64,000 bases of DNA, taken from NCBI GenBank assembly GCA_004431415.1, contig QPMI01000461.1, forward strand, positions 20,364-84,363. The letters are read 5' to 3'. The notes below the pieces were generated by a model, which was not told the DNA's origin, made no database searches, and saw only the letters and a list, made by a program, of their open reading frames with translations. How positions within the stretch are numbered: position 1 is the first letter of the stretch; each line of letters begins with the position of its first letter. The position numbers and the translations under genes are program-made. Below are positions 1 through 64,000 of the stretch, piece by piece. The DNA comes from Cyanophora paradoxa CCMP329 (Eukaryota; Plantae; Glaucophyta).

Positions 1-610
1 CGAGGATATCCTGCAGCGATGCCGGAATGTCCTCGAGGCGGGCGCTGCGGGCTGCACTTAGTGCACGAGGCGGCGCTCGGGAGCCGCGCGCACTTCTCAA
101 GCCGCAATGCGACCGTGCGGGGCTGGTGGGCACGCAGGGTGGCCTCGATGATGGCCAGCCCCTCTGCCGGCAGCCGCTGCTTGGGCTTGAAGGTGCTCTG
201 CTCCGGGTCCTGTGCCAATGGCAAGCCGGCTGGTCTGAGAAAACGAGCAAGAGGGCGCCGGCGGGCGGGCCGCACGACGATGCAGGCGGGGCTGGAGATT
301 TCGAGAGTGACCACGGGCATCTCCTGCGCGCGTGGTTTAAATTTGTGGCCGAGCGAGCAAAGAATTCGAAGCGCGAGCGAGCAGACGCACGCTGGATGTA
401 GCGATATGAAGTGTGACCGCGCGTACTTCATCCTTTGCGTCCTTCGCATCATACGCATCTCCGGCACGCGGGCGCTTAATAGCGCTCATGCGACTTCGCT
501 CCGGAAAGTTCGCCCCGGCGTCTTGGAAAGTCTCCAGCTGGCGTTTCTCCGCACGCTCCTGGCCGCTCTCTTCGAACTCGCGTTTCGTCTCCTCGTGTGC
601 ATCCATCCCT

Positions 611-1118
611 GAGAGACGCATCTGTCAAGGGAGGCCGCACGGACGCACGCGCAGCTTAACCCCGCCATGGCCATGGATGCGGAAAGAAGGCATCCGGCGC
701 ACCTTTTCGAGCGCCACGTGCCACGCTTCCACGCCGACAGCACTTTGACCGCTTGCCACGCCGACAGCACTTCGGACGCTAGCAGAACACAGCTCCAGAT
801 CCGGCGCTCCGGAAACCGCGACTTCGCCCCGGCAAGTTTGCCCCGGCGACTTTGCCCCGGCGACTTTGCCCGGGGGAACTACGCGCAGGGGGGTACCCGT
901 CCGACCACCACACTAGCAAGGCTCCAACGGCGGCACCCGGCGGTCGGAGAACTAGCTAGAGCACGCGATCTAGCTAGCTAGAGGCTTTAGCACCGCCGGC
1001 TACCTCGGCGGCGCTCGGTCTGAGCGTTCGGTACGCGGCCATCGGTCTCGAGCTCGAGACCACCAACTTGGCGCTCGTAGTTCGTTTGTAAAGTAGCTGA
1101 GATCGATGCTTACCGCAT
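611..1118 (+). repeat. ~500-bp direct repeat, copy 1 (copy 2 at 3302-3802)
   Basis: GAGAGACGC..TGTCAAGGGAGGCCGCACGG through ..ATGCTTACCGCAT is near-identical in both copies; contains 14-bp CGACTTTGCCCCGG-type tandem units, GGGGGGTACCCG and a CTAG-rich tract. Confidence 0.9.
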
Positions 1119-1755
1119 GGGGAAAACGTATTCGAAAACAGCTCGTTACTTCACGGAAGCCGCGGTCGGCGCCACCAGTACCAGAGCCAACAGAAGAGCA
1201 GGTCGCCGAGTCGGAAGCGCTGATTGCTCTGTACGCGCCGCGATCGCGGCTCGAGAACGCGGGCAGCTCTGTCGAGGTGCGCGTTCTCGGGGACTGCCGG
1301 CCCTTCCGGTGGGCATCACTGATATGACAGGTGCGACCACGGTTGCATCGATGCCTTAAGCTTGTGCCCTAATCTAAACAGCGCAGGGCCTGTTAGATTG
1401 AAGATCTATGTTTCAGAGACGTGGCAGACAGATCTTCTGGAGGCTGCGTACCGTGAACTCGTCCGCAGCACATACCACGCGCACCCTGATGCGCTGATGA
1501 TGTATCGATACGACCCAGCAAGTCGGTGCTTCATTTACCTCGAGTTCTTTGCCGAGTACTTCGAGCCGGTGCAAGATATCTTTCCGTCTTCCCTCGATTT
1601 CTGATCATGATGCGGCATTCGCGAATTCACGCTTGCGCGTGCACAGAGGTCGAGTCCAGGGCCATCCCCGGATGATCTGTACTACGTCGCGAGGGATTCG
1701 GTGATCCCAGAAGTCGAGCACGCGCCCTTCCTGGCGACCGTTTTCGGATCCTAGC
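1106..1755 (+). pseudogene. Member of a small local gene family of unknown function (interrupted or spliced)
   Basis: RLKIYVSETWQTDLL..LMMYRYDP..DF* CGIREFTLARA resembles the minus-strand copies near 2146-2480 and 2780-3200 (RFTINVSESWPEALV..LYWYNP..DDF* CGFREFTRARA); an internally deleted inverted copy lies at 43260-43440. Confidence 0.5.
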
Positions 1756-2145
1756 TATTGCCCGTTTCAAGGCCCCTAGCGGCCCGACAGCTGCATCTTA
1801 TTCGAAGTCGTGGCCGCCGGCGCCATGCACGCTATAGCTAGCCGCTGAGCGGAACAGAGATTCGAATTCGTCTGCGCAGAGATTGCTGTATTTTTCTTAA
1901 TTCGAATCCTTTGCCGCAAATGAGCGTATCGGCCTTGGGACAACGCTGCCGCGGAGCGCTAGCGGTCGCATAAATCGAAGAGTTCGAATTCTCTAGAGAG
2001 CCATGTATGCGAAAACCACTAGAGAATATACATGCTGGTCGAATTCGTATTCGAGACGAAGCCGGCGCCGTACGCGTAGTGCATCAGGAATAATGAAGCT
2101 AGCTAGCACTATACGTCGCCATTGAGCGGATGTTTTCCAGAGCAA

Positions 2146-3200
2146 TCATGGCTCGCATTCGCGACAGGTAGTTCGAGGCCTGCGCTCGTTCTCCGGATCC
2201 CCGCGGGAACTGGTCGCCCGCGAGGTAGAAGAAATCACCCGGTGATGGTCCCTGAGGTTTCGATGTCTGTGCACATGCACGCGCACGCGTGAATTCGCGG
2301 ATCCGGAAGCCGCATCAGAAATCATCGTCAGACGCAAAGAAAGCTTGCACCGGCCGCTCGAATCCACTGGTTTCTGGGTTGAACCAATACAGCGCTACAT
2401 TGTTTTTCGGTACGAGAAACTCGCTGCACGCCCGCGCCAGCAGCGCGTCCGGCCACGACCCCGAATCCGGATCATTGACTTGCACAAGATCTGCACAGGC
2501 CCATTAATTCTGTAAGAAATGTCTCTGAAACGGGATAAATGGGCACCTGACATAATTCTCCAATCGTCCGCTACAACATGCACCGCTACGGAGCTGTTTC
2601 CTTCATTAATATTCTCGACTGGTGGCGTCGCGCGCAGACAAAGGAGTCCGCGCGTGTCGAGCGGTGGCGGCACGAGCGAAGTTATATCTAGAGCATCGCT
2701 GTTCTGCGTCGCTGCCGTCGCTGGTGCCTTTGAGAAACGGGCGGCCAATCTTGCCAGGTATCGTGCGGGCTCCGCTCCCGGCGGAAATTGGTCGCCCGTG
2801 AGGTAGAAGAGATCGCCTGGAGATGGTCCCTGTGGTTTCGATGTCTGTGCGCATGCACGCGCACGCGTGAATTCGCGGAAGCCGCATCAGAAATCATCGT
2901 CAGACGCAAGGAACTTTCGCACCGGCCGCTCGAATCCATTGGTTTCTGGGTTGTACCAATACAGCGCTACATTGGATTTGGGCACGAAATACTCACGGCA
3001 CACATCGGCCACTAACGCTTCCGGCCACGACTCCGAAACATTGATCGTGAATCGCACAGCCATGCCTCGCACAGGAACTGCACAGGGGTTTTCTATGGTA
3101 TGGCATCCTGGTCGCAAAAGCGACAAGTACCTTGCGTCTCTTCAGGGTCCTGGATGCCCCACGGGTAGTACCGCAAGTCCGCGAAAACGCTCACCTCGAC
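2146..3200 (-). repeat. Two tandem minus-strand paralogues of the same small family (about 2200-2470 and 2785-3035)
   Basis: TGGTCGCCCG..AGGTAGAAGA..GATGGTCCCTG..GCACGCGTGAATTCGCGGA..TCCGGCCACGAC is shared by both blocks. Confidence 0.8.
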
Positions 3201-3301
3201 GGAGCGGTTTGGCTCCGCCGACATCGCAGTAGCGATCGCCGAGACCGCCGCGCCTGAAGAAGCAGCCGACTGCCTACTCCGCTGTCGGAGCTGCCCCGCG
3301 C

Positions 3302-3802
3302 GAGAGACGCTCCTGTCAAGGGAGGCCGCACGGACGCACGCGCAAGGCCGCTATGGGTGCGGAAAGAAGGCCTCCGGCGCACCTTTTCGAGCGCCACGTG
3401 CCACGCTTCCACGCCGACAGCACTTTGACCGCTTGCCACGCCGACAGCACTTGGACGCTAGCAGAACACAGCTCCAGATCCTGCGCTCCGGAAACCGCGA
3501 CTTCGCCCCGGCAAGTTTGCCCCGGCGACTTTGCCCCGGCGACTTTGCCCGGGGGGAACTACTCGCAGGGGGGTACCCGTCCGACCACCGCACCAGCAAG
3601 GCTCCAACGGCGGCACCCGGCGGTCGGAGAACTAGCTAGAGCACGCGATCTAGCTAGCTAGAGGCGTTAGCACCGCCGGCTACCTCGGCGGCGCTCGGTC
3701 TGAGCGTTCGGTACGCAACCATTGGCAGCCATCGGTCTCAAGAGCACCGATGTGGCAGCCGTACTTCGGTTGTAACGTAGCTGAAATCAATGCTTACCGC
3801 AT
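3302..3802 (+). repeat. ~500-bp direct repeat, copy 2
   Basis: Direct match to 611-1118. Confidence 0.9.
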
Positions 3803-5240
3803 TCAAAGCGCTGTGCGCTGCGCCCCAGCTCATAATGGTCGGGCCTGGGTGAAGTTGGCCGAGGTCGGGCCGCCCAACAACCTCCCCTTAAAAGCTGCAA
3901 ATCGTCTCTAAACGACCTTTTAGAACACTTGAACCAGTCAAGGCAGCCCGCATGCGTCGCTCTCTTGACGAGTTGTGCTCGCATCCACGACGGACCACAG
4001 AAGCTACCGGGCCATCGGCGCTCAATGGATCCCATGCACTTATGCCTAGCTAAGCACATTTAGCACGGCAGCAGTGCTCCCCCGCGCGGCTTTCCTAGGT
4101 GGGGTAAAGACAGGTGTGGTAAAGTCAGCCCTAAGTGAGTGAAGTTGCAAGTTTACCATGTGGTAAACTTAATTCCTGGCTCCCAGTGTTCGTCCGGCCA
4201 AACGCCAGAACCGACAGCAAGAGTGCGCTGATAAGGACTCTTGAAAGGGGGGAAAACCTTGCACGCCTTGCAAGGGAGTCTGATTTCGTTATATTCCATA
4301 AAGATTGTTCGACAGTCCTGTCCGCGAGAAATCCAGCTGGCGCAATCCGCAGGGGTCATCGTTGGGAACAACTTCCCGAACATGCTTCGTGTTGACCGGT
4401 CTTGAATACGTGTTTGGAATCGGGAATTCGCAACTATGTCTTTCGAGTGCGCAGAAGAAGGTGAAAACGTTGAGCCGTCACCAAATGCAGGGGAATCCGG
4501 ATTGAGAAGAATTACGTCATCATCAGCTTGTTTCTTTGGAGGAGTCGAGCACCTGGAATTCGGGTCCAAATTACCGGCAGTGATCGACAATTCACGATGC
4601 TCAAGCTCACCCTTTGCCCGCGTTCTCGGACAGTAACGGCACTTCGCCAGTTGCCTCAGTCGAAAGATTTGCAACGACGTCGAAATCGGGGTTTGAGTAT
4701 ACATCGTCATCGCTCAAAAGAGCAGCAGAAGCTCTTGCCCTGGGCAAATCATTTCCAATTCTGCACACACGATAGCCTGAGCGAGCGTTGATAGCAACAG
4801 AAACAAAAATCCACACCCGGTGCCATCGCTGTCGACTGTCAGCGTGACAGCGGCGGGCAAGGCCGGTCTGGTGACTTCAGACATCGTATCGGCCAGCGAC
4901 ATTACCTCGCTATCAACGTCATTGCCAGTTGATGCCTGTTGCGGACGAAACGGGAATAGCTGCAAAGCTTTGGCGACACTCTCCTTGAGCATTCTGAAGG
5001 CCATTGCTGACGAAAGGCCTACGTATACCGGGCTGAAGAGGTGTTGGGCTGACTTCAATGTGGCGGGAAGAGTGGCGCATACTGATCGATACCCCCCGCA
5101 AGCAGTTGGACCCCCCCCCCCCCCCCCGCCCTCCCCCCCTCTTTGCGAGTTTTTCGACGCGTACAAGAACAACCCGAAGATGAAGCAGGCCTAAGCCGAC
5201 GTCTTCATGTGGTGCGTGCAGCAGGCCAAGAAAGTTACAG

Positions 5241-6682
5241 TTATTTCGCATCAGATGCACTCGCATGCACATATTCCAAAGCTATTTCGTCCATATCGCG
5301 GTCGTTGTAGTCATACAAAACTTCTTCTCCTTCGTTGATGTCGCGCAATGCGAAGAATGCGATGCCAAGTTCGCCGTTTGCTGGACTCGAGACGTTCGTG
5401 GATACCACTCTGCGTTGTCATGATTAGTCAGCACCCGAACACAACAGGCTTAGTGAAGCAAACGAACAAAGGAATAAGATTTGCCGATCCCTTCGGACCG
5501 TGATTAATTATTCTAGCAAGACCATTCCCTGTTGTCGCATCGAGGCTGCGTACGGTTCGAAACTGCGCCTCTCAAGAGACCAAAAGCATAAGAAACGCAC
5601 GCAAAGTGGCGAGAACCGATTGTAAATTCGTAAAGATAATAGTGGCCGCCACGTTGCTGCAGTTTCTTTCGTAATGTGTTTATGCTTGCAAGACCACGAA
5701 CGAGGTGGCCTCGATAGACAGAAATGAGCTTCACGCAGCAGTGAGTAGAGCGTTTTTTTTGTATAAATCTCTGAGCAAGAAGAATGCGCAACTGTTCCAA
5801 TTACGATACGCTTGGCTGCAATTGCACCCATTCCCTTTGGAGGTCCGAAATTGCAAGGGCGCAACAAATCTGATTCGTATCGGGAGAGTGCCTCCTCTCC
5901 AGCTGCGATGAGGTTTCGGGCAGCTTGGAGCATCTCTCTACTGATGGTGAGGACGACCGAGTTGACGAGTGTTGGAATCGAACGAGAATTGCGTGTTCGG
6001 GAAGCCTCCTCTTCGAGGAGTTTGCGGTATTTGCTTGCGAGTCGAGGTGGAAGATCCGGTGGCCGCCAGAATGTCAAATCTGCCTGAGCGTTCCGTGCGA
6101 TAAAAAGCTTAACTTGTACCGATGCATTAAGGTGCCGATGATACAAAATGACATGAAGACGTGCAAGAGCGTCTTTAGCGGTCTTCGTATTCCCCAGCTG
6201 TGCTCGGCTGTTGTGCATGTAGAAGGAGACGAAGCGATCGGGATTCTTTTCCAAAACGCAGTAAAATACTCAACACACGATACGTTCAGCGTCTGCAAAA
6301 TATGAACGGTCAGCCATTATATGTATAGGTAAATGACTTCATTTCGGAAAGAACCTCGTCATTCTCTCCGGCATTGAATCCAATGCAACTAGGCATTGAT
6401 TCAATGAGATCGACGAGTTTCTTGAAAGCTGAAATGGAGATTTTCCAGCCATGTGCTAGAATAACTTTTGTCACATCGTTGCCCTTGAATGCTTCGTATA
6501 AATCGACGACCTTCACGAGCGCAAGTTTCAGAAGAACGCGGCATCTTCATCTGCATGCCTACCTCTGTGTCTTGTACGGGATGAGATTTATTGACGAGTT
6601 TCAGGATTTCAGGGAACTTTCTTGACTCTCGTGCATCGGTTATCATTTGTGAAAGCTCTTTGTTCAGTCGAGTGTTTCGCAC
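5241..6682 (-). CDS. Intron-containing SET-domain lysine methyltransferase (SETD8/PR-Set7-like C-terminal domain); start approximate
   Basis: Motifs in successive minus-strand frames: GPPKGMGAIAAKRI (~5810-5845), SVYRGHL..YYLYEF, SLDATTGNGLARIINHG (~5495-5548), FFALRDINEGEEVLYDYNDR (~5298-5360), stop at 5241. Confidence 0.8.
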
Positions 6683-6842
6683 GGGACGACATCGGGTGTC
6701 TGCTTGTTGTAATTAGAATACGCAAGTAACATGCACTAGAAGCTTCTAGGTCTAACTATAATCAGCGGGCTTCGGCGGGATCACTGATCTACTTTGCTGC
6801 TAGCCTTTGCCCCTTTTGTTTTGCCGCTAGCGCTGCGGCGTC

Positions 6843-7095
6843 GGCCGCGGCCTCTGCCGCGGCCTCTGCCGCGGCCTCTGCCGCGGCCTCTGCCGCGGCC
6901 TCTGCCGGTTGATTCTTCGCTGGACAATTCGGTCGCAGCATCACGAGCCAGCTCACGCTTCTCTGAGACCGAAGCATGCTCGCCGCCCTCCTCGCCTTGC
7001 TCGCCGCCCTCCTCGCCTTGCTCGCCGCCCTCCTCGCCTTGCTCGCCGCCCTCCTCGCCTTGCTCGCCGCCCTCCTCGCCTTGCTCGCCGCCCTC
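6843..7095 (-). repeat. Coding tandem repeats: 12-bp unit giving (RG)n and 21-bp unit giving (EEGGEQG)n
   Basis: CCGCGGCCTCTG x5 at 6843-6908 and GCTCGCCGCCCTCCTCGCCTT x5 at ~6978-7095, inside ORF 6781-7140. Confidence 0.9.
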
Positions 7096-8580
7096 CACGC
7101 CCTCCAGCATTGGACCTTTAAAAAAAGGTAATGTTTTCAAGCCCGATAAAGATGCGAATGCGAATATGAACGCCCACCTTTCTTATCGGCTTTTTCCGTT
7201 CTCCTCCTCTTGAGCTCCCTATCATCTTCATCTGCGGGAATAGCATCGTTCAGTTGTAGCGCCGCGATTAGCGGAGCTAAATAAGAAGATGAACCGGCAG
7301 AATCCGGAGCTGCCGTGATAGTGAGCATTTGACTATCAGGTCCGTTCAAATTTTGGCAGGGCAAGGACCTGATTTGGAAATCGAGCTCGGGCCGGCCACG
7401 GGGGCAGGAACCTGCGAAGACTTCTTGACCCATTCGTCCAGTTCCTTCCGGTCGAAAAAACGTCTTTTGAATGTGTCTGGTCCTGATGAGCGAAAAATCT
7501 GGTTAAAGCCTCCGAATTGGAGTTCAGCGAAGAGCTCACCAAGAGCTTGAAGTTGATCCTCGAAGTATTTGGGTTCGAGGAAATAAGCAGGGCGGTCTTC
7601 CGAGCTGAACTTCGCATCTTGCTTCGGAAGGAGATCATCAGCTTCTTTGAGCTCGTCGAGAGTCCAGAAGCCCACTGCAATAAAAGAATCATATAATTGT
7701 TAGCAAAAGTTTGGAAACCTCTAGAGAATTGCATGTTATCAAGCAAACGAACCGTGAAACGAAGGCTTGATTGCGTTCAACGAGTCCACAACCTCGCGTT
7801 CTGCACGAGAGAGCTTTCCGCCAAGCATGCTCTTGCGGACGAGTGGATGGTATCCGACCGCGCCGAATATCACATCAATGTTTGGCTGGTCTGGAACACC
7901 GAATTGGGTTTCTGGTTCGTCGTCTTCTTCCGCATCCTCGCGACCGATGGCAAGCTGCGGCACGAGCACTCGTGTGATGCGGCCGAACAAGGCGCTTGAT
8001 ATTGCCCATCTGCGCGTGCGTTATTTTAGATTGTCGAAGTGATTGAAGGCATGCGTAATGGCGCACTTGCCGAAGGCATGAAGAATCTCTGTAGCGAGAG
8101 GCCCATCAAAGAATCGATTTTCTTTGAACATGTTCATCTGCACGATTTCACCGGATTGCATGAACTTTGTAGAGCTGTAGGTCCATGGCCAGTCAAGAAA
8201 AACAAAGCCTGGCAAGGACGCAAATGTGCGTACACCATCCTTATGCACAGGCGATACATAAGCCGAGCCTTCGACATCTTCTCGCCACGCTTCGCGTGGC
8301 GGGTGTGGATAACCGTAATCTGCGTCTCGGCATTTTCATCCCTGTAGCGGTGTCACCGGACGCAACAGGACATGTTAAGTAGAGAAGGCGCACAGCGCGT
8401 TGTGGACAACAAGGGCCTGCGGACACGTCTGGAAAATTTCTTTGGCAAGGCCCATGCAATGCTCACACTCCTCGAACGAAACCATGTGTTCTTTGTGCTT
8501 GTGTTTGGAAATCTGCTTGATCTTCGTGTTCGCCTCTCGCATATCATAAGCGGCGAAGCCATAGTACATGGCGTTGTAGT

Positions 8581-8586
8581 CCTCTT
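8581..8586 (+). repeat. Left target-site duplication CCTCTT
   Basis: Identical hexamer at 36276-36281 directly after the right TIR. Confidence 0.95.
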
Positions 8587-8657
8587 ACACATAAAGAAAA
8601 ACAAATATTTAACCCTCGCGTTCCGCTCAGGTTAAATATTTGTTTTTCTTTATGTGT
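8587..8657. other. Left terminal hairpin: 28-bp perfect stem, 15-nt loop
   Basis: ACACATAAAGAAAAACAAATATTTAACC-CTCGCGTTCCGCTCA-GGTTAAATATTTGTTTTTCTTTATGTGT. Confidence 0.95.
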
Positions 8658-8884
8658 TTTTATACATAAATATATATGAATTTAACATGAATTTATACAT
8701 AATTTATATATTTTTAACATGATTTAATACAAATTTATATGTAAATATCGATATATATATGATGTAATTAATGTACAATTCGATATGATCATGATATGTA
8801 CAATGTAAAAATGATATAGTCATGATATGTTCCATGTTAATCGATATATTTAATTAATTAATTGCGTGATTCATTTAATGATAA

Positions 8885-9546
8885 GGTGGGGCGGTGGGGT
8901 CTGGTTGGGTCTGTTTTTGGAATTGCTATATTTTTCTTGGCGTTCTAAATTTTTCTGAAAAGTGACCCCACCACACCCCACCACCCCACCCTATCGATTA
9001 ATTTATATTTCCACACCTAATTATATGTTAATTTCATTCTAATATATATCAATTTGAAAAGTGGGAATGCTATAATTTATGGTAATGGTGGGGTGTATGG
9101 TGGGGTGTAATTTGTTACGGAATCAGTGCGGGAATCTCTACGATATCGAAGCCGTAATTAACATGTAAATACCGTTAGATCTGTACAGGTTGGGTGTTAA
9201 TACCGTTAGATCTTTACAGGGTTGGGTGTAAATACCGTTAGATCTGTACAGGTTGGGTGTTAATACCGTTAGATCTGTGGTTGGGTGTAATCTCTCTGGT
9301 ATCATATATTTATCGATGCGGTGGGGCGGTGGGGTCTGGTGGGGCATGTTTTGAAGATTCATTATATTTTGGGATCCGCTCAAAATTTTCTTGAAATTTG
9401 ACCCCACCACACCCCACCACCCCACCCTATCCATTAATTCATACATCACACACTTATTTATATGGTAATTTCAATCTAATATATAGCAATTTGAAAAGTG
9501 GGAATGCTATAAATTATGGTAACGGTGGGGTGTAGGGTGGGGTGTC
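8885..9546. repeat. Two ~230-bp G-tract/AT-core modules (8885-9110, 9320-9546) separated by four ~31-bp tandem units (9164-9290)
   Basis: GGTGGGG/CCCCACC clusters flank AT-rich cores; tandem unit approximately AATACCGTTAGATCTGTACAGGTTGGGTGT. Confidence 0.9.
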
Positions 9547-9810
9547 ATTCCTTACTGATTCACGTAAGATTAACTCGGAAACCGCGCTACTCTATGCTTC
9601 TCCGCTCTCTCCAAACCGCTAAACATACACGTTACCCTCTCTTCTATCATCTCCTTTATTACTGATGTCTTACGCTCCGCTTCCGTACCCTTACCATCAA
9701 TCGTGCGAAATTCAAAAAGTCCCGTGAGCAACCGAAAATGATTTAAACGGAACGCGATACATTGGGGTAAGAAGAAAATATTTTCTCTGTTTCAGATAAG
9801 TAAGGATCAA

Positions 9811-10422
9811 ATGGCGGTTAATATTAATACGGATCGCATGGATTACATGTTTAATGACCTCCCGATTTTAGATGAGGGTTTCGAGTCGACGTCGTTTCTT
9901 GCGGAACTGTTCGATGTCATCTTCTCTATTGATAGTGAGCGAACGCTTTTCTCCTTTATCAACACTTTCTTCAAACCGGAAGACATTATATCTATTGGTT
10001 ACTTCATTGAAGAACCGCATAAGATTGTTATTCGTTCAACTGTTGGGTTTTCCTATGTTAAAATCCATGATTTCTCAATTAAGTATAGCATTGTCGACAT
10101 TCATCCCGAAGATGAAGGTGGATATCAACAAATTGTGAATTTCTGGTCTCTTTACCGATGCACTCCGTACTCTCTTAATGATGTTATCAAAACCATAAAG
10201 CGCGTACAATCTTTCAGACTTCTATATTTTAAGGTTGATCGCAATATGTCCGTTTATTATAAGAAGTTTGAAGAGCATGGATTGAAGATTACACGCCGTG
10301 TTACACTGCGGAAATTCTTGAAAGCCAACGGGGCTAAGTGGAGCCGCACATTTAGAAAGTGGTATATTGAGGAAAACAACCAACTCATCGCTGATATCTT
10401 TTCAATCGCTCCCCAACGCTAA
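9811..10422 (+). CDS. Viral hypothetical protein with a C-terminal DUF5710-like motif
   Basis: 203-aa ORF ending in LKANGAKWSRTFRKWYI, matching the GAxWdxxxKxWYi pattern. Confidence 0.65.
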   Translation: MAVNINTDRMDYMFNDLPILDEGFESTSFLAELFDVIFSIDSERTLFSFINTFFKPEDIISIGYFIEEPHKIVIRSTVGFSYVKIHDFSIKYSIVDIHPEDEGGYQQIVNFWSLYRCTPYSLNDVIKTIKRVQSFRLLYFKVDRNMSVYYKKFEEHGLKITRRVTLRKFLKANGAKWSRTFRKWYIEENNQLIADIFSIAPQR

Positions 10423-11313
10423 AACCTCCAACTGAAACGAATTATCTATACCATTCATATCTACGAGATCACCATAATAATCACGAAACTCTACTGTTAA
10501 CTCTTTAATCACCAAATTACGATCGTTTATTTTTACATACTCACTCACTTCTCCGGTGTGATAGATGTATTTCCCGATATCCTGACTTAATTGTAATCGC
10601 ATTATTGCGCCTTGGTTTTGCGGTTGTGATCGCGGTACTATATTATGGTTGGATGCAAATGGTGCGAGTTCTTTGATGTGCATGTATAAATACTGTTCAG
10701 CGTTCATATCCGCCATCTTTGGACTAACCGCTTTAAACGCCAATGCTAATGGATCTGCTCCTTCAAATGTAATTCCCCACTGTGGGTGATCTGGTGTTAT
10801 TGGTGTTCTTTCATATGATAAGAAATTTTCAGGTGCAAATCGCGACCTGTTTCCTTCAATAAAGTGTTGTACGCTTTCTAATAGTTCTGTGGAGCTGAGA
10901 CCAAGTAATTTTGCGATTCTATTGTTTGCTGCGATGAGTTCAAAAGGGAAATTACAATAAAACTCCAATTTGTATGTAGTCGGGTTGTAATAAATTTTAA
11001 AGTATATTGTTTCGGTAGCATTTGTTTCATAGTTTAACCCATAGTTATAAGGATAAGTAACCCCGAAATGCCCTTGATTGATATAACCACTCGGTAACGG
11101 GTTTAGTTGCTGATTAATATTAACGCCATTGACATTATAACTTATTACTATGTAATCGGTTCCTATCGAATTATAAATGCTGTTCGGAATCTCTGCATAT
11201 ATAACCCGACATTCTTGTGGTCTGGTTATTGGTGTTGTGAGTGCAACCTTGTAAGAGTTTTCTTTTTGTCCAAACTGTCGATCTCTACTATCGACATTGA
11301 CAAGTCGAATCAT
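10402..11313 (-). CDS. Minor capsid (penton) protein 1, single jelly roll
   Basis: N-terminal LVNVDSRDR..YAEIPNSIYN and C-terminal IKELTVEFRDYYGDLVDMNGIDNSFQLEV are typical PLV/NCLDV penton motifs; ATG at 11313 preferred. Confidence 0.85.
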   Translation of the reverse strand: MIRLVNVDSRDRQFGQKENSYKVALTTPITRPQECRVIYAEIPNSIYNSIGTDYIVISYNVNGVNINQQLNPLPSGYINQGHFGVTYPYNYGLNYETNATETIYFKIYYNPTTYKLEFYCNFPFELIAANNRIAKLLGLSSTELLESVQHFIEGNRSRFAPENFLSYERTPITPDHPQWGITFEGADPLALAFKAVSPKMADMNAEQYLYMHIKELAPFASNHNIVPRSQPQNQGAIMRLQLSQDIGKYIYHTGEVSEYVKINDRNLVIKELTVEFRDYYGDLVDMNGIDNSFQLEVLALGSD

Positions 11314-11341
11314 TTTATTATATGAATATAGATTAAAGAAA

Positions 11342-12352
11342 ATGCCCGTGGAATATGTTGAAGTGTCTTCTTTTAAACAGATCGATAACCTCGATGCTCC
11401 GACTTCGCGATTCATTGCCGATCTCCCAAAAACATTTGAGAGTGTAAGAGCGGTTCGCCTTGTTTCGGCTGAATTTTATAACTCCATTCCAATCATTAGC
11501 GGTGATTCGGTCACTGGTGATGCAACGGTAGAGGATGCCTTTACAATCAATTATAGTATTGCAAACGCAAACGTTAATTCTACAAAAGCGCCTGCTCCTG
11601 GGTTTGACGAGTGGTTAAGTATTCGACCCGGTATAGGTCTGGGTTTGGAAGTTATCAATACTCACCAAGAACTGGCTGATAGAATAACCTACCTTTTTAC
11701 GAGACAAACACCAAACCCCGGAATTGTTTGTAAATGGGACCCTGCAAATAAGCGGTTTGTATTCTACGCTCCGCATGAATTCTATATTGCTTTTGTGATA
11801 GATAGAGACCCAAAGGTTTCCGGTGCCGAAGCTGGTAACCGTCGCGCTCGTGTTTTAGGTCTTGATGCCGGACGTAGAGGAAACCGATATATCAAATCGA
11901 GTGTTTACACTGCTCAAACAGATCCCGTATTTACCGGTGCAAATGTACATGGGATCATTTCAACTTTCCCAACTGAAACTTGTAAGGATAATGTAATATT
12001 TGTGAGAGTAAAAGAACTCGGTGACCTCGTCCAATGCGCTGATGGTCTTCTCACTGGATATTTTCACAAGTTGTCCGTTCAAGATAAAAATTTCGCTGAA
12101 CACATAATTTATAATTCAACAGAAGCAAACCCGCTGTATAAATACTTCAATAATAAAATGTCACTATCACAATTAACCGTAGACATTGTAAACGCTCAGA
12201 ATCAATTAATAGATTTCGAAGGGCAACCTGTGCATCTAACATTCGAGATCCGCTATGGCGATGAACCCGCCGGTGATCCCATTTATGAATATTTCAAAAT
12301 GAGAATGAGAGAAACCCACCCCTTCTATCCAAATATTGCCGGATTCGCGTAA
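11342..12352 (+). CDS. Minor capsid (penton) protein 2
   Basis: LPKTFESVRAVRLVSAEFYNS and LSQLTVDIVNAQNQLIDFEGQPVHLTFEI motifs; next to the MCP. Confidence 0.85.
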   Translation: MPVEYVEVSSFKQIDNLDAPTSRFIADLPKTFESVRAVRLVSAEFYNSIPIISGDSVTGDATVEDAFTINYSIANANVNSTKAPAPGFDEWLSIRPGIGLGLEVINTHQELADRITYLFTRQTPNPGIVCKWDPANKRFVFYAPHEFYIAFVIDRDPKVSGAEAGNRRARVLGLDAGRRGNRYIKSSVYTAQTDPVFTGANVHGIISTFPTETCKDNVIFVRVKELGDLVQCADGLLTGYFHKLSVQDKNFAEHIIYNSTEANPLYKYFNNKMSLSQLTVDIVNAQNQLIDFEGQPVHLTFEIRYGDEPAGDPIYEYFKMRMRETHPFYPNIAGFA

Positions 12353-12404
12353 ATTAAGGATCATTCACAGAATTTTTATATTTCTCTATTGTAAAAGAGA
12401 AATC

Positions 12405-13802
12405 ATGGATGTCACCACAACTCTTCAACGTCTTTCCCTCAAAGAGGCGCTAACCACGCCCGAAGAGGCAAAGGCGTTTTTCCTCGATAACTCGCTCATG
12501 CTCGGTCTGGAAGCGAAGACGAAACCCGTTCTCGTAACCGTTAGTCCATCAACAACCTACGATAACAACGTTGGTCAACGCGTTTCTTTCAAACTTCCCC
12601 GCTACAATTTCATCGGTAAAATCGAACTCGCTTTTGATCTTCCCGAACTAACCGCTTTCGAAGGCGATACTGATCTTGTGCGAAACGGTTACACTCGCCC
12701 CGTGGGTTCGCTTGTACAACGCCTTGAAATCTCTTACGGTTCTTACACTTTCCACGTCCCGTCAGATTTCCTGGCGATTTTCCCACTGGTCTACTATTCA
12801 GAGGATCAGTTGGCGAAAAAGAAGCGTTCTATGGGAATGCTCCACGGTATTCCCGCTCACGGAACCAATCGTAAAGGTGGCGCTTTCTTTGTTGAGATCC
12901 CGGTACCGTGGTTAAACAGTTACCTACCACTCGGTGCGCTTTCTGGTGAGATGGTTGTAACTGTTTGGTTCAAAGAAGCCAATAAGGGATACCTTGAAAC
13001 TTCTTACGGTGGTCGCGCTCTTCCGGTTGTTGGTGCTGCTGCGGATCAAACCGAAAATGATGGTCTCGGCTCAGCTACTGGTGTAACTCTTGCTAATGTT
13101 GGTCAAAACATCACCACTGGTACTATTACTGGGTTCGAAGTTGCCGGAACTGTTCCACCAATGACCCATTACATCTCCATTAAGTCTCCTCGTCTTTACA
13201 TGCATGCTATCAATGTTTCCGATGAACTGTTCGCTACGGTTATTGAGAAGGTCAAGACAACCGGTATGGCGATTCCATCACTCGAGATTGGTTTCGTCGA
13301 TGTCACCGGTCTTGCTGCGAAAGGTAACACTCAACCCAACCGAATTAACCTTAGCCAAATCTCCGGTCTGGTTTATGCTCTTCTTGTCTCTGTCCGTGAT
13401 GATGGAGGTATCGATTCTTCTAACGGTTCTCACAGCGTCCTTAAAACGCTTGCGAATGAGAAGAATATCACGATGACTTGTGAGATCAACGGACAGCGTC
13501 TTTATTCCACGGAGCCAATCCCGCTACTCAAAGGTGCGGAACTCATCGCCGATGCCTTCAAATGCTCGAACATGGACAAAGAAGCAAACCGTTACGTTCT
13601 TACAGGTCTACCTTTCTGCGCTGACGGTGAGAAGGCGATTCGCAATATCGCACAGAGTGGATATGTTGACCTTACGAACTCGTCGTCATCGTTCCTAACT
13701 CTGTATCTCCCTGCCGATCGCACAATTACTGTTAACGTTCGCGCTCTCATGCACAGTTTCATAATTTGTGACCGCGATGGAATTCGTAGAATTAATATGT
13801 AA
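12405..13802 (+). CDS. Major capsid protein (double jelly roll)
   Basis: 465 aa, beta-rich; VSFKLPR..IELAFDLPEL, LVQRLEISYG and FFVEIPVPW..YLPLGAL..VVTVWF resemble NCLDV-type Capsid_N patterns; lies between penton and ATPase. Confidence 0.85.
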   Translation: MDVTTTLQRLSLKEALTTPEEAKAFFLDNSLMLGLEAKTKPVLVTVSPSTTYDNNVGQRVSFKLPRYNFIGKIELAFDLPELTAFEGDTDLVRNGYTRPVGSLVQRLEISYGSYTFHVPSDFLAIFPLVYYSEDQLAKKKRSMGMLHGIPAHGTNRKGGAFFVEIPVPWLNSYLPLGALSGEMVVTVWFKEANKGYLETSYGGRALPVVGAAADQTENDGLGSATGVTLANVGQNITTGTITGFEVAGTVPPMTHYISIKSPRLYMHAINVSDELFATVIEKVKTTGMAIPSLEIGFVDVTGLAAKGNTQPNRINLSQISGLVYALLVSVRDDGGIDSSNGSHSVLKTLANEKNITMTCEINGQRLYSTEPIPLLKGAELIADAFKCSNMDKEANRYVLTGLPFCADGEKAIRNIAQSGYVDLTNSSSSFLTLYLPADRTITVNVRALMHSFIICDRDGIRRINM

Positions 13803-13862
13803 ACCATTATTAGTAAGATATCGTTATTTTTATCTATCTTTATTAAGAAGATCTACAACACC

Positions 13863-14645
13863 ATGGATGATGTCCCCGAATTTAACGCTGGGGAAATGAT
13901 AAAACCACCTTTTCGCGTCCTCGCAATCGGAAAATCAGCTACGGGCAAGTCAGAAGCGGTAAAGTATTGGTTAAAGCAACTTCACGATGCAAAAAAGATA
14001 GATGTGGTTCTCGTTGTAAGTGGGACATCATTCAATCATTTTTGGAGAGAAGTTGCAACGTTGGAACTCGGTAAATGGGATGCGCCTTACATCGCTAAAC
14101 TTCTCGATGAAAGACAAGAGAAAATAGAGAAAGGAGAACCCGTTAACCAATTGTGTGTAGTTCTCGATGATCTTATAGATAATGAGATAGTCGATCTAAC
14201 CCGCGACAAAATAATTGGCTCTCTTTACAGTCGTGGGCGCCATTCGAAAATTTCGATTATTTGCATAACTCAGAAACTGCGTAAGGTTTCTTCAACCATT
14301 CGCGTTAATTCGGATTATGCGATGTTTCTTAGCGCCGCCAATCGCAAAGAACTGGAAGCGATTGAAGAAGAATACAATATTATGCGGGATAAAGACGCTT
14401 TCTATAAGATGTTTGAGGAGTATGTACATTCCTATCAGTTTCTCATTTGGTCATCCGCTGATTATTCGGTAAAGTATTATGTAGATAAAGCGGAACTGGT
14501 TAAAAACTTTGGATTCCCACGGTTTCATCGGAAGCCCAAAAAGAAAGAAGATGAATTACAACCGCCACAGAAAGAAGAAGCGCCAAAAGAGATTAAAAGC
14601 GCTGTTCATACTAATAAGTTGATGCGATATAAGAGTGGACTTTAA
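13863..14645 (+). CDS. A32-like (FtsK/HerA) genome packaging ATPase
   Basis: Walker A GKSATGKS, Walker B VVLDD, SRGRHSKISIICITQK, IRVNSDY. Confidence 0.95.
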   Translation: MDDVPEFNAGEMIKPPFRVLAIGKSATGKSEAVKYWLKQLHDAKKIDVVLVVSGTSFNHFWREVATLELGKWDAPYIAKLLDERQEKIEKGEPVNQLCVVLDDLIDNEIVDLTRDKIIGSLYSRGRHSKISIICITQKLRKVSSTIRVNSDYAMFLSAANRKELEAIEEEYNIMRDKDAFYKMFEEYVHSYQFLIWSSADYSVKYYVDKAELVKNFGFPRFHRKPKKKEDELQPPQKEEAPKEIKSAVHTNKLMRYKSGL

Positions 14646-14673
14646 AATTATCTTCATTATTATTAAAGATACA

Positions 14674-15405
14674 ATGCCGCCGAAACGTAGAGGTGTTCCC
14701 GCCGGTGCTATTTCATATTCTGGCGGTGAAAGTTATGGATCTCTCAATACTACACCAATGAAATTTGACGGAGTCAATCAAGTAAAAGCAACTCAACAAG
14801 AAGAAGACCCTTTAAATGCCGCTTATGAAGAAGCGCCCGGCGATAAAGCGCCTCAAACATCACAAAGTGATCAGTTGAACATCTCCCCCGAAGTCTCGAA
14901 GATGAAGGCGGTCGGTGAAGGTGCGCGTCGGATTATCGGTGCTGCCGATGATCGTGAACTTGGTCTACAAGATCTTGCACTTGCCCGCAAAGGTCAAGGT
15001 GTTTCGAAAGAATCGGACAAAGTTATTCAATCGATGGCGGGTGAAGTTACTTACAAGGTTGCGCCAACTCAAAACATCCACCGAATCCCGAAGGCTCAAT
15101 GGGACGAGATGACCGCTAAACTAAAAGACCTTGAAGCAAAGTCAAGCGCGCTTGAACAGTATGTAACAGAGAAGAAAGAACGCGCTAAAATTAAGGAGAT
15201 GCTGCGTAAAGAAGTTTTCCGAATGGGAATTACTGGTGTTCCCGATAAACAATTTATTGGTAAGAAAGAGACACAAATAGATGAGCAAGCGGTAGATGAA
15301 ATGAAGACAAAGACACAAAAGGGAACCATTGAACCTGGCGCTACAAAAGCGGAAGTAGAGAAAGCCGTAGCACCAACAGTATACAAGCGGAGAGTTTGGT
15401 TATAA
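14674..15405 (+). CDS. Viral hypothetical protein (basic N-terminus, coiled coil; possible core protein)
   Basis: ORF starting MPPKRRG after an AT-rich leader. Confidence 0.65.
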   Translation: MPPKRRGVPAGAISYSGGESYGSLNTTPMKFDGVNQVKATQQEEDPLNAAYEEAPGDKAPQTSQSDQLNISPEVSKMKAVGEGARRIIGAADDRELGLQDLALARKGQGVSKESDKVIQSMAGEVTYKVAPTQNIHRIPKAQWDEMTAKLKDLEAKSSALEQYVTEKKERAKIKEMLRKEVFRMGITGVPDKQFIGKKETQIDEQAVDEMKTKTQKGTIEPGATKAEVEKAVAPTVYKRRVWL

Positions 15406-15431
15406 ATATATATCTTTTAAAGAGGAAATCA

Positions 15432-15680
15432 ATGGACTTTTTACAAAAGATCATAGAGATGTTTAATCTCCATGTGGTAAGCAACTGTCACAGTGGATGC
15501 TGTGATACAACCGTTGAGCTTGGTTTTTCAGATACCGAAGATAATGTGACGGAAGGTAGAGGATCCCGGAGACATTCGGTAGACTCCACCCATTCAGAAC
15601 CGGCTTCAAATGGTCGCCGGTTTTCCGTAGATCAAAGCGATGATTTACGAAGACAAGCGTTTGAACATCGCGGTAATTAA
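15432..15680 (+). CDS. Small viral hypothetical protein (SNCHSGCC motif)
   Basis: 82-aa ORF in the gene-dense array. Confidence 0.55.
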   Translation: MDFLQKIIEMFNLHVVSNCHSGCCDTTVELGFSDTEDNVTEGRGSRRHSVDSTHSEPASNGRRFSVDQSDDLRRQAFEHRGN

Positions 15681-15802
15681 AATATTTGTAATAAGTATCG
15701 GAAAATGCTCGAAGAAGTCTATAATATTATCTTAGCGAAACATCAGATTTATGCCGTTAAATCTGCAATTGAAGAACGTAGACGGGAGCTTGTCCGGTCG
15801 CC

Positions 15803-15811
15803 AAAAATTGA
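15803..15811 (+). promoter_or_regulatory. Mimiviridae-type early promoter motif AAAAATTGA
   Basis: Exact 9-mer about 70 nt upstream of the primase-helicase ATG at 15883. Confidence 0.6.
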
Positions 15812-15882
15812 CAACCCAAAAAGGATTTAAAGGTACTGCGATATTACACACTGATAAAATATTTTCTCTGCTTAAAATAAGG

Positions 15883-18597
15883 ATGGCTGCGTTTGCCGAT
15901 GATGTTAGCGTTGTTGAACTTGAATTTGATAGCGACGAATCCATGGATTCTCCCACTGCGAAAAATGTAACAAGCGCTGATGGTATCAGTTATAGAATCC
16001 GTAAAATCATTGCTCAACGCAATAGATATAATGAGGATGCCGAATATCGCGAACTGAAAAAGAAGAAGGTATTAGAAGCGTATTACCGTCGTAAAGCGGA
16101 GGAGGGAACCAATATGGGAAAGCGTGGAAGACCGCGCAAGTATCAAGTAACTCGGGTTTATCTTGATCTTGATAGGTTCGTGGATTTGAAGCCAAATCTT
16201 GAAGACAACTACAAGGAAGCCGAAGAAATCGTTAGAGAGATGCGTGAGAAATTACATGATCTGACCGGCGCTACTATTGCTGTATCTGTTCGTCATCGTC
16301 GTGTTCACCTTCTAAAAGAAGATGTTGACAAATTTAAGGTCTCTGCCCATTTCGTTTTCACTGATCTCTGTTGTCGCCATGAAGATATCCCGAAACTCTT
16401 TAATGAAATGGGGCTTGTCAAAAATGTAGATTTCGACAGTGGTGTTTATAGTACAGGTCAGAATCTTGTGTGTCTTGGTTGTTGCAAGGGAATAGATATA
16501 GATTTGGAGAACAAGAGGGCGCGCGATATTGATAAGAACGTTCTATTTACTAAGTTCGTGGATTGCAAGAATATGCATGATAGCGATTTCTTCGTTCAAT
16601 TTACCGATTGCCCCACATTGCTGGTAGACGAGACAAACTTTCACGTCTTCTCAGTGAACAAAACAGAGAAGAAGGAAGCGGAGCCGAAGAAGGAAGCCGA
16701 ACCAAAGAAGGAAGCGAAGCCGAAGAAGGAAACCAAGAAAACCACTAAAAAGGAAGCCAAGAAAGAAGAGGTGGAAGAGGTGGAAGAGGAAGAGAAAGGT
16801 GGAGAAATTACATTTGATCTTATGTACGCTGTTGTAATGGGTCTGAATGCTGAACGTGCGGATACTTATAAATCCTGGATTGATACAGGCATTGCAATCA
16901 TCAATGCTTGTGAAGACAACAAGATACCACGCAAGCAACAATTCGAAATATTCCATGACTTCTCACAAAAAAGTGAAAAGTTTGATTACGACGAATGCAA
17001 TGACAAGTTTATGAGTCTTTGCAAAGGCAAGAAGATGGTAGAAGGCAAACGGCTAACGTACGGTTCGCTGGTCTATTGGTTGAAAAAGGATGATATCGAA
17101 CTTTATAATGAGTTGTTTCCCACCAAGTATGCATTCTTGCCCGAAGATTCCGACGACATCGATTATAAAACCGCAAAGATCCCACCAATCGTTGAGGATT
17201 ACGCTACGCATCGTCTGTATTTCAATGCAAGGATGCACCACATTGAAATGCTGGGTATTGTGATGCATTGGGATGAACAACAGCTTGCGTGGATCCCGAA
17301 AGATAGCCAAAAACTCGGCTCCAAACACTATCCCCACCTGATGCATAAAATCGTTCTGAACAAGGGAACCGATAAAGAAGTTGAGAAATGGATCCCCTCA
17401 TTTCCGGAATGGATCAAAGACCCACAGGCGACACGTTCCATGTACGTGGATTTCCTCCCGCCTCCGGCTAAACTGAGCGCCAAATGCAAATCTGTGTTTA
17501 ATCTGTATCCTGGCTTTAAGATTGATCATGAGGTAGATGAAATCAAGGAAACACTACCGGAAGATGTGACCGAAGATATGATTAAGCCGTTTCTCACACA
17601 TCTTCACCTGATGTCGGGAGAAGACGATAACACATACCAATACCTTCTTAAATGGTTCGCACACATGATGCAAAAACCTGGTGAACTTAACGGAGTGTCA
17701 ATTATCCTAATTGGTGAACAAGGCACCGGTAAAAACGTGTTGTTTGATCTGTTCGAGAAAAGCATTCTGGGTGATGCTCTTTCATATTCGACCGGCAAAC
17801 CGAAAGATGACCTGTTTGGGCGCTTTGCTCACAATCGCGAAGACAAGATCTTAATAGTTGTTAATGAGGCATCGGGTAAAGACACATTCGAAAATAGCGA
17901 TATTCTTAAAGACCTTGTCACTACTAAAAAAATTACTATTGAACACAAGGGAATAGATTCATACGACAAAAAGAATTTCGCGCGTATTGTGTTTACAAGT
18001 AACAACAGTGTCCCTGTGAAGATCGAAGCGGGTGACCGTCGATTTGTTGTAGTGGAAGTGAGTAAACGATACTGTAAGAATGTGGAGTACTTCACACCTC
18101 TTCTGAAATGGCTGAATGACATAAGGAATATCCGCAACATCACCCACTTCTTGCGCACAAAGGTGGATTGTGATAATATTAACTGGCAGGAAGAAAGACC
18201 CAAGACCAATAAGTATTATCTGGTTCAGCAAATCTCCGCACCTATCATTCTCATGTTTGCAAAGTGGTTAATGGATAGTGGGGAGATTACCGAAATCAAG
18301 TGTAAGTTAAGCGGTCTTGCTTCTACATGGGAGTTATTCAAGACCTTCATTACGGAAAATAAATATAAGAACGACTACAACAGTAAGCGGTTCTATACGG
18401 AGATGCGAGGCACTTCATACATTCTTGTGAAAACCGCAAATGGTAAACCATACTACCATTTCATCTGGAACGAAATGCTGGCGGAATTCCGTAAGTTGAA
18501 GCTAATTGATGATGATTCGATTAAGGAAGAACCTAACCCCAAGATTCCCGCCAAGAAAGCTGGGACGAAATTCGAAGATTCCGACGTTGAAGCGTAA
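15883..18597 (+). CDS. Primase-helicase: AT-hook + AEP-like + PriCT-2 + SF3 (D5-like) helicase
   Basis: KRGRPRK; VYLDLD, SAHFVF, FDSGVYS; ERADTYKSWIDTGIAI; Walker A GEQGTGKN, Walker B VVNEA, VFTSNN, GDRRF. Confidence 0.9.
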   Translation: MAAFADDVSVVELEFDSDESMDSPTAKNVTSADGISYRIRKIIAQRNRYNEDAEYRELKKKKVLEAYYRRKAEEGTNMGKRGRPRKYQVTRVYLDLDRFVDLKPNLEDNYKEAEEIVREMREKLHDLTGATIAVSVRHRRVHLLKEDVDKFKVSAHFVFTDLCCRHEDIPKLFNEMGLVKNVDFDSGVYSTGQNLVCLGCCKGIDIDLENKRARDIDKNVLFTKFVDCKNMHDSDFFVQFTDCPTLLVDETNFHVFSVNKTEKKEAEPKKEAEPKKEAKPKKETKKTTKKEAKKEEVEEVEEEEKGGEITFDLMYAVVMGLNAERADTYKSWIDTGIAIINACEDNKIPRKQQFEIFHDFSQKSEKFDYDECNDKFMSLCKGKKMVEGKRLTYGSLVYWLKKDDIELYNELFPTKYAFLPEDSDDIDYKTAKIPPIVEDYATHRLYFNARMHHIEMLGIVMHWDEQQLAWIPKDSQKLGSKHYPHLMHKIVLNKGTDKEVEKWIPSFPEWIKDPQATRSMYVDFLPPPAKLSAKCKSVFNLYPGFKIDHEVDEIKETLPEDVTEDMIKPFLTHLHLMSGEDDNTYQYLLKWFAHMMQKPGELNGVSIILIGEQGTGKNVLFDLFEKSILGDALSYSTGKPKDDLFGRFAHNREDKILIVVNEASGKDTFENSDILKDLVTTKKITIEHKGIDSYDKKNFARIVFTSNNSVPVKIEAGDRRFVVVEVSKRYCKNVEYFTPLLKWLNDIRNIRNITHFLRTKVDCDNINWQEERPKTNKYYLVQQISAPIILMFAKWLMDSGEITEIKCKLSGLASTWELFKTFITENKYKNDYNSKRFYTEMRGTSYILVKTANGKPYYHFIWNEMLAEFRKLKLIDDDSIKEEPNPKIPAKKAGTKFEDSDVEA

Positions 18598-18603
18598 CAA
18601 ATC

Positions 18604-18832
18604 ACACCCCACCCTACACCCCACCCTACACCACACCACACATAACCTCCTTGCATTTTCTTATTTTTATAAACTATTTTATAGATTGATTTGTATGTGA
18701 ATATAGTAAATAATAGAGAAGGTGGGGGGGTGGGGTGTGGTGGGGTCAAATTTTAAGAAAAGTTGGGGACGCTCAAAATTCTAAGGAATTTCAAAAATAT
18801 GCCCCACCTGACCCCACCCGCCCACCCTATCG
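18604..18832. repeat. Internal diverged copy of the TIR G-tract module (origin-like)
   Basis: CACCCCACCCTACACCCCACC..GGTGGGGTGTGGTGGGGTCAAATTT..ATGCCCCACC.GACCCCACC is colinear with 35317-35543. Confidence 0.9.
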
Positions 18833-18876
18833 AACGCGTTGAATATCCAAAATAAAAATGTTCCTTTATAATAAAG

Positions 18877-21800
18877 ATGCCCCGCCAAACTAATCGACTC
18901 ATCAAAGAAAAGAAAAATGAAATTATCGGATTGTTAGGAACTCTCTTAGTAACCGGTGAGATTACCGAAGCGGAATTCGATAGAGAAGCCGCCATTTTAG
19001 ATAGAAGACCACGATTAGGTCAACTCACAGAAATAGCAAATGATCTTTATGATCGTATGCAGAGAATGGAGGAATTTATGGGTGAAGGACAAAGATTAGG
19101 AGCAATTGACCCGGACATTGAAGATGGACAAGCAATGAATCAAGCGTATTCATGGTTAACTTATCGCGCCCGAAACGAAGTAGTTGTAGATGCTATCGAT
19201 TTTCTTGAAAGAATCGCACCAAGTCTACCGCAACGCATTAAAACCCGCTTAGATCAACTAAGAGCGGTTAAGGTTCGTCTAACTTTCGTTTGTAGATTTA
19301 CCAAAGTTGCAAATCCTCGAATCTTTATAACGAAATTCATACATAGCGATTATTTTGTAATCACTAAATCCCGTAACATTAACACCGAAGTCCGTAAAGC
19401 ATTACAGAAAATGCAAGAAGAAATGATCCAAGTAGATAGTTACCGTTTACAACGCATCGAAATACTTAGAGGTGTCATTATGTCATATGCGCCGGTTGGC
19501 GGTTGTTATTTCGCAACTCCCGAATGGATCGCATCTAAAAAAGCTACAGTAAACGTAAAAAATATCGATGGACAAGATTGTTTTAAATATGCTATTTTGG
19601 CTTACCTACATCGAAAGGATATAAACAAACACAAGAGTAATGAACCTTATCAATATCGCAGATGGTTAAACGAACTCAATTTTGACGGTATTCAGTTCCC
19701 GGTAGCATGTGATGCTGAGGTAATCGATCGTTTCGAAGAATTGAACCCGGAACTCTCTATTAATATTTACGGTGCTGATAATGAGAAACAGTGTTTTTAT
19801 CCTCTTCATCAATCAAGTAACCCAAGACGAAAGACCAAGATTAACCTTTTACTCATCGAAAACACCGAAGACGATAGGGGACACTACATTACAATCATGT
19901 CATTTAGTCGTCTTTTAAAGACCACTTTCGATAAAGCATGTGATGGGCGCATTTACTATTGTGAAACCTGTCTATCGCGTTTCAGAACTCAGGAGAAATT
20001 AGACCTACATATAGAAGCAAACCGCTGTATCGATTGGAGGGAGAGCAAAGGCAAATGTCCGAAGCCCGGAAGTACAATAGAATTCGGTCTACAACATCTA
20101 CGTAAAACGGTCTGGCTCCCTGTGATCTGTTATGTTAAAATTGAAGATCATTCGGTAGCAATAGATGCACTGAGAAGTAAAAGAGAGATTAAAGCAGTCT
20201 CACTGAGAGTGATTATGGGTGAAGAAATGAAACTATACCATTTTGAAGGAAATGATCCACTCAGTTCTTTATTTGCAACTCTACAAGAGATCAGACCCGA
20301 AGTAATTGAAACGCTTTTTAGAAATATCCCAATGCATCCACTCACAGAAGATCAAAAGGCGGAATACAAGATAACAAAACACTGTTATATTTGTTCTCAG
20401 AGATTCACCCACGAAAACTTCCCGGTTCGCGATCATTGTCACCAATCTGGTGATTTTATCGGCAAAGCATGCCGAAACTGTAACCTTCACCGCCGAATCT
20501 CAAAACAAAGCAAAGTAGCTATCGTGGTTGATAAAATGGATGAATGTGGACACGGGATATTCCGCAAGATCGCACAACAAGACGATAAACTACGTGTGGA
20601 AATTTTAAGCAAGAACTTTAATCAATACCTATCCCTTCAATGGGGTATGTGGAAATTCATAGATGCATCACATTTTATGGATTTCCAAAGTGAGAATGTC
20701 GATGATCTTATGTCTAAATTCGAGAATTTCCGTAAACTTGCATATTCTCAATATGGATTAGATCCCGCACATTACGTTAGCGCACCTGGTTTATCCTGGG
20801 ACGCAATGCTTAGACACACAAAAGTAAAGATTGAACTTATCGATGATGTAGAGAAATACGAATTTATTGAGAAAGCCATTCGCGGTGGATTTGCAACCAT
20901 GCCCACACGATATGCAAAGGTAGAAGAACCCGATGATCACATAGTATTGTTGGACGCGAATAATCTTTACGGTTATGCACTTAGCCAACCACTACCGATT
21001 GGAGATTATCGATGGGAAGAGATCACAGAGGCACTTAAAGAGGTTGAAGGGCGAAGCGCATTTATTGAAGTTGATCTTGAATACCCGACATTCCTTGAAG
21101 ATCATTATGATTTCCCACTCATTGTGAATAAAGAATTGATTACCAAAGATATGCTCGGAGATTATCAACGAAAACTATTAGATTTGACGGGCGAAAAGAT
21201 TAGCAAAGACCCCAAACTCACAGCGTCTTTTACACCTAAATATAAGTACGTGATTGCTCGACCTCTTCTTAACTACATCGTCGAAAAAGGTGTAATAATT
21301 ACTAAGATACATAAAGTTCTCTCATTTGCAACCTCACCATTCATGAAATCTTATATTGGTCTTAATACTCTACTACGCCACGAATCAACTAACAATTTCG
21401 AAAGTGACTTTTTCAAACTAATGAACAATGCAATTTATGGGAAATGTTTGGAATCTTGTAGGGGTCGCTCAACTGTCAAGATCGCTAACAGCGAGAAATT
21501 GTGTAAGAAATACGCAGCAAGTCCGCTTATCAAGGCAACAAATGTAATAAACGAAAATGCGGTTGCCTTTGAGATGTATTCGAAGCATGTAAACTTAGAT
21601 AAACCCGTAGCAATTGGCGCTTTCGTTTTGGATTTCGCGAAACTACATAATTATCAATTCTTCTATGATGTGATCAGGAAGAAATGGGATTCAGCTAAAC
21701 TACTATTTCATGATACCGATTCGTTTTGTTTGTTCCTAAAAACCAAGAATCTCAATGAAGATATGAAAGCAATAGGTGAACATCTCGATAGAAGTAACTA

Positions 21801-31877: not shown

Positions 31878-32720
31878 ATGGGCGAATATAATCGAGTCCA
31901 ATTACCAGTTTACGCATTGGGTGCGCCCGCGGTTCACTTTCGACAACACGAGGTTGCCGACGAAATTCGCGGTGTGGAATCGACGGAACGCGCTAACTCC
32001 GCGAATGCATTTGATAAAAACAGCATGATACGTGTTAAAGAACTACGCGCCGACAAGAATTCGGGAGTGGTTAAAACGACTCAACTTCTTGTAACAAATG
32101 CGAATTTTAACGCGGGAATCGGGCAACCTGACGCATGGGGTGTGGATATTAGAACGTTAGATTTTGACGGAGAACGTGCCGCCGCTGTTGTCCGATCGGG
32201 AGGCGCTGTTATTGGCGGTGGTTGTCGTGTGTCGGGTATGCTTGCATCCTCCGTTGCTGTTACCGATATTCCCGATACTCTACCTGAACATGCGGACAAT
32301 CCGCAACGTATCCGTATGTACACTCCATGTGGAGACTATCCGTATGTGTTTGGAATGGTCAGAGTTGGGGTAGATAACGTAAATGCAACACAACCCGATG
32401 GAATTTTGGGAAATTGGTTATTACCAAATATTGCTATTCCTAAATCTATTGAGTCTATATGTCGTTCACAAAATGGTATTATCGGTCCAGCTTATACTTT
32501 CTTTGTTCAGGGAATCGGACGCGGTAGAGGTTGGGTGGAATTCGACAACCAGAACCCCGCTACGTTTAATGTTTGGACAACAGAAGTAGGAGGTTACGAT
32601 ATTCTCATTTTCGGAATGCGAACAGATCCAGCCGCTGTGGCGGCTACACGTGGTCTCAATCCCGATAACAACCTAAATAACTTCTACGATGATCCGTTCC
32701 CAGGTGATCCCACACCATAA
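31878..32720 (+). CDS. Fibre/spike paralogue C (shared N-terminal domain, non-C1q C-terminus)
   Basis: RVKELRADKNSGVVKTTQLLVTNANFNA..RSGGAVIGGG. Confidence 0.75.
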   Translation: MGEYNRVQLPVYALGAPAVHFRQHEVADEIRGVESTERANSANAFDKNSMIRVKELRADKNSGVVKTTQLLVTNANFNAGIGQPDAWGVDIRTLDFDGERAAAVVRSGGAVIGGGCRVSGMLASSVAVTDIPDTLPEHADNPQRIRMYTPCGDYPYVFGMVRVGVDNVNATQPDGILGNWLLPNIAIPKSIESICRSQNGIIGPAYTFFVQGIGRGRGWVEFDNQNPATFNVWTTEVGGYDILIFGMRTDPAAVAATRGLNPDNNLNNFYDDPFPGDPTP

Positions 32721-32739
32721 TTATGTTTTAATATATTAA

Positions 32740-33585
32740 ATGGCGGCACCCGCTCCACCCGAGCGTATCTTAACAGCGCAACTTTCATTAGCCGCGCCGG
32801 CAAATCACGTATTACAACATGCTGTTATCGATAATGTCGATGGTCTCGAATCTACCGAACTTGCACCTACTCTTAATACTTTTGGTGATACGCATAAATT
32901 GCGACTGAAAGAGTTACGATGTGACAAAAATAACGGAATCGTTAAAACTACGAAACTTCTTGTTACAAATGCAAACTTTAACGCTTTTTATGGAGATCCC
33001 GATAGTTACAATGATGATAACAAGGTTACCAACTTCGCTTATGAATCGAGAAACGGAGCGATTAAATGTAGATCGGGTGGCGCTTATATTGGGGACGGAC
33101 TAAGGGTCGGTGGTATCATCGGAGCGCCTCTAATCGTAAATGACCAACCAAACCCCGATGATGAAAACACACGTATTAGGACGTATTGCCCAGGTATGAA
33201 TGAGCCGTATATTATTAAGATTTATACAATCGTTATTAGTTTACAAACAGCGGTAGCCGATGTATTAGAACCCTTAGGAAATCATTATAGATATAGAGAC
33301 ACGATACCAGAGGACATTTACGCATTATGTAGAAGAACCGACGGAGCAAGACCGCGCCTTACGATACACATTATCCCCATAGATAATTTCGGTCAAGCGT
33401 TTCACTCAATACCTCTTTTAGATACGCAAGACAACCAATTTATAATAAGAGCGACACAACTTGGAAATTATCGAGTCATTATGTATGCCGAAAGAAACGA
33501 CGCAATCGCAACAGCTAACCGATTCGGTCAATATCTTAATACCAATCTATACAATCCCGTCGGCGGTAGCGATCCACAACCATAA
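32740..33585 (+). CDS. Fibre/spike paralogue D
   Basis: RLKELRCDKNNGIVKTTKLLVTNANFNA..RSGGAYIGDG; colinear with paralogue C. Confidence 0.75.
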   Translation: MAAPAPPERILTAQLSLAAPANHVLQHAVIDNVDGLESTELAPTLNTFGDTHKLRLKELRCDKNNGIVKTTKLLVTNANFNAFYGDPDSYNDDNKVTNFAYESRNGAIKCRSGGAYIGDGLRVGGIIGAPLIVNDQPNPDDENTRIRTYCPGMNEPYIIKIYTIVISLQTAVADVLEPLGNHYRYRDTIPEDIYALCRRTDGARPRLTIHIIPIDNFGQAFHSIPLLDTQDNQFIIRATQLGNYRVIMYAERNDAIATANRFGQYLNTNLYNPVGGSDPQP

Positions 33586-33605
33586 ATCTAAGGTATATAT
33601 AGGGA

Positions 33606-33878
33606 ATGGATGAAAAAACAAGAAAGTTTATAGATACCGCTATGTCAGTCCATGGTAAGGATAAATTTGATTATAGCGACACTGTTTATAAGAAAGCGCA
33701 AGAAAAGGTATCTGTTAGATGCCTACAATGTAATAAAGTCTTTCAGACGTACGGATTTAATCACATTAAGGGGTCAGGATGTAGACAGTGTTCTAAGAAA
33801 CACTCACATGCATACAGGAAAAAAACTACATGGGGAATAGTAATAGAAGAGAAGCCAATTATGTTGTACTTTGATTGA
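33606..33878 (+). CDS. Stand-alone DUF723-like zinc-ribbon protein
   Basis: FIDTAMSVHGKDKFDYSDTVY..KVSVRCLQC..HIKGSGCRQC. Confidence 0.75.
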   Translation: MDEKTRKFIDTAMSVHGKDKFDYSDTVYKKAQEKVSVRCLQCNKVFQTYGFNHIKGSGCRQCSKKHSHAYRKKTTWGIVIEEKPIMLYFD

Positions 33879-34674
33879 TTTCGTAGTTAGTCATTATGAG
33901 ATGGTTCCTTTTCTTTTTTGATATACCATACACTTTACCATATGTATGTCGAATAAAGGGTTTAAATAGCAATTTCATTAATAAAGCATCATTAACAACC
34001 ATCATAACTTTGCATTTCGCGGTCTTAAATAGATCTTCTAAATCCAAAAAGAATTTTTCCAAATCGAATTCTACATTTTCGTAAAAGTCATTATTGCTAT
34101 TAACGTATGGAGGATCAAGAAATATGAATGCATCCTCATCATCTTTGTATTTCAACACAATATCCCGATAATCCCCAAGAGATAAGTTCACATCTCGTAG
34201 GAAATCATCGTATGGTATCTTCTTTTTAAGAGTTGTATATGAACTCACCTTAACGTTTCGTTTTTTGAAATCACGGAGGGTTTTAACATTTAAAACGCTG
34301 TTTTTAAGAAGATAGAAATTATGCGCTAAGTAATCTATTGCATCTTTACGATCATGTTGTAGAAACTTCTTATAAACTTCTTTATGCTCTTCTATATTGC
34401 TTACTGCTTCGAACTGTTGAAGACTATCTAAAAGTTTTACTTTACTGTTTGGGTCTTTCATTGTATTCAAGAAAAGTATATGTGTTTCGTCGTTATCATT
34501 CATAAAGTAATCAAAACGTTCTTTATGCTTTTCCCAAAGATAGAAACTAAATGCACCTGAACCACAAAATGGTTCTATTATTTTATTTATGCCTTCTAAA
34601 TCGATAAAAGGATTGATTGTATCCATTTCATTGTATTTATTACCGACATACTTATGGTAAAAGTGAGTCTTCAT
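33859..34674 (-). CDS. D12-class (Dam-like) N6-adenine DNA methyltransferase
   Basis: YVGNK, IIEPFCGSGA (motif I), MNDND, FIFLDPPY (motif IV). Confidence 0.93.
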   Translation of the reverse strand: MKTHFYHKYVGNKYNEMDTINPFIDLEGINKIIEPFCGSGAFSFYLWEKHKERFDYFMNDNDETHILFLNTMKDPNSKVKLLDSLQQFEAVSNIEEHKEVYKKFLQHDRKDAIDYLAHNFYLLKNSVLNVKTLRDFKKRNVKVSSYTTLKKKIPYDDFLRDVNLSLGDYRDIVLKYKDDEDAFIFLDPPYVNSNNDFYENVEFDLEKFFLDLEDLFKTAKCKVMMVVNDALLMKLLFKPFIRHTYGKVYGISKKKRNHLIMTNYEINQSTT

Positions 34675-34698
34675 TTACCATAGATAAAGAAAAACAAA

Positions 34699-34854
34699 TT
34701 ACATATGGAGACGGGATAAAGAAATTAAGACTTTACCAGTCTTGTTTCTTGTAATAATGCAAGTATCAAAGCAACTTGGACATGTTTTATGATAATATAC
34801 CATTATGATATCAACCAACTCATACGGGAATACTTTTGCTAAGATGGTTCGCAT
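34699..34854 (-). CDS. 51-aa mini-ORF with an F-box-like N-terminus
   Basis: Manual translation MRTILAKVFPYELVDIIMVYYHKTCPSCFDTC..; fills the gap between MTase and AdoMetDC. Confidence 0.45.
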   Translation of the reverse strand: MRTILAKVFPYELVDIIMVYYHKTCPSCFDTCIITRNKTGKVLISLSRLHM

Positions 34855-34894
34855 CCTACTAATTCCGTTTTTAATTTTTCTATATAATTCATAA

Positions 34895-35293
34895 ATGAAT
34901 CATCGCGGATTCCATGTAATGTTAGATTACAAGTTCAACCATCCATTAATGATAGGATTGGACAACTTAGAGACCACAACGAAGTGGTTAATGCAATTTT
35001 TTCAATCTATTATTCAAGAACAAGGTATCAGAGTAGTACACAAGCACTGCGAGATTTTCGATGGTGGTCTTTCACCTCCGGGTTTTGCTATGGTTCTTCT
35101 CCTTGATGAGAGTCATTTAACCGCTCATTGTTACTCAGATCAGGGAATGTTAGCAATCGATATATTCACTTGTGGTACGGAAGCGGAGCGTAAGACATCA
35201 GTAATAAAGGAGATGATAGAAGAGAGGGTAACGTGTATGTTTAGCGGTTTGGAGAGAGCGGAGAAGCATAGAGTAGCGCGGTTTCCGAGTTAA
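34895..35293 (+). CDS. speD: S-adenosylmethionine decarboxylase proenzyme (prokaryotic class 1B, pyruvoyl-dependent)
   Basis: GFHVMLD, PPGF..VLLLDESHLTAHCY (E|SH self-cleavage site), AIDIFTCG. Confidence 0.92.
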   Translation: MNHRGFHVMLDYKFNHPLMIGLDNLETTTKWLMQFFQSIIQEQGIRVVHKHCEIFDGGLSPPGFAMVLLLDESHLTAHCYSDQGMLAIDIFTCGTEAERKTSVIKEMIEERVTCMFSGLERAEKHRVARFPS

Positions 35294-36275
35294 TCTTACG
35301 TGAATCAGTAAGGAATGACACCCCACCCTACACCCCACCGTTACCATAATTTATAGCATTCCCACTTTTCAAATTGCTATATATTAGATTGAAATTACCA
35401 TATAAATAAGTGTGTGATGTATGAATTAATGGATAGGGTGGGGTGGTGGGGTGTGGTGGGGTCAAATTTCAAGAAAATTTTGAGCGGATCCCAAAATATA
35501 ATGAATCTTCAAAACATGCCCCACCAGACCCCACCGCCCCACCGCATCGATAAATATATGATACCAGAGAGATTACACCCAACCACAGATCTAACGGTAT
35601 TAACACCCAACCTGTACAGATCTAACGGTATTTACACCCAACCCTGTAAAGATCTAACGGTATTAACACCCAACCTGTACAGATCTAACGGTATTTACAT
35701 GTTAATTACGGCTTCGATATCGTAGAGATTCCCGCACTGATTCCGTAACAAATTACACCCCACCATACACCCCACCATTACCATAAATTATAGCATTCCC
35801 ACTTTTCAAATTGATATATATTAGAATGAAATTAACATATAATTAGGTGTGGAAATATAAATTAATCGATAGGGTGGGGTGGTGGGTGTGGTGGGGTCAC
35901 TTTTCAGAAAAATTTAGAACGCCAAGAAAAATATAGCAATTCCAAAAACAGACCCAACCAGACCCCACCGCCCCACCTTATCATTAAATGAATCACGCAA
36001 TTAATTAATTAAATATATCGATTAACATGGAACATATCATGACTATATCATTTTTACATTGTACATATCATGATCATATCGAATTGTACATTAATTACAT
36101 CATATATATATCGATATTTACATATAAATTTGTATTAAATCATGTTAAAAATATATAAATTATGTATAAATTCATGTTAAATTCATATATATTTATGTAT
36201 AAAAACACATAAAGAAAAACAAATATTTAACCTGAGCGGAACGCGAGGGTTAAATATTTGTTTTTCTTTATGTGT
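35174..36275 (-). repeat. Right terminal inverted repeat (1102 bp) with terminal hairpin at 36205-36275
   Basis: Reverse complement of 8587-9689. Confidence 0.95.
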
Positions 36276-36281
36276 CCTCTT
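36276..36281 (+). repeat. Right target-site duplication CCTCTT
   Basis: Matches 8581-8586. Confidence 0.95.
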
Positions 36282-38158
36282 CCGTTACCTGGTCGTCCAC
36301 CCCGAGGCCCTCTGCTTTCTCTGTAGCCGGGCGCGAATCGTAGGACATAAAGAAAGCAGGCTGGAGATTCATTAAGAATAAATAAAGAAGTCTTCAAGCC
36401 TACCAAGAATGCAAAACGCACCAAGCCTTTCAAAGACGAAATAATTTCATTCTTCTCTTTCATGTTGTAAAACTTGAGCATCTGCTTCTTGTGGATGTCC
36501 TTCACCTCGTCGCTCGACAACTCCGGTCCAGAAACTGAAGCGATGGAGGTTACAAGGAATCCCAAACACAAAACAGGACTCACAACAAAAAAGTGTTGTT
36601 CCTGGCACAGAAGCCTTCAGCGCCTTCATCACAGGCCGAACCTTCGTGTTGGTCTGGGTGAACCACAAGTCAGATCACAGGCCGTAAAGCATGAAGGATA
36701 TAAAGATTGAGACCTCGTACACAGGTGCCAAAGAAACGCCGATTACTGATGAAGCGGTGAACCCGTGTTTCTCAGTGGACACGGCGCACATCGCGTCGAC
36801 AATATGATCAGGTTCAGCAGCGTTCTGACGGAGCACACCGAGTGGCTCCGAAGTGAACCCCTTCAAAATATGCTCTCCATTGGAACGCGTTGCAAGATGT
36901 CCTCTAGAAGAGCATGGAAAACCTGTTGGCACATACGAGATCTCAAGGGACGGATTCTGAGAAAGACAAACATGAAGAAACGCACAGAGCCATTCCTCGC
37001 CTGGGAGAAAATCCACTGTAGGACCCGCGGATCGAGGCAATTTGTAAAGCTTGCGAAATTCCGAGTCAGACTTCGCCGGTGGTCCACAGTTCTGGGTTCG
37101 GCTGTTTCCTGTGTCAAGACAGGGTGAGCAGTACGTCGACTTGCACCTGCCACGATGAATAAGTAGCGAATACGATCGCTTAAACTGCAGAAGCGCTTAA
37201 CTTCTGCTTACCACTTATTGCCACAGCTGACAACTCGCTGACCTTCGGGCACCAAGAGCCCACACGCCGAACAAACGGCGTTCTCCGCAATGTTTTCAAT
37301 GAAACTCGAAATCGGTTGTGCAGCCGAGACAGCAACAGCATCCGGGCTGTGAATCGAGGTTTGAAACGGAATTCTTTTAACTATCTCTGACAAACGTGCA
37401 CCTGCAATTTCACGACGTCCGTACTTCTCAAAATGTGTTTCATACTCTTGCAGTTCCTCTTCATCCCATGGTTCTGGCTTCTTGGCTGAGAAACAGTCAG
37501 AAATGCAAATCCCACATTGCCACTGCAAAACTGTCACGGAAAACGCACGTTCGAAGGGAGCTTTCCCGGCTCTTGAGGGTGTGGGCGAGGAAGATGGCGA
37601 GCGATGGGGCGTAGAAGAGCCGCCGGGCACGGGCGAGGTGGAGCCGGCCCCCGCCGCCAGTGGTGCCTTCTCCTTCTCCTTCTTTGCCCTTTTCTCCCTC
37701 GCCATCGCAACCAAACGCTTCGAACACGTCAAAAGCTCGTGCGTCGATTTACGAAGCTGAGCCAGCGCCTCCCTGCATTTGCTGATTTCCGCATCGGTGG
37801 TAGCGACTTCGAGACGCTGTTTCAAGTCTACGATGCTCGAAAAAGAGTGTGAGAAACGAGCCATTAAAAAATCGCCTTGCAACTCCCGAAAGAGTTGGTC
37901 TGCTTCTTGATTCATCCGATTTGCCTCGGGTTGGGCTGGTCCTGCCGCTGGTGCTTGGGCTGGTGGTTGGTCTCCGCCAGGTTTGTCGAAATCCGCTTGC
38001 GGCGCAGATGGGGATACGGAGGCACTCGCATCAGCGCTAGCTGCACCCCCGGATGCTCCGGCCGCGGGTCCCTCCAACGGTAATATTCCAGCAGAAAGGT
38101 TTTCGGCTCCACCTGAAGACAAATCAGCCAAGACCAGCGCGATCCAAGACGATCCCAC
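36276..38158 (-). pseudogene. 5' part of the gene disrupted by the viral insertion (coiled coil, CxxC motifs); start uncertain
   Basis: Minus-strand ORF 37208-38158 and downstream exon-like frames lead into the insertion junction. Confidence 0.5.
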
Positions 38159-40157
38159 CTAGTGGTGGCCGGGTACTGTCTGAAAGTTGGGCTGTTTCTG
38201 CGAGAGAATTGACATCCTGTTGTATTTCGGGATCATGATCAGCATAGTAGTCGGGCAGAAAATGGAATGAATCTCCTAATTCGGTTATCTACTTGAAGTT
38301 CGTTAGGAACAGAGGTGCCAAGGCCTGACGGCCGAAAGAGCCGCGTCCGCAGTTGGTTCGCACCCGCGATTGCAATTGCTTGGGATCCTCGCCCGCGGCC
38401 GGATCCGGATCCATAGCAGCCGCGCGCGCCAACCGGGCTGCCGTGCCGCAACAAGTTCAGATTCTGTAGCTTGTCGTACTCGAAATGGAACGCGCCGTCA
38501 AAGTTCCAACCGGCGCGACCGTGCACGTTGAGAAGCGAGTTCAAAGCCACCCGAAGATGAACTGCGCCAGAAGACAAAGCGTTTCATGCTCAGGTTATCC
38601 GAAAACATCACGCATAGGCGGAATACTCCGGGATCCGCACCAATCAAGAAGATTAGCTATTCCGATTGACCACACTGATTGAACAAGTAGATGTAAAGCC
38701 GCCCGAATGACCACACTGAGCAAGTTGCGGCCCGGTTGCAAGTTGCGGCCCGGTTGCCTTTTGGGGGGGTACCCGCACGCAGCCCGGGGCGACGGCCGGC
38801 GGCGTGCCGGTACGGTGCGGACTCTACGCTGTGCGGACTCTATACTAGTTGGACCTTGCAGGCAACAGGAGAGCTAGTTGCAGTGCGGGCAAACATGCAT
38901 ATGCAGGCCGCCTCTCCCAAGCTAGTTACATCGCAGCTATAGCTAGCAGGAGAAGTTTTTCGGCCTACCGTCCATGTGACTAAGCGGTACACGAGGAGCA
39001 GCACTCCGGATTCCTCAGCCAGCCTTCAAACGACCATTTGCAGTTCGCGCGTACGAGCGGCCAGAAGCAGCCCGGGCGCTTCGAAGAAAGGAAGAGGGCC
39101 GGCTAGCTACCTTGCAGTCGCTCCCCGCCGCGACGATGCTCTCGCCAGCCGTACGTCGGCGACAAAAACCAATATGCATGCAAAAACGAGGTGCGCTGAG
39201 AAACCTACACTAGCTGCGGCTCAGAACGAACTCAACGATCTCTTTAAATCACATGCCGCTAACGTTGCGCTTGTCTGCGGCACCCCTCGAGCAGGTTTGG
39301 GTCACATCGCCAGAACCGTGCACTCGCAGCCACCGACAGCGATCTGCCTACGTATACGTATACGTGCGCACCGATCAGCAAAGCCAGAAACAAGCGGTCG
39401 TCGAGCGCACCAGGATAACAAGGCGCCGACGTGCCATAGCGGTCATTCTGTCCATTCCGGCGACGCTGTTTAGTCAGCTTATGTCGACACTGAAGTGGTT
39501 TTATACCGTAAAAGCGCACCGAGACCTGCCGCGGGCGCCGTGGTGGTGAGCTGGCTGCAGGTCTTTCTCTTACCTGATCTGGTGGTGCAAAGTTAGGGGC
39601 GCGAAGCGCAGTGCCTGGGCCGGGAGGCAGCACGAATAGTTTATATCTAACATTGAGAAAGCGAAGTACGCACGTCTGGGCGGCGGGGCTCAGTTTCCCG
39701 GGCGGCGGTCCGGCCCGCTGCGCGCGGCGAGGCCGGGCGCGCCACCCGCTGCGCGGCGGCGGGTCAGGTCTTGCACGGGGATAGTGCACATGCATACCAA
39801 AGTGGTGGCGTACCGTTAGAGGCACCTGGCGTCCGAGAAGAGCGAGGTGCGACGGAAACGCGATGGGGAAAACTGATCTGGGAACGCGCGACCGCTTCCT
39901 GTGAGCGGAACAATCTATCATTCAACATTCATTCAGCTCGGACCCGCGGCCGGATCCCTCGAGGACTCAGTCAGGGCCAGCTCGTTGCAAGAGGCGAAAA
40001 CGAGGACGAAACGCCAGAGGCAGCTTGCAAGTTGCAAGGCGGTCTTGCAAGGCGGTCTTGCGCATGCAAGGCGGTCTTGTAAGCCGGCCTAGCGCTTTGG
40101 CTATAGCTAGGTTTTGACCCCGCTTGCACTGTACCCCAGCTGTTTTTTGGGGGCCAA

Positions 40158-42933
40158 ATGGCCGGGCCGCTTGTTGACCATGCCGGCGCCAGCGCTAGCT
40201 GTAGCGGGCCTGCGCCACGATCCGCATTGGCTGATGGCCGCGTGCGATCTTTATCAGACTTCCCTGAAGACCTCTTGATCAAGCTCACAACAGAAGTCGG
40301 CATCGTCGACGCCTTAGGAAATGGCTCGATGAAGCTAAGCCGGTTCATGAAGCAAATCGTTGAAAAGCAAGCTTGGCCGGAGCTCCAGCTTACGTCGTGC
40401 TCTGCGTTCGGGCATGGACGATATGTGCAAGATGCCGTCTGGGCTCAAGTCTTGGACCGCTTGATTGCCAGCGCTCAAGATGGCCGCCTCAGTGTTCGGG
40501 ACTTGCAATTGAAGCGCAACGATTTCCCGAAATGGCACCGTCTTCATTGCAAGGGTGCGCGGCGGCGTCGACCTCGGGCAAACATGAAATTAAAATCGCA
40601 ATCGCAAAATCGCATGACCAAAGAGTTGCGTTCGAAAACAGATTCCTTCGCTACTTCGAATTTTATCTCAACAGCGTGCGGGTTTACAGGAAGTCCGAAT
40701 CAGCCACCCTGACTTCGCTCGCAATCTGGCAGCGGGATCCCGCTGTAGGTAAGCCTCAGGCGCAATTCTCTAAAACGCAGATGTATGCAACTGAAGATTT
40801 GCACCTCAGGATTCCCTGGGAACTGAAGCGTAATGCGGTGGTACCGCCGAAGAAGTATCCAGCCCTACGCTTCAGTCCTGACGAATCTGAAACAATCGAA
40901 CTCGATCCCGACCTGAACGTACTAACAGCAAAGATGACATTGACATTCCCTCTGACGACGTCGGCTCGCTTGGATCGTCCGCCGAAAACGAGCTCTGTGA
41001 CTGGGATAACAAGCGCGTTTCACTGGATCCCCCCGGACTTCACTCCGACGACTTTATGAGCGGCGATGGCGAAGACTGCTTTATTCCACACCGTGCACTA
41101 GGCGAGGCTGCTACTATTCGTACGGCACTGTATCCGCGGCATAGGTATATACAAGATATCCTGGCCAGTATCACGAGTTCGTCCTCAACACTACAACTGC
41201 TTTCAGTTGATCTGAACATTGATGTGATACGAAATAATTTCTTTGGAATGCCGCCACGTGCGTGTACGGGGCATTTCAGTTTTTGAAATATTGACCCTGG
41301 AAGCAGTCGGTACACGCCGGAAAAAGTTGTTCGAGGCACTCACCCGACTCGTTAAAATCGAACATCTCGATATATCTGGCAGTTTCGTCGTTGACGCCGA
41401 GTTCATCACCGAGCTACACCAGAGTATCGAGCCATCTGCTTGCATTTGGCGGTCGCTTGGACTGTCAGTCGGAATTCTATCGAAGCCAGTTGACGGGCAC
41501 GAGAACAGCCGTCAGTTTAGAGCAGTGGAGTTCAATGCTTACAGAGAAACTGCGGTCCGGGCCGCTGAAACTATCGCTCGTCGGTTCCCCGCGCTGGAAG
41601 TGCGTGCTCGCTTCATTGCGTTGTTGTTTTCTGCACCTGTGGCTTATCATACTCGAGCAGGAGCTGAGATTTCTCACACCGCAAGCGTTCAAGGGAGTCC
41701 AGAATATGGAGCAATACATAGCTCTCCCCAGCCGGGGACTTACAGCACTATTTACCTTGAAAACGCTGAAGGCCCTTCAGATCGGTCCGCACATATCCCT
41801 TATAATTACCGAGTTGTCCCTCCAGATTGGACGGAGCGTTAGATATCATATACTGACATTGTAGCGTTAGATATCTTTTCTCTAATAGACGCGAACCACG
41901 GGAGAGAGAGTTTCAGAACAAGCCCGATCAAGTACCTCTCCGTTATCGAATGTGACCGGCGGCAAGCGAGGGACCAACATAGCTCAGAAGCTTTGCGGGC
42001 GCTGATAGCGGTCAATTTTGCGTCACTCGTGGCTTACTGTCCTGTGCGTTCGAATTCATGTGTTTAACTGCCAACGGGCGCACATGCAGTTGACGACTGT
42101 GCCTCCCCTAGGATTCTCTCAGACATCTCACCTTGATGAGCAAAACATGGTTTTCTATGAACATCATGACGTCTGTTGCCCTGATTACCAATTTAACGTC
42201 TCTCGTGCTCAACATCGACATGACGCATTCCGCGACTCCGCGCCCTAAAGGCTATCGCTGTTCTGGGTGCTTCCACCAACACGTAAACAACATGGACGAT
42301 GAGCAGTTGTATCGAGAACGGGATCACAATTCGGCAGCGGCTAATCTGGAATCCCTGCAAATGATCCGAGCCTTGACCTACCTCGAGCTGAGGCTCTCAG
42401 GATGCAAGCATCGCCTTGTCAGCTTTTTGGAAGCTCTCGTCCTCAAGAAAGTGTTCAATGCACTGAAAGCTGTTAAAACTTTCACTCTCAGCATACATCA
42501 CACACGCATCGCATACGGACTTCCAAAATTGCAGAATGTCGACGTGTCAACGCCAACGTACGAGATCGGAACTGCACTTCAAGAGTTTGATAAAGCCGAC
42601 GAATTAGTTGCACAGCAAGCAGCAGCGGTCATTTCGACGTATTCGGATAGAATCACATCATATCGTCGTGTTGGTAGTCTTCCAGTCGTTGAGGAGTGCA
42701 AGGCTATTCAAAAGGCCAGCGCGTCGTTGGTGCAAGTTGGCCTATTTTTCAGCCCATCACGTCGAATGCGGAATTCGTACACAAGCGATTCTGCAGTATT
42801 GGCTGATCTCGAACGTACTCTCGAACCGCTTCGCGGGGCCCTCCCCCTCCTCCATTGTGCCGCGCCCGCCGCGACATTTTTTTCAGGCATCCCTCTTCCA
42901 GAATCCCAGCTATGCTGCGGCATGTCTTGTTGA
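40158..42933 (+). CDS. Multi-exon F-box/leucine-rich-repeat-like gene; exon structure unresolved
   Basis: SLSDFPEDLLIKL (F-box-like); LVKIEHLDISGS, TNLTSLVLNI, RALTYLELRLSG (LRR-like) in successive + frames. Confidence 0.6.
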
Positions 42934-43677
42934 TTTCTTCTCCGGGATTTGCCTCAAACAGAACGATTTTGTAGGACCTTCCGGCCCCTGGCGAGTGCAT
43001 ATTACGAAGCATCGACATCCAATGCTCACAACAAACGAGCACGAGAGACCGAGCTCTCGCTACGTCAACGACGCTCCTCGGTTCTTTGTGTAATCATCAT
43101 GCTAAATTTTAATTCAGGCTTTGGCTCCTGACGTGAAAAAAGCCTAGGAATGCTACTGAATATCTATATATAGCTATACGCAATCTTAACCGTGCGCGGC
43201 CGTGGGCCGGGCTAGTCACGCACTGTACTAGTCACGCACAGGAAGGGCACATGCTCGACTTACGGGATCACCGAATCCCTCGCGACGTAGCAACGATGCA
43301 ACCGGGCCGGGGTTGCACCTGTCATTTCAGTGACGCGTAGCGGGGAAGGCCGGCAATCCCCGAGAACGCGCACGTCGACAAAGCTGCCCTCGTTCTCGAG
43401 CCGCGGTAAACGTCGCGGCGTGTATAGAGCAATCAGCGCTGTCGGCTCCGCTGTCGGCTGTCGGCTCCGGTGGATCTCTCCAGCGTCTTCAGGCCTTAAC
43501 TTCGTCTTCGCCATGCTGCGCGCCGCGCAACGACTTGGACGAAACCGTGGCCGAGGCCGTGGCGCGGCTTTGCCGTCGGCGCCAGCTTCGCCGCCGCTGC
43601 TTCGCCGCAGCTTCGCCGCTTCGCGAGCTTCGCCGCTTCGGCCCATGAGGGGTACGAGGGGCTTCGGCCCGCGAGTC

Positions 43678-46600
43678 ATGAAACGTGGCCGCGAAGTGGA
43701 TGAAGCACTGGCGAAAGTCGAACGGGCGGAGACGGAACTGGTCAAAGCGCGGGCTGAGCTCGCCGAAGTGCTGCTCGCGCTCGAGCGGCCGGCTGCGGCC
43801 ACCACACCGGAGACGGCGACCGCAAGCAGGGACATGGAGCTTGTCGAACTCATCGACATCACCGATTCCGAGTCCGATGAGCCAGGCCCTTCGACTCCGG
43901 CGGCCTCCTACTTGCATGTGAGCGCGTGCTTATCGGCGGGTGCCTGTCCCCTTCACCCCTCTGCAGGAGATCCGGGCCAGGCGAAAACCGCTGTTGCACC
44001 GCCGGCGACACCGGCAGCGGTCATCCCTCCGGAGTCACTTGGGCGCCTGACAACCTTGACCCCTCTGCAGGAGATTCACGTCCTGAAGCAGGTGCTGGAA
44101 CCGTGTCCGTCACCCGTCGCCAACGTCGCCTTCGCAAGGGGCGCCTGCCGTGCGCCCCGCCCCTTCCCCCCCCGGCGCGAGCCCGGAGCGCCGGCGATCA
44201 AGCGCGAGGCCGGAGCGCCGGCGATCAAGCGCGAGCACGAGGCATGCGCAGCGCCTCCGGCAGCGCCGCAGGCCGAGCCCGGAGCGCCGGCGATCAAGCG
44301 CGAGGCCGGAGCGCCGGCGATCAATTGCAAGCGTGAGCGCAAGGCAGCGCCTCCGGCAGCGCCGCAGGCCGCCGTGGTCAAGCGGGGCGCGCAGCGGAGG
44401 CGCCGCCGGCCGCGGCGACCGCGGCGGAGCGGCCGCCGCACTCCGCCCCGTCGGCCCGCCCCGTCTTCGTCAAGCGCGAGCCGGAGGCGCCGCACGCGGC
44501 CCGCCCGTCTTCGTCAAGCGCGAGCCGGAGGCGCCGCCCGCGCGCCCGCGCCCGCCCGGGGCACGCATCCTCCTCCCTCCTCCGGCCCCCGCCCCGCCGC
44601 GGCTGCCGCGCCGGCGGCGGCAGCGACAACGGTCATCGCGCCCGACGCACTCGTGCGCGCCTCTTCCTCCTCCGCCCCTCCCGGCGCCGGCTGACCGCTC
44701 CAGGCGCTCCCGCAGGAGGTGCGCGTGCTGGAGCAGGTGCTCGAGCCGCGGCCCTCGCCCGTCGCCGCCCTCGCCTTCTCATGGGGCGCCTGCCGTGCGC
44801 CCCCGTCCACCGGCCCCGCGCGCCTCACGCCGCGCAGCGCTCTCGGGCCCCGCCGTGAGCGACTCCATCGTGAGCCTACACCGTTGTGGCAAGGCGCAGA
44901 AGTACCACTGGCGCCGGCCGGCGCCGGAGGAGGCCCCGTGCAGGAGCCGCCGCCGCCAGGCCCCCTCGACATCGTCGGCATGGTCCCCATCGTGCGCCCC
45001 GGCCCTCTCCCCCTTGCGCTGCGCCGCCTCACGGGCCCGCAGGAGATCGACCTCGACATGGACCCCATCCTCGCCTGCCCCCGCGGGCCCATGGTCCCGT
45101 GCCCCAGCCCGCCGCCCAGCCCCGGTGCGGCGGCTGCCGGCGCCGCCCCGGGCAGAGCGGCCTCGGTGGAGGTACCAGCAGCACCAGCGGCGGCAGCGCC
45201 GGCGGCCCCACAGCGGCGCCGGCATCGCCGCCGCCCGCATTGCAGCCCCTCGGCGGGTCCTTCTCGCAGCCTTCGGCAGCACTGGCGGTGCCGGCGGCAC
45301 CGGCACTGATGTTCACGCACGCGCTGGAGCTGCCGACGGAGGCGCTGCAGCGCGTCGGGCCGCAGCGCCCTGCGCACGCCCTCCCGCCCTCGCCCTCTCC
45401 CGCGTGCGCCCTCCCACCCGCCGCCGGCCGCCAGACTCCGCACTGACGCCGGCGCAGAACGACGCGTACATGATCGCCTCCCTTGGCACCGCGGGGTACC
45501 TCTTCAGGTGCCCCGCACGTCCAGCCGCCGCGCTCCTGGGGCCCTGACGCGGGCGCTCCTGGCGAGGGGCAGCGTGTACGGGCGGCACGCGCGCTGGGAG
45601 CGGTTCGGGCTGATGCGGAGCGACGCGGAGGGGCCTGGGGCGAACCCCAGTGGCCCACCGCCATCGCCTTCAGCCTCCACGACAACAACGTCGTTCTCGT
45701 CGGCACACAGGTGCCCGCCCGCCCGCTCCTTGCCCTCCAGCTACTTGCTTCTCTCAGATCGCCCCGCGTAGACGGGTCGCGTGCGGATCTCAAACCTCAA
45801 GAGCCGGCGACCTGTGGTGGAGTGCGCCGCCGGCCTCGGGCCCAGCGGCGAGACGGTGCCCGTGGCAGCGGTGCTGCCAACGGTCTGCCGGGCGCCCTCG
45901 TGGGCGTGGTGGGTGAACCCGGGCCTCCCGGCGCCCCGCCCCGCCCCGCTGGACGCCTCCACCCCGACCCCACCGCCGAGGGTCGCTGGATCTACTGCAC
46001 CTTTGCTGCCTCTGGGACGTGCGTGATTCGACCTGTGCCCCCTTCCCGCCGACCCGTCCTCGCCTCCAGCGGGCGGCGCAGAAGCCTGTTGGCACTCTTC
46101 ATGCCCTCCGCCGAGTTGCTAAACGTGCAGCCGCCTGAGGGCGCCGGCCCCACACCGGACTGCAGTCCGCCCCTTCCACCTTTCCTATCTCAGCGCGGCG
46201 TCTTCTGACCTAGCACGCAGCACTGGCGCAGCTGGACCTCGCGGGACCGCCCCGCATGGATCCACCGCCCGCGTCGTCCCCGGCGGTGCGCGCCTCGCCC
46301 ACCCGCGCCGCTGAGCAAAGAACCCTCCGGGTGCAGGAGTGCATTTCTTCCTGCAGGGGTTTGACCCGGCGCGGCGCACACCGCCGGCACCACCGCTGCC
46401 GCGGCGCCCCGGGGCCCGCCGCCTCCCCCGCCACTGCCGTTCGGGCTGCCGCCGGTGGACCTCCCGGAGGAGGAGACACGGCTGGCACAGCTCGTGGCGG
46501 TGACCTTTGAGGACCGCCTTGTGCTCGCCCGCCTGCGCCCGCTCCCCGCTGGCCCCGTCCCCATGGCCCTCCAGATCGTCCACGCCGCGCCCCTTCCCCG

Positions 46601-46706
46601 GGGCTACACCCGCTTCGAAGCCTCCGCTCTCTCTGCCGATGCAGGTGCCCTTTTCGTCCTCGCCACCCGGTCGAGGAAAGGGCAGTCCCTACTCGTCTTC
46701 GACCTC
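43678..46706 (+). CDS. GC-rich multi-exon gene with repeated [IV]KRE motifs and beta-propeller-like segments; interrupted by the foldback element
   Basis: AIKRE/VKRE repeats, LVELIDITDSESDE, WPTAIAFSLHDNNVVLVGT; CTGAC..CAG intron ends near 44692-44703 and 45544-45572; continues after 57761. Confidence 0.45.
45928..46706 (+). repeat. 779-bp direct duplication flanking the foldback element, left copy
   Basis: CCGGCGCCCCGCCCCG..TCTTCGACCTC recurs at 56984-57761 with only a few small indels. Confidence 0.93.
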
Positions 46707-49419
46707 TAGATCGTCACTTTTGGCTCCAGGTACGTTCGGTACAAAATAGGTACAAAATTGGTACGTTGCCGTACCAGGTTCGTACCGCCCACTGTACCGT
46801 GCACCGACGGTACACCCGCTGCACCGTCGGTGCATTTGGTACGCGGCGGACTCGTTCGGTACACGTCAGTACGCTGCCGTACCGTCGGTACGCGTCGGTT
46901 CACGGCACTGTGTCCAAGCTGCACCAGAACGCACCGCCCGGGAGCCAAAAGTGAAGATCGGAGCCGCGCACCGGACCAGCGTACCAGTATACGTATATAT
47001 ATAGGTATATGCGTATACGTACGCCGGCGGAGGGCGTCATTCCCCGCCCACTTCTCAGCCCGGCTACTAGAGAGCCATGGCTAGCCCAGTTCTCGCCCAG
47101 CTAGCAGAACTAGAGATCTAGAGCCAGATCGCCACCAAAGATTTGCCAGGCTGGCTCTGGCGTACGCGTTCTGGCTAGAAATATATCAAAGCGTGGTATC
47201 TGATTCTTTGGGGGTGATCTATCTATCTATCTATCTACGATTCTGACTGTGAATACATCTTACTGGCCGCTGGTGGGCTCGTCTAGGCTGCACACACTGA
47301 AACTGAAACTGAAATTCTCTGCCTGCCGATTCTGACTACTGATACATCCAACTGGTCGATGGCGAACTCAACTAGGCTGTACAAACTGAAACGGAAACTG
47401 AAACTGAATTTCGCTGCCTGCCGCTCCTCTGCATAGCCTAGCGGCGGCTACGCAAAAGTATGCGTGCGGGCCAGCAAGGAAAGGGACCGGGGGGGACGCG
47501 ACTAGGGATTCACGTGGGAGGGGAGGGCGGGAAGCGATGCGGCCCGCGCGCGCTCTAGGTCGTGCGGCACCTCGCCGAGCCCGATGCGCTGTGCGCATCG
47601 CGGTTAGCGAGCGCTCGAATCGAGGCGGGATCGAACGGGCCGCTGTGCACCTCGGCCAGGAGAGGGAGCAGCAGACCGGCTCGAGCTCGCCCCGCGGCCA
47701 GGATTCCCGCGACCGCGACCGCGAGGGCGAGGGCGACGCGCTCGCTGCGCTCGGAGAGTCAATCGAAAGAAAAGAAGCGTGCGCGCCGGCAAACGACCGC
47801 ACCTGCGCCCGAGCGGCCGCAAGCATGAACTTCGAGAGCGCCAGCAGCCACACGTCCGGCGGAGAGCGGCATGCGCTGCGCTGCGCACGTCGCCGGCGTT
47901 ACAACAAGATCAATGGGCAAGCAGCGGAGACAAGAGCGAGCACCTGGCCTGCGGAAGAAGTCGCCAAGCGAACTGGGCGGTGGTCTTCTGCTCGCGGGGA
48001 CCAGTCACGCCCGCTCCCTGGCCCGCCAGCGGAGTGAGGGATTGAATCAAAGGAGAGGAAACGAAAAGCACCTTGCTTCGCCTCCGCAGCCACCGCCTAC
48101 GTGCTGCGCGTGCCTGTCAGCGGCAGAACGCCCATTGGCGACAGCCGCGGGAGGAATGGACAACAAAGGCAACAAGGAGGTCGACAGCGATGCGTTCGCG
48201 AGCGTTCGCGGCCGCAACCGGGAGCCAGCCGCCCTGAAGCAAGGCTCTGCGTTTGAAATCAGGCGGGCGACAGGCGGCGAGAGGGGCAGAGGATGCAAGA
48301 AAGTACCTTCGAGCATCGTTCGCGCTTGAAGCTGACGATGTTCGCTGCGGCGGCAGCAAGTCCGTTCGACCTGGTTTGAAAAAGCGGCATCAGAGACGCG
48401 GGCAGCGCTGCGAGACCCCGGAGGAGCCAACGAACCGACCCGCTGTGAGAGTGAAGCGCGTCCGCGCGGCAGCCTTCCGTCGAGGCTGCAGCTGCTGGCA
48501 GCAAGGCATTTGAAGGCAGCAAGTTTGGGGTACACGACTGATGGGGAAAAAAGGCTTGCGAGGCCCACAGCGGCAGGGCCGCCGCGGCAGCCGCGCCGTA
48601 GTACAGCTTGTCGAGGCCACCTGAAGCGAATGCCAGCGGCTCTTGCGGCCCTCGCTCGCAGCGCCGCCCGCTGCAGCAACTTCGCGGGTGCTCGCAGCAC
48701 GCAGCGCGCGGCAGCTACGAGCGTGCGAGCTTGTAACTACAGGTCCAGCTCCCCCCGTGGCGTCGTCCTTGCGCCGCGCCGATCTACAGCTAGATCGACC
48801 CGGCCCGCAACCCCGCGCCGGGCGACTTCGCCGCGCTGGCCGGCTTCTTTGCGTGGCTTTCAGCTCACTTACATCCGCAGTATCTCTACTAGACAGCCCC
48901 GCGGTCGATTTGGAGGGTTGAGGTGCACGCCGGCCGTGGATGCGGTTCTGGTCGCCGGCGGAGCTCTCTCGCATGTTTCGGTGCATAGAGCGTCCCTTTG
49001 AGATGCTAACACAGTGCCTCTGACTCTGGACTGGCAGGACGTTGCGTGAGCGCGCGGACCGACGCAACCTCCCGATCGGCGGTCGCCTCGGGTGCGCCTG
49101 CCAAGCACAGAATTGGGCCAGCGACGCGCGAGCGCGTGGCTGAAGAGGCCCAGACCGCCGGGATGGGTGAGCCGGCTCGGATCGTCGCAGTTTGGGAGAC
49201 ATTCTTCTACACTGCCTAGGTGAGCTGGCTGGGCCCGTGCGCGTCGCTGACGGGACGCGTACGCGTCGCTGACGGGGCGCGCCGGTAACGCAGGGGGTGC
49301 GGCGGGTGGCGACGCCACTCGCGGGGCGGGGCGGATCTGGAGGCGCGGCAGGCGGCCCCGTGACTTCCAGGATAGGGCGGAGGCGCTTCCTGCGGTGCTG
49401 CGGGTCACAGAGCGGAGCG

Positions 49420-50294
49420 GAGGCGGGCGGAGGCGCGGCGGGAGGCCGCGCGGCTCTCCGGGCGATGCAGAGGCGCGGCAGGCGGCCGCGCGGCTCGCCG
49501 GGCGGGACGGAGGCGCGGCGGGCGGCGGCGGCGGCTCGCCGGGCGATGCAGAGGCGCGGCGGGCCGCCGCGCGGCTCGCCGGGCGGGACGGAGGCGCGGC
49601 GGGCGGCGGCGGCGGCTCGCCGGGCGATGCAGAGGCGCGGCGGGCCGCCGCGCGGCTCGCCGGGCGGGGCGGAGGCACGGCGGGCGGCGGCGGCGGCTCG
49701 CAGGGAGGGGCGGAGGCGCGGCGGGCGGCCGCGCGGCTCGCAGGGCGGGACGAAGACGCGGCGGGCAGCGGCGGCGGCTCGCGGGGCGGGGCGGAGGCGC
49801 GGCGGGCGGCCGCGCGGCTCGACGGGCGGGGCGGAGGCGCGGCGGGCGGCCGCGCGGCTCGTGGGGCGGGGCGGAGGCGCGGCGGGCGGCCGCGCGGCTC
49901 GCAGGGCGGGACGAAGACGCGGCGGGCAGCGGCGGCGGCTCGCGGGGCGGGGCGGAGGCGCGGCGGGCGGCCGCGCGGCTCGACGGGCGGGGCGGAGGCG
50001 CGGCGGGCGGCGGCGGCGGCTCGCCGGGCGATGCAGAGGCGCGGCGGGCGGCCGCGCGGCTCGCGGGGCGGGACGGAGGCGCGGCGGGCGGCGGCGGCGG
50101 CTCGCGGGGCGGGACGGAGACGCGGCGGGCAGCGGCGGCGGCTCGCGGGGCGGGGCGGAGGCGCGGCGGGCGGCCGCGCGGCTCGTGGGCGGGGCGGAGG
50201 CGCGGCGGGCGGCCGCGCGGCTCGACGGGCGGGGCGGAGGCACGGCGGGCGGCGGCGGCGGCTCGCAGGGAGGGGCGGAGGCGCGGCGGGCGGC
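49420..50294 (+). repeat. GC-rich degenerate minisatellite (GGAGGCGCGGCGGGCGGC..CGGCTCG units); related inverted tract at 53490-54090
   Basis: Repeated 30-36-bp units visible directly. Confidence 0.9.
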
Positions 50295-53200
50295 CGCGCT
50301 ACGAGCTAGCACCGGGCCTCCGGCGACCTCAGAATCAAATCCAGCACCTTCACGAACCCCCGGGAGCGTCTCCGCGCCCGGATGTAACTTGTCAGATAAG
50401 ATGTTTTACTTGGTGATATTTGCCGACTAGGCCCCTTGGTGGCAGGTTGGCAGTCTCAAGTAGCGCCCTCGACCTGACTCCTTCGCGTCGTTCGGGGCCG
50501 CGACTGCCCCCAAATATGCACCCCGCCCAATTTGAGGGCGGGGAATCCGAATCTGACGCTCCTACAAGCTCGTTCGTGCTCCTAAGCTCGGCGCGGCGAG
50601 CTTGCAATTCTTTGCACATGTTCATGAGTCTCTTCACGCCATAAAAACATACTGAGTAAGTGGCATCTATGAGCGCCCGGAGACGATATCAGTGCTTGCA
50701 ACTGTACATGCAGAGTATTTGACTCGAAGCTCAGGTCGCCCGGGCGCAGCTGCGGCGGGGAACAACTCCCAAATAAAGTTTTTCCCGAGATCAATTTTGA
50801 GAGCCGATTCCCAGTACGCCCGTGCCTCTCTAGCTCACTTGCCGGCGGATGCGAGTCATTCAGTAGCGTCTTAGACAGGGCCTCGACGTGACTACCGGCT
50901 GCCGGGCTTCTACTCGCACGCCCTGCCGCGCGGGAAGATCCTGAAAAGCCCGCCAAGAATTATGGCGACTCGCCCTCCAAAATAATGCGCAGCGCGCTAC
51001 GAGCTAGCACCAGGCCTCCGGCGACCTCAGAATCAAATCCAGCACCTTCAAGAACCCCCTTGAGCGTCTCCGCGCCCGGATGTAACTTGTCAGATAAGAT
51101 GTTTTACTTGGTGATATTTGCCGACTAGGCCCCTTGGTGGCAGGTTGGCAGTCTCAAGTAGCGCCCTCGACCTGACTCCTTCGCGTCGTTCGGGGCCGCG
51201 ACTGCCCCCAAATATGCTCCCCGCCCAATTTGAGGGCGGGGAATCCGAATCTGACGCTCCTACAAGCTCGTTCGTGCTCCTAAGCTCGGCGCGGCGAGCT
51301 TGCAATTCTTTGCACATGATCATGAGTCTCTTTACGCGATAAAAGAATATATACTGAGTAAGTAGCACCTATGAGCGCCCGTAGACGATATCAGTGCTTG
51401 CAACTGTACATGCAGAGTATTTGACTCGAAGCTCAGGTCGCCCGGGCGCAGCTGCGGCGGGGAACAACTCCCAAATAAAGTTTTTCCCGAGATCAATTTT
51501 GAGAGCCGATTCCCAGTACGCCCGTGCCTCTCTAGCTCACTTGCCGGCGGATGCGAGTCATTCAGTAGCGTCTTAGACAGGGCCTCGACGTCACTACCGG
51601 CTGCCGGGCTTCTACTCGCACGCCCTGCCGCGCGGGAAGATCCTGAAAAGCCCGCCAAGAATTATGGCGACTCGCCCTCCAAAATAATGCGCAGCGCGCT
51701 ACGAGCTAGCACCGGGCCTCCGGCGACCTCAGAATCAAATCCAGCACCTTCACGAACCCCCGGGAGCGTCTCCACGCCCGGATGTAACTTGTCAGATAAG
51801 ATGTTTTACTTGGTGATATTTGCCGACTAGGCCCCTTGGTGGCAGGTTGGCAGTCTCAAGTAGCGCCCTCGACCTGACTCCTTCGCGTCGTTCGGGGCCG
51901 CGACTGCCCCCAAATATGCACCCCGCCCAATTTGAGGGCGGGGAATCCGAATCTGACGCTCCTACAAGCTCGTTCGTGCTCCTAAGCTCGGCGCGGCGAG
52001 CTTGCAATTCTTTGCACATGATCATGAGTCTCTTTACGCGATAAAAGAATATATACTGAGTAAGTAGCACCTATGAGCGCCCGTAGACGATATCAGTGCT
52101 TGCAACTGTACATGCAGAGTATTTGACTCGAAGCTCAGGTCGCCCGGGCGCAGCTGCGGCGGGGAACAACTCCCAAATAAAGTTTTTCCCGAGATCAATT
52201 TTGAGAGCCGATTCCCAGTACGCCCGTGCCTCTCTAGCTCACTTGCCGGCGGATGCGAGTCATTCAGTAGCGTCTTAGACAGGGCCTCGACGTCACTACC
52301 GGCTGCCGGGCTTCTACTCGCACGCCCTGCCGCGCGGGAAGATCCTGAAAAGCCCGCCAAGAATTATGGCGACTCGCCCTCCAAAATAATGCGCAGCGCG
52401 CTACGAGCTAGCACCGGGCCTCCGGCGACCTCAGAATCAAATCCAGCACCTTCACGAACCCCGGGAGCGTCTCCGCGCCCGGATGTAACTTGTCAGATAA
52501 GATGTTTTACTTGGTGATATTTGCCGACTAGGCCCCTTGGTGGCAGGTTGGCAGTCTCAAGTAGCGCCCTCGACCTGACTCCTTCGCGTCGTTCGGGGCC
52601 GCGACTGCCCCCAAATATGCACCCCGCCCAATTTGAGGGCGGGGAATCCGAATCTGACGCTCCTACAAGCTCGTTCGTGCTCCTAAGCTCGGCGCGGCGA
52701 GCTTGCAATTCTTTGCACATGTTCATGAGTCTCTTCACGCCATAAAAACATACTGAGTAAGTGGCATCTATGAGCGCCCGGAGACGATATCAGTGCTTGC
52801 AACTGTACATGCAGAGTATTTGACTCGAAGCTCAGGTCGCCCGGGCGCAGCTGCGGCGGGGAACAACTCCCAAATAAAGTTTTTCCCGAGATCAATTTTG
52901 AGAGCCGATTCCCAGTACGCCCGTGCCTCTCTAGCTCACTTGCCGGCGGATGCGAGTCATTCAGTAGCGTCTTAGACAGGGCCTCGACGTCACTACCGGC
53001 TGCCGGGCTTCTAATCGCACGCCCTGCCGCGCGGGAAGATCCTGAAAAGCCCGCCAAGAATTATGGCGACTCGCCCTCCAAAATAATGCGCAGCGCGCTA
53101 CGAGCTAGCACCGGGCCTCCGGCGACCTCAGAATCAAATTCAGCACCTTCACGAACCCCCGGGAGCGTCTCCACGCCCGGATGTAACTTGTCAGATAAGA

Positions 53201-53482
53201 TGTTTTACTTGGTGATATTTGCCGACTAGGCCCCTTGGTGGCAGGTTGGCAGTCTCAAGTAGCGCCCTCGACCTGACTCCTTCGCGTCGTTCGGGGCCGC
53301 GACTGCCCCCAAATATGCACCCGCCCAATTTGAGGGCGGGGAATCCGAATCTGACGCTCCTACAAGCTCGTTCGTGCTCCTAAGCTCGGCGCGGCGAGCT
53401 TGCAATTCTTTGCACATGATCATGAGTCTCTTCACGCCATAAAAACATACTGAGTAAGTGGCATCTATGAGCGCCCGGAGAC
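50295..53482 (+). repeat. Tandem array of ~700-bp units (4 complete + 1 partial)
   Basis: Units start with CGCGCTACGAGCTAGCACC at 50295, 50993, 51695, 52397 and 53094. Confidence 0.95.
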
Positions 53483-56400
53483 TATACCGCGCCCGCCGCG
53501 GCCGCGCCTCCTGGGCCGCCCCGCACGGCGAGCCGCGCCCGCCGCCCGCTGTTCCTCCGCCCCGCCCCGCCGGCCCTGTCGCCGCCCGCCGAGCCTCCGC
53601 CCCGCCCCGCCGGCCCTGTCGCCGCCCGCCGAGCCTCCGCCCCGGCCCGCCGGCCCTGTCGCCGCCCGCCGAGCCTCCGCCCCGGCCCGCCGGCCCTGTC
53701 GCCGCCCGCCGAACCTCTGCCCCGCCCCGAGAGCCGCGTCCACTGCCCGCCGCCTGCTGCGCCTTCGCTCCGCCCCGCATGCTGCGCCCGCCGCCCGCCG
53801 CGCCTCCTGAGACTCTGAGACCGCCCGCCCGGCGAGCCGCGCCCGCCGCCCGCCGCGCCTCCGGCCCGCCCAGGGAGACGCGCCGCCGCGCGCCGCGCCT
53901 CCGCCCCGCCCCGCGAGCCGCCGCCGCCGCCGCCGCGCCTCCGGTCCGCCCGGGGAGACGCGCCGCCGCGCGCCGCACCTCCGCCCCGCCCCGCGAGCCG
54001 CCGCCGCCGCCCGCCGCGCCTCCGTCCCGCCCATCGAGCCGCGCGGCCGCCCGCCGCGCCTCCGCCCTGCCCGCGAGCCGCGCGGACGGGGGGCGGCGGG
54101 GCGGCGGGGGGCGCACGGCGGCGGCGGTGAGGGCGGCGAGGGTGCGGTCGGAGACGCCCATGCGGCTCACGTCGAGCCGCTCCAGGCTGCGCGCGCCCCG
54201 CCCCGTCGGCCCAGGCCCGGCCCCGAGCGGGCGGGGCGGGCGGGCGGGGCGGGCGGGCCTTGCGGCGTGCACGGCGATCGCGAGGCCGGCCTCGTCCGCC
54301 ACGCCCCTGCGCGGGGCTCGCCGGGCCGGCGCGGGGCGGAGCTGGGCTCGCGGGGCGGGGCGCACGGGTAGTCCAGGAGGAGGGCGGCGAGCCGTGGCAA
54401 GGCGCCCATGGTCGCCGCCACCGCCCCGTCCTCCAGCCACCCGCTGCCCCGCCCGCTCGCTGGAGATGTAGTAGAAGCACTCCCAAACTGCGACGATCCG
54501 AGGCGGCTCACCCATCCCGGCGGTCTGGGCCTCTTCAGCCACGCGCTCGCGCGTCGCTGGCCCAATTCTGTGCTTGGCAGGCGCACCCGAGGCGACCGCC
54601 GATCGGGAGGTTGCGTCGGTCCGCGCGCTCACGCAACGTCCTGCCAGTCCAGAGTCAGAGGCACTGTGTTAGCATCTCAAAGGGACGCTCTATGCACCGA
54701 AACATGCGAGAGAGCTCCGCCGGCGACCAGAACCGCATCCACGGCCGGCGTGCACCTCAACCCTCCAAATCGACCGCGGGCTGTCTAGTAGAGATACTGC
54801 GGATGTAAGTGAGCTGAAAGCCACGCAAAGAAGCCGGCCAGCGCGGCGAAGTCGCCCGGCGCGGGGTTGCGGGCCCGGTCGATCTAGCTGTAGATCGGCG
54901 CGGCGCAAGGACGACGCCACGGGGGGAGCTGGACCCGTAGTTACAAGCTCGCGTGCTCGTAGCTGCCGCGCGCTGCGTGCTGCGAGCACCCGCGAAGTTG
55001 ACGCAGCGGGCGGCGCTGCGAGCGAGGGCCGCAAGAGCCGCTGGCATTCGCTTCAGATGGCCTCGACAAGCTGTACTACGGCGCGGCTGCCGCGGCGGCC
55101 CTGCCGCTGTGGGCCTCGCAAGCCTTTTTTCCCCATCAGTCGTGTACCCCAAACTTGCTGCCTTGAAGTGCCTTCACGTGCCTTGCTGCCAGCAGCTGCA
55201 GCCTCGACGGAAGGCTGCCGCGCGGACGCGCTTCACTCTCACAGCGGGTCGGTTCGTTGGCTCCTCCGGGGTCTCGCAGCGCTGCCCGCGTCTCTGATGC
55301 GCTTTTTCAAACCAGGTCGAACGGACTTGCTGCCGCCGCAGCGAACATCGTCAGCTTCAAGCGCGAACGATGCTCGAAGGTAATTTCTTGCATCCTCTGC
55401 CCCTCTCGCCGCCTGTCGCCCGCCTGATTTCAAACGCAGAGCCTTGCTTCAGGGCGGCTGGCTCCCGGTTGCGGCCGCGAACGCTCGCGAACGCATCGCT
55501 GTCGACCTCCTTGTTGCCTTTGTTGTCCATTCCTCCCACGGCTGTCGCCAATGGGCGTTCTGCCGCTGACAGGCACGCGCGGCACGTAGGCGGTGGCTGC
55601 GGAGGCGAAGCAAGGTGCTTTTCGTTTCCTCTCCTTTGATTCAATCCCTCACTCCGCTGGCGGGCCAGGGAGCGGGCGTGACTGGTCCCCGCGAGCAAAA
55701 GACCACCGCCCAGTTCGCTTGGCGACTTCTTCCGCAGGCCAGGTGCTCGCTCTTGTCTCCGCTGCTTGCCCATTGATCTTGTTGTAACGCCGGCGACGTG
55801 CGCAGCGCAGCGCATGCAGCTCTCCGCCGGACGTGTGGCTGCTGGCGCTCTCGAAGTTCATGAGCTCGGGCGCAGGTGCGGTCGTTTGCCGGCGCGCACG
55901 CTTCTTTTCTTTCGATTGACTCTCCGAGCGCAGCGAGCGCGTCGCCCTCGCCCTCGCGGTCGCGGTCGCGGGAATCCTGGCCGCGGGGCGAGCTCGAGCC
56001 GGTCTGCTGCTCCCTCTCCTGGCCGAGGTGCTCAGCGGCCCGTTCGATCCCGCCTCGATTCGAGCGCTCGCTAACCGCGATGCGCACAGCGCAGCGGGCT
56101 CGGCGAGGTGCCGCACGACCTACAGCGCGCGCGGGCCGCATCGCTTCACGCCCTCCCCTCCCACGTGAATCCCTAGTCGCGTCCCCCGCGGTCCATTTCC
56201 TTGCTGGCCCGCACGCATACTTTTGCGTAGCCGCTGCTAGGCTATGCAGAGGAGCGGCAGGCAGCGAAACTCGATTTCAGTTTCCGTTTCAGTTTGTACA
56301 GCCTAGTTGAGTTCGCCATCGACCAGTTGGATGTATCAGTAGTCAGAATCGGCAGGCAGAGAATTTCAGTTTCAGTTTCAGTGTGTGCAGCCTAGACGAG

Positions 56401-56983
56401 CCCACCAGCGGCCAGTAAGATGTATTCACAGTCAGAATCGTAGATAGATAGATAGATAGATCACCCCCAAAGAATCAGATACCACGCTTTGATATATTTC
56501 TAGCCAGAACGCGTACGCCAGAGCCAGCCTGGCAAATCTTTGGTGGCGATCTGGCTCTAGATCTAGATCTCTAGTTCTGCTAGCTGGGCGAGAACTGGGC
56601 TAGCCATATGCATGGCTCTCTAGTAGCCGGGCTAAGAACTGGGCGGGGAATGACGCCCTCCGCCGGCGTACGTATACGCATATACCTATATATATACGTA
56701 TACTGGTACGCTGGTCCGGTGCGCGGCTCCGATCTTCACTTTTGGCTCCCGGGCGGTGCGTTCTGGTGCAGCTTGGACACGGTGCCGTGAACCGACGCGT
56801 ACCGACGGTACGGCCGCTGCACCGTCGGTGCGTTTGGTACGCGGCGGACTCGTTCGGTACACGTCAGTACGCTGCCGTACCGTGGGTGCACGGTACAGTG
56901 GGCGGTACGAATCTGGTACGACAACGTACCAATTTTGTACCTATTTTGCACCGAACGTACCTGGAGCCAAAAGTGACGATCTA

Positions 56984-57761
56984 CCGGCGCCCCGCCCCGC
57001 CCCGCTGGACGCCTCCACCCCCGACCCCACCGCCGAGGGTCGCTGGATCTACTGCACCTTTGCTGCCTCTGGGACGTGCGTGATTCGACCTGTGCCCCCC
57101 TTCCCGCCGACCCGTCCTCGCCTCCAGCGGGCGGCGCAGAAGCCTGTTGGCACTCTTCATGCCCTCCGCCGAGTTGCTAAACGTGCAGCCGCCTGAGGGC
57201 GCCGGCCCCACACCGGACTGCAGTCCGCCCCTTCCACCTTTCCTATCTCAGCGCGGCGTCTTCTGACCTAGCACGCAGCACTGGCGCAGCTGGACCTCGC
57301 GGGGACCGCCCCGCATGGATCCACCGCCCGCGTCGTCCCGGCGGTGCGCGCCTCGCCCACCCGCGCCGCTGAGCAAAGAACCTCCGGGTGCAGGAGTGCA
57401 TTTCTTCCTGCAGGGGTTTGACCCGGCGCGGCGCACACCGCCGGCACCACCGCTGCCGCGGCGCCCCGGGGCCCGCCGCCTCCCCGCCACTGCCGTTCGG
57501 GCTGCCGCCGGTGGACCTCCCGGAGGAGGAGACACGGCTGGCACAGCTCGTGGCGGTGACCTTTGAGGACCGCCTTGTGCTCGCCCGCCTGCGCCCGCTC
57601 CCGCTGGCCCCGTCCCCATGGCCCTCCAGATCGTCCACGCCGCGCCCCTTCCCCGGGGCTACACCCGCTTCGAAGCCTCCGCTCTCTCTGCCGATGCAGG
57701 TGCCCTTTTCGTCCTCGCCACCCGGTCGAGGAAAGGGCAGTCCCTACTCGTCTTCGACCTC
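56984..57761 (+). repeat. Direct duplication flanking the foldback element, right copy
   Basis: Matches 45928-46706. Confidence 0.93.
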
Positions 57762-60700
57762 TCCCGGGCCCCGCCAACCTCGCCTGGACTCTGCCGCGGG
57801 CCGCCTCGCCCATCCTGCCTGCACCCTCAACCTACGTGCCGCCATCCGGCCCCGCCTGCGCACCGCCAGCGACGGCTCCCCCGGGGCGCCTCCCGCACCC
57901 GTGGATGCCCACATCGCCACCTGCCTAGCTGCCTCACCCAAAAACCCAGTCTGGTGCAACTTCTCACCGGTACCCGAATCTGCTGGACTGACAGTCCCGC
58001 AGGTCGCGGTGGGCACGCGAGGGGGGCAACAACCTTCTCCGCATCCCGGAGCCATTCCTGCGCATGCGGGGGCCGCAGCCCTATCTGTAGGCTTGATTTC
58101 GAATTCGAAATTGCACCTCATGAAGCTCGTGTCTCGTATACGTAGCTAGTGACCCTGAGCGTAGACCAAGCCCAGCCCTGATGATGAAGCCCTCAAAGTC
58201 GAGTCGTAGTCATGAAGCTAGTGAACACTAATCCCCCGCTAAGCCGAGACCCTCAAGATCCGATTATCATGATCTTGACGTGACTCTGGCCGACTCGGCA
58301 AGGCCTTGTGATCATGATGAACTTCAGAAGCACTACGCCGAGCCCCTCAGGCCTAATAATTAAATGATCATGAAGCCTTGAGCTCATGTGGCGGGGCCTC
58401 CGACTCGGCGAGGCTCGCAGAGCCTCGGAGTCGACAGCTTCCTTTCAAGTTTCAAGTTTGGCTCCCTGATTATCACATATGGTGATCATGACTCAGTGAC
58501 TCGTGATCATGATCAGTGACCGTCGCACACTGACGACGTCATGCCATGATGGAGGCTCTGAGGTCGAGCCTTACCGTACCCTAGTACTGAGTCATGATCA
58601 GGGCCTTGCTGCCTCGTAACCCCTTGACTCAGTGATCATAATGATCATGTCATGCCGCAGTGCGTACTAGCTATATACCCATTTCGCCATTCGCGATCGG
58701 TGCAAGCTTCAATTGCAAGGAAGATTCAAGTCCTTGGCAAGCACAAATAAGGTACATCGTACACTCTTGGCCACTGTGAATCTTTCGTAATGTAGTAAAA
58801 CCCTGGCAGCAGCTCCGCCTGCACAGGCGCAAATTAAACGCGCACAATTAACTTTTGCCAGCATCTGCGCGTGCGTGCCGAGCTCACCGACGCGCCTGGT
58901 CTGTCAAAAAAACCCACACCTCTTCACAAAGTAGTATAATCTCAACTCAGGTTCACTGCATTCCTCGATGCCAAGCATCCGAATCGATTTTTGCAGAAGC
59001 TGCTCCTGCCAACCACCTGCCTTAGGTATTTTCACGGACACAGGTCCTGCGCAGCGATTCAACTCGGCTGGTGCGGGATGCCGGGTTATATTAACAGAAC
59101 TCATATCTAACCTTCGACTTTGGTTATGCCCTGCGGGAAGGCCGAGAGTCCCCGAGAACCTGCACTTCAAGCACCTGCATACTCTCGAACGACGTCTGGT
59201 GCCCGCTGGCAGAACGCGGGATGAAGGCCCGCTTAAAAACGTCGATATTAATATCAATAGGAACGAGGAAGCGATGGTACACAGGCGGTCCCGCGCGTGT
59301 CCCGACGGTTGAGATGAAAGGAAGTCCAGAATACTTGGCTAACTGGAAGGTACTGCAAAGAGGAACCCTTCGAATTCGGGAGATGTAAGCGCTTGCTCGA
59401 AATGTATGAGCGTAGAGCATGGAAAGCGAACCAGAGCTCTCTACCATCATATTTCGCTCGACATCGAAGCAAGGATCGTGGTGGCTTGCTCGAATGAGCT
59501 GGAGAGCATGTTGGAACTGCTCTTGAACACAGCTGCATCGATGTTCCAATGTGTGGCGGCTTGTGTCTACATTGTCACGCAACCCGCGCAGGAGATCGAT
59601 CGTCTGAATGAGCGCCAATCGGTATTGCTGGGACGTTATAATCTCTGCGATCCTTTTTTCATATTCAAGGAGTTCGATGTTGTAAGTGGCTCCGAACCAT
59701 GGAACGACTTCGACAGCTCCAAAGCAGTTAAATTGGTCGATGCCCCGAACGTCGTCTCCCAGGGATCTGTACCGTCAGCCATTGCGTGGACCTGATGGTG
59801 AACACATATCGAACAATTGCAAGTTCTCGACACGTCAACAGCTCACGTACCAACAAGAAAGATGGGATAAGAGCTTTCCAATGAGGATGCCGTGGACAAG
59901 AACACGCCCCCAGCGGCCACTGCCGCGTCAACGAAATCTTGAAAGGCAAAAAAGTCCTAGCGTTTCGGAAGCACGCTGACGCGAGAAAAGACAGTTACAA
60001 TGTATGCAGTCAAGAAGTAGTACATGCGAAACAATGCGAACTCGTGAGTGCCTCGTCGAACACAAGTGCATTCCATAGCAAGAGCACAGATCGGATAACC
60101 GGATGAGGAAGTCGAGGAGAGGAATTGAAGCCCCTCGACTGATCGACACGCACGGCCTCGCAGACGATGATCCGGATTGGAAGGTCAGCAAAAGGAATGG
60201 AACGACTCATTAACGTGTCATCCACACCCTTCACCGCTGCCGCCTGTGTTCGATGCGCTACAGGTCGGAGTCAGTGTTGACGTTGCTCCGAAGCACGGAC
60301 GAATATAGATTAAAAGAGTGTCACCTGACGGATGTTGTCGATCACCTCCTCGATGTGAACCAGACGATCCCTCTAATCTGATCAGTTGGCGGATGCTTTT
60401 CGTAGACAGCAGGCAAGGTCATATGCGCTTCTCTGAAAGTCCCAATCACGATTTTGCATTGCCAATCAAAACAGACAAAAGCAGCCTGCCGGATATGCAT
60501 TGGCTAGAGCAGTGGCGCTTGCTGGTTCGTTCTGAGATTGACACCGAACACTCCGCGAGATGCGCCCCATGAGCCTTCGAGCCAGTTGATGAATCCTCCA
60601 ACTTCTCCTGAACTACGTGCGATCTGGAAAGTGCATCATCAAGAAAAAAGCCATAATAAGCAGCAGACCAGAAGGCACACATGGTCGCCACCTCAAACAC

Positions 60701-62234
60701 CACGGGCTCAAGGTCTGACACGCTCCAGCGTTCGACCAGCGTAGTCACAGTTAGACCGGACATTACATTTATGTTTTCTTCGATCTGTTCCCGCAATTTG
60801 GAAATGTCACCTGGCAGTAAGTAGTGAGCGATAGCAAATGAGAGACATAACACGGATCTTACAAGACGATTCCCTTGATGAAAAGACACCACGGTTTCAT
60901 CCGGATCCTCAGATGCGTTCGGGCTACGATCACCGAAGCGATGTCGCGCGAGGAAAATCTGCAGCCGAATCGAAGCCGATTGGATCCATGAGGCGCTCCA
61001 GAAACTGGACGAGAGTGAGACAAAAAGCTCTCGCAATGTGCATACACATGACTTGCCTGATTGAGTGGCCGAGCTGCTGCACGGTTCGCGAAACGATGTG
61101 CGTTGCGCTGCCCCATCCTCCGGCAAAGTCGTAATCAAGACGCTGACGGTATGTCATCCAGGTAGATGAAAATCTCTCGCCCCACTCGGCCAATGCGCTC
61201 CGCAAGTGTGATGCTATTGCCCCCCACGTTTGTAGTGAAGTCTTATTGTGTGTATCCGACCATGTACACCCGTCGACGTCAAAGATTATTGTCTCGAAGG
61301 CATCGAACTCAGGACTGGGCAGCGCGCAGCAGGTCCTGATGATCAATTACGTCTGGACAGCTCGCTAGCGGCTGGGAGTCGACGAAAAACATGCACCTGA
61401 ACGCGCGTATAACATCTTCAAAGCTGGCCTGCGGAGGCAGGGCACGGCGGACAGCAAGGATGACGAGGAATGCCACCGTTGCGGGAGGCGAATCGGGCAG
61501 GTGCAGATCCAGACTCTCACGGCCACCTTCCAGAGGACCAGAATGACTTACGTAAGAAAGATGAGCATGCGCGCACTCACTGAAGCACAGCTGACAGCGA
61601 AGCGAGGGCAACGAGAGCCTTTGTATGGTCCGAAGTTTGTCGGAGTGCGCGTGCAGAAGCACCTGTTGAGGACGGTTGCTCGAAAGCACGACGGAGTTCC
61701 TTGCGACGAGAATGAGGATGAGGGCCAAGACCCGCCATAGCTAGCGCGCCTACGAGCTAGCAATGACGCGCTATGACATCGATACCAGTAGCATACCCTT
61801 CAGTCTGACATTCTGACCGCTGACTGCGTTCTGACCGCTGACTGCGGGCGCGCTGCACGTACTTCGAGTTACCCCCACCCGCCACTCAGCGGCCACTGAA
61901 ACTGGAAAGGCGCTAGAACCAGATCCCATGAAGCGCCCGCTTTCGCCGGGCGGTGAACATTCTGGCGGTGAACATCAGAGCAAGATTGAACGGCCCGGTG
62001 AACACCTGCGCTTTTGTGGTCAGCGCGTTTTCATCTTACTAGCACCCTCTGGCAGGGGCCGGAATGTCCAGCACAATGCCCGTTAGCGGAGCCGACAGCC
62101 ACCCGCTGGCAGGGGTCGGAATGTCAAGCTCAATGCCCGTGAGCGGCGCCGCCAGCGAGGGAAACGAGAGTCGTACCGGTTCGCGGACGGAATCCATGCA
62201 TGCATTGCTGTCTCGCAAGTAAAGCTGACTGCGC

Positions 62235-63909
62235 GTGCACGAAGACTCGTCTGCGCATGTGGAGCTCGAGGCCGGAGGCGGCGGCGAGGCTGCCTATCTT
62301 CCCGACGCTCTTATCGTGGAAGCTCTCAAGAACGCTGACTTCGTCGATTTGTGGACGGGTTACGGATTCATAAGGTTTCGCCAGCGTTCGGCAAGCTGCT
62401 CCGAAATCTTGCTATTGGCGAGCTCAATCTATCGTTCGCACTTGAATCTCGCGGGGGTCGTGATTGCGATCTGCATACCCTCTATGGCGGCGAGGAAGTC
62501 CGCTGGCTGGCACAACGCGTCACGGAAACGATGCGCGAGCAAGCAATAGCGTCATGGAGTCGGCTTTTGAGGTTTTGCATTCGATGTGCCGCGGCGTGGG
62601 GTTTTCGCACAAGTGTGTTTCGCTTGGAGGGCAGTTTCTACAAGCAAGTCGATCAGGTCTTCGTTACGCTGGTGAAATCTTGCGTTTTCGTTTTTCGTGA
62701 TTGTGACATTTTTCAATTACGCACATTTTTTGCGACACGGCAGGTTCCCCGCCTGCTCTCCCAACTCGACGGGCTTCGCACGCTCAGGATTGCTCACCAG
62801 GCACCAGACAGCGAATTTATCCGTGCATCTCGCACTGCTCGTCGTTATGCATACATTTTGAAGGTCCTACAAGAATGCCCCAAGACTGTCGAGCACTTGA
62901 GTTTGCTTCTGTCAGTCTCCGACGGTCGCAACGATAAGTCCCTATCCGCATCTTGGCTAGGTACCCTCAGCAAGCGCATATTCGCATTAATATTCCAGTG
63001 GTTTTCATTGACTGTACATAGATCCGGTACTTTCTTCCGCTTGCGAAGGTCCAGGTTCGTCGGGTTAGATGCATCCACGTCTTATTTATCGTGTAGCCAC
63101 GTGCAAATGTGCTCACACATTCGATGCAGAACGAGAAGTATTCAATGGGATTGTCGCGGCCCTTTCTGCCCTTCCAGCCCTCATGCATGTGGACTTCGGC
63201 GAAGGCATGCTCGTAAACAGGCGCATGCTTGAAGAGCTCGCGCCAGCACTTCCAAAGTTGGAATCTCTGGGACTAGACGTCGACGGTCCGATCCCGACTC
63301 TCTTTCTCTCTCTGTCTCTGTCTCTCTCTCTCTCTTCTCACGAGCAGTCGAACATCTTCCGCAGCTGGTCCGCGCTCGAATCAAGATGTCATCACGGAAT
63401 GTGCAGTCGCAATTGCTGAGCGCTTTCCAAAGCTGAAGCATCTTCGATTGTTTGTCAACGCTTCACCTGGTCATCATGCTCAGCTGCCGGCTGCGTTTGC
63501 ACGTATTGGAAAAATGAAAGAGCTGAGAAGCGTGCATATAGGTTTGCTCTGTCATCGAAGTATGCACGTATACGTATGCTTCGTCCTCTGAAGACTTCAT
63601 ATGCAGATCACACCGCATTTCGTGCCCTGGCGCTGTGCACTAGGTTGCCAGATTTCGATCTCAAGAAGCTTCGCAAGTTTTCGGTTGACCTCACCGGGGC
63701 TACCGCGCCCTTGTCGGATTGCCTGCCCATGGGAGCCATCACTAAGACGGAGGTGTCTTATATTGTTTATTTATCAATTCCGATTGCAAAGTTTACATCT
63801 CGCTCACATCCGAGTAGGTTCTCCGGAGCTTGATCGAATTGAGTTATTCAATGCTCCAAATCATTATTCGCTGGTGGACCTTGTTGATGACCTGTCTGGC
63901 AGGCAATGA
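62235..63909 (+). CDS. Multi-exon F-box/LRR-like gene; boundaries approximate
   Basis: YLPDALIVEALK..LRIHKVSPAF (F-box-like); LDGLRTLRIA, LPALMHVDF, LPKLESLGLDV, LKKLRKFSVDL (LRR-like). Confidence 0.6.
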
Positions 63910-64000
63910 GCTCGGCGAGTCGTCGTCCAGTCAATCGCAAAGCACGAAGCAGAAGCAAAAGCAAAAGCAGAAGCAGCCTGAGTCTTATCCGAGGCAACTG

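Follow-up and report, generated by a model that had tools for sequence, protein, structure and literature searches.

Contig QPMI01000461.1 of Cyanophora paradoxa CCMP329 carries an integrated element of 27.7 kb, at positions 8587-36275 of the 64-kb window (the whole stretch of DNA that was analysed). A previous sequence-only reading took it for an intact virus with a hybrid gene set, which may define an undescribed lineage of protist endogenous viruses. The locus thus raises the questions of whether the element moved as a unit, how it would replicate with two replicases, and whether its lineage is indeed undescribed.

Ends and insertion of the element

The ends of the element and its target site were read as follows.

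8581-8586, + strand: left copy of the target-site duplication, CCTCTT, read directly; single copy in the empty-site contig
8587-9689, no strand: left TIR, 1103 bp, with a 71-nt hairpin at its outer end
35174-36275, no strand: right TIR, closing with the same 71-nt hairpin as the left TIR
36276-36281, + strand: right copy of the target-site duplication, CCTCTT, read directly

The two TIRs were identical at 1102 of 1102 aligned bases and differed by one 1-base indel. Both the near-identical TIRs and the exact target-site duplication claimed previously were therefore confirmed, and the empty CCTCTT allele, which it had been proposed to look for, was recovered in public short-read contigs as a site with one CCTCTT. 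The GC content of the element was 0.39, and that of the flanks 0.55 and 0.61. A Pfam row was obtained for one of the 27 flank reading frames, weak and sub-threshold, and Rfam gave no match within the window. Related contigs were present in all four short-read runs (1331-2182 per run); an estimate of copy number from summed contig depth was dropped, since the tool itself cautions against such use. As judged from sequence, the element is a young copy, integrated in a host that by its homologues is likely Cyanophora, a glaucophyte, and it belongs to a polinton-like virus family with many copies.

Hundreds of similar contigs, together with TIR-like sequence inside the element, a sharp shift of CpG content in its fibre block and a right junction spanned by none among the contigs listed, would also fit a chimera that arose from tandem insertions within the host genome, or a mis-assembly of similar copies, which was never mobile as a unit. 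We consider this extremely improbable, since the identical TIRs at both ends, the one-copy empty form of the 6-bp duplication and the single core genes show that all 27.7 kb travelled together in the last insertion.

Each TIR tip forms a hairpin. The left one (71 nt, 8587-8657) has a perfect 28-bp stem and a 15-nt loop, and the right one occupies 36205-36275 (z -8.3; 0 of 200 shuffles). The left TIR further contains a G-rich subunit of about 240 bp twice, 435 bp apart, as well as 31-bp tandem repeats.

Capsid genes, cargo and the protease question

The following features were assigned outside the replication genes.

9811-10422, + strand: 203-aa protein, DUF5710 weakly matched at its C-terminus; a single Cys and no protease motif
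10402-11313 (ORF to 11415 from the first ATG), - strand: likely penton (minor capsid protein) 1, from Atlas
11342-12352, + strand: putative penton 2, from weak similarity to penton 1
12405-13802, + strand: major capsid protein (MCP), NCLDV-like, from Atlas features and published relatives
13863-14645, + strand: A32-type packaging ATPase (Pox_A32), from Pfam and Walker A/B motifs
14674-15405, + strand: 243-aa charged protein, no Cys
15432-15680, + strand: 82-aa protein (ORF)
23639-25198, - strand: patatin-like phospholipase and discoidin (F5/8C) fusion, from Patatin and F5/8C matches
25248-29423, + strand: large fibre-like protein; repeats within it, two stretches of PTR, H-type lectin at the C-terminus
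29443-30513, + strand: fibre-like protein with a weak C1q head, from Pfam and the shared N-terminal domain
30537-31573, + strand: fibre-like paralogue with a C1q head, in three frames, with breaks near 30710 and 31255
31576-31842, + strand: 88-aa protein (ORF)
31839-32720, + strand: fibre-like paralogue, 293 aa, named by the shared domain only; no family match
32740-33585, + strand: fibre-like paralogue, 281 aa, named by the shared domain only; no family match
33606-33878, + strand: small zinc-finger protein resembling the DNA-binding repeat of phage endonucleases
33859-34674, - strand: Dam-like (D12 class) adenine methyltransferase, from MethyltransfD12 and a DPPY motif
34895-35293, + strand: S-adenosylmethionine decarboxylase (AdoMetDC) proenzyme, from AdoMet_dc and an ESH motif

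The gene list given previously was upheld, namely the MCP, likely pentons, A32 ATPase, AEP-SF3, pPolB, rve, patatin-discoidin, five fibre-like genes, Dam-like methyltransferase and AdoMetDC. Of the two pentons claimed, the first is likely, its Atlas look-alikes (0.97-0.98) including rows for DUF5901 and Sputnik V18/19. The second may be a penton from its weak similarity to the first (a global z of 5.5, reached by 0 of 300 shuffles; E 0.046 in BLASTP; no match with hhalign).

The NCLDV-like call for the MCP was borne out by language-model features (0.98, at a recognition value under the tool's threshold), the Atlas rows being Capsid_N/Capsid_NCLDV clusters, and by published HHpred rows of its relatives (Bellas et al. 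2023, PMC10120064). The models showed no fold. Two AlphaFold2 models, with mean pLDDT of 36.6 and 37.0, were too poor for this; their Foldseek comparison gave no match in PDB at E <= 0.001 and one unrelated tail protein in BFVD (7e-4), and VIA-align of a poor model placed poxvirus D13, PBCV-1, EhV-201 and faustovirus capsids in the top six, all at Z < 5. Phmmer/hmmsearch on PDB yielded nothing useful for the MCP or penton 2.

An N-terminal domain of about 120 aa in the 29443-30513 product is common to the next three fibre-like paralogues. Among short-read contigs, length varied at both breaks of the gene at 30537-31573, and these breaks are possibly an assembly error. The description of the element as intact with open ORFs was not confirmed, in view of this gene. 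An abrupt shift of CpG content was also noted in the fibre block.

The absence of a maturation protease had been proposed, and none was found. Peptidase families had no match in any of the 100 stop-to-stop frames of at least 60 aa, in a scan that also missed the MCP, the pentons and the vOTU, and a protease motif scan gave a single match, inside a fibre-like ORF. We rejected the idea that one of the 203-, 243-, 82- and 88-aa ORFs conceals a protease, these having no fitting Cys/His. One qualifier is a vOTU-type Cys235/His336 pair within pPolB. Neither the adenain/Ulp1 maturation protease, a Polinton trait, nor the cysteine protease, a virophage core gene, was found in the element, and none of the 156 glaucophyte elements has a match in the nine protease columns of Table S6 of Bulzu et al. 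(2025, PMC12220804). We retain the view that the element is a polinton-like virus of a protist which is young, was integrated through rve, has two replicases and lacks an adenain/Ulp1 protease.

Two replicases and a proposed mode of replication

The replication and integration genes lie in one block.

15751-18597, + strand: AEP-PriCT2-SF3 primase-helicase, from DUF5906 and PriCT_2 matches and motifs
18598-18876, - strand: worn TIR subunit copy in the orientation of the right TIR, identical at 174 of 229 aligned bases
18877-22158, + strand: group-2 (Alpha/HNH-type) pPolB, 1093 aa, from domain and motif comparison
22344-23642, + strand: rve (DDE) integrase with D132, D194 and E230, from Pfam and PHROG

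In the primase-helicase, AEP-like DxD/H/D motifs were read by eye, and the SF3 Walker A/B motifs and motif C were present; a homologue search returned three distant matches. The integrase matched rve weakly in Pfam (E 0.006) and a transposase in PHROG (1e-11).

The pPolB comprises a TP-like region, the vOTU pair, an EndoVII-like insert (Endonuclease_7), a degenerate, shortened exonuclease and intact polymerase motifs. We compared it with the best 120 of 1224 matches, which include the relative P0002. The ExoI Asp, ExoII Asn and ExoIII Tyr/Asp were kept in 119 of the 119 other homologues in this set and the ExoII Asp in 118, whereas all ExoI/II/III residues were gone from the pPolB of the element and from P0002. 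The segment between two anchors measured 33 aa, against 123-175 in relatives, a loss of about 95 aa. Motifs A, B, C and KxY and the vOTU C/H were retained in both proteins, which are 46% identical overall (palm 50%, vOTU 57%, exonuclease remnants 31-41%). The TP linking motif was altered, its Ser lying one column off, without an adjacent Gly/Pro. Conserved Exo I-III motifs are a trait of Polinton pPolB (Jeong et al.), and those expected were absent here. The sole virus-named match among the best 120 of 1224 was an Alpha-class adintovirus PolB; the palm tree was built without an outgroup, and its stem is long. Since Alpha-class PolB corresponds to group 2, and the HNH insert is specific to pPolB2 according to the literature (the group numbering differs in Bulzu et al. 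2025), the group-2 assignment stands, but not that of a canonical enzyme, the exonuclease being degenerate. Eight IMG/VR loci with a related pPolB had in common with the element only the ATPase (one of eight) or rve (three of eight); the ExoII motif was present at seven, and the eighth had no extracted polymerase frame.

The worn TIR subunit sits between the AEP-SF3 and pPolB genes and scored 197, the best of 352 control windows scoring 55 and the best of 200 shuffles 49. This internal relic suggests that an element with capsid and AEP genes was fused with a pPolB and rve module. Repeats flanking replicase modules have been reported in the literature, a C. paradoxa example included.

It would be possible to regard pPolB as a decaying passenger, with AEP-SF3 alone replicating the element from the terminal hairpins in a transient stage of replicase replacement. 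The lost exonuclease, the altered TP motif and the TIR relic that parts the two replicase genes are in line with this, as is a preprint on Halocafeteria in which terminal palindromes go preferentially with replicases other than pPolB, and the presence of two replicases is taken for a passing stage (bioRxiv 10.64898/2026.07.28.741278). However, the 1093-aa frame is open, every tested polymerase and vOTU residue is kept, and P0002, at only 46% identity, has the same deletion and the same retained residues, which argues for long selection and not decay. We therefore regard the passenger explanation as decidedly unlikely.

It is quite likely, instead, that this young copy encodes a two-enzyme replisome, in which a pPolB without proofreading motifs is paired with a separate AEP-SF3 primase-helicase at hairpin-forming ends. 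The 6-bp duplication would be the work of the rve integrase. Once the element is excised, its SF3 helicase may unwind ahead of pPolB and so substitute for the missing exonuclease, in the way suggested for mavirus and Tlr1-type PLVs. At the termini, initiation could proceed from a fold-back 3' hairpin or from a TP released by the vOTU, the two appearing to us equally probable. The A32 ATPase would package the DNA into a double-jelly-roll capsid with no maturation cleavage required, and the lectin/C1q fibres and patatin-discoidin may serve attachment and entry. A bolder extension, which we find doubtful, is that this is a third, independent preplasmivirus polymerase trading proofreading for a helicase, caught midway in a shift from protein to hairpin priming. 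With its NCLDV-like capsid, D5-like primase-helicase and fold-back ends, such a small integrating virus would then model the passage of polintons to replication in the style of poxviruses, the EndoVII-like insert perhaps resolving concatemers.

Parts of this scheme have precedents. The pattern of exonuclease loss with helicase gain is stated in bioRxiv 2024.03.18.585575, and pPolB has been found together with a D5-type primase-helicase, including in the Halocafeteria preprint. Our link between exonuclease loss and the helicase is drawn from this one element, P0002 being known as a protein alone. Mavirus-type virophages and Tlr1-like PLVs (bioRxiv 2024.03.18.585575) likewise pair a helicase with a pPolB that has no working exonuclease, and in mavirus rve and a separate SF3 helicase are present as well. 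Their polymerases, however, belong to another branch and have shed most of their exonuclease domain, whereas the group-2 enzyme described here retains exonuclease remnants and the HNH insert, and its helicase is fused to AEP; the virophage protease is also missing from the element. The virophages and PLVs of Halocafeteria seosinensis (bioRxiv 10.64898/2026.07.28.741278) provide a parallel for the terminal hairpins, with palindromes at TIR tips adjoining the duplication, and some encode pPolB with a D5 primase-helicase, but the palindromes occur mainly with non-pPolB replicases, in another host and with another capsid. If exonuclease loss tracks the helicase and terminal hairpins across copies, two recent proposals would become testable in one genome: that viral polymerases trade an exonuclease for a helicase, and that polinton-like viruses replicate by hairpin priming.

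Place among known viruses

The MCP is 57% identical over its full length to the C. paradoxa EukProt protein P0001, which is row 106 of Table S2 in Bellas et al. (2023, PMC10120064), and 88 of its first 100 residues are identical to the C. paradoxa MCP in row 107 (manual count). That table places 366 MCPs in two clusters without a group name, 20 and 28 by our own column count, and at its clustering threshold of 25% identity over 30% length the MCP of the element falls into one or the other of them. Bulzu et al. (2025, PMC12220804) tabulate 156 glaucophyte elements with rve, AdoMetDC, lipase, Dam and PriCT-2 and with no protease and no tyrosine recombinase, and name both a PTR-PTR-H_lectin fibre and a discoidin-patatin fusion. 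The element agrees with their Table S6 in rve, AdoMetDC and lipase and in having neither a tyrosine recombinase nor a protease. It also resembles the C. paradoxa endogenous elements of the two studies in its MCP type, A32 ATPase, penton, Dam methyltransferase, lectin fibre and discoidin-patatin, but Peptidase_S74, tabulated in 37 of the 156, has no match in it. PriCT_2 is listed in 15 of the 156 and PF03175 in 49; since these tables give counts per gene and not co-occurrence, the exact combination seen here may be a minority among glaucophyte elements. Taken alone, the combination is ordinary mosaicism.

The proposal of an undescribed lineage mostly fails on these grounds, MCP and gene content having in large part been published. 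In its favour, the MCP profile matched only 6 proteins among 1.84 billion representatives, and pattern scans of viral and metagenome contigs (IMG/VR, JGI) gave 5 and 98 candidate stretches, of which none was confirmed as an MCP relative. Moreover, the MCP clusters are unnamed, the polinton MCP profile is tabulated in only two of the 156 glaucophyte elements (Bulzu et al. 2025), and glaucophytes are absent from the main text of a 2026 PLV framework. Nevertheless, catalogued but unnamed is not undescribed. The MCP type has a sequence in Table S2 of Bellas et al., and the cargo, missing protease, fibre and fusion are on record in Bulzu et al., so that a wholly undescribed lineage seems very improbable to us. 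By sequence comparison, the element is a member of an already catalogued, unnamed virus family, which occurs in large numbers in a model alga kept in culture and has so far been counted rather than described; our literature search returned no paper devoted to it. The exonuclease-less pPolB (also in P0002), the 28-bp terminal hairpins and the worn TIR subunit between the replicase genes appear to be new for this family, being unreported in the literature searched, of which figures and bioRxiv supplements may hold them.

Among named groups, the element has the Polinton/Maverick traits of TIRs with a 5-6 bp duplication, and of pPolB with rve integrase. With Polintons/Mavericks and Alpha adintoviruses (Polintoviricetes) it shares a Group-2/Alpha pPolB with TP-like, vOTU and HNH/EndoVII domains, rve, long TIRs, a 6-bp duplication and the A32 ATPase. 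It differs from Polintons/Mavericks in having no adenain/Ulp1 protease, a dead exonuclease, an extra AEP-SF3 and terminal hairpins. As to the MCP, the published clusters carry no Mavpol label, the 6 proteins matched by the MCP profile include no named polinton, and the virophage profile is tabulated in none of the 156 glaucophyte elements (Bulzu et al. 2025). No HUH, VLTF2/3 or Tlr6F match was obtained in the element (Pfam, 100 frames, in the scan that missed other known genes). Zora, Zephyr and Mriyaviruses, the NCLDV-like PLVs (bioRxiv 10.64898/2026.06.19.733378), resemble it in their 20-30 kb size, NCLDV-like capsid module and variable replicases, with rve in some and lipase in some.

Insertion and target site

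The element, a polinton-like virus (PLV) at 8587-36275 (27,689 bp), is a real, young and almost intact endogenous virus. CCTCTT flanks it on each side, its terminal inverted repeats (TIRs, 8587-9689 and 35174-36275) are identical at 1102/1102 aligned bases with one single-base indel, and its GC content is 0.39, compared with flank values of 0.55 and 0.61. The short-read contigs were drawn from a single species, coded organism A, for which 60-64% of the sampled words were present in 20 of the 24 runs listed. A contig from run X8 passes from the left flank through a single CCTCTT into the right flank, as expected of an empty site, and one from run X5 has the same length and layout. The target-site duplication is therefore real, and it and the near-identical TIRs agree with the sequence-only reading. 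An empty form of the site, for which that reading proposed a search, was seen, but since the summed contig depth of this flank is high and repeat-like, the empty form may derive from a paralogous copy of the flank. Related contigs, compared over 10.5 kb in four runs, numbered 1331-2182 per run and were mostly less than 99% identical. No contig among the short-read matches listed spanned the right junction of this copy. The final 286 bases of the TIR recur without mismatch in an X1 contig, which then runs into low-depth sequence; from this we infer a sister insertion.

The target itself (7300-8586 and 36276-38500) is high-depth, almost invariant host sequence, whose minus-strand reading frames are unassigned. 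It is probably a young repeat, and the insertion appears to break one of these frames.

Gene content and family membership

The interior carries 20 genes. Profile matches were obtained for the PriCT2-SF3 primase-helicase, rve integrase, patatin-discoidin, D12-class adenine methylase and AdoMetDC, bearing out that part of the gene set read earlier, and also for an A32 ATPase, an EndoVII-like insert in the polymerase, a PTR/H-lectin fibre and C1q heads. The integrase has its catalytic residues (D132, D194, E230), and catalytic motifs are also kept in the ATPase, helicase, patatin, methylase and AdoMetDC; the putative AEP motifs were assigned by eye against the consensus. Assignment of the putative MCP rests on Atlas features and published HHpred rows for its relatives, the predicted MCP models being too low in confidence to reveal a fold. 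Penton 1 is supported by Atlas as a candidate, and penton 2 is proposed solely from a weak similarity to penton 1. No peptidase family was matched in any of 100 frames of at least 60 aa by a profile scan that is blind to divergent viral proteins, in agreement with the reported absence of a maturation protease.

Four of the five fibre-like genes have a common N-terminal domain, two of these four being without a family match. The element had been called intact with open reading frames; it is nearly so, but the fibre-like gene at 30537-31573 is spread over three frames. Both breaks lie in homopolymer runs and show a one-base length difference in the short-read contigs, as do a flank position (4/4 runs) and the TIR indel, so that assembly error is the likely cause.

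A word-based MCP search returned only P0001, a 57% identical protein recorded as Cyanophora paradoxa, and five further, unnamed proteins came from a full HMMER search (35, 25 and 21% identity for three, the other two being fragments). Bellas et al. 2023 (PMC10120064) place 366 C. paradoxa MCP genes in two clusters (272 and 94; numbers 20 and 28 by column count) marked 'new' with no group name. P0001 is itself present in their Table S2, as is a 465-aa MCP; a hand count over the first 100 residues of the latter gave 88 matches to the element's MCP. In Table S6 of Bulzu et al. 2025 (PMC12220804), with columns identified by count, 156 glaucophyte elements have 0 in all nine protease columns, 85 rve and 0 tyrosine recombinases, 49 PF03175, 15 PriCT_2 and 40 D5_N, and as cargo 10 Dam, 89 lipases and 66 AdoMetDC. 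The same paper names a PTR-PTR-H_lectin fibre for a PLV of C. paradoxa and, for rhizarian and glaucophyte PLVs, fusions of discoidin with patatin. Related C. paradoxa contigs were remarked by Starrett et al. 2021 (PMC8502044), and dual replicases are described by Barth et al. (10.64898/2026.10.13.758929), a C. paradoxa contig among their examples, and in a Halocafeteria preprint (10.64898/2026.07.28.741278). The lineage is therefore already catalogued though unnamed, and the MCP match and the glaucophyte inventory largely overturn the suggestion that it was undescribed; the main text of Bellas and Sommaruga 2026 (10.64898/2026.06.19.733378) makes no mention of it. Judged by its proteins, the element is a member of a known C. 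paradoxa family; it integrates like a polinton but does not qualify as a canonical Polinton or as a virophage. The gene combination is not the novelty here. The modest new details are a group-2 polymerase predicted to be proofreading-dead, the terminal hairpins and an internal relic, which make two published hypotheses testable.

Polymerase, termini and internal relic

The best 120 of 1224 pPolB matches were aligned with the element's protein; the only virus-named one is an Alpha-class PolB, Alpha being equated with group 2. Jeong et al. (10.1101/2023.08.22.554363) treat the HNH insert as a feature specific to pPolB2. In the 119 homologues other than P0002 (a relative 46% identical to the element's pPolB), the exonuclease residues are almost invariant: ExoI Asp 119 and Glu 119, ExoII Asn 119 and Asp 118, ExoIII Tyr 119 and Asp 119. 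Of these six, the element retains the ExoI Glu alone and P0002 none, and the exonuclease segment is 33 residues in both, compared with 123-175 in the others. Polymerase motifs A, B, C and KxY and the vOTU Cys235/His336 are unbroken in both proteins; between the two, identity reaches 50% in the palm and 57% in the vOTU. A 33-row unrooted tree (the pair, 24 of the other 119 homologues and 7 of 8 IMG/VR loci) places them together on a long stem (support 100/100, 1.2 changes per column). On this alignment, the predicted loss of proofreading is old and under selection. Krupovic et al. (10.1101/2024.03.18.585575) report that the exonuclease was lost twice independently, once in mavirus and once in Tlr1-like PLVs, with a helicase gained each time, and propose the helicase as compensation. 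Like mavirus, the element pairs an exonuclease-less pPolB with a helicase, and would fit as a third case on a different polymerase branch; no report of it was found in the literature searched, including the available part of PMC13215967.

The outermost 71 nt at each terminus can fold back on a perfect 28-bp stem, the last base included; the element has no other stem of at least 14 bp with a loop no longer than 30 nt. Such a fold-back could let a displaced strand prime its own synthesis. Similar palindromes are described in Halocafeteria elements, mainly with non-pPolB replicases, where self-priming is likewise a hypothesis (10.64898/2026.07.28.741278). The TP-like region of pPolB is retained (37% identity to P0002) but a Ser motif found in 117/119 homologues is changed, so priming may be by hairpin or by TP.

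Between the AEP-SF3 and pPolB genes, the relic (18598-18876), oriented as the right end, matches a TIR subunit at 174/229 bases, far exceeding controls. This worn copy could be a scar left where a capsid+AEP element fused with a pPolB+rve module, or alternatively a reused promoter or origin unit.

The TIR subunit has seven matches to a simple G-quadruplex pattern, with none outside the TIRs and relic.

G4-type runs (simple G-quadruplex pattern)
8865-9570, G4-type runs
18600-18830, G4-type runs
35300-36000, G4-type runs

A copy of the terminal hairpin stem (34680-34699, 18/20 bases) lies immediately upstream of the Dam-like methylase start, and T-rich motifs resembling the stem precede several other genes. 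The stem might also serve as a promoter.

Fibre block and a second repeat structure

CpG observed/expected is 0.29-0.52 across the fibre block (27587-31586) and 0.81-1.61 elsewhere in the element, counted in 1-kb windows, which suggests a separate origin or a distinct methylation history for the cassette. Over 28000-33600, summed contig depth, which is not copy number, is much greater at the shared fibre N-terminal parts than at the C-terminal heads, and many contig joints omit repeat units. This pattern fits modular fibres with receptor-binding ends that vary across the family.

Outside the element, a second large repeat structure occupies 45925-57762. Its inverted arms enclose GC-rich 40-bp minisatellites and tandem units.

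Repeats of the second structure
46707-49234 and 54446-56983, inverted arms, 2.5 kb, 96% identity
50295-53486, tandem 700-bp units, about 4.5 copies
45925 and 56981, direct repeats of 786 bp bracketing the structure, 99% identity

There was no Pfam match in the frames tried and none in Rfam. This structure is possibly a foldback-type element.
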